Virus record (IMG/VR): IMGVR_UViG_3300032770_000023
Span: 1 to 62,335 of that record
Source of the DNA: a virus
Lineage: Duplodnaviria > Caudoviricetes
Strand: one strand, 5' to 3'
Length of the DNA stretch: 62,335 bases
The notes below the pieces were generated by a model. It had not been told where the DNA came from, searched no databases, and saw only the letters and a program-made list of their open reading frames with translations. The number at the start of each line of letters is the position of its first letter. Within the stretch, counting starts at the first letter, position 1. Below are positions 1 through 62,335 of this stretch, one piece after another. The translations under genes and the position numbers were made by a program.

Positions 1-3000
1 GAAACGTTGTCGCCATTGAAGACACAGAACTGATAACCCGCTGCCGGAACTGGAGGAGTCACCGTGCAAGTCGAAGTGCAAACATAAATCTGCGAAGGAG
101 CGGAAAGCGAGACCGATGTCCCCGTTGCGAAAGTCACCGCCTTGGAATCAACATAAGCAGTTGTTGCGACCTTAGTGGAGTTGTCGCCTGCCGATTGAGT
201 CGTCGCTGTAGCTGATCCCAAACAAGTCGCAGCCGTACAGGTAATACTTGTATTGGCAGTCAATGTTGTAAAGGTCGCTGCCGCTGGAGTAGTACCACCA
301 ATTACTCCCGGACTTGGCAGAGATGAAGTAGACCCGCCTAGGGATACTGAGGTTCCTGCAATCGTGATGGCAGAATTGGCTAAATCAGCATTTGGAATGG
401 AGTTGTAAGCATATCCAGTATCCGTCCAAGTGCATGTCGTGCTTGAAGTTGCACAATATCCCAGATGCCCTGTCGTAAATACGGTAGCGGGGAAAAGAAA
501 GGTATTCGTGGTGCTGGCCGCCGACCCCAAGACAGTGTGGGCATTCAGGGAACCGTTTGCTAACTGCAAAGTACCTGCAACGCTGTTATCAGTTCCGAGA
601 GAAGGAGTCGCACTCCATCCCGGATCAGCACCTGTGCTTCCAGCGAACAACTGACCCGTAGTTCCTACTGCTGTCGCTACAGCACGAGTGCTTGTTCCTT
701 CGCTGACTACTACTCCATGCGCCGTAGCTCCGACACCGAATCCGCCAGTTCCAACCTGTCGCAGAATTCCATTTGTATCCTGAAGAATTCCGTTCGATGT
801 TCCTTGAGCAAAAGAGGCGAATGGATTCGCTGTGCTTCCTGCTAGAGTGCTGATTCCTACTAGAACTGGCGTTCCAGTGGCCGTCGATGCAGCATTTTCC
901 CCGAACGTGAATGCTGTTTTAGAAGCAGTCGTCAGCGACCAGTTCCAAACTTGAGCGTTGTCCGCATTGTTGATTGAGTTTGCCCCAGTTGCAGCCGTGA
1001 TCTGATCGAGACGTGCTCCAGCGGAAGAAGATGCTGAGATCGTACAATCCGAACGACTTGCACCCGAATTATCTACGCAACTCACTGTTGCGTTTGAACC
1101 GCTGATGAAGTTAACCGACGGTCTCTGAGAAATCGACGAGCCATTACTCAAGATTGTCTGATACGCGGTGCCAAAGATCGCCGCACCGCCGCAATCGATA
1201 AGATTACCGTTGGAATCGAATTTCACGCAATCGCCTAGAGTGGTCGAGCCTGCACCAAATGTGGGAAATTTCGTCGTGTTTCCGGTGACAGTCCCATATG
1301 AGACATTCGAAACGTTACTGCTCGCAGTGCCTACCAACATCGGACCTGTAGCAGCAGGAGCAGTGGATGACGGCTGAAACCAATAACTCGTGAATGACGC
1401 ACTGAGAGGAGCGAGCCAACCGAAAGAATTCGACGGTGGAGACGTCGGATTCGTCGTGTTTCCTACGAGACTCAGCGCTCCTGCATGAACTCCGTCAGAT
1501 GTAGCCGCGAGAGGACCAGCCGAAGCTGTGATTCCACCTGTACCTGAATAAGTCGCCGTAGTTCCATCATCAGTCAGTGCGCTGTTGATGATTGAATTCG
1601 CTCCATTTGATTTCGGAACCGTATTCGTAGTGAGCGAAGTCGATGTCGTGTTCCCTGTTCCCGCAGCCGCCCAACTAGTTTGAACTTTTCCACCACTGGG
1701 CGCAGCAGCTTGAAGCACTTGACCAGCACTCGGATCGGTAGTAGGAAGCACAAAAGTAGAAGGTGTTCCGGCTGCGGTTGCCGCCGCGATAGTAGCTGAT
1801 CCACTCGTTGATCCAACAAACGTGAAGGCGTTGGCCGATACTCCGTTTCCCGTCAAGGCTACTGGAACGCCATTGGAATTCAGGCAATACATCGGCAACG
1901 TAGCATCGGTGATCGTTCGGCTGTTTTGGTCGTCGAGAACCGCGTTTGTAGAGCCGCCTGATTGCTGCTCGATTCCCATGAAGCACGATCCGGAAACCGT
2001 GTTTCCTGTATTGAGAATGTGGATTTGATTAGTATTTGGGCTTGTAGACGGTCCGCTGACTATCGTTGTCACTACCAAGCCCTTCGTGTTTACATCCATG
2101 CCAGTTTCAAGTTGATCGACTGGACCTTCACAGTGAAGTTCGCCTTTCCATTGAACCGCGTTGCCTTCTGAATAAAAGCAGGAGTTTGGTTGATTCGTTG
2201 ATGGACTGTAATTGAACGTCGCCGTAACTCCGCGAAATCCCCGGCCCCCAGATCCATTCCATACCGCAAACGTTGTCGGATTCACGTGAGACGTTGTCGC
2301 AAGAGTCTGTACATACAAATCATCGTAAGGACCGCTTTCGTTCGCGCTCTGCCCGATTTCAAAACATCCAAAGGCAGGATGACGGCAATATGAGGAGCGA
2401 ATCGCTGAGCGCTCTCCTTGATTCAGGTTTTGAATCGCCACCAGACCGTAGACCGTACTCAAATCCACGTTCACATCGTTCAGTTGTGTACCGAATGCCT
2501 GATTAGTTCCAATTCTGATAGGCTGGTAACCTGTTCCGGGAGCCTGTGCCCCGTAACCGAACACCGCAGTCGCAAGATAAAGCGTTGCAGCATTCGCGCA
2601 ATTCGTAAACGAAGTCGGCATGTCAATCGTGAACGAACTTGAACTGGGAACGCTGGCAATCGTGCGGACAACGTTGTTCGACGAACAACTCGGGCTCACC
2701 AGAGCCGCCAATTCATTTACGTAGATGTTTGTTCCTGAAGTCAATCCACTTGTAACTCCGGTGAGCGTGTTCGTTCCTTGTCCAGAGGTAGAGCTTACAG
2801 AAAAACTTCTCACCGGGAACGCCGTCGTGCATCCGCTAACGGGAGTATTCGTTCCAGTGCAAGGCGTGACGAAATGTCCAACCGTGGACGGATATTCAAT
2901 CTTGAAGCCCCACGGCACGATGACAGCCGGAGTTCCAACTCCAGAGGCGCCATCGGTGAAGTTCGTTGCTACGCCGTCGATGTACCAATTCAGCGCGGAA

Positions 3001-4019
3001 CTGAGCAATAATTTACCGTCAACTTCCGTCCCGATCTGCGCTCCCCCATAAAGCATGAGCGTAGTATTGCCATACGCATTGTTTTGTAAGCAGACTTGAT
3101 TTCCAGTGAATCCCTGCGCGTTGTACGTATGACCAGAACCGTTGGCAGCGATGGCCGCTTCGATGGCCGCGCACATATCGGTTCCGGTGTAGATGTTATT
3201 GGTTCCGTCCACTGTTACGGCGTTGGGATAAGACTGAAGCGCACCTCCGATAGCAAGCGTCCCACTTCCGGTGATCGGACCCCCAGTTAGTCCGTTCGAG
3301 CCATCGATGCTCGTCACTGTTCCAGTTCCAGCAGTTCCGCAAGTGCCGTCAGCCTGTAGAACTTTCGTGCCGCTGCACCCTGTGAAGAGGCCGATAATGT
3401 CGGCGCTCGCGGCATCGGAAAGCGCCCCTGTCGTAGTAGTATTTTTGACGATCCCGGTTCCGAGGGTAGCGAGGTTCACGTTCGACGTTCCGAGAGTCAT
3501 CGTTGCGGTATTAGAAACGCCAGTCCCGCCATTCGGAGAAGTAACAGGAGTGACGAGCGAGATCGTTCCTGTTCCACTGATCGGACCACCGGTCAGTCCC
3601 GTTCCGGTAGCAACGCTCGTGACTGTTCCAGAACCTCCGCCACCTCCCCCTTTGCTTCCGGCAGATTGAACTGCCGATTGCATCTTGACGTTCGCTGTGT
3701 TCGTGATTGTAGCTCCCGTCAAGCAGAACAGAGACGAACCGCTGACGAATGCCTGATAAGTCCCGTTCGCGGTGATCGTTGCTTGCGGAGTTGTCGAACT
3801 GTAAGGAGTGACGGCAGTGTTCTGAGCCGGATCGCCGCCAATCGAGAGCGTAGGCTGAATCGTTCCAGACCACGAACCAGTGACGGAGATACCGACTGTT
3901 CCTTGACCAACGGTGCTGATACATGCTGACTGAGTCCCAGTGATCCCCTTCGCGACTGGCACTTGAGCAGCACAGACTCCGCCGAGCAGCAATATAACTG
4001 CTACCGCATTTTTCTTCAT
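1..4019 (-). CDS. Large tail fibre/adhesin-like protein, 5' part; continues across the genome junction to 62149 (~1401 aa total)
   Basis: Not in the ORF track. Manual reading from ATG 4019 gives MKKNAVAVILLLGGVCAAQ..., Gly/Ser/Thr-rich, with GTVTSVATGTGLTGGPI repeats and a TTQSAGDNSTKVATTAYVD fibre motif; open to position 1. Confidence 0.8.
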   Translation of the reverse strand, partial: MKKNAVAVILLLGGVCAAQVPVAKGITGTQSACISTVGQGTVGISVTGSWSGTIQPTLSIGGDPAQNTAVTPYSSTTPQATITANGTYQAFVSGSSLFCLTGATITNTANVKMQSAVQSAGSKGGGGGGSGTVTSVATGTGLTGGPISGTGTISLVTPVTSPNGGTGVSNTATMTLGTSNVNLATLGTGIVKNTTTTGALSDAASADIIGLFTGCSGTKVLQADGTCGTAGTGTVTSIDGSNGLTGGPITGSGTLAIGGALQSYPNAVTVDGTNNIYTGTDMCAAIEAAIAANGSGHTYNAQGFTGNQVCLQNNAYGNTTLMLYGGAQIGTEVDGKLLLSSALNWYIDGVATNFTDGASGVGTPAVIVPWGFKIEYPSTVGHFVTPCTGTNTPVSGCTTAFPVRSFSVSSTSGQGTNTLTGVTSGLTSGTNIYVNELAALVSPSCSSNNVVRTIASVPSSSSFTIDMPTSFTNCANAATLYLATAVFGYGAQAPGTGYQPIRIGTNQAFGTQLNDVNVDLSTVYGLVAIQNLNQGERSAIRSSYCRHPAFGCFEIGQSANESGPYDDLYVQTLATTSHVNPTTFAVWNGSGGRGFRGVTATFNYSPSTNQPNSCFYSEGNAVQWKGELHCEGPVDQLETGMDVNTKGLVVTTIVSGPSTSPNTNQIHILNTGNTVSGSCFMGIEQQSGGSTNAVLDDQNSRTITDATLPMYCLNSNGVPVALTGNGVSANAFTFVGSTSGSATIAAATAAGTPSTFVLPTTDPSAGQVLQAAAPSGGKVQTSWAAAGTGNTTSTSLTTNTVPKSNGANSIINSALTDDGTTATYSGTGGITASAGPLAATSDGVHAGALSLVGNTTNPTSPPSNSFGWLAPLSASFTSYWFQPSSTAPAATGPMLVGTASSNVSNVSYGTVTGNTTKFPTFGAGSTTLGDCVKFDSNGNLIDCGGAAIFGTAYQTILSNGSSISQRPSVNFISGSNATVSCVDNSGASRSDCTISASSSAGARLDQITAATGANSINNADNAQVWNWSLTTASKTAFTFGENAASTATGTPVLVGISTLAGSTANPFASFAQGTSNGILQDTNGILRQVGTGGFGVGATAHGVVVSEGTSTRAVATAVGTTGQLFAGSTGADPGWSATPSLGTDNSVAGTLQLANGSLNAHTVLGSAASTTNTFLFPATVFTTGHLGYCATSSTTCTWTDTGYAYNSIPNADLANSAITIAGTSVSLGGSTSSLPSPGVIGGTTPAAATFTTLTANTSITCTAATCLGSATATTQSAGDNSTKVATTAYVDSKAVTFATGTSVSLSAPSQIYVCTSTCTVTPPVPAAGYQFCVFNGDNV

Positions 4020-4036
4020 GTGTTCTCCTAGAAACT

Positions 4037-5377
4037 TCAATAGCATCTCCAAGCACCGTTCTGTCGCATAGCCATCGCTCCATGACCAGATCCGGCGCAG
4101 CTTTGGCCAGCAACATGTGCATCATCTGCTGTGTTAGTGCAATCTGAACAAAATAGGTATGAACCATTAGTAGCACTGCTGCTGAGAGCACTGAAAATCG
4201 CGGAAGGTGGGATAATTCCGACTCCCGTTCCGGTAGTCGAGAGAGTTTCTTCGCCTTTTTGATTCAGTGTTTGACTGTAAGTGAAGATTGTTGAACCGTT
4301 GCTCGATCCCTGCTGGATACTTTGAGAGTTGCAGGCTCCTGTATAGCAGGCTGCGTCGAGCATCAGGCCAATGGGAGCGGTACCGCGAGCACTCCATATT
4401 CCTACCGGAAATTGAGGATTGGTGCCTGTAGTCCCAGAGAAGGCGATCCCGATGTACGATCCGCTGTTGCTAGCGACGTTCAGCGTTCCCATCACGGGAC
4501 CGGCTGGGGGCGTAAAGGTCGAGGGCCATGGTGAACCAGTTATAAATAGTCCCTGAAATCGAGTAGGGGATGTGTTCGTTCCAGCTCCCATATCGATCTC
4601 GTTTCCGACGCACAATGTTCCCGTAGTGCTGTTCGCTACTGAGCATCCAGAATTCGTTCCCCATGCCGCACTGTTACTTACGAGCGCCTCCCCCACAAAA
4701 AATCCGCCTACTGCATTCGCTGTAGTACCCAACGGACTAGATGTAGCATCGGTAAACCCAAAACCAGCTACTCCATTTCCCTGATGCACGGTAGCTCCGA
4801 CTGGAAGCGTCGTGATTCCAGTGAACGCATCTGTCTCGTAGGGAAATCCAAAAGAGCCGAATACTGTAGATGATCCGATTGACCCAACTTGACTGTAGTT
4901 ATAAAGATTTGGCTGAGTGTTCGTGAAGACTCCAGAATTAACTAAATTCGAAACATTGTTTGGCTGAGTAACACCGAGCGTAATCGTGTACGGACCAAAG
5001 CAATTCGTGCTGCCAACGCATACCGTATAGTCGTATGTTCCCGGTTTTACCCAGAATCCAATGTTACCCAGAGCGTCGCCTGTTGATTGACAAGACGACG
5101 GCTGAGGATCAGGAGTATCTTGAGCACCGTTCGAGCACGCAACTCCTAGAGATGTATACGTCGTTGCATAATTCGTGCAGGGCAATTGATTTGCCGGACT
5201 GTTACACACGGCCAACACGGGAGAATTCGGCGGAGTGTTTGCGATTAAATATGGAACACTGCTTCCTGAAGAAATGCTAGGAATCGAAGTCGAATAACGA
5301 ACATATTGAGCCTGAGCAGCGCATATTCCACTGAGTAGAAATACTGCGAGCAGTTTCAGTTTTATGTTCATCTTCAT
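4037..5377 (-). CDS. Putative tail fibre/virion accessory protein with signal peptide
   Basis: Track ORF 4037..5389; N-terminus KLKLLAVFLLSGICAAQAQ; Cys/Gly/Ser/Thr-rich; lies in the tail module. Confidence 0.65.
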   Translation of the reverse strand: MKMNIKLKLLAVFLLSGICAAQAQYVRYSTSIPSISSGSSVPYLIANTPPNSPVLAVCNSPANQLPCTNYATTYTSLGVACSNGAQDTPDPQPSSCQSTGDALGNIGFWVKPGTYDYTVCVGSTNCFGPYTITLGVTQPNNVSNLVNSGVFTNTQPNLYNYSQVGSIGSSTVFGSFGFPYETDAFTGITTLPVGATVHQGNGVAGFGFTDATSSPLGTTANAVGGFFVGEALVSNSAAWGTNSGCSVANSTTGTLCVGNEIDMGAGTNTSPTRFQGLFITGSPWPSTFTPPAGPVMGTLNVASNSGSYIGIAFSGTTGTNPQFPVGIWSARGTAPIGLMLDAACYTGACNSQSIQQGSSNGSTIFTYSQTLNQKGEETLSTTGTGVGIIPPSAIFSALSSSATNGSYLFCSDCTNTADDAHVAGQSCAGSGHGAMAMRQNGAWRCY

Positions 5378-5416
5378 ATTGATTTTCAATTCTGACCGAC
5401 GCAGATGACTGAATGA

Positions 5417-6784
5417 CTAATCATGTACTCCTATGCAATTAAGAGTTCCGGTCGCAGCTACAGCAGTGAGATTCGCTATCGTGACTGTCGTCTGAGTAGT
5501 CGTCTTGTTCGTAGTGAACAAAACGTAAGGAACGCCCGTAACGGCTCCTGTTTCACCGGAAATCGTACAGGTCACCGTATAGCTCGTATCATCAAATGTC
5601 GCGCCCCATGTGATCGGAGTCGTGCATGTAGAACCAGCAGATGATCCCGTTGTGCAAGCCGAAGTTCGCTGATGCTGAAAACCGTTTCCGTGATTCACCC
5701 CATGAGCGATCAGGACATCACCAGCCGACGCTCCTCCGCTTCCATTGCCGGGAAGTAACTGGATATTTCCTCCGCTGTGTATACCGGATGCAGAATCGGA
5801 AGCTTGAATCACTATCGGCTGTCCAGCGCCAGAAGTAGATTGACTCTTTATGTTGAATTGCACTCCTGCCGGAGACGCTATCGTGTGATCGGTTGAGGAC
5901 ACAAGCAGAGACCCCAACTGCAAAAAGTCCGTTCCGCTTACAGAGGATGTTCCTCCTACGCAAATATCTGCGGTGTTTCCAGCGTTACGCCAGCACTCTT
6001 GATCTCCAGTCGCCAAACGCTCGAATCCTGTAGCAGAAATATTTGACGAAGTGCTTTGAATAGTTCCTACATTCAGGATCGATGTCGTTATCGGCCCGAA
6101 AGTTCCGGGAATGAATGTGCCGGATGATGTCACTCCGGGTCCGATTGCTGTGGCGCTCGTTCCGTCCCAAATGAACTCCTGAGTAGTAGACGTACTCGCA
6201 CTCGATGAAATCGTTATTCCGCCGACAACATTAGAAGGCCAAGCGAATGTATGACCGCCACTTCCATCTTGCGTCAATTGGAAGATGATGTGAGCAGGAG
6301 GCTGTACGCCTACAGCAGTCATAGGAATCGCTGTAGCGTTTCCCGTCAGAGTCATCTTGAACAATTCATTCTCTGCCGTGATCGGAAAGTTCGGTGTCGA
6401 AGAGAACGTCACTGGCGTCACGAGTTGAGACGTTCCGCCCGATATTCCCCTGACTGTGTAGATCGTCGATCCGCTCGCGCAATTCGTCCCGCCTGAAGTC
6501 TTGACGACGTAAGAATAAGCAAGCCCAGTTTGAATCCAGATGTTCGCTGTACCAGCAGCCGAAAGCACGACAGGATTCTGATTTTTGGTTAGACCTGTCG
6601 AGTCAGTGAACGTATCTAGATTATTTGTTGTGCCAGATATATACGTAAAAACGCATCCGAAACCATTCGGCGATCCGTTCTGAGTGACAGAGTAAAAGAC
6701 AGGAGCAGGAGAAAGGATCACGCTCGTCTGAGCACTCATAAAAGCAGCGGAAAGTAGTAGAATTATGAGCGTGAAACTCTTCAT
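5417..6784 (-). CDS. Tail fibre/tailspike protein with podovirus-type N-terminal virion-attachment domain, preceded by a signal peptide
   Basis: Likely start MKSFTLIILLLSAAFMSAQ at 6784; VFTYISGTTNNLDTFTDSTG...NPVVLSAAG resembles the head/tail-binding domain of podovirus fibres. Confidence 0.7.
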   Translation of the reverse strand: MKSFTLIILLLSAAFMSAQTSVILSPAPVFYSVTQNGSPNGFGCVFTYISGTTNNLDTFTDSTGLTKNQNPVVLSAAGTANIWIQTGLAYSYVVKTSGGTNCASGSTIYTVRGISGGTSQLVTPVTFSSTPNFPITAENELFKMTLTGNATAIPMTAVGVQPPAHIIFQLTQDGSGGHTFAWPSNVVGGITISSSASTSTTQEFIWDGTSATAIGPGVTSSGTFIPGTFGPITTSILNVGTIQSTSSNISATGFERLATGDQECWRNAGNTADICVGGTSSVSGTDFLQLGSLLVSSTDHTIASPAGVQFNIKSQSTSGAGQPIVIQASDSASGIHSGGNIQLLPGNGSGGASAGDVLIAHGVNHGNGFQHQRTSACTTGSSAGSTCTTPITWGATFDDTSYTVTCTISGETGAVTGVPYVLFTTNKTTTQTTVTIANLTAVAATGTLNCIGVHD

Positions 6785-6873
6785 GATTACCGTCTTCTGG
6801 ATGAGCTTGTATGCTTGCTGGAGATGGCACGCTAACGTGATCGAGTTGATCGGTTTATTTCTTCCTCTAGTCG

Positions 6874-8856
6874 TCACTGTTGCCTTTCTCCGATTAAAGC
6901 GGATGTGGGAATCGCTGAAAGCGAGTTCACGCCCATATTCTTTAAGTCAAGGACGTGAATTGGCGAAGTCGGTTTATTTCCGACGAACACGCTAGGATTT
7001 CTTGGCATCGATGCTCGCGCAGCAGTTTCTCCTCTGACCCAATTCCAAGGCTTCCATCCGAGTTCATCGCGTGCGATGTTTATTCGACCAGTACCGCTGG
7101 GATTGACTTCGACTCCGAGACGACGGGCTAATTCGCTTTTCGTATAGAGTTCCTGAGTCGCATTAGGTCCGAACAATTCATTCAAAAACGAGTGATCGTA
7201 TCCAGCGAGAGTATTCCCCCTGATTCCGAAGCCCTTTGAAGCGATGTCTTGAACAACCTGATTTTTCAGTGGTCCTAAATCGATGCCTTCGTTTTTCAGC
7301 GCCTGAATATCTTCAACGTGCTTTCGTCCGATGATGTTGTCAAGAGCGGTTTGAGAGTCGTTCGCACTCAAAATGCGGTTCAGCGGAGTTCCTTGCGTGT
7401 TGTATTTCTGCTGGATAGCTTTCCACTTAGCTGAAGCATCTCTGAACGATTGCTCGAACGGCGTTCCTTTCGCAGCGTCCATCATCATGTCGTCTACTTT
7501 CGATGTAGCCTGAGAGTAGAGACGACGAGCCGAATCTGGAATCTGACCTGTATAATCTTGCGACTTCTCCCAAAACTCTGTCCGGAGATTCCTCATCGAC
7601 TGAATCGAAGGATTCTTGCCGAGACGATCAGGAGCATCAGCAATGTCGTCCATCGCTTTCGCTACAGCGGGAGTCTGATATTCGGGACGCGCTACTGCCG
7701 CTCCCGGCTGTTTCACGTTGCGCAATCCATCGATCCAAGTCTTCAAGTCTCCCGTGTTTTTCACAGCAAGATTCTGCTGATCCTTTGCGGCCTGAGCATA
7801 AGCAGCGTCAGCGTCGTTCTTCGCCGCTTGCATTGCCATCTTCGTGCTCTCTTGAAGATGAGAACCAGCCATCTGTTTCGTTCCGCCTAGTTGAAAAGGA
7901 TCGGCCCTCTTCGCGAAGTTCTCAACACTCTGCTCGAATCTGAACTTCGCATCCTGCAAAGCATCTTGTAATTGCCGTCCTGCTGGAAGCGTAGTTTTCT
8001 CTCCGACTCCTTGAATCGTTTGCGCCCAAGGTTCTTTCGTAGTCTGAGCGGGCGTCAAATCGATTCCTTCGGCAATCGCTTCATTGATCACGTCTTGATT
8101 CGAAACCCTGAGAGCAGGAATGCGACTCGCAGATGCGGGGAGTTGTGCGGCTTCTGCCGGAGTCTGCATCGCCCCACTCAAGCGCCTCAATCGATTGTGA
8201 CTGTATTGCAACATCTCTTGAACCGGAGTATTCCCTTCGAGCACGTTCTTGCCCATCGCTGCTCCACCAGCGATCTCGCTTCCGGATAGAAGCGCTTTTT
8301 GAACGTCATCTGGATTGCCTTTGACTGCTCCCGGCGCAGCAGTAGCGGCTCCATAGACTCCGTGAGCTAACATCGCGGGAGCAACTATCTCAGGAGCAAC
8401 AGCAGCCGCGATTCCCGTTCCTATCCCTTCTGGGGAAACCGCGCCTGAAACTAAATTCGCGGTATCTTTTCCCGCTCCTAACGCAGCATACTTTGCTTCT
8501 TCTCCGAGAGTCAGTGGGCGGGCTCCCTTGTTTGCTTCAGCCTGAATCTCTTGCTGACGCGCTCCTGCTTCCTTCCCCATCTGCTCGAAAGGAATCTGCA
8601 ATGCTCTGAAAGGATTCGCCTTGATTTGTTCTGATACGTCGCTCGGATTGATGAGACCAGCCTTGTCGCTGTCCGACAATTTGAACGAAAGAACTTTTTG
8701 CTGCTCGTCTTTCGGAAGTTTCGCGAAGTCCTTGATCGGATGCCCATCAGGAAGTGCAGCAAGAACCTTCGTCTGCTCGTCCGGAGGGAGAGCAGTGAAG
8801 TCTTGCAACATCTGCTGCGGATCGCTACTGGTTTGTTGTTGAGGGCCGTCCGCCAT
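6874..8856 (-). CDS. Putative DNA ejection/internal virion protein
   Basis: 660 aa, Ala/Gln-rich and helical with a hydrophobic Gly/Ala segment; third of three genes at the position of P22 ejection genes. Confidence 0.55.
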   Translation of the reverse strand: MADGPQQQTSSDPQQMLQDFTALPPDEQTKVLAALPDGHPIKDFAKLPKDEQQKVLSFKLSDSDKAGLINPSDVSEQIKANPFRALQIPFEQMGKEAGARQQEIQAEANKGARPLTLGEEAKYAALGAGKDTANLVSGAVSPEGIGTGIAAAVAPEIVAPAMLAHGVYGAATAAPGAVKGNPDDVQKALLSGSEIAGGAAMGKNVLEGNTPVQEMLQYSHNRLRRLSGAMQTPAEAAQLPASASRIPALRVSNQDVINEAIAEGIDLTPAQTTKEPWAQTIQGVGEKTTLPAGRQLQDALQDAKFRFEQSVENFAKRADPFQLGGTKQMAGSHLQESTKMAMQAAKNDADAAYAQAAKDQQNLAVKNTGDLKTWIDGLRNVKQPGAAVARPEYQTPAVAKAMDDIADAPDRLGKNPSIQSMRNLRTEFWEKSQDYTGQIPDSARRLYSQATSKVDDMMMDAAKGTPFEQSFRDASAKWKAIQQKYNTQGTPLNRILSANDSQTALDNIIGRKHVEDIQALKNEGIDLGPLKNQVVQDIASKGFGIRGNTLAGYDHSFLNELFGPNATQELYTKSELARRLGVEVNPSGTGRINIARDELGWKPWNWVRGETAARASMPRNPSVFVGNKPTSPIHVLDLKNMGVNSLSAIPTSALIGERQQ

Positions 8857-10405
8857 GTTTGTTGAACCACTGTTCTGCGGTGGTAGGAGAACCTTGCGAC
8901 GAAGTTTTCTTTGTCTCTGTCGGTTCGTCGCCGTACATATTCCTAAGTATCGAGTTGTTTCCGATACGCGAGTTTTTCTGGGAATTTACCGCGCCCCGGA
9001 TTCCTTCGAGAGATGCCGCTTTTTGTTCCGGACTTTGTTGAGCGCCAATCAGATGTAAAGCCTGGCTACGCGACGTGTCGCTTCCCTGACCACCACCCAT
9101 TACCTTCGAGTAATCATCAGCGACTCCTAGAGCAAGCGCTGCATACTTCGCGATGGGTCCGCTTCCAGTAGATGCCTTGATCCAATCGTCTACAGTATTG
9201 AAGACTGGCAACTTGTGTTCTGGAATATCCTTCGCCGCGTCTTTCAATTGATCGAGCGTTCCTCCCTTATCAGTAAGAGACTTCGCTGATCCAAAGAATG
9301 CGAGATTATTTGGAGATTTCGCAACATTGTAATCGGCATCTGCCTTTGTAGCGTTCCAATTAGGATCAAGTTCTCGCGCAGCGGTGAACGCTTGCTGAGC
9401 GAACGCAGGCTTGCGCGAAGAGACTAATTGAGAAGGGGCAACTGCTCCTGAAACGAGCAACTGAGCGGCAGCCTTAGGATCGCCGTCAGCGATTGCCTGC
9501 TCCGCCGCTTTCTCTGCTTTCGCGAGAGCAAGTTTTGAGGCTTGTACGGCAGGATTCGTCTCCGTTGCAATCGTCTTCTTCTCTTCAAGTTGCGATTTAT
9601 ACGCATCCGTAAGAATCTGTTTCGCGCCTTGAACGTCTCCGCGCTGCAATGCCCCGAGTGCCTGAGACTTTACGAGTCGATTCTGGCCGCCAGTCTGAGC
9701 ATCTCCGTTTGGATCGTAAATCGAATCGACTTGTTGAGAGATGTAATCTGGGGTTATACCCTCAAGCCCTTTTGCTTCAATTTCCTTAATCTTGGCGTTT
9801 GCGTTCGCCTCTCTCCCCTTCGCTGTTGCTTCAGTCGTTTCAGCTTCAGTCTTTTTCTGCGCCATCACAGCAGCAGCACCTTGCTTCAATTTCGCTACAG
9901 AGTCGATTCCAGAACGCAATCCAGCAGCATTCGGAGCGCGTTGAATTTCTAGCAAGTATTGATTCGCTTCGTTGTCGTCGATCAGATGAGCATTTCTCGC
10001 GCTCAATACAGTGTTCATCGCGTGCGAAGCCAATTGCTCATCCGGTACGTTCTCAACGCCTTGAAGTAGATCGCCGAACGATTTCGCGTTCTTGACGTAG
10101 TTGTCTCGCTGTTCTTGAGTCAGTTGCTCGCGCTGTTTCTGAACATCTATTGCATGCTGTTGAATCTGAAGAGCCGCATTTCCTGATCCACCGTTCGCAA
10201 GCGTAGATTTCACGAGAGAGCCGTAGTCGCCACTCGAAGGGTCCCAATCCTTCATCGCAGCCGTCAGAGCTTGCTGATCCTTCAACTGCTGCGTCTGAAT
10301 CTGTTGTTGCTGAAGTGCGCCTTTCAACTGAACGGCGCGTCCGTACTCTTCGAGCGGATTGTTCGTGATGGGCTGAACTGAGAGCGCTACTGGAGGAGCT
10401 GCCAT
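8825..10405 (-). CDS. Putative DNA ejection/internal virion protein
   Basis: 526 aa Ala/Gln-rich coiled-coil composition; synteny. Confidence 0.55.
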   Translation of the reverse strand: MAAPPVALSVQPITNNPLEEYGRAVQLKGALQQQQIQTQQLKDQQALTAAMKDWDPSSGDYGSLVKSTLANGGSGNAALQIQQHAIDVQKQREQLTQEQRDNYVKNAKSFGDLLQGVENVPDEQLASHAMNTVLSARNAHLIDDNEANQYLLEIQRAPNAAGLRSGIDSVAKLKQGAAAVMAQKKTEAETTEATAKGREANANAKIKEIEAKGLEGITPDYISQQVDSIYDPNGDAQTGGQNRLVKSQALGALQRGDVQGAKQILTDAYKSQLEEKKTIATETNPAVQASKLALAKAEKAAEQAIADGDPKAAAQLLVSGAVAPSQLVSSRKPAFAQQAFTAARELDPNWNATKADADYNVAKSPNNLAFFGSAKSLTDKGGTLDQLKDAAKDIPEHKLPVFNTVDDWIKASTGSGPIAKYAALALGVADDYSKVMGGGQGSDTSRSQALHLIGAQQSPEQKAASLEGIRGAVNSQKNSRIGNNSILRNMYGDEPTETKKTSSQGSPTTAEQWFNKHGGRPSTTNQ

Positions 10406-10408
10406 AGA

Positions 10409-11266
10409 TTATGCTCCCATTCCTAAATCAGTAGGAGTCAGAGGAACTTGAGGAACGTTGAGCCAGTCTTGACCGAGATTCGATGCTTGATTTCCGTTCA
10501 AGATGCTGTTCAGCAATGCGTATTGACTGAGACTGTTCACTCCGCCCGTCAAAGCATTCGCTGCTCCCACGTATCCAGACGCCTGAGCTGTTCCGAGATT
10601 CGTGATGTCTTGACCGACCCGAGCGCCGGAAGTCAGATCGATGTTTGCCGTGTTTCCTGCTACTGCTTGACCTTCCGATCCTAATTGTGCCGCAGTCGTC
10701 TGTCCGAGTCCAGCCATGTTAGCTAGTCGGTTATACTCGTTCGCCTGATTGTTCGCCCAGACGTTGTAATTCGTGTTGTAGGTGTTCAGCGCTCGGTTGT
10801 AAGCGTCGTTGTAGTACGTTCCCGCGAGTCCAGTGTTGTACTTGCTCGCCGCAGTCAGGGTGTTTCCACTGAATACGTTACCCGTAGCTGCTGCCGCTTG
10901 CTCGATTCCGAGTTGTCCTTGCTGCTCTTGGAATTGATAGCCTGGCTCAGACGATACATCAGCAGGATTGGGAGCAGTGAACGTCTGTCCGTAAGGACTG
11001 AGCAGACCTTTTCCGGGAGTCGAAGTCAACTGAGAGAGCGTGTTGATACCCTTTGTTCCGGCCTTTAGGAATGGTGCTTCGTTCGCCTGCTGCTGTTGCC
11101 ATTCCTGCTGTTGAACGTCTAACGCTCTCTGTTGATCGGACTCTTGAATCTGAGCCGCTTGCTTAGCTGCGCTCGATTGCTTGCTCGAAGCTAAAACAGA
11201 CGCTCCAGCTCCGATTCCTGCTGCTGCTACAGTTCCGATTGCTATCGCTGTGCCTACGCCTGACAT
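10409..11266 (-). CDS. DNA transfer (pilot) protein, P22 gp7-like
   Basis: N-terminal hydrophobic Gly/Ala stretch, Gln-rich region, and PGYQF..QG motif typical of this family. Confidence 0.65.
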   Translation of the reverse strand: MSGVGTAIAIGTVAAAGIGAGASVLASSKQSSAAKQAAQIQESDQQRALDVQQQEWQQQQANEAPFLKAGTKGINTLSQLTSTPGKGLLSPYGQTFTAPNPADVSSEPGYQFQEQQGQLGIEQAAAATGNVFSGNTLTAASKYNTGLAGTYYNDAYNRALNTYNTNYNVWANNQANEYNRLANMAGLGQTTAAQLGSEGQAVAGNTANIDLTSGARVGQDITNLGTAQASGYVGAANALTGGVNSLSQYALLNSILNGNQASNLGQDWLNVPQVPLTPTDLGMGA

Positions 11267-11712
11267 GAGGCTCCTGTCACTACGTTTTCCGTCTGACGAG
11301 ACAGCAACAACTCTGATTCATCCGTAAATTCTCGCTCTGCTTCCTCAACACTCTTCGCATCCGAAGGAAACAGCATCGTGATCTGTACGGGAGACTCCGT
11401 GACGTAGATCATCTTCCGACCTGCACTCGCAGGAATCACGTTGTATCCGCTGATCTCCAGCCATTCGCCATTCCATACTTTGCAAGCGCCTTGGATAACG
11501 ACAATAGTCGGAATCTTGATCAAGACACTCGTGAACATGACTCCCGCAGAGACTTTGATCGTTCTCGCGTACATTCCTGCGTGAAAGACATGCTCAGTTA
11601 CCAAATCAATCTGAGGAAACGTCCGCGCCTTCTCTTCGTAGCGCTCGATCCTCTCGATCACTTCTGAATTCACAGCGGGAATCGACGCTTCTCTGATGAC
11701 GAGATCGCTCAC
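11254..11712 (-). CDS. Hypothetical protein, cupin-like
   Basis: HVFHAGMYARTI motif; likely GTG start overlaps the upstream stop. Confidence 0.5.
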   Translation of the reverse strand: MSDLVIREASIPAVNSEVIERIERYEEKARTFPQIDLVTEHVFHAGMYARTIKVSAGVMFTSVLIKIPTIVVIQGACKVWNGEWLEISGYNVIPASAGRKMIYVTESPVQITMLFPSDAKSVEEAEREFTDESELLLSRQTENVVTGASCQA

Positions 11713-12161
11713 AGGCTCCTCAGAAACACACTGTTCGTGCGCTCGTAATTCGATGCCCGAGTAAGCATCTTTTCCAAAGCGCTGCCGAATCTCGCATTGT
11801 AGAGCATCGCTGAACACCCGCGCTCTTTTGCGAATTGCTCAATCTCTTTCATCAGTTCAAGTCCGAATCCACCCATCCTGTGACTTTTTGCTAAGAACAT
11901 ACTTTCAACGTTCGCAACTTTCTTCCCGTAGTGAGGAAGTGTGAACAGCAAGATGCTCGCGAATCCGACGAGCTTTTCCTCTTCGAAGACTCCGAACGAA
12001 TGCATCAAACCCGTCGATTGCATGTGAGCGTAAATCTCTCTCTGAGGGCAGATGACTCCGATCTCTGGAATCGAACACTCATCCGCGTACTCTTTCAGCA
12101 AGTCTTCTGCGTCCAGAATGTCCGTACACGAAACCCGCTTGATTACGAGATCAGCAACCAA
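11709..12161 (-). CDS. GNAT-family acetyltransferase
   Basis: LVGFA...FLAKSHRMGGFGLELM acetyl-CoA motif A, followed by AKERGC. Confidence 0.75.
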   Translation of the reverse strand: MVADLVIKRVSCTDILDAEDLLKEYADECSIPEIGVICPQREIYAHMQSTGLMHSFGVFEEEKLVGFASILLFTLPHYGKKVANVESMFLAKSHRMGGFGLELMKEIEQFAKERGCSAMLYNARFGSALEKMLTRASNYERTNSVFLRSL

Positions 12162-12487
12162 TTCGTTCCATCCGATTGAATCGAGAATCTGTCGAACTGA
12201 GCCGTCAAAGTCTGAGCGCCGTTCAACACGCCGTTGAGCGTGAACGTGTTCCCATCAGCAGAAGTCTTCACGTAGTTGATCACTGTTCCCTGAGCCGAAT
12301 ACCCTGTCGTAGCGTTCAAGCCAGCGGGAGGAACGTTTTCCGCGTAAGAACCTCCCGAAGTATCGACTTCCTTCAACTGAATCATCGTCTGAACAGTCTG
12401 AAGCCATCCCCCGATGGGAGATGTCACATCGATCTGATCATCGACGATGAACGGACAGGGAACGAGAGAGAACGTGTCTGTTGGCAT
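12143..12487 (-). CDS. Hypothetical virion protein
   Basis: 114 aa beta-rich ORF coupled to the gp10-like gene; ends ...QSDGTNW, a fibre-like motif. Confidence 0.5.
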   Translation of the reverse strand: MPTDTFSLVPCPFIVDDQIDVTSPIGGWLQTVQTMIQLKEVDTSGGSYAENVPPAGLNATTGYSAQGTVINYVKTSADGNTFTLNGVLNGAQTLTAQFDRFSIQSDGTNWLLIS

Positions 12488-14016
12488 TACGACACTTTCC
12501 TCATCTGATCGCTCAACCTCTCGGAAGGTTGATAATCTGTCCCGCCGTATACGAATCCGTCAGCAATCGCAGCAGGAATAGGATCGCTCAACACGATCTC
12601 CCACAGCCTGTTTCTGCCTCTACCCAGCATCGTCTTTCTGACTAACTTTCCGAACTCTCCCGGAAATCTCAGCGAGAGTATTCTGTCGTTCGACCAAGTC
12701 CTTCCGCCGTCGTTCGACCACCTTAGAATCATCTGTACCGGACGCGATACACCGTTTCCATCAAGAAGCGGAGCAGTCCCGTACACAGCCGTCCACATAG
12801 CGATGTCATCAGCCGTCGGCGAAAGTCCTGTCTCTATGTCAAAACGCGCCTCCGAAAAGTAAATCCACTCGTTCTCTTTCGAGATCGTCGGCGAGCGTCT
12901 AGTTCTGACGATCATATGTCCATCGTCCGTGTTGTATTTCGAAGACTGTTCGTAAATCTTTCCGCTTGCCCAGTCGCCTACAAGATGCTTCCCGAAACAG
13001 TAAGCGTGACAAGTTGCGCGTTCTGCCTGTCGGATTCCGAAGTTTTCGTTGAAACTCGAACGTTGATGCCATAAACCGGAAGCAACGTCATAACCCCACG
13101 TTTCGTTCTGAGCGACGAATCTCAGCATCCAGTACGTGTGTCCGTTCTCCTGATACGTCCAGCCGATTGCGTCTGAAGGCGTCGTGTAGCTCTGCCAAGC
13201 AAGTTCTGTCGCGTGAGTCGAGACTCTTTCTCCCGTCGCCCCGCTCAAACGTCTCGCAACGAACGCTCCGCGCTCGTCTTCGTCCAGCCAAAACAACGTG
13301 TTGTCTAACTTCGTCGTCGCAAACGTTGCTCCCGCTCCGTCTTCGCCCAAGGCGTTTGAGATCGGAATGAAGACAGGAAACCCTGCTCCGGCGTTGTAAT
13401 AGACGGCAAACTTTTTCAATGAATAGAAAACTGGATTCCTTCCCGATACTCCCATCGATGTGAAGTTGTCGGGGAACAGAGAGATCGTCGCGATGTTCAA
13501 ACCGTCCCATGTAGTTCCGTCCTCCAAGTTAGATTGCTGAAACGTGTGCGAGTTTTGAATCGTCGCGAGAAAGTATCCGTCACAGAATTCGATCTGCTGA
13601 ACTGGTCCGTTGAACTGCGCCATGTTGACAGCAGTCAGAATGTTCGTCGCGAGCGTGAAAATAAACAGATCGCCGTTCGACAGGATAAGAAGTTGCGTCT
13701 CGTTCGCCCGGATCATCGGTTTAGACAAAGGTTGTCCGTTCAGAGCACCTCTATCTGTGACGTTGCCTGCTGCGTCGATCTCGTAAAAATGAGATGCAGC
13801 AGCAAACATTCTTCCGTTCAGCGTGAAATCTTCCGGAACCGAAGTCTCGTTCACCAAGTCAGCGAACTCTTTTCTTCCCGGAGCCGAAAACATGCCCATC
13901 GTCGTCTTGGCATTCTGCGAACCACTGATCTCGCAGATCCAGTTGTCCGCAATCTCGTCATCGAAGTTCTGAGAGATAGCCTTGTACGACGGACCGCATA
14001 ATCCGTAACGCGCCAT
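12487..14016 (-). CDS. Packaged DNA stabilisation/tail hub protein, P22 gp10-like
   Basis: 509 aa; DGYF, TWGYDVASGLWH, LVGD..SGKIY and LRWSNDGGRTWS motifs. Confidence 0.8.
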   Translation of the reverse strand: MARYGLCGPSYKAISQNFDDEIADNWICEISGSQNAKTTMGMFSAPGRKEFADLVNETSVPEDFTLNGRMFAAASHFYEIDAAGNVTDRGALNGQPLSKPMIRANETQLLILSNGDLFIFTLATNILTAVNMAQFNGPVQQIEFCDGYFLATIQNSHTFQQSNLEDGTTWDGLNIATISLFPDNFTSMGVSGRNPVFYSLKKFAVYYNAGAGFPVFIPISNALGEDGAGATFATTKLDNTLFWLDEDERGAFVARRLSGATGERVSTHATELAWQSYTTPSDAIGWTYQENGHTYWMLRFVAQNETWGYDVASGLWHQRSSFNENFGIRQAERATCHAYCFGKHLVGDWASGKIYEQSSKYNTDDGHMIVRTRRSPTISKENEWIYFSEARFDIETGLSPTADDIAMWTAVYGTAPLLDGNGVSRPVQMILRWSNDGGRTWSNDRILSLRFPGEFGKLVRKTMLGRGRNRLWEIVLSDPIPAAIADGFVYGGTDYQPSERLSDQMRKVS

Positions 14017-14020
14017 TTTT

Positions 14021-14221
14021 CTACTCGGGTAGAAACTTCAAGTTCGTCAGTTGAGAGAGCGCAGGAACGATGTACTTGTCGTTGAACTGCTTTTCAGTCA
14101 GCGTCCCTACAGCATCCGCTCTGTCAACCTTCACTGCGATCCAGACAGCAGCCTTTTTCGAGTCGTTTTTCTCTTTTGGATCGTGAATCCTGATCGTAAG
14201 GATGTAAGAATCGTCTGCCAT
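14021..14221 (-). CDS. Hypothetical protein
   Basis: 66 aa ORF with RBS, packed between neighbours; stop lies inside the dispersed hairpin motif. Confidence 0.55.
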   Translation of the reverse strand: MADDSYILTIRIHDPKEKNDSKKAAVWIAVKVDRADAVGTLTEKQFNDKYIVPALSQLTNLKFLPE

Positions 14222-14239
14222 TCGCTGCCTTTTCGTTTC

Positions 14240-14557
14240 CTAGCGACTTTTTACGACGGGATGACGGTTAGCTTCGGTATAAGCGACTCCCCACGTGTGG
14301 GCCGCTGTGCTGCTGTACATCCACGCGTCTGCGAGACGTTCGTGATGCTTGTGCCGCGCTAACTCGTACATTCCTACCGTCAGTCCGAATTTCGCCCCTT
14401 GTGCTACAGCCAACCACGCTGTTCCGTGAACGAATGGACGCTCCAACGGATTGACTTCAGGAGCAGTCCACGCACGAGTGTTGATCCGCTGATTCGTGAA
14501 ATACGCATCCGCTCCGTGACTGGCGCCCAACGCGAGAATCAGGATCAAGGTTTTCAT
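14240..14557 (-). CDS. Small membrane/secreted protein
   Basis: MKTLILILALGASHGADA N-terminus plus further hydrophobic segments. Confidence 0.5.
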   Translation of the reverse strand: MKTLILILALGASHGADAYFTNQRINTRAWTAPEVNPLERPFVHGTAWLAVAQGAKFGLTVGMYELARHKHHERLADAWMYSSTAAHTWGVAYTEANRHPVVKSR

Positions 14558-14651
14558 TGATAGTAAGTAAGTACCGCTAATATCGCGAGGACCACGGCTA
14601 CAGCAGCTGCTAACAGCAGCCAAAACGTTGCTCTGTCTTCAGGATTCAATC

Positions 14652-15455
14652 TCATCCCCACGTCCGGCTCTTGTAGTTGAATGTCGTCTCTTTGTGCGAC
14701 TCTCGTCCGCCCGGAACACCAGAATCCCGAGTAGACATCCTCGGAACTTGTGTGTTCAAACCGAACACAGCCGCTCTCGCGTTCGCTGCATTTCTCAGCA
14801 GAACAGGATGAGCCGCTTTCTCTGATCCCGGAAGCGCATCCTCAGCCAACGAAAGCATCATCGCGTTCCGATAACCCGGAGGAACCGTGTTGACGGTCTG
14901 ATTCGGTCCGCCTATCGGATCAGTGATCGAAACAAACTGATTGATCGTCGTCCAGCATTCGAGACGCGCTCCGTATGCTGAATTAGGAATCGGCCAGAAG
15001 TAAATCGAGCCGTTCGGAAAGTCTGGCGAGTAAAAGAAATCCGTGGGCTGCTGAGACGGTAGCAGTTTGATCGACTGATCCATCCACCAAGCTCTGTCTC
15101 TTGGTTGCAAAGGAACTTCGACTTGCGGCGTCACATTGTTCAGAATGATGTTCGCCTTCGGAATCCGCGTCGGTCTCTGAGTGACAGAGAACGTCGCTCC
15201 CGCTCCCGGACCAATCGTGTGAGGAGAGAGATTCGGAACAAGTGTGTAAGTGTTGAACGTATACGCCCAAACAAAGTTCTGTCTCGTTGCCCAAGTGTCG
15301 AGCAAGAAATTCAACTTCCTGAGCAGCCACTGGCCTACATCCGGTTCGAGTTCATCGCCGGGAGACGTGATTCCGATCTCTATCGCGGCATCGAGACATA
15401 TGTCTCCGACCGTATAGCCTAGTGGCTGTTCAGAACCGGGAGGAACTATCGGCAT
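14652..15455 (-). CDS. Head-tail adaptor, P22 gp4-like
   Basis: TVGDICLDAAIEIG...LNFLLDTW and PPGYRNAMMLSLA patterns; synteny. Confidence 0.7.
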   Translation of the reverse strand: MPIVPPGSEQPLGYTVGDICLDAAIEIGITSPGDELEPDVGQWLLRKLNFLLDTWATRQNFVWAYTFNTYTLVPNLSPHTIGPGAGATFSVTQRPTRIPKANIILNNVTPQVEVPLQPRDRAWWMDQSIKLLPSQQPTDFFYSPDFPNGSIYFWPIPNSAYGARLECWTTINQFVSITDPIGGPNQTVNTVPPGYRNAMMLSLAEDALPGSEKAAHPVLLRNAANARAAVFGLNTQVPRMSTRDSGVPGGRESHKETTFNYKSRTWG

Positions 15456-15842
15456 TTACTGTCCGCTGTCCGAGATCGCGAGCACGACGCTGCCGCTTCC
15501 AGCGACCGTCGGCGTTCCTGTGACGTTAAGATTTCCGTCAGCACCGATTGAAACACTGACGCCATCCGGCAACTGATTCGGACTCGAAGAATCAACCGCT
15601 ACGGAATACGGAGCAGTTCCACCGCTGATGAGATCGAGTCCAGAAGTTACGTTCAGAGCTTGACCTACTTGTCCTGCGACTGATCCAGAAGTTGCAGATT
15701 CTGTGAAAGGTTGAGGGGCTGGCGAGATGTTGAGCGTGAGTGTGAATTGAAGTGTTGCCACGAATGATTCTCCTTCTTTGATTTTCTCGACTAAGCAACG
15801 CAGAAGACGTTCGAAAAGATGCTCTATTTCTTCGTGCCCCAT
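15456..15842 (-). CDS. Small protein with putative Ig-like domain
   Basis: SGGTAPYS...LPDGVSV...TGTPTVAG pattern of putative-Ig repeats. Confidence 0.55.
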   Translation of the reverse strand: MGHEEIEHLFERLLRCLVEKIKEGESFVATLQFTLTLNISPAPQPFTESATSGSVAGQVGQALNVTSGLDLISGGTAPYSVAVDSSSPNQLPDGVSVSIGADGNLNVTGTPTVAGSGSVVLAISDSGQ

Positions 15843-16577
15843 GAAGCCTTCTGTTTCTTGCCGTTCTCTTTCTCCGGCTCAGGTTCGGCTTTCGCTTCGA
15901 CTGGCTCCGCTGCCTTCTGGGATAGCAGAAAAGCCTCTTCCTCTTCCTTCGAGTTCACGATCTTGTAAATCGGATTGTCTCGGTTGTCGCGCCCGATCTC
16001 GACTCCCGTGTTCTTGGGATACGCTTGATGTTCGTAAGCGCTCCCCGTGATGTGCTCGTGCTTCAGTTCTTTAACGTTTCCGTTTTGCATTGCTGTCTCC
16101 CTCTGCGATTCCAGACGAAGTGAACTTTGACGCTATTTCAGGATTCGTCAACGGATCGAGTGTTCCCTGAACTCCAGCGTTTTCAAGAATCAGTTCCTGA
16201 ATTCGCTTGTGAGCCTCTTGAGCAGTCACGTATCCCTGAGACTCGGCGAGTTTCAGTTCCTCTTCCGTGTTTACGATCACGGTCGCGGGAGTCGAAGCAG
16301 GAAGCGGCATCGGCGGAAGAGTCGGATTCGCTGCGTTCCTCCGCATGATCCCGTTGCGCTCAGCTTCGATCTTCGGATCGTTGTGCGCCCGGTGATACAA
16401 GACTTTCGGGAAAGACTGGTGACGGTACTGCTTCCAGTTCGGAGAGCGCTCCGGATGATGAATGTCGAACGAGTCATCTGACTGCTTGATGATCTGGTTC
16501 TGTGTCTCGCTCAGAAGTTCGAGCAAAGCACGCTTTTTTTGCTGAAGGTCTTGGAAATCAGTTGGTGTACTAGCCAT
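15824..16577 (-). CDS. Two hypothetical head-module proteins (16071-16577, 15824-16090)
   Basis: Overlapping, RBS-bearing ORFs that share a YxHQxF/YPK motif. Confidence 0.55.
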
Positions 16578-16836
16578 TTGTCATCTCCTATCGGAAAAGT
16601 GCCATGAGAATCAAATCGAGCAGAAGGAGGCCGCCGACGATTCCTGCGGCGATCCCTGTTGCTACAGCCGACGCGATGAATGCCCACTCTTTCATGAAAG
16701 AAGGGCGAAGCCTCCCCAGACTCCGCCCTTACCCTGTTTACGCGCCTCTGAAAACTATTGCTGTATAGGTTTGAGAGGTCAAATCTCCGGTTTCGTACTG
16801 CTCAACACTCATAAACTTTTCTCCTAACTATTGAGT

Positions 16837-16870
16837 AGTGGGATCGTTCTTATGACAGAACCATCCCACT
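16837..16870 (-). terminator. Strong hairpin downstream of the capsid/decoration genes
   Basis: TAGTGGGAT...ATCCCACTA stem with an inner TTCT/AGAA extension, a few nt after the stop at 16878; no clear U tract. Confidence 0.45.
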
Positions 16871-16877
16871 AGACAGT

Positions 16878-17762
16878 TTAAAGCGAGTAAATGCCTACCG
16901 ATGCGCGGATATTAGCTCCGGAATCGCTAGTGGCCGTTACCCACCGGAATGTGATGACATCGCCAGCGGCTACGGAAACTCCGTGAGCGAGGTCCGAACA
17001 AGAAGTTCCGGAGGCAGCAATCGTACAAGTAATTGCTGTCGCCGATCCGTTTTTCATTACAGTAAGTACGTCTTTAGACGAACCCCCTGTAACTGCGGTT
17101 CCGGCAGATACTCGCAGATTCGCGAGTTCTCCCGAAATTGGCACAACAAACCCGAAGGTTGCTGTCGTAGCCGAACCACAAGCTGCTCCGTTCAAATACT
17201 CGGTTTCAGCCGAACCTAAATTTCCCGTACAGAAACTTGATGCTGTTGCGTGAGCCGCAGTCCACTGTGAGCCGATGCCGCTGTTGAACCAATTCCCATC
17301 AGAGTAGCATTCAAATCTCTTGCCGTCCGACAGATTGATCCACGGAAGCACGTAAGCGAGTCCCGAAGACGCCGTACAAGTACCAGCAACATCGTAATTC
17401 TGGTACAAGTTCGGGCGTCCGACGTAGACCGTAGCTCCGGAAGCATGAAGCTCAGCCTTCGTCCCATGTGTTCCACGGGTCACTTGCATGTACGTCCCGT
17501 TGACTGAGTTCGTCACAACGTCCATCGCTTCAGTGTCAACATACAGAGTCGTCTGAACTGAAACAGTGGCCGTCACGTTCGAAGCCGAAGCCAACACGAC
17601 GCCTGTCGAAGACGTGGAGCTGATCGCAGCCGACAACGTGGTTGTAGTGAGTGATTGAGAGCCTTGAGACTGAGCGCTCACCGTGCGAGGCAAGTAGCTC
17701 AGAACGGCAAGAGACAGCGTCAAGACGCAAGCGAGAGAGAGAGCAAGTTTGAAGTTTTTCAT
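16878..17762 (-). CDS. Putative capsid decoration/head fibre protein with signal peptide
   Basis: Immediately follows the coat gene; MKNFKLALSLACVLTLSLAVL...VSAQ; TTTLSAAI and VTRGTHGTKA motifs. Confidence 0.6.
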   Translation of the reverse strand: MKNFKLALSLACVLTLSLAVLSYLPRTVSAQSQGSQSLTTTTLSAAISSTSSTGVVLASASNVTATVSVQTTLYVDTEAMDVVTNSVNGTYMQVTRGTHGTKAELHASGATVYVGRPNLYQNYDVAGTCTASSGLAYVLPWINLSDGKRFECYSDGNWFNSGIGSQWTAAHATASSFCTGNLGSAETEYLNGAACGSATTATFGFVVPISGELANLRVSAGTAVTGGSSKDVLTVMKNGSATAITCTIAASGTSCSDLAHGVSVAAGDVITFRWVTATSDSGANIRASVGIYSL

Positions 17763-17782
17763 GGTTGTTTTTTGTCCTCTCA

Positions 17783-19018
17783 TTAGCTGCACAAGACGCG
17801 CACGGCGCAGTTGTCTGGGTAAAGCGGGCCGAATCCCATCAGGACATCAGCACGTGTCACCTTTTTGCGCTCGATTGGATCGAACATCTCAAGCAATGCG
17901 ATTGAGATGCCCGTGTCAGGATCAGTAGCCCGCGCAGACCACTCGCAAGCCTTCGGAATTTCGAGAGGAACGCCGACCATCGCGTAAGCATCTTTCGTCA
18001 GCGCAAGGCCGTTCATTCCCGATGCTCCTGATGGCGAAGCAGTTCCGGGATAGAACGTCAGTGCAGAACCATCGGCTGCAAGCGTCGACACGTTCTGATA
18101 CTGCGAACCGGGGCCGAAGATCGCAGGCGAGATGTTGATCGTGTCAGCACCACCAGTCAGTGTGAAGTCCTGAGTGACGACGAACTGCTTCAACGTGTTC
18201 GAAATGTTGTTGCGGTTCATCGGGTTCACAGCGTAGACGGTAGCGATGTTGAACACGTCGCCAGCTTTCAGAGTGTCAGCAGCGGTTCCAGTGATGATCA
18301 ACTGAGAGCCTTGCTGATTCGCGCCCGTGACAGTGACAGAGTGTGAAGCCGCGGTTCCGGCAGTCAGACGCTGCAAGTTCACGGACTCGTACCAATCGAA
18401 GCCGCTCATCTTTCCCATCGAGCCTTGCTTGTACTGCTTCGAAATCTCGCTCGTGGGATTGAAGAACGACGCGATTGCCGGGATCAGGGAAGTTCCTACA
18501 GCCGGAGGATAGAGCATGCCCCAATCCCCGTTCTGCGGTGCTCCCTGCTCGATCAAGCGTTGACGCGCTTGCTGAAACGTAGTCATCGACGCGGGATCGA
18601 CGCCCAACTGTCCGACGATGTTCGAAGTGTTCAAGGTTGCGAAGTTCGCGAAACGGGTGTCGATCTCGTTCGCCAACTGAGCCATCAGTTTGTCGATGTA
18701 CTCTTCCTTGAACCACTCGCGACCACGTTCCATCTTCAGTGCTCGCTCTACAGAGTCCACTTGGAAGTGGATGCCGAACACTTGATTGCAAGTGACGGTC
18801 GTGTAGATGCGGTTGATAGGCTGCGGTTGGAATGCCAAGCCATTCGTCACCAACCAGCGCTGAGGAAGTTTCACGCGCACTGTTTCGCCGACGGCGAACT
18901 CGCGGTCAAACTCCTTCTCGTATTTGTGAGTAGCGAACTGCGCACAGACCAAGTTGTTCAACAACATACGCAGTGACTCGGCTGCTACCCAGTCTACAAA
19001 TTGAAAAACGTTTGCCAT
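17783..19018 (-). CDS. Major capsid protein, P22 coat (gp5) family
   Basis: 411 aa; MAN.F, GETVRVKLP, LKAGDVFNIA.VYAVNP, ISPAI and TRADVLMG motifs. Confidence 0.88.
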   Translation of the reverse strand: MANVFQFVDWVAAESLRMLLNNLVCAQFATHKYEKEFDREFAVGETVRVKLPQRWLVTNGLAFQPQPINRIYTTVTCNQVFGIHFQVDSVERALKMERGREWFKEEYIDKLMAQLANEIDTRFANFATLNTSNIVGQLGVDPASMTTFQQARQRLIEQGAPQNGDWGMLYPPAVGTSLIPAIASFFNPTSEISKQYKQGSMGKMSGFDWYESVNLQRLTAGTAASHSVTVTGANQQGSQLIITGTAADTLKAGDVFNIATVYAVNPMNRNNISNTLKQFVVTQDFTLTGGADTINISPAIFGPGSQYQNVSTLAADGSALTFYPGTASPSGASGMNGLALTKDAYAMVGVPLEIPKACEWSARATDPDTGISIALLEMFDPIERKKVTRADVLMGFGPLYPDNCAVRVLCS

Positions 19019-19044
19019 CGCTCAGATTCCTCTGCGAAAGCCGC

Positions 19045-20211
19045 CTATGCCCCACGAGAGGCGCGGAACTTGCGAGCATCGCGCTCGTTCTGTATCCGCA
19101 TGTATTCGGCGACGTTCTTGCTTTCGAGTGCCGCTTCAGCGTCATCTCGGGAAGCAGAGCGTCTCGCGCTCACTTCCGTGACTGGCTTCGGGAGCACTAC
19201 GGGTTCTTTTTTCGCAGCAGGCTCAGACTTCTTTTCTTCGTCAGGCGAGAGGGTCAATTCGATGTGTGTCAGCTTTCTGAAGATTTGAGCAGGAGTCATC
19301 GGATTTCCTACACGCTCGAAGTTGTAGGTTCCGTCAGCATTCTTTGTCGTCGCTTTGAGTCCCGTCATCTCAGTCAAGACTTCAGGGTTTGATCCGAGAT
19401 AGTAAGCAATCTCAGCCCCTTGATCGCTGTCGAAGATGAACGACTCGATTGGAGAACCCTTGAATATCGGTAACTTAGGGTTCTGCGCGACTTCTTTCCA
19501 ATCAGAATGCTTTTTCGCTGACTCTTTCACGCGCTCGCTGAATTTCTCGATGACGACTTTCTCGGCTTCGGCGAGTTCCCGCGCCTTCTGAGTCTTGGTG
19601 TCTTCATCTGTCCGACTCTTTTTTGCTTGTTCGTCGCGCCATGCATCGCGTTCGTCTTCGTACTTTGCGACAGCGTCGTCGAACTCACCGAGAGTCTTGT
19701 ATTTGAATTCACCAGCCTCATTCTTGTCGTCCATCTTTGGGCGGACTGGCTTCTTCGTCTCCGCAGCCGTCTGCGATTCGGCTTTCTGCTCAGCAGGCTT
19801 CTTCTCTCCCCGGAGTGATGCCAGTTCCTCTTCCAGCTTTTGTGCGCGTTCCCGTTCTTGTCTCAGATAGCCGAACAGTTCCTCGAACCGCTCGTCTGTC
19901 CTTGAAGTCTTTCCCTTCTGCGGTTTATCGGTTGCCGAATCCGATGCGGTTGCAGGCTTGGTTTTCTTTTCGACGTGAGCCGATGCGTCGTCCTTCGTTT
20001 CAGACTCAGTTGCTTCGGTTTTCTTTTCGTCTTTCTCTGCGGTCTGCGAAGCCGCTTTCTCAGCAGAAACTTTTCTCTCCGACTCAGTCGGGGGAAGATC
20101 ACCCTTCGAGCGCCAAGCGGATAGTTCCTCGCCAGTCGCTCCGTTCAGTCTGTCTTGCACTGAAATTTCAGTGTCAAGATTGTCGTTCGGTACTGTAGTC
20201 GGCGTTCCCAC
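19045..20211 (-). CDS. Scaffolding protein
   Basis: Highly charged helical protein between portal and coat; GAEIAYYLGSNPE motif. Confidence 0.75.
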   Translation of the reverse strand: MGTPTTVPNDNLDTEISVQDRLNGATGEELSAWRSKGDLPPTESERKVSAEKAASQTAEKDEKKTEATESETKDDASAHVEKKTKPATASDSATDKPQKGKTSRTDERFEELFGYLRQERERAQKLEEELASLRGEKKPAEQKAESQTAAETKKPVRPKMDDKNEAGEFKYKTLGEFDDAVAKYEDERDAWRDEQAKKSRTDEDTKTQKARELAEAEKVVIEKFSERVKESAKKHSDWKEVAQNPKLPIFKGSPIESFIFDSDQGAEIAYYLGSNPEVLTEMTGLKATTKNADGTYNFERVGNPMTPAQIFRKLTHIELTLSPDEEKKSEPAAKKEPVVLPKPVTEVSARRSASRDDAEAALESKNVAEYMRIQNERDARKFRASRGA

Positions 20212-20238
20212 GTTTTCACCTCTCAGTTTTGAGTTTTT

Positions 20239-22512
20239 CTACTCGGTAGAATTCTGATCCGGCTGAGCGTTCTGCATAGCCGTCATTCCGGCTTCATGTG
20301 CTTGATCGCTCTGCTGTTGGCTCTGTTGAATAGCTGCCTGCTTGTCGGCAATAGCGTGCTCTTGCGCATGATCTTGAGCCTGCATCGCTGCCTCGTGTGC
20401 CGCTCCGTGATTCTCTTGCCAGAACGTCTGATACATCTGCTGACGCTGTTGATCGTCTTGAGATTTCGCTTGAATCTCAGCGATCAGAACTTTGATGTCG
20501 TTTGCCAACTGCGATCTGAAGTTCTCGTTGTCCTGCTTCATCGCCTCAAGATGAATCTTCGTCTGCTGCTCCAAGACTCTCCCGGCACGATCCTCGTGAA
20601 GCGCGGCGTTCTCCTGCTGAAGTTGCTGAACGAGTTGCTGCAACTGCTGGCTTTGCGCTTGAAGCTGTTGCGGGTCTCCCGGCTCAGGAGCGAGTATCTT
20701 TACAACTTCGTCCATGATCGGACCCATTTGCTGATACTTGATCGACAATGCGAGAATCTGCTCTCTCTTCGCGGGATCAGCTACGAGCGCAGCCAATTCC
20801 TGAACCAGTGTCTTCAGGAAGTCTTGAGCAGCATCGCGTTCTGAATCCTCGTTCGGGCCGACGCTCACCGTAACGTCGAACTCTCCGAGTTTCATCTGAT
20901 AGTGATACTGATCTCCGTCTGGTCCTTGAACTGGCTGATCCGTGTTGATCTTGACGAGCATTTCCTTGCGATCTTTCTTCATGATCGGGACTTCGCGCTC
21001 GTTCACTTCCACCTTTGAGATGAGATCGTTCACGATCCTTCCGGCAGCAGCAATCGCTCTGTTATAGTTTGCGATGAAGTGATACGACCCAAGATCGCTC
21101 TGCTCGTCTAACTCCTCAATCGCTCTTCCGCTTTTGACGTTCGTGTCATTCTTTCCGATAGACGAGTTATACATCCCGATGGCACTCTGAGCAGCCTTCG
21201 CGAAACTCTCTGCGCCGATCTCAAGGTTCTGAATCGGAGGATCGAACGGATCGCGCTGCGGAGGAGGAAGCGGATTGTCGTCTGCCGTCATTCCTTCGAC
21301 TCGCGCCTTGTAGTACAAGAATGCTTTCGGAGAGCGGTTCGCGTCTTCTACTTCTTCCTCGTGTCCTTCGAATTGCCCTTCTGCCGCCATCCAGTTCGAC
21401 TTTGGAACCATAGACGCGGCTTCCATTTCGCAAGTCTTGAAGTAGTTGTAGCCCATCTGAGCATCGCGGGCATTCCGGATGAGCGATTGAAGCACACGCT
21501 TCGAACCTTGAGCCTCGTCGAGATACAACTCCTTTCCGAAACATGGCACTATCGGAATCCACTTTCCAAGCCACGCATTCTCTTCCAAGATTTCAACGCC
21601 GTTCGTGATGTACTGCACGATCTTTTTGCGCTTTGCTTCGCGTGTCTGAACTACCTTGTATCGCGTCGATCCAAACACAAGATTCTGAATGTCGCCTTTT
21701 CTTTCCAGTCTGGCTCCTTTGAGGGATGACAAAAACTCAGACAAAGGTCCGACTTTCGGGTCCATGAATTGCACTAACTCATCGTCTTCTTCCTCGACGC
21801 GCCAATACTCAGCAATCTGAATGAACTTCTCTTTGACCCATTCGGGATAATCCCCTGCAAGTCCGTCGAAGTCTGTGATCGATGCTTTCGGATACTTCCT
21901 CTTGAACTCGTTGATGAGAATCTGATCGAGAACGAAGCAGTGTTTCGCATCCGAGCAGTCGATCTCTTTGCACGCTTGATCGAACAGGATCGCGTCGGGA
22001 TTCGGAACGCGGCAAATCTTGATGATTTGCTCGAATGATTTCTCGCTCTCGTAAGCCAGAAGGATTCTCAGATAGCCGTAGGAACGCTGACAAGCATTCT
22101 CCAACATCGTGATGTAGGCATCTTGAGCCTGAGAGCGGTATTGAATAGCGCGGACGCGGTTCTCTCTGAACTCGGCGAGCTGAGCCGTTGCTCCGTATCC
22201 CGCTGGACTGATCTTGATCTCTCGCGGATGCTGTCGGACTTCATTGATGATCAGATTCGTGTACTGATTAAGAATGTCGATTGCTACGATAGGCCTGTTC
22301 AGTTGCTTGCGAGCTTCTTTCTCTTTTTCGGGCCAAGGATCGTTCGCGATGAACTTGATGTCTTCTGAGCCAGCGTCCCGGATGTCCTTGAATGCCTGAG
22401 TATCCCACTCGAAGTTCTCGACTAGTTCTTCAAGCAAGGCGTCAGATGGATTATCTCTGACGTTTATCCCCACACGAGACTGGGTATTATGAACTCGTCC
22501 GGTATCAGGCAT
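20239..22512 (-). CDS. Portal protein, P22-like
   Basis: 757 aa; RPIVAIDILNQ, WIPIVP, LIRNARDAQ and FDVTVSVGP motifs; Gln-rich C-terminal barrel helix. Confidence 0.88.
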   Translation of the reverse strand: MPDTGRVHNTQSRVGINVRDNPSDALLEELVENFEWDTQAFKDIRDAGSEDIKFIANDPWPEKEKEARKQLNRPIVAIDILNQYTNLIINEVRQHPREIKISPAGYGATAQLAEFRENRVRAIQYRSQAQDAYITMLENACQRSYGYLRILLAYESEKSFEQIIKICRVPNPDAILFDQACKEIDCSDAKHCFVLDQILINEFKRKYPKASITDFDGLAGDYPEWVKEKFIQIAEYWRVEEEDDELVQFMDPKVGPLSEFLSSLKGARLERKGDIQNLVFGSTRYKVVQTREAKRKKIVQYITNGVEILEENAWLGKWIPIVPCFGKELYLDEAQGSKRVLQSLIRNARDAQMGYNYFKTCEMEAASMVPKSNWMAAEGQFEGHEEEVEDANRSPKAFLYYKARVEGMTADDNPLPPPQRDPFDPPIQNLEIGAESFAKAAQSAIGMYNSSIGKNDTNVKSGRAIEELDEQSDLGSYHFIANYNRAIAAAGRIVNDLISKVEVNEREVPIMKKDRKEMLVKINTDQPVQGPDGDQYHYQMKLGEFDVTVSVGPNEDSERDAAQDFLKTLVQELAALVADPAKREQILALSIKYQQMGPIMDEVVKILAPEPGDPQQLQAQSQQLQQLVQQLQQENAALHEDRAGRVLEQQTKIHLEAMKQDNENFRSQLANDIKVLIAEIQAKSQDDQQRQQMYQTFWQENHGAAHEAAMQAQDHAQEHAIADKQAAIQQSQQQSDQAHEAGMTAMQNAQPDQNSTE

Positions 22513-23143
22513 TACTGAGTTTTTGGAATGCGAACTTTGCGACGTTTCGGAGCACCTGCGAACAAGTACTTGAACTCCGGAACCTTGAACGCGAGATGCG
22601 GCCTGAGCGCATCGTATGCAGGCTTGCGCTTGAGCAACGGAGTCGCGAGCAAGAATGCTTTGAAGTGTTTCAGATTCACGATGCGCTTCGCGAGCGCTGG
22701 AGCAGGATCGATCAGCGAGATGCCTGCGTCCATCAACATTTCTGCTGCTTTAGCGTCCACGATTCTTCTCGCTTTCTTTCTGATTACGCCAGCACTGTTC
22801 ACACAGATCGTGCTGAAGCAAAATCTTTCCCTTCAGTCCAACTAAACGTCTCGGCTTCCTCGGCGTCATCGCTGGTCGTCCGCACTCGCAGAGCCTACGC
22901 TTTCGATGGCTTTCTTCCGCCACCTTGCCTCCGCCAGTCATAAGCGTTCGTCTCTGTGTACGAGTGCTTCCTCTGTCCGCCTCTGCCTCGCGCTACGACG
23001 GCGTTCGCTTCGCGCACGGCTCTGCCTTCGTCTCCGGTAGTTGCGAGTACCTTGTTCGCGACATCAGACCACTGACGCTTCTTTTTCGGAGTGTTCGCTT
23101 TGTGAGTGTGTCGCTTAGGTCCGTTGCTCGGTGTCCAAGGCAT
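22512..23143 (-). CDS. Small basic hypothetical proteins (22512-22802, 22895-23143)
   Basis: Co-oriented ORFs upstream of the portal gene. Confidence 0.5.
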
Positions 23144-23194
23144 TTTTATCTCTTTTCTAGGCTCGTACTAGTCAATGTGTTATACTTCGTACCT

Positions 23195-23689
23195 ATGAGT
23201 TACAGAACAGATCCTGCATACATCTTGAAAATGTCTGAGGCATTGAAGCGTTATCACTCAGCACATCCCGGCGCGAATCGAGAGAGTCTCAAGAAAGCTG
23301 AAGTTGCTCGACTCGCGTCTAAGAAATGGCGTAAGTCGATGAAGAAAGTTATGACTGCCGGACGCGAGAAAGCATGGACCTCGGAAAAGCGTCTTGCAGC
23401 GGCAAGTCGAAACATCGAAAAGGCTCTTGCTATTCCTGATCGGCGAGAGGTTTCCCAGAGAGCCGCTAAAACTGCTCAAGCAACCTATCGCAAACACAAC
23501 GGAGTATGCGCTATTTGTGAGCAACCGTGTCGTTTGTGCAAAGATCACTGTCACAGTACCGGAAGGAAACGTGGGACCATTTGCCATATTTGCAACTTTG
23601 GACTTGGTAATTTCAAAGATAACGTTCAATCTCTCAAGAACGCGATTCAATATCTTTACCGTCACACCCGATCAGATTTCCAGTTATAG
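23195..23689 (+). CDS. Endonuclease VII-family (His-Me) homing-type endonuclease
   Basis: CAIC...DHCHSTGRKRGTICHICNFGLG motif; opposite strand to neighbours; TATACT -10-like element just upstream. Confidence 0.8.
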   Translation: MSYRTDPAYILKMSEALKRYHSAHPGANRESLKKAEVARLASKKWRKSMKKVMTAGREKAWTSEKRLAAASRNIEKALAIPDRREVSQRAAKTAQATYRKHNGVCAICEQPCRLCKDHCHSTGRKRGTICHICNFGLGNFKDNVQSLKNAIQYLYRHTRSDFQL

Positions 23690-26036
23690 GCAGAGGAATC
23701 AATCTTTCCCTTTATTTCTTTTTTGTCAGCTTTCGCTGTAGAAAACCAGTCACTACAGTAGCTGTCGATCGGAGCTGGAATCTTGTCGCTTCCATGCCAG
23801 GCGACGAAGTACTCGTTCCCACACAAGCCCTTCTCCGCATCCTTGAGATACTCGCACTTCTTGCAAGACGAGCCGCCTTTCGGCACTCGCATTCCCGCGA
23901 CATGTCCTTCAGGATATTCAGGCTCTGGCATGACATAAGCAACCGCAGGAGAGTTTCGCGCACTGACAATGTTTGTGATGCTCGCAAGCGTAAGAGATCA
24001 CTGAACTGTCCGGCTGAGCGTATGTAGAATCTTTCCCGAACTTCGGCTTTCCGTTCCAGCCGCTTCCGCGTGCGCCGTCTACGACGATCTTTTCCGAGAG
24101 CGGGATCGCCTTCACGCGCTATTCCTCGTCTTCCTCTTCGTCATGCATCGCGTCAGGCTCATGCTCTCCGCCTTCCGCTTTCATCACTTGATGAGGAATC
24201 CCCAAGTGCTTCGCGAGATGATGAAAGAGATGTCCTTCCATCACTGGATGTTTCTCGCCCTTCGCGAAAACGTGAGTTTCCGGCGAGTGCTCGTAATGCG
24301 TGAAATGATGCTCGGCAACGTGACCACCGTTCTCTGCTTCGCTCACGCGGATGTGATCGAGTTCTTTCTTCATCCTCGGATTCATCCCGCCGTGCGCCAT
24401 TTGCGTCATTGCTTCTGCTTTCGCCATCACTGATTCTCCTTTTCTGAATTGTGAGGGGCTGAGTCTGTGATCTCACGCCCCTCGTCCGAAGCGGCAGTGT
24501 CGGAGGAGACGGTTGGAGCCGCTCCGGATGTCATCGCCTTCACGAGCATCTCTTCCATCACCGCGTCTAAATCTGCTGCCGAAGGAAGTCTCATTTACGA
24601 GAGCGTCCAGTTGATCTCGGCCAGAACTTGCCACTTCCCCTGATAGGCTTGCAGACAAAGATACGCTCCAGCGTGAGCAGCAGCCGTCTCTAGATTGACA
24701 TTCCCGGAACCGTCCTGAAACAGTCCCGTAGCTGTCACAGTGTGAGCGTATGCCGTAGTCGAGAAAATCTCGATGGTCACGCCGTCATCAGTTCCGGAAG
24801 TAGGAGCGGCCAGCGTCATAGCTGCGACTCCTGCCTTCGTGATTGCGTAGCTTTGTGGAGTGTGCGGGTCGATTGCTCCCGATGCCGTGATCGCGACGAC
24901 ATCGTTAAGCAGTAGCTGACCCGCCGTCTGCTTCGTGAATGCGCCTGTCTGCACTGCTTGAGTCATAGATTCTCCTTAAATCGTGTCGCGCCTGATAGCG
25001 CAAGCACGCTGATGCGAATGTCCGTGAATCATTGCACAAACTGAATTCGAGTCATGCTTGTATTCATCCCGCCAGTTCGATATGTCGACTATCGTGGGAA
25101 AGTCTTCCAGCCAAACTGTCTGACTGACTGCAATCGTGCTCAACAACATGAACGCGAAGCGGATCATGAGTGATGAAGCAGTCGGTTCGCCTTCGCTTTG
25201 ATCTTCGCAGCGCTGGAAGCGCTCAATTTGCCCTTCTTGACCATCTGCGTAGCACGGGCTTTCGCGTTCGCAGCGTGAGCACGGTCCGGCATCGGATATG
25301 CTCTGCGACCGGGAAGTCCGAACGTATGACTTGAGAGTGAGTTCCGCGCAGCCGTTGTCAGTTTAGCCATTTTTCCTCGCAAACAAGACTCCACACTGCT
25401 CGCACCACAGCACAGTGAAGTCCTTCAGTTGAAATGTCTCGGGATTCTGATACGAATCGTTTCCTACTGCTATCGGTGCGTTGATTTCTTTGCACGTTTG
25501 ATGTCCGTTTGGACAAGTAATCGGATTCCCGTCGCATTGCTTCGCCTTGCCATTGATCAAGACTCCCTGCTGCGGCTTCGCGAAGAGTTCTTGAGTAGCA
25601 GCAAGCATTCCTGATCCGTACCAGAACGCTGAGCGGCGAGTCATCGTCATAACATCGCGAGCGAGTTGCGCCCAATTACTGGCCTTTGCATCGGATCGCG
25701 TACGGGAAGCGGAGCATTCAACTGCTGGGGCTGATCGGGATTCTGCGCTGGCATCACTGGTCCGCTCCGTACTGGAACAGGCACCGAGTTTCCGAATCCC
25801 ATGTAAGGCGACATGATCGGAGACATTGGATAGGGATTCACAGGAGCTTGCGGAGGGCGATAGCCGAACTGCTGAAACGCTGGATTCGGACCCCACGTTG
25901 GCTGAGCGAAGTGCGTCGGCATGTTCGCTTGAACGGGCTGCATCGGCTGTCGCACAGGATGCTGGATAGGCTGATAGCCGTTGAGTCTCGCTCCAAGCGA
26001 GTTCACGCCGTTGAATGCTGCCTGATTAGCGATCAT
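23662..26036 (-). other. Run of small late-operon hypothetical genes (23662-23931, 23918-24115, 24119-24430 His-rich, 24595-24966, 25164-25370, 25363-25650, 25647-26036 Pro/Gln-rich)
   Basis: Tightly packed co-oriented ORFs with overlapping start/stop codons; 25164-25370 has the common phage YPMPDRAHAANAKAR motif. Confidence 0.55.
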
Positions 26037-26182
26037 GTTGCTTTCTTGTTCACGATGTTGAAGACTTCTTGTTTCAAAGCCTGAGCCCTAGCGCAGTATT
26101 TCTCGCTCGCTGCGCACTCTAAGCAACAGCGATAGTGTTCATCGAGTCGTAAATACGGCTGATCAACGGGGCAATAATATAC

Positions 26183-26211
26183 TTGACAAATCAGAATTCT
26201 GTGTTTAAAAT
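26183..26211 (+). promoter_or_regulatory. Sigma70-type transposase promoter
   Basis: TTGACA-N17-TAAAAT overlapping the left TIR. Confidence 0.7.
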
Positions 26212-26233
26212 TAGACACATTGAAGGCAAGCAT

Positions 26234-27232
26234 ATGAAACCAAAGACCTTACAAGACGCTATTCTCTTCTTCTCGAATCCCGACAATGCTCTGGAATACA
26301 TGAAGCGCCTCCGCTTTCCCGATGGCAAGGTTTACTGCCCACGGTGCGGTCGGGAGGATGTTGTTTTCCTGAAGAACCAGCGCAAATGGCAGTGCAAGTC
26401 TGTCCATCCCAAGCGGCAGTTTTCGGCCAAGGTCGGAACTGTGATGGAAGACTCTCCGATCCCTGCGGACAAGTGGCTTACCGCTGTCTGGATGCTCTCG
26501 AATTGCAAGAATGGCGTCTCGTCCTACGAAGTGGCGAAGGCGATTGGCGTTACCCAAAAGTCGGCATGGTTCATGCTTCACCGCATCCGTTTGGGGCTGT
26601 CGCTCAACGCAAGGAAGTTCGGAACCAAGACCAAGATTGGCGGAGGCTCTGGACCTGTCGAAGTTGATGAGACTTTCGTTGGTGGCAAACTGAAGAACAT
26701 GCACAAGGATCGCCGCGCACGGTTCGTATCGGAAAAGGGATTCGGCACTGGCGGATATGTCGGCAAGACTGCCGTCATGGGAATGCTTGACCGCGATCTC
26801 CGCACCGTTCGCGCCAAGGTGATTCCAAACGTAAAGCGCGAGACTCTTCAAGCTACTCTGCTGAGCGAAGTGAAGCACGGCTCTAAGGTCTATACCGACG
26901 AAGCAGTCGGCTATGACAAGGTTAGCTATAACTTCGTTCACGACGTTGTGAACCACATGGAGACTTACGTTAATGGGCAGGTTCACACCAACGGAATCGA
27001 GAACTTCTGGAGTCTGCTGAAGCGGACTCTGAAGGGAACCTACGTTGCCGTGGAACCTTTTCATCTTGAACGCTACGTTGACGAACAAGTTTTCCGCTAC
27101 AACAACCGCAAGCATGAAGACAAAACTCCGATGACCGACCTAGAACGCTTTGAAGCTGCTTTGCCGATGTTCGCTGGCAAGCGCCTTACCTTCGCTGAGG
27201 TCACTGGTAAGGATGAAGAAACGCCGTTCTAA
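26234..27232 (+). CDS. IS1595-family DDE transposase
   Basis: Zn ribbon CPRCG; HTH ...QKSAWFMLHRIR; catalytic motifs VEVDETFVGG, YTDE and HTNGIENFWSLLKR. Confidence 0.95.
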   Translation: MKPKTLQDAILFFSNPDNALEYMKRLRFPDGKVYCPRCGREDVVFLKNQRKWQCKSVHPKRQFSAKVGTVMEDSPIPADKWLTAVWMLSNCKNGVSSYEVAKAIGVTQKSAWFMLHRIRLGLSLNARKFGTKTKIGGGSGPVEVDETFVGGKLKNMHKDRRARFVSEKGFGTGGYVGKTAVMGMLDRDLRTVRAKVIPNVKRETLQATLLSEVKHGSKVYTDEAVGYDKVSYNFVHDVVNHMETYVNGQVHTNGIENFWSLLKRTLKGTYVAVEPFHLERYVDEQVFRYNNRKHEDKTPMTDLERFEAALPMFAGKRLTFAEVTGKDEETPF

Positions 27233-27555
27233 TCGGTTTTATCGGCGGCGCGGTCCGAAGAAACGCGCAAGCGAACAACCGCCATAATGTCATCACGCTT
27301 CATATTTAACCCTTGAACGGCTTTCATTAGCATTGCAAGCTGCTCAGATGCTTTGTTTACTGGTGCTCCGGTTCTCGGATCGGATGTTGATCTGAACCAA
27401 TCCCGAGGACAACTAGGACACTTGAAAATAAATTGCGGTTGCGTGTCAGTGATAGGGTAAAAAACACTAGCTCCGCACTCACATTGCAAATCAATTCCCA
27501 GCACATCCTTCGGTTCGATTAGAACTCTTGTTTCGCTTGTCATTTTTCTTCTCAA
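27229..27555 (-). CDS. IS cargo, small Zn-ribbon-like protein
   Basis: CxC and CxxC pairs; convergent with the transposase. Confidence 0.55.
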   Translation of the reverse strand: MRRKMTSETRVLIEPKDVLGIDLQCECGASVFYPITDTQPQFIFKCPSCPRDWFRSTSDPRTGAPVNKASEQLAMLMKAVQGLNMKRDDIMAVVRLRVSSDRAADKTD

Positions 27556-27664
27556 TTTTCTTGGTTTTCTCTTTATCTAACTCAGCTTTTATATCGTCAT
27601 GCGAAACCTTCATCAGATCTCGCATGGTGCGGTCAAAGTTTTCGAATTCAGATTCCTTGTTCAT
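27491..27664 (-). CDS. IS cargo, small Lys-rich peptide
   Basis: MNKESEFENFDRTMRDLMKV...; RBS GGGTGA upstream. Confidence 0.5.
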   Translation of the reverse strand: MNKESEFENFDRTMRDLMKVSHDDIKAELDKEKTKKIEKKNDKRNKSSNRTEGCAGN

Positions 27665-28595
27665 GCCAATCACCCTTCTGGTTATGCTTATCAACCCAAG
27701 ATTGCAAAGTCTGGAGTCGTTCTTTAGTCCATCCAACTTTGAGCAATTCTGAGATCAAATCTGTTGGCAGTTTCCTCCACTTGCTTCCAGGAATTAGGCC
27801 GTGCTGCTTGTAATGCTCCGCTAATTGTTCGATTTGATGTCGCCCCAGAATACCTCCGTAGCCTTTATTGCATTCGGCTATCGGCAGACAAGCTTTAGCC
27901 CTAGGACTTGCAGGATTTACCTGATTTTCGCGGAACCCATAAGCGAAATAATCGGCAGGATCAAGACAGACAGTAGTTTGATGCGGCCTAAAATCTATGT
28001 CCTTGACGCGGCGATCCATCTTTGCAAACTCGAATACAAACTTACGAAGTAACGCCATCGTCCTAGCGCGTCGGCCCTCTTGGAGATCGAAAATAAACAT
28101 GACCTCATCATTTGGGCCAAGCACTTCTTGAAGCACAACACTGATGCAGGTCGTTGCGCACATGACATAGGGATTTGTGAAACTCTCGTTAATTTTTCCT
28201 TTTATCAAATCTTCCACGTCTTTGTGCCATACCCCTACCCTTACCAAAGAGAGGTTGTATTTATGTGGAATCGGACCTAATCGCGCTAGGTCTTTGACGA
28301 TATTTTCGTAGCGCCGATTCCACCTCAATTTCGTCATGTGAAGATTCTTTCGGTGGTGCCCTAACTCCGCAATCCATTCGGCAATGAATCCACTCCACTG
28401 AGCCTCGTCGCCTATAAAACCTGCTACGTTACAAAATTTTTCAGACGGAGCAAGTCCGCTCTCATCGAAGTAAGCTGTGAACATGGCCAACTTTAACCTC
28501 TTGGGATCGCCGCGAAAACCGTGACAGGTATATACCTGCACAAGATTCTTTAGGATGCGCTGCGATTCTCCAACCCGCAATTGCAGGTCAGTCAT
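27648..28595 (-). CDS. IS cargo, DUF3800-like protein
   Basis: AYFDESG, VAGF, FIFD and ADYFAY motifs. Confidence 0.7.
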   Translation of the reverse strand: MTDLQLRVGESQRILKNLVQVYTCHGFRGDPKRLKLAMFTAYFDESGLAPSEKFCNVAGFIGDEAQWSGFIAEWIAELGHHRKNLHMTKLRWNRRYENIVKDLARLGPIPHKYNLSLVRVGVWHKDVEDLIKGKINESFTNPYVMCATTCISVVLQEVLGPNDEVMFIFDLQEGRRARTMALLRKFVFEFAKMDRRVKDIDFRPHQTTVCLDPADYFAYGFRENQVNPASPRAKACLPIAECNKGYGGILGRHQIEQLAEHYKQHGLIPGSKWRKLPTDLISELLKVGWTKERLQTLQSWVDKHNQKGDWHEQGI

Positions 28596-28713
28596 AGCGC
28601 ACCCCCGCTACGAGCATCTTTACACTTGGGTCTTGATTCCGCAAGTATATTAATGCCATCAACGGTGAGATTTGCAGTGTCAATTCCGAAATCCTCGCCT
28701 TCGAATAGATCGC

Positions 28714-28905
28714 TCATTGATCCCATCCGGAAAGCATGTAAAGCCTCTCCAACTCCTCAACTTCCACGCGCTTGTTCCCGCTCAGTTCGTCGTACATTTC
28801 CTCATGCCACTGATCGAGCAACTGACACAAATAACCGAACGCTTCTTCGCCAGTCATGTTCACTGTTTCGCGCTCTACAGCGTCGATGATGTCTTTGATC
28901 GTCAT
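28714..28905 (-). CDS. Hypothetical acidic protein
   Basis: MTIKDIIDAVERE...; directly follows TerL. Confidence 0.5.
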   Translation of the reverse strand: MTIKDIIDAVERETVNMTGEEAFGYLCQLLDQWHEEMYDELSGNKRVEVEELERLYMLSGWDQ

Positions 28906-28907
28906 CG

Positions 28908-30179
28908 TCAACTCCAAGCTGTGATCGGAATCCTGCGCAGATGTACGGGCTTCACTGGCTTCGCCTTCGGCTGTTCCTTGATCGCCACAGCCAGATACCT
29001 GAAAGCGTCTGCCGGATGGCTGGCCCAATTGTGAAGCGGCGTCCGCTTGTATGTCCTCAAGTCCTGATCGTACTCGTAGCAGTAATGCCGGAGCGCTTGA
29101 AGACCATCAGCGCATTTCTCAGAATCGAACCAGCATCGGCTGAAGATCGATCTCGCTGCCGCGATTCCGTCATCTATCGAGAGGTTAGGGACGATGCTCA
29201 CTTTCCTGTTCGCTCCCTCAAGTTGCTGCTGGATCGATTTTCCTGCTGCGGCAAGCGTTTGAGCCTTAGCGTCATGAGGCAAGTAGTCCGTCCCGTACAG
29301 ATACGGCTTGGATCGCAATTCCTTGAGGTAATAACTCAAGTCTTTCAAGCAATCGCTCAAGAAATCGATGATCCTGAACTCGAATCCAATCGACTGAGCG
29401 AACCAGATCGAAACGTTGTCGCCGTAGCCCAAGTCCCAGTACGTGTCTACTGGCCTGACAGGATCGTAAGGAACCCGCGTGATCCTCTGTCCCTTGTCGG
29501 CTGCGATCAGTTGCTCGCGGTAGATAGCCCCTTCGACTACCTGCTTACACATTCCTTCGTAAACGTGCTGATAGTCGTCTTCGTTCGTCGCCTTCAAGTA
29601 CTCCATCTCGCGTCTCAGCACGTCCGGGAACCAAGGATTGTCGCGCCAGTTGATCGTGACGACTTCGCACATCTCTCTCGGTGGAGGATTGACGGCGAAG
29701 CGCTTGTGAGTCTCGTCCGTCTCAAGATCCGGATTGTAACTGATCCAGATTTCCGATCCCTCTTTGCGCACAGTTGGTACGAGTATTTCCCATGAGCGCT
29801 TCGAGACGACGTGAGCCTCTTCAACCCAGCAGATGTCGCAGCCTTCGAACGACTTGATGTCAGTGACGCTCGCCTGTCTGAGTCCGACGAATGAAAATGT
29901 CGTTCCGTTCTGTCCGATGAGATGTTTCGTAGTGATCGAGTAGAACCAGTCCAAACCGAGCATCTTGACTTGATCGACGAGTAGTTGATATACCGACTCC
30001 TCGATAGACTTTTGAGTTTCACGAGCGCAAACGATTCTGAGTCTTCGTCCAGCCCCTTGAATGAGAAGCGCACGAGCAAATCCCCACGACTTTGCGCCAC
30101 CACGTCCACCCTTCGCAACCTTGTACCGCTTCGGCGTGAAGAGGAATCTGAGCTTCTCTGGGAATTGAACATTAGCCAT
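28908..30179 (-). CDS. terL: Terminase large subunit (PBSX-like)
   Basis: Walker A GGRGGAKS, Walker B CWVEEA, nuclease WDLGYGD and SHPADAFRY. Confidence 0.93.
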   Translation of the reverse strand: MANVQFPEKLRFLFTPKRYKVAKGGRGGAKSWGFARALLIQGAGRRLRIVCARETQKSIEESVYQLLVDQVKMLGLDWFYSITTKHLIGQNGTTFSFVGLRQASVTDIKSFEGCDICWVEEAHVVSKRSWEILVPTVRKEGSEIWISYNPDLETDETHKRFAVNPPPREMCEVVTINWRDNPWFPDVLRREMEYLKATNEDDYQHVYEGMCKQVVEGAIYREQLIAADKGQRITRVPYDPVRPVDTYWDLGYGDNVSIWFAQSIGFEFRIIDFLSDCLKDLSYYLKELRSKPYLYGTDYLPHDAKAQTLAAAGKSIQQQLEGANRKVSIVPNLSIDDGIAAARSIFSRCWFDSEKCADGLQALRHYCYEYDQDLRTYKRTPLHNWASHPADAFRYLAVAIKEQPKAKPVKPVHLRRIPITAWS

Positions 30180-30570
30180 TCGACCCGTTTACGAATTCAA
30201 TCTTCACGCTCGCGTCTATCGGTCCACCCTCAGCGCCAGTGACCTCGACCTTGTTCGGCGTCTTTCCATACGCTCTGTCGCACAGTTCCTTGAACACGTA
30301 AGCGTTGCCCTTCATCAGAGCGCGTCCGAGTGCTTTGTACGCTGCCTCCCGGTTGTTCTCTAAGATCGCCCGCGCAATGTCGGCTCCCACGTCGTGTTTC
30401 GGCCTGCCTCCCGGATTTCCTGTCTGTCCCGGCTTCCAAGGAACGAGATTCGCTAGACTATTCGGGTTGCGAGGCTTGCCACGTCTTTGAACTATCTGTG
30501 TTTTCTGTGAACTCGCGGTGGATTCTCGCTGCGCTTTGTTCTCTTCAATTGACTGAGCAGTTCTTGGCAT
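30172..30570 (-). CDS. Probable terminase small subunit (DUF5681-like)
   Basis: WKPGQTGNPGGRPK motif and C-terminal EVTGAEGGPI; directly upstream of TerL. Confidence 0.75.
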   Translation of the reverse strand: MPRTAQSIEENKAQRESTASSQKTQIVQRRGKPRNPNSLANLVPWKPGQTGNPGGRPKHDVGADIARAILENNREAAYKALGRALMKGNAYVFKELCDRAYGKTPNKVEVTGAEGGPIDASVKIEFVNGSNG

Positions 30571-30572
30571 AA

Positions 30573-31338
30573 CTAATTGATTGATTCTTTAGGGGTTAGT
30601 ATCTCTCCGCAGCGAATGCAGCGAGTCGGAGGAATTGACGAATCCGGAAAGTGTTCGAATTCGATGTCGTAACTCACAAGTCCGTCTGCTGACTGCAACG
30701 TGAAATCTACAGCGCACGGATGAACTTCGAAGTCTTCTTTGCCCTTCATGCGTTTGCCCTGTCTACTTCCGTCTTCGTGACCATAGCGCACCACCGAGCA
30801 GCACGCGCCCGAGCTACGTGAAATCCTACTTTGTTTCCTTTCGGATCATGGCAGCGCTCTCCCGCGGGAACGAAGCACACTTCGCAGTCAGCATCTATCG
30901 CCGAACCTATCGGCTTAGCTCCGGGATTCAACGATTCTTTCGAGTTCCGCTGCCAAGCAAGCTCCGCGTCTGTGAGCAGTTGAATCATTTTTCTACTTGA
31001 GTAGAAATATTCATGCGCCAAGCCTTGAGCGTCATCGACGCGCGCGTCTTCAGCGCCCGCCCAGCTCGTCCGTGATCGTTCTGCCAATCAGCAGAGCGCG
31101 GCTCCTGAAACTTCAGTCCGAATGCTACGTTAGAAGAGAGACTGTCGGGGATGTACTTGAACTGCTGAGGGACTATCCGAAGAAAGGTTGTGCCGGGAGG
31201 GAAAAGACGTATCACCTTGCGCGAGATCGACTCGGCAGCAAGACGTTGGAGCATCAATTCAGCAACAGCGCTCGATACGAATGTTGTGGGACGCGCTGTT
31301 CTTTCGTGGTAGTGAGCTAGAACTCCGACGTTAGGCAC
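30573..31338 (-). other. Three small hypothetical genes heading the late operon (30985-31338, 30746-30988, 30573-30749)
   Basis: Coupled ORFs with ATGA overlaps; two contain CxxC. Confidence 0.5.
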
Positions 31339-31484
31339 ACTTATTTTTCAGGGTGCTCGCACTCAATGGCGTGAGTGTATTCCCCCGTCGAGCGCCGAAA
31401 CTCTGGGACCGCCGACGAGCAATTGTAAGGAACTTCAATCGAAGTATATAGCACAGTACAGTAAAAGCTGTACACAATTATTTT

Positions 31485-37542: not shown

Positions 37543-39733
37543 GCTTCGCCTCTGAGAACAAGTTTTTATTCGCCTCTCCAGCAGCTTTAAGATTCAGGCA
37601 CGCTTGAGAGAAATACGATTCCTTCAGTTCAACTCCGATGAATCTGCGATCCGCTTTTACTGCTTCATAGCCTTCCGATCCGATCCCTGCAAACGGCGAA
37701 AGCACGTAATCGTAGGGATTAGTCCACAGACGGATTGCACGCGCTATCACTTCGAGCTGCAACGGACAGATGTGCCGCTCGTCCTTTTCTTCCCGAGCCG
37801 ACTCGCGCTGCAAGGTATCCGAAGGGTTGATGTCCATCCATACGGGCGAGGCATATCGCTGCCACAATTGAACTGGAAATGATTCGTTCGTATGCGTTAC
37901 CCGTTGCGGATTCTCTCCCGGCTTGCGCATCGTGACGAGATAATCGGGAATTCCTTGACGCGACATGCAGGAATCTTTTTTCAGTTGCTTGTGAAGCAGA
38001 CCTAGTGCTTTCGTGCGCTGCATCGCAGTTACAGGGTCTTTCCAGATGACGACTTCTGAGTGATAGATGAACCCTACATCTTCAAACATCCGAATCAGAT
38101 CTCCACGGAAATCAGAGATGCCAATCACTCCGTCGCGCTCTTTACTCGTCGGAAGGTTCATGCAATGAAACGAAAGCAGTCGCCCCGGCATGAGCACGCG
38201 ATACAGTTCGTATGTCAGAAATTTGAAATGCTCGTAAAACTCCGCATGAGTTCGGCAGTTACCCATGTCTCGCTCGCTGGCTGAGTAGGTATACAGAGAA
38301 GCGAACGGAGGAGAGAAGATGCTGTAGTGGATATTGTTTGTCGGGAACTTGCGCAGCACTTCAACACAATCCCCGAGATGCATCGTCCACGCTTCGCCGG
38401 ATTCGACGCGGTATTCGTATTTCACTTTCTTGTGAACATTACCCTTGATCTCTGCTTGATTCAACTCGTGCATGTTGTTGACCATTTCTTCTGCCATGTG
38501 CTGCGCGTCGGCCTCCTTACGTTTGATGTTTTGCACAACTTCGCCCTCGGCTGTGCTCGTCACGATGTAGCAATCGACGGGCTTCTTCTGGCCGAATCGC
38601 CAGCATCTGCGAACAGCCTGATAGAACTGTTCGTAGGAATCAGAGAGTCCGAGGAATACGACGTTGTGACAGTTTTGCCAGTTGATCCCGAAGCCTGCAA
38701 TTGATGGCTTAGTCACTAGAACGCGAATATCGCCCTTCGAGAAATCAAGCACAGTCTTTTCTTTGAAGTCCGATGAATCCGATCCGCGAACCTCAACCGC
38801 GCCGGGGATACGTCTTGTTGCTGCTTCGCTTTCGTTGTTTAGATTGCACCAAATTAACCACTGCTCTTTAGGTCGAATAGCCACGATTGCCGCTACTTCA
38901 TCGGCTCTTTCTTCTGTGCTCGATGATCTCGCTTGCTGTCGCTCTTGCAGCGTCACCGCTGGCATCTGAAAGAGCATCCCCTCAGTACAAGTCTCCGATT
39001 GCACCTGACGTTCGTGAAACTTTAGAGCGGGAAGTTGAAACAGTTCGTCGTCGTAACCTAAATCGCTAGGTTTGCGCAACATTACAGCCCAAGAGCATAC
39101 CCATTTCCAGAATTCTTTCTCCGCGTGACCCTTTAATCTCCACTTCGAAGTATCTCCGCCGTCGTGAACGAAGAATGTCGAAAGCATCTCCGTGCGCGTG
39201 AGATTCCCTAAGAATTCGGAATGATTGCCGAGTTCCATAAAATCGTTCGGAGCCGGAGTTGCGGTACATGCCAGTTTGTACGGAGTGTCTTTAAATCGCT
39301 CGATGATGAGATTGCGAAACTTGCCTTCGAAGTGCTTCAGAATCGAGGATTCATCAAGAATGATTGCTTCATACTTTTCTGCGTCGAAGTGTTCCATCAT
39401 CTCGTAGTTTGTGATCGTAATCGCAGCATCGCGTTCCGGCTTGCGTTGATAGCAAACCTCTACATCGAACTTCTCGCCCTCTCTGCAAGTCTGAGGAGCT
39501 ACTGCTAGTGGTGCGAGGATGAGCGTTTTGACTCCGATTGCGTGCGCCCAATAAAGCTGCATCGGGGATTTTCCAAGCCCACAATCAGCGAATAGCGCGG
39601 CACGACCTTTACGGCACGCCCATTTCACGATGTCGCTTTGAAAGTCGAACAGTTTATCGCTTAGGCTCGTTACTTCCTTGCCCGACGCTACGTGAGTAAT
39701 GATCTTTGTTTTCAGGAACTCTTGATAGTTCAT
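37529..39733 (-). CDS. SF2 (SNF2-like) helicase fused to an N4/N6 DNA methyltransferase
   Basis: GLGKS, ILDES, TATP and QAVRRCWRFGQ helicase motifs; FSPPF and LSPFAGIGS methyltransferase motifs. Confidence 0.88.
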   Translation of the reverse strand: MNYQEFLKTKIITHVASGKEVTSLSDKLFDFQSDIVKWACRKGRAALFADCGLGKSPMQLYWAHAIGVKTLILAPLAVAPQTCREGEKFDVEVCYQRKPERDAAITITNYEMMEHFDAEKYEAIILDESSILKHFEGKFRNLIIERFKDTPYKLACTATPAPNDFMELGNHSEFLGNLTRTEMLSTFFVHDGGDTSKWRLKGHAEKEFWKWVCSWAVMLRKPSDLGYDDELFQLPALKFHERQVQSETCTEGMLFQMPAVTLQERQQARSSSTEERADEVAAIVAIRPKEQWLIWCNLNNESEAATRRIPGAVEVRGSDSSDFKEKTVLDFSKGDIRVLVTKPSIAGFGINWQNCHNVVFLGLSDSYEQFYQAVRRCWRFGQKKPVDCYIVTSTAEGEVVQNIKRKEADAQHMAEEMVNNMHELNQAEIKGNVHKKVKYEYRVESGEAWTMHLGDCVEVLRKFPTNNIHYSIFSPPFASLYTYSASERDMGNCRTHAEFYEHFKFLTYELYRVLMPGRLLSFHCMNLPTSKERDGVIGISDFRGDLIRMFEDVGFIYHSEVVIWKDPVTAMQRTKALGLLHKQLKKDSCMSRQGIPDYLVTMRKPGENPQRVTHTNESFPVQLWQRYASPVWMDINPSDTLQRESAREEKDERHICPLQLEVIARAIRLWTNPYDYVLSPFAGIGSEGYEAVKADRRFIGVELKESYFSQACLNLKAAGEANKNLFSEAKHEAV

Positions 39734-39856
39734 TTTTCTTCTCAGTAGAAACTTTCTCGCCTTTCGGATCGCACTTTCCTGAATGACCTCTCAACCGCAT
39801 ACAAGTTTTCTGCACGTAAGGGCTTACGTCTACTACGTTGTAGCAATAATGGTTCA

Positions 39857-40306
39857 TCAGAAACTTCCCGGCGCTACTTGATAGCATCTCAATCCGCGTC
39901 TTCGATACATTTCGACAACTTGATCACGATCTTCGAAAACTCCTTTAATGTCGAACAGTTCGTTCTGATTCATCAGGAAGTCGCTCAAGAGTTCGTCTTT
40001 CACGATGTAATCTGGACGATTGTCTCCTTGCTTTCTCATCACGAGATGATCGAAATAAATAGCCCATCGATCAAGCCATTCGACGGTCTCTGTCCACACT
40101 TCGTCGCTGCGTCCAGAGAGCAATATGATCATGTGTCCGTTCTGCTTCAAAAGCGACAGGAGATAAATCACGTCCCCGATTGGTTCGTCGTTTATGCATG
40201 ACTTGAAGAAAGCACTCCAGTCGCTCTTTCCGTTTTTCACGTGGTGCAAACGGTGTTCGAGATTAGCGATTGTTCCGTCGATGTCAAATATCCATGCTGT
40301 TTTCAT
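39857..40306 (-). CDS. HAD-family phosphatase (PNK 3'-phosphatase-like)
   Basis: FDIDGT, LSGR, K and FEDR motifs. Confidence 0.85.
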   Translation of the reverse strand: MKTAWIFDIDGTIANLEHRLHHVKNGKSDWSAFFKSCINDEPIGDVIYLLSLLKQNGHMIILLSGRSDEVWTETVEWLDRWAIYFDHLVMRKQGDNRPDYIVKDELLSDFLMNQNELFDIKGVFEDRDQVVEMYRRRGLRCYQVAPGSF

Positions 40307-40551
40307 CGTTCAATTTCCCTCTGCAAATACCACGCAGCCTTTTTCAGGTCTTCCAAACGATCTCCCTTCCGACCTGCCCGAGAGATGTATTTGACTGCAT
40401 TGCCGAGATGAAATCCTAATCCCCACGCTTCGATGACCTTGATCGCTTCGTAGGGATTTTCTGCTCCGCCATAGTGAGCGGGATGGTTTATAGCTTCTGC
40501 CTTGTCCTTGGAAACAGCTACAGGCTTTCGTTTTACAAATCCCATTGTCAT
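40303..40551 (-). CDS. DUF3310-like protein
   Basis: INHPAHY, GNAVKYISRAGRKG and EDLKKAAWYL motifs. Confidence 0.85.
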   Translation of the reverse strand: MTMGFVKRKPVAVSKDKAEAINHPAHYGGAENPYEAIKVIEAWGLGFHLGNAVKYISRAGRKGDRLEDLKKAAWYLQREIER

Positions 40552-40626
40552 GACTCCAGAGATAGTGTCCGCACAAAATGCACGTATTCAAACGAAACTT
40601 CGGTTCCCACTTCGTTATTCGAGACT

Positions 40627-41109
40627 TTACGCTGTGCTGCATTGCTTCTCCGTGAAACGTTTGTACATCGCGACTGCTTCTTGTGGTTTCTTCTGAGCGA
40701 TCAGACTCGCCATCCGTATCATGATCGTATCTCTAGGAACTGAAGGCGCGATAGGAGTCGTGACTTCTTCCGGCTTAGGCACGTATTTCCTGTTCGCGTT
40801 CCTTCTCGCGTAGAACACGCCCAAAAATTTTCCCTTCATAGACTCTGCCGGAACACCGTGTCTCGCGAAACTGCGTCTCTCTTTGACGCGCACTACTCTG
40901 ATTTGCGTTGACAAAGATGCCAGAGCGAACGTGAATCCCAGAACCTTCTGAGCGTTGACTCGATTGCTGCTCAGCGAATTCCAAGTTCTCAGACGCGACA
41001 TAGAATCGGAGTTACACTTCACATCGAAATAGTCCCCGATGTTCATCTTCGCCCAAGGATATTTCGGTCTAGAACCTCCAGCGTTTTTTCTTACTCCTCC
41101 TTTGCTCAT
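40627..41109 (-). CDS. Basic hypothetical protein, possibly DNA-binding
   Basis: GGVRKNAG and KYPWAKMNIGDYF motifs. Confidence 0.5.
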   Translation of the reverse strand: MSKGGVRKNAGGSRPKYPWAKMNIGDYFDVKCNSDSMSRLRTWNSLSSNRVNAQKVLGFTFALASLSTQIRVVRVKERRSFARHGVPAESMKGKFLGVFYARRNANRKYVPKPEEVTTPIAPSVPRDTIMIRMASLIAQKKPQEAVAMYKRFTEKQCSTA

Positions 41110-42362
41110 CTTGCCCTCTCGAAAAATCTTCCTTTCTCGCCTACAAAAGCAACCTCAATTCTCCCAGTCGGCCCTTCCCTTTGCTTCCCCACAATGATCT
41201 CGTCTTGCCCTCTGCGCTCCGGATCGTCTGGCATGTACAAAAGCAAAACGACGTGAGCGTGAGCTTCTATGTCGCCAGATTCTTTCAGATCGATCATCGA
41301 CGGCCTGTCGTCGATGTTCTGCGGACGGCGCAACTGAGAGAGCGCGAGCACCGGAGTCCCCGTATCCTTCGCTAATCTTCTGAGTCTGTCTGTCGCTTCA
41401 CTCACGCGATCTCTGCGCTCTCTACCCTCGCATCGGATCAACTGGATGTAATCGACGATCACGAGAGCAGTTTTAGAGCGCGAAATCCTCGCACGCGTAC
41501 GGCTCACTAAATCCTCAATGTCGAGCGAAGCACTGTCGTTGATGAACAGCGGAAGAGTTTTCAAGTCCTCTCGATAAGCGAGCAGTCGTTCCCATTCTCT
41601 TCCGGGATTCTCTACAGCCGCCGCTCCGAACTTCATCTTCAACAATCGCCGCATGATTGATCCTCGAGACATTTCCAGCGAGATGAAATAAACTCCTGCC
41701 CCTTCTCCCGCAACGTTCAAAGCAGTCTGAAGGGCGAACGCAGACTTCCCGCGTCCCGGCATTCCACCGACGACCCAAAGTTCTTCTCGATTAATTCCAG
41801 ATGTGATGTGATCTAGTTCCGTGATTCCAGTTCTCAAGCCAGATCTCGATTGATCGCCGTGCATTCTGTCGTAGATCGAAGCGAGTACAGGCTCCATCGC
41901 TTGCTCAATGACGCAATCCTCTTCGCTCCGGGAATCTGTTTCTACTTCTTCGATGTCCGCTACGAGTTCGTTTTTCACCCACTTGATGTTCTCGCCTTCT
42001 AACAATCTAGAATTCGCGAGCACAATCGTCCTTCTCAACCTCGAAACTCGCGACTGCTCTTTGACTGCTTGCGCGTATCGCTCTACTTGTCCCGCAAGAG
42101 GATAAGCATTGAACGTGTTCGCTATCACTCTCGCCGCGTCATCCGTGTTGACTTTCAGGGTTTCCATTCCCTGATAACAGCCGACAACGTCTATCGCTCT
42201 GCCTTCATTTCGCAACCAGAGCATCGCTTCAAATAAGCTTGCTTTCTCGCGATCTTGAAAGTCTGCCGAGTTCAAGATCAAAGCGACTTTGTCGATGCCT
42301 TCCTGATCTGTCGTCAGCAAGGCACAAAGCAGATTCGATTCCGCTGTCACGTCAACATCCAT
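41106..42362 (-). CDS. dnaB: Replicative helicase, DnaB family
   Basis: GGMPGRGKS, SLEM, IVDYIQL, LSQLRR, DLKESGDIE and KQREG motifs. Confidence 0.93.
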   Translation of the reverse strand: MDVDVTAESNLLCALLTTDQEGIDKVALILNSADFQDREKASLFEAMLWLRNEGRAIDVVGCYQGMETLKVNTDDAARVIANTFNAYPLAGQVERYAQAVKEQSRVSRLRRTIVLANSRLLEGENIKWVKNELVADIEEVETDSRSEEDCVIEQAMEPVLASIYDRMHGDQSRSGLRTGITELDHITSGINREELWVVGGMPGRGKSAFALQTALNVAGEGAGVYFISLEMSRGSIMRRLLKMKFGAAAVENPGREWERLLAYREDLKTLPLFINDSASLDIEDLVSRTRARISRSKTALVIVDYIQLIRCEGRERRDRVSEATDRLRRLAKDTGTPVLALSQLRRPQNIDDRPSMIDLKESGDIEAHAHVVLLLYMPDDPERRGQDEIIVGKQREGPTGRIEVAFVGEKGRFFERAR

Positions 42363-43186
42363 CAATCGATTTCTCCGCGCTGACGTGCTGCTTCTAACTG
42401 AGCACGCTTGATGTCGATTGCTTTCGGGGGAATCGGACGAGCAGCATGACCGTTTCCATTGCCGTTCGCGAACTCGCTGCGCTCCCAAGTCCTGACAGCA
42501 GCACGCCAGTCCTTCATCGGATTACGTCCGACACGCCAACCGTTCGACGAGTAGTAATCGAACCACTTTTGTGCATCTACAAGATTCTTTCTTTCAAGGC
42601 AGTATTTTTTTACGTCTTCGATGAGAGGAGGAATGCTCTTACTTGCTTTTGATCTTTCTGCTTCTGTATCTGCTTCTGCTATCTGCTTTCTGCTATACGT
42701 AACGTTCGGGTGAACCGTTACGGTGTCACAGCGAACATCCTCTCCAAAATCGAGGAATTCGCCTGATTTTCGTCTTGCTCTCAATTTCCTCATTCTTTCG
42801 GCTGCGCTGTGATCGTAATCCCTGTATCGCATGTAATTGAGCACCAAATAGCCTCCGCTTACGCGAATCATTCGCCTTCCTTCGAACTCCGGAGAGCGAC
42901 TTTCTACGTCTGGAGAACAGAGATTTTCGAGAGCTTTTATTCCAGATTCGCGATCTACTCCGGCGAGTCGAATGATTCCTATTCCAGCAGCGCGAACGAG
43001 CCCGTACCATCCCGGAGGAACAGTGAATCCCGTTTCGACGAGAGTTCTCACTTCAAGTTGTTTTGCTTCGTATTCGATTTTCTCTGGTTCTGCTAGAAGG
43101 AGGGCTGAAATAAAAACATCGCGTACATCGCGATCCGGCCAAAGAGACGAATTGATGATGTCTGTATCTAATTTGACGAATGGCAT
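42362..43186 (-). CDS. Phage replication initiator protein
   Basis: FVKLDTDIINSSLW N-terminus; C-terminal FDYYSSNGW...MKDWRAAVRTW; directly upstream of DnaB. Confidence 0.75.
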   Translation of the reverse strand: MPFVKLDTDIINSSLWPDRDVRDVFISALLLAEPEKIEYEAKQLEVRTLVETGFTVPPGWYGLVRAAGIGIIRLAGVDRESGIKALENLCSPDVESRSPEFEGRRMIRVSGGYLVLNYMRYRDYDHSAAERMRKLRARRKSGEFLDFGEDVRCDTVTVHPNVTYSRKQIAEADTEAERSKASKSIPPLIEDVKKYCLERKNLVDAQKWFDYYSSNGWRVGRNPMKDWRAAVRTWERSEFANGNGNGHAARPIPPKAIDIKRAQLEAARQRGEID

Positions 43187-43246
43187 CTAGTCAAATAGGA
43201 CTCCTAAGAGCGGAGAGCAGCGAACCGTTCTTATTTTTTTTGTGCG

Positions 43247-43582
43247 CTAGACTTCTTGGGACGCGCACTCTTCGTAACGCAAAATACCGTTCTTGTGAAA
43301 CAGAATCTTTCGTCCATCGGTCGCTAGAAAAAACACCGTAAACATGTCGAATCCTTGAATTATCCCTTCTACGACTTCATGGGGTCCGACGATGCGAATC
43401 TTGATCTTGTCGTGTTTCCACGTAGACAGATATTTTCTTTGGATGAAATGCGGATCACGTTTTTCTTGCTGACGACCTGTGAGTTTTACTGGGGGAGGGA
43501 TTTCTTCTTGAGGCTCTTGAACGAGACCGTTTCGTTCTTGCAGTCTACGTCCAAGTTCTCTGATCGTTAAACTTTCTGGCAT
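43247..43582 (-). CDS. Divergent Hfq-like Sm-fold protein
   Basis: IQRKYL...VEGIIQGFDMFTVFF...ILFHKNGI aligns by eye with Hfq LQDPFL...QGQIESFDQFVILL...MVYKHAI. Confidence 0.65.
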   Translation of the reverse strand: MPESLTIRELGRRLQERNGLVQEPQEEIPPPVKLTGRQQEKRDPHFIQRKYLSTWKHDKIKIRIVGPHEVVEGIIQGFDMFTVFFLATDGRKILFHKNGILRYEECASQEV

Positions 43583-43687
43583 TGATTACCCTTTTTCTGG
43601 AGCGGGGTAGAGGGTTAAACTACCCCGCCCTTCTCCTTCAACGAAAACACTCTACTACAGAATTCTCTCTGCGTACAATTATTTTTT

Positions 43688-46149
43688 CTACTCAGTAGAA
43701 ACCTTGCGCTCGCTCCAGTATTCCGAGCATTCGACGCCATGTTCCAGCGTCGTCTTGTTCTTGATCCTGATCGAGCTTGCAGGATCGCGATTGATTTCGC
43801 TCACGCGACTTCTGAACGAGCTTCCGTACTGAGCGTGCAAGAAGTCTGAGCCGAATCTCTGTCCGATTGAGTTCGTGAACATGCGCTCGATCCGCTCGCG
43901 CTTCGACATGCGGACTCTGAAAATAAGCTCGGTTTGAAGTGGAATGCACTCGTTCATCAGAATCACCTCGCGATGGCAATACAGCCTAGTTTTATTTTTG
44001 CTAACTTCATACGCTCTTTCGAGTCCGATTTCTTGCGCGGAAACGTTGAGAGCGCCCGTCCTTCGCATTTCTCACAGAGAACTGCATCCGCTTTAGGAAC
44101 AGCACAAAACGATGCTTTCAAACGACGCCTGAATGTAGTCTCTTCAGTCTGAATGAACTTCGCCATACCGCATATCGTCTCCGCGATGATGCACGGCTTT
44201 CGAAGCCTAATCATCTTGTCGTAACTACCTCGCCACCATCGAACTTGAACATATGAAACTCTGTGAATCAGCGAAGCGTTATGACTCAGCGAGTAAACGT
44301 ATTGCGGGAACGATTTCGCGTAAGTAACGCCCCATTCGTGATCGGAGAAGTCTGGCCGCCCGGGATATACGATCTCTCCTAGAGTCGAAAACTCCGTGCT
44401 AATCTGCTCTTTCATCTCGTCTCTCCGTAAACCGCTCTGCCTTCGCGTTCCTTTACCGCCACAGCAATCTTCTTGCTAGGAGCGTCTAAAAAAACTACGG
44501 AATTCGCTTCCGAACGCCAAGAACCGTGCCGGATGCTCGTGGCAGTAAACGAGACGGGCCGCGTAGCTCCGCACGAAATGCACGACTGCCACGCCTGCGC
44601 CCCTTTTCTCGGACTGATCGGCCAAGTGACGTGCTCGTGAGAACAGCCAAAGAGATAGGAAAGTAGGTTCATTAGTGCGCCCTCGCGGTAAATCCGGGAA
44701 GTCCCGGTAGAATCCTCGATCCTTTAGGTCTGATCGGAGCGCGTAATGTTTGAGCATCCGGAGTACAAGCGGGTTTCGTCCACAGCAAGCCGCATTCGTC
44801 TACTCCGACGAACTCGAAAGGAAGATCGCATTCGGTACAGCGAATCGTGATCTCAGCGAGAAAACCTTTGACTTTTCCGATGGGGGAATCGCCTTCGCCG
44901 ACTCGATTAACCGTTACGTTCGCGTGAAAGTTCTCGTGCTTACACTTCATTCGCTCCGCCTTTCTACTCAGTAGAAAAACTCGATTTATCTTTGATCGTT
45001 CGCAAAGCGTTCCTACTCGTAATCGCCTCGAATCCGTCTTCGAAGCGCACCCAACAAGAGTTCATCTTCCCTCTCGCGATCACTCGGCAATATTGTCCCT
45101 TACGACCCATCCGATTCCAGAAGTAGACGTACAGTTTTTCGGAATTGTTGTTTTTCATCGTCCGCTGATCTTTTTACAAACTGTACAGTGACAAGACTTC
45201 GCCTGCTCTCGCAGCCAATCCCAGTTCACCGTCGCGCTCGTTACCTTCGACGTAGGCGCTTCGTTCGTCTTCTTGAACTGATCCCGCTCGGGACAAGTCG
45301 TCCAGTGAGGCGTAGCGGTTCCATAGTCGCACGGCATTTTCTTGTTGTTCGGAGTGATCCACCATTCAATATCGACTCCGCAACCTCTGCATTGACTTTC
45401 GCCTTCGAACTTGTAACCCTGACTTCTTAACTCATCGAGAGTCTGCGGAAATGGCATATTGTTTCTCCTCTTCGAACATTTCTTCTTGCTCTTTCAGACG
45501 ATGAACGATTCTTTGATGACTGCGCATCCCTGAAAGCGTTCTCGTTACGGCTCCGCATTCGTCGATCAGACACTTGAAAGCAGCAGGACGACCGCCAAGA
45601 GGCTTCCCGTTCTCGTCTACCTCGTATAACCATCGGATCGTTTGTCCGCCAATCATGCGCTTTCCTTTAACTCTCAGTGTTTCACGTAGAAATAAACTAC
45701 ATAAACAACGGTCCAAAAAGCGCAGACCGTGAGAAAGCACAGTCCGAGTCCTATCAATCGATTGACGTTCACTACCAAACGCGGGTTCCTCATCTCAACG
45801 AAACAAGCCGGACAAAGTCTCAACTCGAACAACTCTTTGTCGCATTCGTAACAGTTGAAAATCTGCGAGCACTTCTGACAGCGAAGTCTCAGCGATTCGT
45901 ATTCTTTCGGCCAACTGACTGCTTTTTGTGTAGACATAGTGACGCGCCCTCCCAGACGGTCTCAAATCACTTCATCCCAAAATCCCCCTTCGAGTTCTCC
46001 CAATCACTTTTACTTGTTTCCTGTAAATACGCACGCACTTTCTTGGCAACTTCCCAATTGTTTGTTGCAGCCGACAGGTGATCTTGTCGGTATTCGAAAC
46101 ACAGTTCTCGCGCACCGTCGGCAACTAGCAAAGCTAACTGATTGGCCAT
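43688..46149 (-). other. Cluster of small hypothetical genes, many Cys-rich
   Basis: Coupled ORFs such as 43963-44415, 44412-44672, 44672-44950, 44964-45158, 45155-45457, 45674-45937 and 45967-46149. Confidence 0.5.
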
Positions 46150-46226
46150 TTGCTCGACGAAAGGATTCCAACGTCAGATATATTTAAGTTCTAACTGACG
46201 AATTATGTCGTCGAACTCCGACTGCA

Positions 46227-47351
46227 TCAGAACTCTCCCTTCGCAACATCTTTCACCCAAGCAAGCGTTTCGTCGATCTGTTCTGCTGTCATCTTCGAAC
46301 AAGAATCGATCTTGTAGCGCTCATAAGCGAACTGCTGAACGTCGGCGTGCGGAACTCCTAACTCTGTCGCAGTCGCCCACAGAGCAGCATTTCTCCGAGT
46401 CCACTCAGGCGAGTGCTTCGGCTTCTCGTCTTTCTTCGCGTGCTTGCACTCTGCGTCGTGCGTTCCGTTCTTTCCTCCGCAGTTGCCGCACACTTCGTCG
46501 AGCTTCTTTTCCGGATTCGCTTGCTGAGTCTCCTGTTGATCGAAAGGATTCTCTTCAGCAGCAGGACCAGAGATAGCAGCAGGTTCGCCTTCGATGATCA
46601 TCGACGCTGCTTCCTTCATCGACATCTGGCGTCCGCCTGTTTCTGCGATCTCATCGAGCGACAAAGCCGTCGCGAGTTCTACGGAGCGCGGAACGTACTT
46701 CAAGACTTGAAGCAGAGGAACCTTTCTCGCGTACATTTCCGGCCACTGGTAGCTGTAGTGAGACTCTCCAACTTTGTTGATCTTGTTTCTGTGCTTCCAG
46801 ACTTTCTCGATGGGCCACACTTCGATGACTGGCCAATCGCTCGCCTTCGTTCTCGCTACAGACCAGACGTGCGTCAAGTCTTTCGGATCATCATTCCCGC
46901 AAGGCTTGTGAGTGACGTGCGGTCTGTCGCCTAGCGCCCAATCGAACTCGTCTCCCTTGTATACCGCTCCTGTCCAAGCGCTCGCCTTTCCAGTTCTGTT
47001 GACAAGATCGAGTATTCCCATCCATCCGGGAATCAACTGACAGAAGTGTTTCTGAGCCGCTTTGTTCTTGTAAGGAACCAAGTAGCACTGTCCCATCACC
47101 CCCGGCTCAAGCCCAAGCTGAGACGCGAGCATCACGGAAGCGATGATCGACTGAGGATCGCACTCAGCGAGTTTGGGATTCATGCGCCAACAAGTAAGCG
47201 CGATCCTGATCATGCGTTCTGCGCTCAAGTGTCGCGGAAGGGCCATCTGTATCTGCCCTTTCATTGAATCAAGCAGTTGAGCGAACGTTTGCGGTTGCTT
47301 CTGAATCAAACCCGTCTGCTTCTTGAGAGTCTCGATTGCGCCTGATGCCAT
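46227..47351 (-). CDS. recT: RecT-family single-strand annealing protein
   Basis: ALPRHLSAERMIRIAL, ASQLGLEP..GQCYLVPY and VYKGDEF motifs. Confidence 0.9.
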   Translation of the reverse strand: MASGAIETLKKQTGLIQKQPQTFAQLLDSMKGQIQMALPRHLSAERMIRIALTCWRMNPKLAECDPQSIIASVMLASQLGLEPGVMGQCYLVPYKNKAAQKHFCQLIPGWMGILDLVNRTGKASAWTGAVYKGDEFDWALGDRPHVTHKPCGNDDPKDLTHVWSVARTKASDWPVIEVWPIEKVWKHRNKINKVGESHYSYQWPEMYARKVPLLQVLKYVPRSVELATALSLDEIAETGGRQMSMKEAASMIIEGEPAAISGPAAEENPFDQQETQQANPEKKLDEVCGNCGGKNGTHDAECKHAKKDEKPKHSPEWTRRNAALWATATELGVPHADVQQFAYERYKIDSCSKMTAEQIDETLAWVKDVAKGEF

Positions 47352-47363
47352 TTTTCTTCTCCG

Positions 47364-48272
47364 TTACGTTCTGATCATCAAAAAATCTGTTTCTCCGACC
47401 GAATAAGCCTTCCTGTGCTGAAGCGCTACAGTGCAGCAGGGCTTTCCTGAAATGTCGTTCACGATGAACTTGCGCGGCGAGTTTCCATCGCACAATCCCA
47501 TCGCTTCAGCTTCAGCCAAGAGCGCTTTCTTGATCGTCATCTCCTGCTCGTCTTTCACATCGTTCAAGCGCTTGATCGCAGCCTTCGCTCCATTCAACTT
47601 TCTGACTGCCTTCCACACTTCCGGCGATCCCGGCGAGATGAATCCCTGTCGCTTGTAGAGCGCCTTCTGAATGTCTAATTTCGTGACAGGCTCAGGTGGG
47701 ATGCGCTTCAAAACGTTCTCCGTCCAGAAGTGATACGCTCTGCGCCTGATCTCCTGAATCAAATCTTCGTCGCGATCCACGAAATGAACTCTCAAGTCGT
47801 CGGCCCCGATCAGAGCCGCAACCAACGTGCGCGAGCGTTTCGTTATTCCGAGTCCCCACATCGTCTGCAAGCAGTAAGAAAGCGGTATCTGATCAGTCTC
47901 AGGTTCGCCCCAGTCCTGAGCAGCGAACGGCGAGACAGTCTTAGCTTCCCCGTTGCACAAGCCGAACTCTTCCATGTACTCAAAGTCGAGCTGGCAGCGC
48001 ATCCAAGGAAACTCTTCGTCTGAGTGATAAACGTTGCGTCTCTGTACGAAGATGCCGCGCTCCTCTTCCAAGAGTTCTATGATCCACGGCTCTAAACGGC
48101 GGCCACGTCGAAGAATCTTTTCTCGTTCAGGAGAGAACTCTTCCTCGACAGGAGCATCAGCGGTTTTTTCTTCCCACAACTCGTAAGCACTTTTCCAGTG
48201 ATTGACGCCAAAGAGCGATCCAATATCACTGCCCCCGATATATCCTCTACGATCAATAGCGATTGTATTCAT
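47364..48272 (-). CDS. YqaJ-like viral recombinase exonuclease
   Basis: RRGYIGGSD, G..LE, LD...EAKT and IP..Y..Q motifs. Confidence 0.88.
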   Translation of the reverse strand: MNTIAIDRRGYIGGSDIGSLFGVNHWKSAYELWEEKTADAPVEEEFSPEREKILRRGRRLEPWIIELLEEERGIFVQRRNVYHSDEEFPWMRCQLDFEYMEEFGLCNGEAKTVSPFAAQDWGEPETDQIPLSYCLQTMWGLGITKRSRTLVAALIGADDLRVHFVDRDEDLIQEIRRRAYHFWTENVLKRIPPEPVTKLDIQKALYKRQGFISPGSPEVWKAVRKLNGAKAAIKRLNDVKDEQEMTIKKALLAEAEAMGLCDGNSPRKFIVNDISGKPCCTVALQHRKAYSVGETDFLMIRT

Positions 48273-48778
48273 TCGAACCTCGCAAATTCTCCGAAGTACT
48301 TTACAGCGGCATCGCAGTAGGCTTTATGAGCAGCTTCAGGAGTGAGGAATGTTCCGAGATTTATCTTTTTGCCGTTCGCGTAGATTCGCGCTCGATACTT
48401 CTTGCGATTAACATGCACGCCTTTGGGAAGCGAACGATGAGACAGTTTCTTTCTGTTTTGCTGATTCCCGCCTCCCGGCGCTAATCGAATATTTGAACGG
48501 CGATTGTTCAGCGAGTCGCCGTCTTTATGGTCAACATTTACGGATTTGTCGGCTCCGAGCAAATAGCGATGCATAGCGATGTTCGTTCCAGTTCCATCGT
48601 ATTTGCGAATCTTATGGTAGGCGTAGAATTTGCCGTTCTGCCACTTTGAAGCGCACCAATTGAATCTGCCGACTTGAAGCAAATCAGCGGCGTCGATAAT
48701 CGTCTCTTGTCCTTGCGTGAGAGGAATAGCGACGGTGTTTTCGTCGATCCATCGAATCGGTTTGAGATGTTTAGGCAT
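48269..48778 (-). CDS. HNH-AP2 homing endonuclease
   Basis: VDHKDGDSLNNRRSNIR plus AP2 motif LGTF.TPEAAHKAY..AA..YFGEFA. Confidence 0.88.
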   Translation of the reverse strand: MPKHLKPIRWIDENTVAIPLTQGQETIIDAADLLQVGRFNWCASKWQNGKFYAYHKIRKYDGTGTNIAMHRYLLGADKSVNVDHKDGDSLNNRRSNIRLAPGGGNQQNRKKLSHRSLPKGVHVNRKKYRARIYANGKKINLGTFLTPEAAHKAYCDAAVKYFGEFARFE

Positions 48779-48786
48779 TTTTCTAT

Positions 48787-49640
48787 TCAGCAGAAATTCT
48801 TCTCACTCAGAGCCAACCAGACAGCCATCCACTTCGATCCTGAACGAGTATCAGGAGCCAGAAAAGCGTTCAACTCAGCCATGTCCCGCGCTTGCCAGAT
48901 GCTGTCGTGACACTCGTCAAGCAGTACTAGCGCGTGAGCTTCGGGAGAGGCGAAGTAGGTTGTCTCGTCGTGAATCATTCTCGCCCCGATAGATTTCTAA
49001 TTTGACGTTCTTGCTCGGCGAGCTTTTTCTCTAGATGCTGAACTACTCGACAGACGTTCTGTATCGCGCAGCGCAATTCTTGCTCGCTCGCTGACTCATG
49101 CTCTAAGTAGTTATCGACGGCTTCCAGATTGCCGTACAGCAAATCGCCTAGTTTGCTCATATCTTCCTCCGTCTATCTACGCTGCGAAGTACAGATTCCC
49201 CGACTTGCGCAGCATCTTCGCACTCACTAATCCGTTCATCAGCCTCTCGAACTGCTCCAGCGTGAATCCGTGAGTCATCATCGCCGCATACAACGTTCCC
49301 GCTGGCGCTCCGAGTGGCCCTGCCAGTTTTACCGACTCGATCACCGCATCGCAGATCGCTTTCAAGGCTTTCAGTTGAGTAGATGTCATAATCCACCGTC
49401 CGCATCTGAAGTGACCGTGAAACCGTCAAACGCTCCACCGAAGTCACACGACTCGGGAAGTCTTCGAGCCATCCGAGCGCTCGCAATCTCTGGCGTCGAT
49501 TCGATTACCTGAATGATCTTCGTGTCTGTCTCGGAATCGGTAAGAGCGATCTCTCGCGCTTCTTTCTCAGTTTCTGCCCAAACATCAGTGTCGTTCAAGA
49601 AACCATCAGAGTATTCCGTAACGACTGTGAATCTTTTCAT
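48787..49640 (-). other. Four small early genes (49386-49640, 49177-49389, 48975-49160, 48787-48978)
   Basis: Coupled ORFs with SD sequences downstream of an AT-rich promoter region. Confidence 0.55.
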
Positions 49641-49674
49641 CGCTGAACCTCGCTCTGAATTTGACTACGCGGAT

Positions 49675-49720
49675 CACTATATAGAAGTTCTATAGCGTTT
49701 GTCTAGTACTAATTTAGTAC
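49675..49720 (-). promoter_or_regulatory. Leftward promoter region with two palindromes
   Basis: TAGACA...TATAGT on the minus strand; palindromes TATAGAAGTTCTATA (49680-49694) and GTACTAATTTAGTAC (49706-49720). Confidence 0.55.
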
Positions 49721-49743
49721 AATCGTGCATCGCGCAAAGTTTA

Positions 49744-50277
49744 CTAAAACGGTATATCCTCATCGCTGATCGGATTGAACGAAAGAGCGGTTCCCGGAGG
49801 TAGATCGGGTTTCTTTTCCTTACGCTTGATCTCTGCGAGTCCCGCGACGGTATTCGGATAGTGAGGTGCTTGCTTAAACTGATCGAGAGTGATCCACTCG
49901 TCGAACACTTGCCACGGCGCTCTCTTTTCCTTCTGTCGCCAACTCTGAATGAGGATTCTTCCTCCAGAAAGCAGGACGAGTTTCGCCTCCATGCTTGCTA
50001 GAATCTTATTTCTACGAGCCGCGTGGTTGCTTCGCGATGTAGTCTGCACGAAGATGAAATCAGCGTTTTCCTGAGAACCGTCGCTAGGCTTACAGGCGAG
50101 CACATCGAAACAATTCCATAGATCGACACTGATCTCAATCATCGGACGATGACCGCAAACCCTGCATTCTTGCTTCTTACGGTCCGGGAACTTCTTTTTT
50201 CCTTCCACAGTCGCGACGAGATAGCCGCGCTGTTGGAGATATTGGCGAGTTCTGATCTGAGGAGATACGCCGCTCAT
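49744..50277 (-). CDS. PD-(D/E)XK-type nuclease, possible Holliday junction resolvase
   Basis: YLQQRGYLV..VE, DLW..FDVLA and FVQTTS motifs. Confidence 0.6.
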   Translation of the reverse strand: MSGVSPQIRTRQYLQQRGYLVATVEGKKKFPDRKKQECRVCGHRPMIEISVDLWNCFDVLACKPSDGSQENADFIFVQTTSRSNHAARRNKILASMEAKLVLLSGGRILIQSWRQKEKRAPWQVFDEWITLDQFKQAPHYPNTVAGLAEIKRKEKKPDLPPGTALSFNPISDEDIPF

Positions 50278-50435
50278 TTTCGTTTCCTCGCGGGAATAGA
50301 GACTCCGCGTTTGTCGGCGAGTTCCTGTAGCGCTGTGCGAACTACCTGAGCCTCTGAAGCTGCGTGCATGTCGTCTTCGAGAGCTTCGAGAAGATCGCAG
50401 AAATAGTCATCGAGATTAAAGGTTTTCATGCTCAT
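50274..50435 (-). CDS. Ribbon-helix-helix (CopG/Arc-like) regulator, 53 aa
   Basis: Manual translation MSMKTFNLDDYFCDLLEALEDDMHAASEAQVVRTALQELADKRG...; beta-alpha-alpha pattern; sits at the strand switch. Confidence 0.6.
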   Translation of the reverse strand: MSMKTFNLDDYFCDLLEALEDDMHAASEAQVVRTALQELADKRGVSIPARKRK

Positions 50436-50442
50436 GCGGAAG

Positions 50443-50509
50443 AGCATAGCACTATCGTAATAGAAAGTCTATAAAAACTCTTTACAGCGTCTAGTTCTTG
50501 TGCTTTAAT
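50443..50509. promoter_or_regulatory. Divergent promoter pair
   Basis: Minus: TAGACT-N17-TATGCT (50471-50443). Plus: TTTACA-N17-TTTAAT (50481-50509). Confidence 0.6.
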
Positions 50510-50526
50510 GCTCTCGTACTCAAGAA

Positions 50527-53500
50527 ATGAGGCCGAAAATGCTCGAACTTCACTCTGATCCGCTCTATATAGTAGTCAAGAGAGTCATGGACAACGCGAG
50601 ACTCTGTCGGCACTGCTACAAACCTTACGACGAGCACACGGCAGCGCTCTCGATGTGTCCTTGGCCGAATCGCAGACAGAATCATTTCTCTCCGATCTCT
50701 TGTCAGCACATTTCCTTGAGTCGTGGAGCGCACACCGAGCAGGACGAGTGCAACGCGATGTGCGGCAGAGAAGTCGTTGTCGGGACTGAGTACTGCTCGA
50801 AGCACATCGTCGGATAAAGTTTCTACTTGAGTAGAAAAATCTAGGAGGTGGCCAGTGAGTGAGACTGAGAGGCAGACTAAATATACGATCTGGATCGGCG
50901 TGATGTGGTGGCCCGTAATCGCCGGATTGTTGTTACTCGTTTTCTTGATTGGGAGATCATGTCGATGACTGAGAGGACAGCCCTTATTTGCTACAGAGTT
51001 TTGCTGTTGGTCAATTCAGTGGGATGGGTCCCTACCCCCAAGCGTAGGAGAAGGTGGTGAGAGATGGTAAAACGAGGCGATCAAGTTGGAGAAGCACCGC
51101 AGATAACCAAGGCACAGGAAGATGCTCTTGGGCAAGACATTGACACTCTAGATAATCTGGCGCACGCATTACTCCTCAGGATGCCCGCAGATTTCCACGT
51201 GAAGCAACTTAAGCAGGCGCTGCCAGAACTCGTGGAGCGATTCAAGAACCACTTTGCCGATGCGTTCGGTTGGGACCCATGGGAAGGACACCCTGACCAC
51301 AAGCGCAAAGTCGGTGGGTAGGGACCCATCCCATCGGGACTAAGTTCGGAGACGTGCTTTGTAGCGAAGAAAGGAATTTTATGACTGAGAGGACAGCGCC
51401 CAATATCGTCTGGGTAGTAGAAATGTGGAGCGAGATCAACAGGAAGTTCGAGCCTACTGTTGGTGTCCGGCTTACAAGGGATGAGGGCCGGATAGAACTA
51501 AGGGCATGGAGTGTGCGCAATTCATCAGAACGATTCAGGTTGAAGAAGTATGGAGCAATTTCATGACTGAGAGGACAGCACCAACGCGGACGCTGCAACT
51601 GTTGGAGCGATGCCGAAACTTGCTTATCAATGCGGACGATTATCTGCACCTTACATACCGCATCGACTCTGACGACAAAAGGCGTGAGATAGGTAGCGGA
51701 ATCATCATGGCAATGCGGCAATTGCGGAAGGATATTGAGGCGGTGCTCCCAGCGACGGACGCGGACTATGACTGGCTGCACGAATCCGATCCCCTTCTGG
51801 CGGAATTGAAGTACATCGCAGACAGCCCATTACCGGAGCATGGCGGATTTCATCCCAGAGTAGTCGCAGCGGCAAAGGGAGCGGTTGAGAGATTAACCAG
51901 AGCGACGGACGCGGGCACGGAGCCGCGGCACTTGGTTCACGAAGCGCGGCAGATGATTCTAAAGCGATGGGCTAAGTATTCTGACCCGAAGAATTTGGAA
52001 TGGAATTTTGATGAGGTTGACAAGTGGGAGCGCCATGCCATTAATGCTGTCCTCGATCTGGAAATGGCAGAGATAAGCGGGTGCGTTAGGACTCCCGCTC
52101 CGCCGACCGGCGAGAGATCGAAGGGAGAATCGAATGGCTAACTCAGAATGGAATCGGGCAGCGCGGAAGTCCGGCGGAAATCGGCCAGCGCGGTTCAATA
52201 TGCCGAATCTCTCGAAGGCCGATCTGGAGATTCTTCAACAAGAGGCGCTGATCCGCAAGGAATTCGGCGAGGAAGGTGTGAGGAAATTCTGGGAGATGTT
52301 GCCTGCGGAAGATGATGCCGAGAGATCGAAGGAGACGCAAAAATGAATGCACAGGAACTGCTGCTGCACATCAAGGAATTAGGCCGCGTAACGATGGCTA
52401 CCGAATCGGGCCGAGAAATGATCTTGGCAGCGATTGATGAAGTTCTCGGGGCTTCGTCCCTGCCGCAAGCAACGCCACAGGACACGACGATTGAAGAAAA
52501 TTTGGCCGATTATGCTAGGCGCGGGTTTGAAGCATTCCAGATGTACCGCACCGCTTGGCTGCGAGAGATGGGTGGAGTAATCGTCCCGAAGCATTGGGAA
52601 ATCGACGGATTCGTGTTGAGAGCGCGGGATATATACGAAAAGGCGCAGTTGGTGGATCGCATCAAGAAAATCTTGGTCGATGAATCTAAGAAAAAATCGG
52701 ACGGACTTCACATGTTCGACGCCGTGTTCAAATTTCTAGCCCAAGATGGCAAAGATAAAGTTCCAACGAATTGAGGCCGCGCCCAAAGAAGCCTAGCCCA
52801 CCATGTCAGAAAATTGCCGCTGCGTTATCTGCGACGAATGCATGGGTAGCGGATTCCATCGCGTTGATGATTGGAGTCAGCCAGAAGGGTATGACCTTGA
52901 AACGTGCGATACATGTCGGGGGAGCGGTTTTAGTGAGATTTGCGAGGAATGTTATGACGCGGACAAATACGAGGGAGGAGCCTAGCCCATGCCCGAACGG
53001 AGGAAACAATGAAACATACACCCGGTCCTTGGGAGTTTGAGAAGCGTGATTGTCTCTCAATGGGATCAGTTCACTATGCCGTCAAGACTTCGCACAAGGT
53101 TCCTGAAACGCCGTGGTCTCCGCGATTCATCGTGTGGGCGTGCGGCAGCTTGGGCGAAACGATGCACAATCGAAAGCCTGACGATTACCGCGACGATCCA
53201 GCAATTGAAGCCGACGTGCGCCTGATTTCCGCCGCGCCGGATTTGCTCGAAGCACTTCATCGGATGCTTGTAAGTTTCTCCGGGAAAGATGAGGAGCTAT
53301 GCATGGAATGCGGCGAGAAGGCCGGCACTGGCGAGACCTGCGATACGTGCTATGTCATCGGCAAAGCAATGCAGGCGATTGAAAAGGCGACCGGAGAAAT
53401 GCTATGAAATTCTGCCTCATCTTCTTGCTTCTCTCCACCTCCTGCGCTATCAAGAGGCCCGTACAGGCACAACTGAAAATCGATCCTGCGAGATATTCAC

Positions 53501-56500
53501 TGGAAGACAACGGATTCGCTGAGGGAGTTCCTTGCGATACTCCACTTTCGGCGGAAGAGAAAGCGGCTGGCTTGTCATGTATGAAGAAAACGCAGTCTTG
53601 GACGATTCGCTGCGACGATCCTCGCACGATTGACATTCTGCCAAGAGTAAATAACCCATTGTTTTACGACTTCGGCGAAGCCCAGGAACGCGGAGAGAAG
53701 TTTTGGTGCGTGATTCCCGTTGAGAAGAAGCATAGGAATCCGCTATTGGCGATGTATTGTGACCTACGCTCTGCGGACGGCAAGCACTGCTTAGTATGGG
53801 CGAAACATCCACAAGCCTGTGTCAATGGTCCGCAGACAGGCGATTGCACAGCAGCAACGAAATAAGGGCGGGGGGTTGAGGGAGGAGGGGACAATGGCGA
53901 CGGAAAAGGCTGTCGAGTTCGATGGAATGCGCTGGCCCTTACCTGACAGCGATTTGGCGTGGAAGGCGCGATACGGCAAACCGACGCAGACTGAAATGTA
54001 CTGGATCGCCTCACGGTTGGAAGCCTATGCCCACCTAATTGAACACACGCAGAAGCGCAGGAATTATATCTGCAAACGATTGAAGGGACGCGGGGAGGCT
54101 GGAGGATTGCCATGAACTACGTTCACATTTACAGATCTAGACCGTGGCAGCCGATGACTCGGCATTGGCATCCCTATCTGGAGAAGTGGATCAACACACC
54201 GCCGCGAAAGAAGTATCGGTGCCATGAATGCGGCGATGAACGGCAAGCGAGATCGTTGGAAATCAGCATAGATTACGACCGACTCAGGATTCGCTGTAAG
54301 GGCGGGAAGCATCCGGGTTGGGTATAGGCAGGGAGAGGCCATGAACGAACGCGAGAAATGCCCGACATGCGGCACAAGTTATAAGCACTATTTTGACTAC
54401 GGTAAGGGATGCTCTGCAATAGGGAAGCACGATCCTTGGCATGATGCTCCTCAGCCCGCAGCGCCGACGCCGACAATTAATACGCCGATTGTTGTAATGA
54501 AATCTGTAACGCCGAACGATAGCAAGCCGCCATTGCATTATCACGTCGAGCCGCCTCTAGAGCCGGGTGAATTCTTCATGACTCGCGGCGATGGCGTACA
54601 GGAACGATGCCGATATGTGGGCCAATCCGTAACGATTCCGTGGTCCGTAGCCAGCTCCGAACCACCAGAAAAGCGCGATCCAGCCGTCGAAAGCGCAGAC
54701 GAACTTGCGAAAGCGGCATTCGCTCTTGGGAAACTAAGAGGCAAGTATGAGGCCAGTGAGGAGCTGGGGCGGGATGTGATTGATAGAGATGATGCACTAC
54801 TTATTGCCGACGAATGTCCAGCCGAGGACTGCCGCTGCTACGAGCGTATTAAAACGTTCAAGGCAGTGCGTGGCGAGGGGCCGGGGGACGAACGAGCGGC
54901 GCTACTGAAAACTATCGTTAGTCAAGCTCGGGAGATTGCCATTCTAAGATCAGAGTTGGAGAGTGAGCAGGAGCACATTTCTAGACTATGTGCAGAATTG
55001 CGTGATGCTGAGGCGCGTGCGAAGACATGATTAAAGTTTATAAGGATAAAGCTGTCCATCGCATGAAGCGTTATCGAGGACTCGCGGATACCTACTGCGA
55101 ATGTGGATATTTTCTGTGCGTAATGGCCGAGGGAGCATCGTACACGGGATTTATCGACTGCCCGAAGTGTTTACATCGCTACGAATTCGTAGATTCTTGC
55201 AGGCCAGTGGGTACTCCGGGAGCGGGGAAGTAAGCCTTATTTGCTACGAAGGAGAAAAAAATGGAAAATTCACAGCGTTGGGTAGTAATTGTCGTGCTTT
55301 CATTTGTAGCGATTGGAGTGGGATGCGTTGTTTGGTTCGGATTCTTCTCGAATGTTCACTTTTTCAACCGCGAAATTTCGCAAGAGCAACGGGCGAATGA
55401 GGCAGTCGGCGCGAAAGTTCTACCGAAAGCTCCGTTGCAGATCGTCATTAAGAACAAGCCGAACGAGTGTAGGGTAATTGATAGCGCACGACTAGATGGC
55501 TCTGATTTGTGGGTGTACTACCACAATGCCTGCAACAGAACGACTACTGACGACACTATCCACTGGAACGGAATCGCGCCTGACGGCACCGTGATCGTCA
55601 GTGGATGGACTTACACGCGCAGCGATCTTGAGTCGGGACAAAAGGCCGAATTCCATGCGGACGACCTAAAGGACGACCCGCGCATGGTGACATTAGAAGT
55701 AAAAGCTAGATGGAATGACAATCCCTAAGTTGGGGGAGCGGGAAGCGAGGGAACGAAATGAGCTGGTTTAGAAGATTTTTCTGTGATCATGATTATCGTT
55801 TCGTGCGAAACATCTACGGCGACGAGATTATTACATGTGGGTATAAGCGCAGCCTGTGGCAATGCTCCAGATGCGAAAAGCTGAAATTCCGAGAGAAATT
55901 AGTCCAATAGGGTGAATGGAATGAAATGTCCAGAGTGTGAAATTGAAGATGGTCATCTAGGAGACTGCTTTGTCCCGATACGCAATCTCCTGACGAACGT
56001 AGCCCAAATACTCGATACCGTAAAACAGGAGTGGGGCGCATCGTGGAGCACTTGGGATCAGGAGCAGCGAGACGCTATCACCGAATTTTTTCGCAAGCGG
56101 TCGGGCGATTAAAGGGAGACGTGGACACCATCATGGGATTTTTCGGGATTGTAGTCATGCTCACAATACTGACTATAGCTGTGGCGCTGGCGGCTGTGGA
56201 TATCACTAGGGCGCTGCATGAGATTCGAGAGGAGTTGCGGCGGCTGACGGGCGGGGAGGGGCGGAAATGACGCTGGCTCATGTTGCTTGGATGCTTTGGG
56301 CGGAAGACAATGCTATCGGATGGATTTGTACGCCTGAGCAGATTCGCAAACTTTACAAATTGTGGATGGAGGAGCCAACCCGATGACCTCTTTAGCTTTG
56401 GCACTGGTACTGGCAGCGGTAGGGCAGCAAGCGCACATTCTCTATTGTCGCGGAGATTCCGCAGTGATGACGCCCTGCTACGATCCGCCTGTTACGGGCG

Positions 56501-56905
56501 AGTTTCGCTATCGGGGATATATGTGGGACGGCCACGTCTGGCGAGACACTCAGACATGGCAGCCGCTTGACGATCCTGAGCCGCATCTCGGTTCGCGCAC
56601 TCCGGTCACGCTGGAGCCAAGCGGAGCCTATGCCTTAAGAAATGCGAACGTAGCAATCAGGGTAGATAGTTCTGGCGAAGAGCCAATGGACGTGCCAGCG
56701 ATCAAGCACACGAAGAAATGCGGTGACTTGGGCTGCGTCTTGAATGCACCCTGCGTTATAGTTGGAGGTCGCATCGGTGGCCCCCCCTCCCACAAATGAA
56801 GCAGAGTGCAAATTCGGCCCGAGCGTTACATAGACCTGTACCGATCCCAAGCGCATCCTTCTGGTCTCAGTAGACGGGAAAGAGCACCACTGCGTAAAGT
56901 TCTGA
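50527..56905 (+). other. Rightward block of ~20 small accessory/early genes
   Basis: Chained ORFs, e.g. 50527-50817, 51064-51321, 51563-52141, 52343-52774, 53009-53407 (HTPGPW...LISAAPDLLEAL), 53404-53865 (lipobox-like TSC), 54341-55030, 55261-55728. Confidence 0.6.
51020..51333. repeat. Perfect 18-bp inverted repeat flanking an 85-aa ORF
   Basis: TGGGATGGGTCCCTACCC at 51020-51037 and its reverse complement at 51316-51333. Confidence 0.85.
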
Positions 56906-56908
56906 CTG

Positions 56909-56939
56909 AAAAAGGCTCCCGAGTAACCAAGAGCCTTCT
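56909..56939. terminator. Possible bidirectional terminator between convergent blocks
   Basis: AAAAGGCTC...GAGCCTTCT stem at the strand convergence. Confidence 0.45.
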
Positions 56940-57215
56940 CTAAACCTGCTGCCAGCGCTTACCGCATCGATTCCTAGCGATGTTTCAGCTTAAACCGTAG
57001 GCGACGAAGAAAGTCGATAGAAACCGCTCCGTCTGCGTTTGGCGATTACTTCGAAGCAGCGATCACGGCCTGATACTTAGCATCGGCATCGGCCAGAATT
57101 GTGTCCGCCGTTTTCGTGCTGTTTCCGCTGATGAGGTTCTTCAATTCGACGACGCTCTCTGCTACGAGCGCTGCTAGACTCTCGATGTAGGTGATCAACT
57201 GAACCGTTGATTGAT

Positions 57216-57692
57216 CTAATGGCATGTTGATTTCTCCATGTATTTCTTGATTTGTTCGAAATGTTTTTCCATCCACCCTAACTTTAGATTGCAGGATGAA
57301 CAGAGCAGTCCGCGAATTTCACCCGTAGCGTGATCGTGGTCGATTATCAGCCTACCAGCCCATCTTCCTTCATTCACGCCGCCGCAAATTTTGCAGACTC
57401 CGTTTTGGCTAGCAAACATTACCTCGTAATCTTGATGCGTAATCCCGAATTTACGCATCAGATGAGAGTTTCTAGCCATAGCTGCCCTTATTACCGGATC
57501 GGTATTCTTGTAGTAAACCTTAGCTTTTTCTTTAAGTCGATCTCTGTGGCGCAAATAGTACTGTTTTCTGACTTCCGTAAAACGTTCCTTTCTACCGCTC
57601 CACCATTGCGCCTTGTAACAATAATCACAGAGACCCTTGGCTGAGTGTTTCCTCTCCGGATGACAAGTCGGCTTCCGTGCAAGTCTGGGCAT
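57216..57692 (-). CDS. Endonuclease VII-family endonuclease
   Basis: KFGIT..DY, CKICG and DHDHATGEIRGLLCSSCN motifs. Confidence 0.85.
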   Translation of the reverse strand: MPRLARKPTCHPERKHSAKGLCDYCYKAQWWSGRKERFTEVRKQYYLRHRDRLKEKAKVYYKNTDPVIRAAMARNSHLMRKFGITHQDYEVMFASQNGVCKICGGVNEGRWAGRLIIDHDHATGEIRGLLCSSCNLKLGWMEKHFEQIKKYMEKSTCH

Positions 57693-57695
57693 GCT

Positions 57696-58130
57696 CTACT
57701 TTCCTACCGTAGCAGCGATGATCGCAACTGACGATTCCGCTCCGGTGATGATGGTTGACAGCGTGAGTTTCAGAGTGGAATTCGAGATTCCCGCGAGTCC
57801 CTGAGACTGTAGCGCGTTGAAAGCATCGAGAAAAGAGTTCACTTGAGACGACAGATCGCTCGCTTTCTCGTTCGCTCGGATGCCCTGATCGATGATCAAG
57901 CCAGCCTGAGCGACTTTCGAGATGTACGAATTGAACGTCGATGCTTCCGAAGCAGTGATCGTTCCTGCTTGAACTCCCTGCTGAACTGCTGTCTGAGCAT
58001 CTGCCAATGCGTGAGAAATAGCATCTGACGCAGTAGCGAGATTCTGCGTCGTTTGGGACTTGTTACAAGTGAATCCACACAAGAGCAGCGCTGCGACGAG
58101 TACCGCTCCTGTTGAACGTGATCGATTCAT
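57696..58130 (-). CDS. Secreted/lipoprotein in the lysis module (spanin-like position)
   Basis: Signal-like AVLVAALLLCGFTC followed by a helical body; follows the endolysin. Confidence 0.5.
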   Translation of the reverse strand: MNRSRSTGAVLVAALLLCGFTCNKSQTTQNLATASDAISHALADAQTAVQQGVQAGTITASEASTFNSYISKVAQAGLIIDQGIRANEKASDLSSQVNSFLDAFNALQSQGLAGISNSTLKLTLSTIITGAESSVAIIAATVGK

Positions 58131-58167
58131 ATGCCTCCTTAGATTTTTCTACTCGGTAGAAACTTTT

Positions 58168-58521
58168 TCAGGGATAGACAGTCCCCTTCTTGACCTGGAA
58201 GTGAAAATGTTCACTCTCAGTGCCTGCCGCTTCGATGAATCCGTAAAACCTCTCGAATCCGAGCTTGTGCATCACTTGATCGAGCACCATCTGTTTCAAG
58301 TCTTGATTCAAATCGCGAGATCGCACGTCGTAGGCTTCGCCTCTGTGATGAGGATCAGTCATTCCTGAATGCATTCCGTCTGATCCCGAAGTAATCGTCA
58401 AATCGATCTGTAGCGCAGCAGCGACTTGATCGATTGCCGAGAGAATCCTGAATCCTCCCGGAGCAATCACAGAAAACTCCACGCCTTCTTTTGTTCTGAC
58501 GACGCTCATCCCCAAATTCAT
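58168..58521 (-). CDS. Endolysin, peptidase M15-like Zn peptidase
   Basis: ITSG, H-x6-D (HHRGEAYD) and HFH motifs. Confidence 0.7.
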   Translation of the reverse strand: MNLGMSVVRTKEGVEFSVIAPGGFRILSAIDQVAAALQIDLTITSGSDGMHSGMTDPHHRGEAYDVRSRDLNQDLKQMVLDQVMHKLGFERFYGFIEAAGTESEHFHFQVKKGTVYP

Positions 58522-58576
58522 GAATACTCAACCTTTGTCCGGCGGATTGGGCGGTTTATCGTCCTTCAACGGCTTT

Positions 58577-59294
58577 TTAGCGCTTTTCTTTTTGCTTGCC
58601 ATAGATAGGTTCTCCTTCTGGTGTCCGCTTCAGCCTGTATCCCGGCGAAGTCTTAGCCACGCTGACGCATCCAAACTTGTGTTCGACGTTCAAGATCGAG
58701 AGATTCTGTCCGGGAGAAAATTCCGGTTCGAAGTCGGTGCAAAAATGTAGGAACAATTTCGGCAGAGGTTTTCCGTATGCGTCGTGCGCTTCCAGCCAAT
58801 AGTTGTAAGCTCCATCAGGATTCGATTCGACGTAAACGTCATAATACGTATCGATGACGTTCGCATGAACTTGAGCTGAGCGCGTTCCGTAACCCATGAA
58901 GATGCCCATTCCAATGACAGCTAGTATTAATATTCCAGCGAGTCGCGTCGTTCCGTTGTCTGTATTTCGAAAGATAGAGCGCAGCAACATCACAGTCCGG
59001 ACGAAAATAGAATCAGCGCCTTCCGCGAGGTTCGTAACCATCTTTCCCGCGGAGATAACCTTCAACATCGGAGATTCTTTCTCCGTGCTCTCCGATCCGC
59101 TCGTCGTGCGCGGAGAATCCGACTTCGAGAGCATCGATTTTAGAAAGGAACGTCTTTCTGATGAGTTCTTTATCCTTGTCGCGACGGCCAGCAAGGTAAA
59201 GAAGAAAGCTCCCAAGCAAGGAAGCGCAACCAGCAAGCGCTCCCAGTGCGAGCCAGTTGATGTCAGCCAGAAGCAAAGCATCGCGCACATTCAC
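58577..59294 (-). CDS. Two membrane-anchored lysis-module proteins (59013-59294 and the 3' part of 58577-59290)
   Basis: Each has one hydrophobic segment; the start of the second is uncertain. Confidence 0.45.
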
Positions 59295-59371
59295 TGCCCC
59301 CCTTACTATCTCCGTCCATTTTCCACTGCATCGTCTCTCCGCCAGAGACGATTTTCTTTCTTGTCAGCAAA

Positions 59372-62335: not shown

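Follow-up and report, generated by a model that had tools for sequence, protein, structure and literature searches.

L5-type phages carry many stoperators, which occupy short intergenic spaces and follow the direction of transcription; known stoperators are asymmetric 13-mers, each recognized by a monomer (PMC9283540). In T4-like phages, the PeSL motifs are promoter-plus-terminator composites (PMC4122927). On the side of anti-CRISPR RNAs, functional type V-A Racrs exist (RacrVA1-3), and Racrs are described as small RNAs with their own promoters (PMC10651486); the handle of FnCas12a, as given in PMC9508855, reads AAUUUCUACUGUUGUAGAU and has a 4-nt loop. Here we describe a short palindromic motif in a 62.3-kb window, the whole stretch of DNA analysed, which is a complete podovirus genome with a P22-like head module. 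The host, a soil bacterium, is probably a Terriglobia acidobacterium; this lineage is presumed from the sequence of the phage's IS1595 transposase, which is 93% identical to that of a Ca. Sulfotelmatobacter MAG. The motif is real and private to this phage, and it probably controls the translation or reading of neighbouring genes.

Ten copies of one sequence

An exact search of the whole genome for TTTCTAC-N{3,4}-GTAGAAA returned six matches (14018, 30990, 43685, 44961, 50820 and 58146), as compared with none in 100 dinucleotide-preserving shuffles. Allowing up to two substitutions raised the number to 13, ten of which are the sites listed in the first-pass annotation (the six exact ones together with 20236, 35148, 39735 and 48780); its claim of a ten-copy hairpin motif at gene junctions is therefore borne out, as is the enrichment over shuffled sequence that it had proposed to check. 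The other three matches, with two mismatches each, are intragenic (5325 and 42901) or lie at a gene start (55241). A covariance model trained on the ten copies and scanned across the genome with filters off recovers all ten on the sense strand at 30.8-40.2 bits. Its best additional site scores only 15.3 bits (E 0.53; 4005..4040, minus strand; TTGAAGTTTCTA-GGAGAACACAT-GAAGAAAAATG) and may be a degenerate eleventh copy, placed where gene 4037-5389 stops and the long fibre-like gene begins (ATG 4019). The motif also forms the genome's top direct-repeat family (families D1-D3 and D8). Perfect 7-bp hairpins with 3-4-nt loops, by comparison, number nine in the genome versus 7.4 on average across 20 mononucleotide shuffles, indicating that the hairpin class is not enriched and that the enrichment is specific to one sequence.

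Inspection of the copies confirmed that loop length varies, being 3 nt in half of the copies and 4 nt in the other half; all five 3-nt loops are YGA, and loop types overall are YRA or YYRA. AAT follows the motif in seven of the ten copies and its mirror image, ATT, precedes it in none. This asymmetry tracks the sense direction and is reversed in the rightward block, and it could simply mirror the A-rich composition before start codons. The copy at 50820 had been described as flipped, which holds for its flanks, where the A-run and AAT lie 3' of the core, but not for the palindromic core itself, which, with a TTGA loop, is identical on the plus strand to copies 30990 and 35148. The reported absence of the motif from IS elements also stands for the IS1595 element (26183-27232), which contains no copy.

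Register with stop and start codons

Each of the ten copies, in sense orientation, occupies a junction between co-oriented cistrons, and at nine or ten of these sites the upstream stop codon falls in the stem or loop or at most 8 nt from the stem. Four copies, all on the minus strand, share an identical register to the next start codon (GTAGAAAAATG), with the ATG following directly at 14016, 30988, 39733 and 48778, as previously noted. Copy 1 (14018..14035; TTTCTAC-CCGA-GTAGAAA then AATG; 35.7 bits) holds the TAG stop of a 66-aa ORF (14021-14221) within its 3' arm and directly adjoins the ATG of gene 12487-14016 (head closure, Hc3). Copy 3 (30990..31007; TTTCTAC-TCAA-GTAGAAA then AATG; 35.6 bits) precedes the first gene of the packaging/late block (30746-30988), whose 80-aa product has a phage zinc-finger DNA-binding domain. 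The remaining two are variants: copy 5 (39735..39751; TTTCTAC-TGA-GAAGAAA then AATG; one pair broken; 38.6 bits) stands directly before the ATG of the helicase/methyltransferase gene (37529-39733), and copy 8 (48780..48796; TTTCTGC-TGA-ATAGAAA then AATG; one G-U pair and one mismatch; 33.6 bits) carries the TGA stop of ORF 48787-48978 in its loop, directly before the ATG of an HNH endonuclease gene (48269-48778). Two of the four starts, those of Hc3 (MARYGL) and the helicase, are confirmed by conserved N-termini in relatives.

At the other six junctions no start codon adjoins the motif. Copy 2 (20236..20252, minus strand; ATTCTAC-CGA-GTAGAAA; 32.2 bits) contains the TAG stop of the portal gene in its 3' arm; the scaffold gene, which has an SD of its own (GAGAGGTGA...GTG), begins 21 nt downstream. 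Copy 4, a variant with a broken closing pair (35148..35165, minus strand; TTTCTAC-TCAA-ATAGAAA; 31.2 bits), ends ORF 35143-35334 (tail -ISTQIEN-stop), the last gene before an accessory region with tRNAs and IS fragments. In copy 6 (43685..43701, minus strand; TTTCTAC-TGA-GTAGAAA; 35.7 bits) the stop of the upstream ORF is either the TGA of the loop or the TAG of the 3' arm (tail -STE-stop), and an Hfq-like gene starts ~100 nt downstream. Copy 7 (44961..44977, minus strand; TTTCTAC-TGA-GTAGAAA then GGCGGAGCGAATG; 30.8 bits) holds the stop of a 64-aa ORF (44964-45158) in its 3' arm, and the next start lies 10 nt on, with a GGAG SD. The sole rightward-block copy, copy 9 (50820..50837, plus strand; TTTCTAC-TTGA-GTAGAAA then AATCTAGGAGGTGG; 39.1 bits on the plus strand and 23.3 on the minus), sits 2 nt past the TAA of a 96-aa Cys-rich ORF (50527-50817) and precedes a 37-aa ORF (50855-50968). 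Copy 10 (58146..58162, minus strand; TTTCTAC-CGA-GTAGAAA then AATCTAAGGAGGCATATG; 40.2 bits) lies 5 nt past the TGA of ORF 58168-58521, ahead of gene 57696-58130. The shared protein tails described earlier are likewise present: the portal protein and the ORFs that end at 43688 and 44964 share -STE-stop, and those that end at 30985 and 35143 share -ISTQ(V/I)E(K/N)-stop.

The 3' arm and A-run of the motif correspond to the phage's usual ribosome-binding spacer, GAG-N7-ATG, and the ordinary form (G)GAG-(A/T)AGAAAA-ATG is seen at RecT (47356), 27548 and 55241. The last of these, 55241..55257 on the plus strand (TTGCTAC-GAA-GGAGAAA then AAAATG, before gene 55261-55728), is a motif-like ribosome-binding site that differs from the motif at two positions and has a true SD, GGAG, where the motif has GTAG.

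An oriented, conserved element of ~23 nt preceding genes, one copy of which stands ahead of the late block's first gene, might also be a phage-specific promoter or start site, with initiation at or near the A-run; the resulting mRNAs would be leaderless or short-leadered, and four copies would yield AUG-proximal 5' ends. We regard this as improbable. No T7-type RNA polymerase was found in the phage, in a search whose control was silent, sigma region 2 (Sigma70_r2) was not detected among its proteins, and no gene approaches the size of a giant virion polymerase, the largest ORFs being one of 757 aa and the T/G/S-rich fibre-like gene of 1401 aa. There is no -35-like conservation upstream of the copies, AAAAAT taken as a -10 would place the start downstream of ATGs confirmed as real, the divergent early control region (50448-50526) has no full copy, and most copies occupy tight operon junctions overlapping stop codons.

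Relatives, hosts and origin

Positional conservation in relatives, to which the first-pass annotation had looked, is mostly absent: the motif is missing from relatives with which the phage has the head module or the helicase in common, except that two of them, L007 and L014, carry a degenerate look-alike between portal and scaffold (17/20 and 16/20 identical). Nor does the motif belong to the host's own signals: five candidate host genomes contain 0-3 matches each, roughly as many as a reversed control pattern gives.

Relatives share either the head module only or the helicase only, and the genome is highly mosaic. In such a setting the motif may be a recombination linker or junction cassette that itself does little regulating: a ribosome-binding-site-derived sequence copied across junctions during gene acquisition or by gene conversion. 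Such a reading, which would liken the motif to PeSLs, draws on flanks shared beyond the core (50820 and 58146 both read AAAG-core-AAATCTA(A)GGAGG, and 4040 and 14037 both read TTGAAGTTTCTA), on a mobile-type HNH gene that begins directly at copy 8, on the phage's RecT/RecE-like recombination genes and, weakly, on assembly contigs in two runs that start inside copies 8 and 10; the look-alike that L007 and L014 carry at the homologous junction suggests the ribosome-binding-site origin. We nonetheless consider it decidedly unlikely, given that 17-24 nt is short for homologous exchange, that copies 14018 and 20236 lie inside the conserved head module rather than at module borders, that the promoter-plus-terminator composite of the PeSLs is missing, that the strain-level indels of the rightward block have their endpoints away from the motif, and that near-invariant stems in seven of the ten copies suggest ongoing selection.

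The first-pass annotation had also noted that the stem matches that of the Cas12a repeat, and it does: UCUAC/GUAGA with a preceding UUU is the FnCas12a handle, AAUU precedes the stem in three copies, and working V-A Racrs provide a precedent for mRNA copies that would pass for the crRNA 5' handle, titrating or misloading the host's Cas12a. Mimicry of this kind, already ranked there as the less likely option, now appears weaker still, and a CRISPR decoy is very unlikely. The terminal GUAGAU, correctly reported as missing, is found in none of the ten copies, five of ten loops are 3 nt instead of 4, the copies are embedded in coding junctions, unlike the Racrs described, and no Rfam family matches the motif, CRISPR-DR families included. 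The presumed Terriglobia host also speaks against it: in 401 genomes of the presumed host's order (one, G037, unpublished) the stem pattern occurs at most four times per genome, is never arrayed and is no commoner than a reversed control. The proposed check of the host for type V-A CRISPR gave no V-A-like arrays in these genomes, and Cas12a (TIGR04330) was found in 0/401, in a search whose positive control was silent.

Sequence, fold and a possible junction operator

Intact copies form weak stems (-3.8 to -4.8 kcal/mol), and the three broken copies, one of which precedes the helicase ATG, hardly fold (-1.2 to -1.9 kcal/mol). In 61-66-nt contexts stability is no better than in shuffles (z -1.76 to +1.06). 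Across the alignment 66 of 70 pair cells are paired, none of the seven pairs is altered on both sides, and all four departures break or weaken a pair; the 48780 variant retains a G-U pair where the opposite strand would give C-A. Since three copies are broken without compensation, it is the sequence that is conserved, not the fold. The earlier preference for an RNA hairpin over a rigid dimer operator keeps the support of that G-U pair and of the even loop split, a variation easily accommodated by a loop and less well by a rigid dimer, but finds none in structure (0 compensatory changes).

Conserved sequence without conserved stability is what a stoperator-type DNA site would leave, and this is the main rival. 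On this view the 7-bp inverted half-sites, with midpoints by arithmetic 10-11 bp apart (about one helical turn), would be recognized by a small phage protein, possibly an undetected one of the ribbon-helix-helix or zinc-finger type, which would brake or block elongating RNA polymerase at junctions, timing or silencing downstream genes. The core is palindromic, non-compensated variants retain one intact half-site, a zinc-finger protein is encoded right after copy 3, and a degenerate half-palindrome, TTTCTAT-TACG-ATAG, immediately precedes gene 50274-50447, the first of the leftward early genes; the sites are numerous, lie in short intergenic spaces and follow transcription, as do L5-type stoperators, and like stoperators the motif is lineage-specific. 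We nevertheless hold this reading doubtful. The spacer is evenly split between 3 and 4 bp, a symmetric dimer leaves co-orientation unexplained, and the exact register with four starts, together with stops inside the site, points to the mRNA level. Phage_integrase, Resolvase, HTH_3 and RHH_1 were not detected among the phage proteins, which therefore give no sign of lysogeny or a classical repressor, and a gene earlier annotated as a putative RHH has no Pfam support. The palindromic core also differs from the asymmetric, monomer-bound 13-mers of known stoperators.

We tentatively favour, at a probability of about 0.4, a junction operator in the form of an RNA stem-loop, which would gate translational coupling or be bound by a phage factor; the sequences show the copies, where they lie, how they are registered to stops and starts and that relatives and hosts lack them, and from there RNA-level action, coupling and a binding factor are inferred. 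The motif would be a phage-private cis-acting mRNA signal, UUUCUAC / GUAGAAA around a YRA or YYRA loop, at cistron junctions, whose 3' arm and A-run may also serve as the next gene's ribosome-binding spacer. A ribosome terminating inside or beside the stem would melt it and, at four junctions, expose a weak SD (GAG) and an AUG 7 nt downstream, such that the downstream gene would be translated only in step with the upstream one. Because six of the ten copies lack an adjacent start codon, coupling alone cannot account for all of them; at these six the element would lie just upstream of an ordinary SD. Given a stem that is near-invariant yet of low stability, the element most likely also docks a sequence-specific trans factor, probably phage-encoded, which would set the amount of translation or processing that passes each junction.

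One candidate partner is the 111-aa Hfq-like protein (43247..43582, minus strand), proposed here by inference only. It matches Pfam Hfq at E 5e-4 (20.1 bits, under the 27-bit cut-off), and its six best matches in a PDB sequence search are all Hfq (E 0.02-1). In the ESM Atlas 26 of 30 feature matches fall in Hfq or Hfq-related clusters (score 0.93), with TM 0.57-0.67 to Hfq clusters; its single-sequence fold is poor (pLDDT 44). Recognition of a specific stem sequence is not known for Hfq proteins.

A processing, translation-control or protein-binding signal, as first suggested, continues to fit, but the hairpin and conservation arguments offered for it are weaker than claimed. Relatives have plain SDs at the junctions where this phage carries the 3' half of the motif as its ribosome-binding form.

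Sequence and placement of the junction motif

Matched exactly, TTTCTAC-N3-4-GTAGAAA occurs six times in the window against zero in 100 shuffles, and relaxing the pattern to at most two substitutions yields 13 matches, ten of which are the sites picked out by the first-pass annotation (14018, 20236, 30990, 35148, 39735, 43685, 44961, 48780 and 58146 on the minus strand, 50820 on the plus strand). These copies, which form the largest repeat family in the genome, share the sense-strand consensus RAAG-TTTCTAC-(Y)YRA-GTAGAAA-AAT. When the ten were built into a covariance model, the next-best site in the genome scored only 15.3 bits; this site (4005-4040, minus strand), which also lies at a junction, is possibly an eleventh copy in degenerate form. 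Rfam searches returned no family at any copy, either across the whole window (E up to 5) or over 43640-45020 (E up to 10). The motif is real, highly non-random and private to this phage, and it belongs to no family that was tested.

All ten copies fall at gene junctions, and the asymmetry of their flanks tracks gene direction, the rightward block included. Inspection of the flanking reading frames revealed that the upstream stop codon is a TAG within the 3' arm at 14018, 20236 and 44961, and also at 43685 under one ORF model; a TGA within the loop serves at 48780, for a 34-aa ORF at 39735, and at 43685 under the other model. The stop precedes the stem by 2-5 nt at 50820 and 58146, and lies just past it at 30990 and 35148. 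Downstream, a start codon directly follows the motif (GTAGAAAAATG) at 14018, 30990, 39735 and 48780, the same four at which an abutting ATG had been noted initially; at 44961, 58146, 50820 and 20236 the start is 10-21 nt away and has its own Shine-Dalgarno sequence (SD), and at 43685 and 35148 it is more than 100 nt away. Four of the ten copies are stem-loops that carry an SD or spacer, abut a start and have a stop nearby, while the remaining six have a nearby stop and a start 10 to about 160 nt off.

Several other features described in the first-pass annotation stand: loops of 3 and 4 nt occur in equal numbers, the motif gives unrelated proteins shared tails (-STE-stop and -ISTQ..-stop), and it is absent from the IS element. 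The reported flip at 50820 applies to the flanks, which are indeed turned over, and not to the core, the TTGA-loop core on the plus strand there being the same as the 30990 and 35148 cores.

In its 3' half the motif looks like an ordinary ribosome-binding region of the phage, (G)GAG-(A/T)AGAAAA-ATG, as found for RecT at 47356, at the start at 27548 and at 55241, where a motif-like copy, TTGCTAC-GAA-GGAGAAAAAAATG, includes a true SD. Homologous junctions in relatives bear plain SDs: in one relative (L002) the head-closure gene Hc3, which lies at 12487-14016 in the window, has GAGGAGG upstream and an identical MARYGL N-terminus, and the 12 helicase relatives inspected have ordinary purine-rich SDs. 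The only sign of homology comes from the portal-scaffold junction of two further relatives, L007 and L014 (about 8720-8745), where the sequence TCTTCCGAGGATAAAAACTC resembles that of the window's copy at 20236, TCTACCGAGTAGAAAAACTC, with 17/20 and 16/20 identities, respectively; the junction sequence TTTTCTTCCGAGGATAAAAACTCC in these relatives is a normal SD (GAGGA) for the scaffold ATG. This look-alike fits a derivation of the motif's 3' half from a ribosome-binding site.

Genome, probable host and distribution of the motif

The window comprises the entire record (62,335 bp, completeness rated 100%). Using PHROGs and Pfam, we recognized head genes (P22-like portal, scaffold, major head protein, head-closure Hc3 and DNA-ejection protein), the large terminase, a helicase-DNA methyltransferase fusion, a DnaB-like helicase, RecT- and RecE-like proteins, an HNH endonuclease, two endonuclease-VII proteins and a PNKP-type phosphatase; two tRNA genes are also present. 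Nearly all genes form a single leftward array of ~55 kb, running from 50447 down to 1 and then from 62335 down to 57216, with a rightward block from 50527 to about 57000. A minus-strand ORF from the ATG at 4019, with a signal-peptide-like start (MKKNAVAVILLLGGVCAAQ), exits the left end of the record; read circularly it comprises 1401 aa, is rich in T, G, S and A, and stops at 62151. The record is therefore cut inside a gene (1-4019 plus 62151-62335), which makes the plus-strand "ORFs" at 250-3929 spurious. The product of the neighboring 450-aa gene (4037-5389) likewise begins with a signal-peptide-like sequence.

A scrambled accessory region (31500-35150) separates the replication genes from the packaging genes; it holds tRNA-Asp (minus) and tRNA-Ile(tat) (plus), two pieces on opposite strands matching different parts of PHROG family 25593 (33731-34240, minus; 31509-31928, plus) and a 418-aa plus-strand ORF (33890-35146) that looks non-coding. 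In the rightward block, 50855-51600 (plus) carries small paralogous genes with a common start, ATGACTGAGAGGACAGC (MTERTA...), at 50956, 51372 and 51554, and strain-level contigs show whole-gene indels in this block. A short divergent region (50448-50526) lies between the first leftward gene, 50274-50447, and the first rightward gene, for a 96-aa Cys-rich protein, and contains a half-palindrome, TTTCTAT-TACG-ATAG, directly before the leftward ATG.

An IS1595-family transposase (26183-27232, plus) shares 93% amino-acid identity with one from a Candidatus Sulfotelmatobacter MAG, and the best 80 loci for this transposase are nearly all from Acidobacteriota. On this basis, the host is most likely a Terriglobia acidobacterium. 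The transposase gene sits on the opposite strand among late genes of a record rated complete. The sequencing runs that contain the phage DNA are wetland metagenomes only.

Megablast found no near-identical record in the phage and E. coli collections, and for the portal the phage collection offered nothing closer than 31% identity. Among IMG/VR sequences, 16 loci with a related major capsid protein (57-81% identical) have only the structural module in common with the window, and 80 loci with a related helicase (up to 83% identical; 1.17 Mb in total) share essentially only that gene. The motif was not found in the 16 capsid-relative loci by regex, pattern search or covariance model, nor by covariance model in the helicase relatives, where two marginal matches had E-values of 0.074 and 3.5. 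Positional conservation in related phages, which the first-pass annotation had proposed as a check, is thus mostly not observed for the head module and the helicase: relatives that have either of these lack the motif. Nor do the 63 related sequences have a recurring short-hairpin family of their own, one stem occurring at most three times as against seven in the window. A metagenome scan with RecT gave one distant match, and an exact-pattern scan of IMG/VR gave, among the matches listed, single chance copies and one AT-rich 64-bp tandem repeat (locus L141) that is unrelated to the motif. The motif might conceivably be a cassette left at junctions by recombination, without a function of its own; such an origin would suit a genome as highly mosaic as this one but leaves the copies inside the conserved head module unexplained, and we consider it improbable.

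In the closest structural relative (G001, 61.4 kb), both contig ends (locus L017, 1-160; locus L020, contig positions 61178-61396) carry a 27-bp tandem repeat, GCCCTGCCGCGACTTCGGGC..., probably because a circular assembly was cut within a single repetitive gene. Contigs from four wetland runs matched to the window give patchy cover, with no usable variation at the copies. As weak evidence, contigs of two of these runs (X1 and X4) start inside the copies at 48780 and 58146 (at 48788-48789 and 58149), and in the source run the HNH gene just downstream of the 48780 copy has no cover; presence/absence variation of the HNH gene or a filtering artefact could account for this pattern.

In five candidate host genomes the stem pattern occurs 0-3 times per genome. 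Within a sample of 401 genomes from the presumed host order, including the unpublished genome G037, 133 have at least one match, with a maximum of four each, and a reversed control pattern is no rarer. A host regulatory motif was rejected, since host genomes carry the motif only at chance level. A recurrent sequence in Terriglobales genomes, TTTCTACGGACGTAGA, is unrelated, being probably the end hairpin of a mobile element beside a serine-recombinase-like gene. Terriglobales genomes (L318-L325) have a conserved long hairpin, CTGTTACATTC-TTTCTACGGACGTAGAAGAAA-CGTAACAG, just upstream of a serine-recombinase-like gene beginning MAKSRFVSYLRVS; this hairpin, present in many host-order genomes, is probably a mobile-element end, and the TTTCTAC/GTAGA that it has in common with the phage motif is there by chance.

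The same genomes bear on mimicry of a Cas12a (type V-A) repeat. The UUUCUAC...GUAGA stem is identical to that of the FnCas12a crRNA handle, AAUUUCUACUGUUGUAGAU, as the handle is written in the methods of PMC9508855, and V-A Racrs, anti-CRISPR RNAs of this repeat type, are described in PMC10651486. The 5-bp stem UCUAC/GUAGA is unchanged in seven of the ten copies, and AAUU precedes it in three (20236, 35148 and 48780), with AAGU, AUAU, AGGU or GUUU elsewhere. The defining 3' end is, however, missing from every copy: as first remarked from the sequence, terminal GTAGAT occurs in 0/10, with GUAGAA in seven copies, AUAGAA in two and GAAGAA in one. Half of the loops are shorter than in the handle, and whereas PMC10651486 describes RacrVA as solitary units that are transcribed as small RNAs from promoters of their own, the motif has no final U and no promoter of its own, and its copies overlap stops and starts at coding junctions inside operons rather than forming stand-alone small RNAs. 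The proposed check of the host for type V-A found TIGR04330 in 0/401 host-order genomes, with a silent positive control, and the stem pattern forms no arrays in these genomes (at most four matches per genome, no excess over the reversed control); neither Cas12a nor arrays were found in the host order as sampled. We regard mimicry as highly implausible, and the case illustrates that even full identity with the Cas12a stem is insufficient for calling a CRISPR mimic.

Fold, readings and candidate binding proteins

To our knowledge, Acidobacteriota phages are almost unstudied, and we know of nothing on how they organize gene expression. This phage has ~55 kb of genes in one direction and no recognizable polymerase, sigma factor, repressor or integrase; the junction motif is its sole conspicuous genome-wide signal, and hence the best handle on its expression programme.

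Across the ten copies, 66 of 70 pair cells are paired, with one G-U pair; the four departures all break pairs, and no pair is altered on both sides, so that compensatory change is absent. Isolated stems have energies of -3.8 to -4.8 kcal/mol, falling to -1.2 to -1.9 kcal/mol in the three variant copies (35148, 39735 and 48780). Minimum-energy folds of 61-66-nt contexts contain the hairpin at seven copies, in part at 35148, and not at 39735 or 48780, and none of these contexts is clearly stabler than its own shuffles (z from -1.76 to +1.06). The genome is not enriched in perfect 7-bp hairpins generally (nine, compared with 7.4 in shuffles), indicating that conservation acts on a particular sequence whose self-complementarity is incidental. 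For fold stability itself, conservation is not demonstrable.

That sequence is better conserved than stability, and that the half-site centers are 10-11 bp apart, speaks for the main rival reading, a stoperator-like site recognized in DNA. A palindromic core, a variable spacer, a register with codons and no lysogeny or repressor genes all count against such a site, which we judge unlikely, if still worth serious consideration.

Signals for transcription or processing were also considered. No promoter-like element lies upstream of the copies and the motif contains no conserved promoter-like part; a sigma-70 -10 reading of AAAAAT was rejected, as the start site would land past confirmed ATGs. 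A promoter is a very unlikely identity for the motif. An intrinsic terminator was rejected in both directions, given that two of the seven stem pairs are G-C and that A's rather than U's follow the stem; the antisense side offers short pyrimidine runs only, and a terminator scan called none of the six copies in 42336-62335. An RNase III site was rejected too, the 7-bp stem of about -4 kcal/mol being too short.

The reading that we favor, with a probability of roughly 0.4, is an RNA-level stem-loop at gene junctions that is also a sequence-specific docking site. An RNA-level element is favored because the motif keeps strictly to junctions, stands in a fixed register with four confirmed start codons and has stop codons within its stem-loop, and because its 3' half is RBS-like, the sense strand is asymmetric and loop length varies freely. 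Weak stems, uncompensated variants and six copies without an adjacent start count against a purely structural role, which is why the favored reading includes docking.

Phage_integrase, Resolvase, Sigma70_r2, HTH_3 and RHH_1 domains were not detected in the phage genome, with controls working, and no T7-type RNA polymerase was found there, with a silent control. The putative RHH protein (50274-50447) that the first-pass annotation had suggested as a DNA binder receives no RHH support from Pfam. Most small phage proteins obtained no family assignment; an 80-aa protein encoded right after the copy at 30990 has a phage zinc-finger DNA-binding domain. The Hfq-like protein (43247-43582, minus, 111 aa), encoded about 100 nt downstream of the copy at 43685, matches Pfam Hfq at E 5e-4, below the cut-off, and its best six PDB sequence matches are all Hfq. 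Of 30 ESM Atlas feature matches, 26 fall in Hfq or Hfq-related clusters, and TM scores to Hfq clusters are 0.57-0.67; several of these Hfq clusters are commonest in Acidobacteriota, and the look-alike clusters overall in Acidobacteriota and Aminicenantota. Its Sm2 motif is divergent and its single-sequence fold is poor (pLDDT 44). No close homologues were found, one search returning only the protein itself and a search of 1.84 billion representatives giving two distant matches.

A more specific and decidedly speculative extension of the RNA reading treats the ten stem-loops as RNA operators by which the phage would run a private regulon at the post-transcriptional level. Here a phage-encoded RNA-binding protein, the candidate being the Hfq-like product of 43247-43582, would clamp the stem and its A-rich flanks at cistron junctions, and clamping would meter ribosome re-initiation and mRNA survival along the single ~55-kb polycistronic array. 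The regulon would belong to a virulent acidobacterial phage and would be an RNA-level counterpart of stoperators on DNA. A true set of RNA operators read by a phage factor would represent a compact, portable way of tying together the translation of neighboring genes; a true DNA roadblock would instead extend the stoperator principle beyond temperate actinophages.

Comparison with known systems

The logic of the motif resembles that of known genome-wide junction signals of phages, and each known system differs from it in definable ways. REP elements are short palindromes just after operon stop codons, and those near a stop reportedly affect mRNA stability and upstream translation; they are host-chromosome families of hundreds of copies with a cognate RAYT transposase, whereas the motif is confined to one phage and occurs in candidate host genomes at chance level. 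The intercistronic RNase III sites of T7, about ten processing hairpins in long polycistronic transcripts, are cleaved such that the upstream mRNA ends in a 3' hairpin, but their duplexes are irregular and extend over some 20 bp or more, about two helical turns, in contrast to an A-U-rich stem of 7 bp and about -4 kcal/mol. In the MS2 coat-replicase operator and the targets of T4 RegA, a small stem-loop with an SD or spacer abuts a start and mediates coupling or repression, and RegA has many targets within one phage. Unlike these operators, the motif is present as ten near-identical copies in a dsDNA genome, six without an adjacent start, and its stems are weaker and without the defining bulge and loop features.

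The PeSLs (promoter-early stem-loops) of T4-like phages are described in PMC4122927 as small conserved intergenic stem-loop motifs, repeated within each genome and linked to genome mosaicism, that are composites of an early promoter and a stem-loop terminator at indel borders in hyperplastic regions. The motif, by contrast, has no promoter- or terminator-like part, and the conserved head module itself contains two of its copies.

Stoperators of Cluster A mycobacteriophages (L5, Bxb1, TipsytheTRex) are, in the account of PMC9283540, short phage- and lineage-specific sites in short intergenic spaces, with more than 20 copies in L5 and an orientation that correlates with transcription; they are asymmetric 13-mers bound by the monomeric immunity repressor of a temperate phage, which when bound halts elongation. 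The motif differs in having a 7+7 inverted-repeat core, a variable spacer and a fixed register over stop and start codons, and in a phage in which no repressor or integrase was detected (controls working). Both occur repeatedly in short intergenic spaces and follow the direction of transcription, the motif lying at junctions in 10/10 copies, and by this analogy L5-type stoperators are the closest known pattern to the motif.
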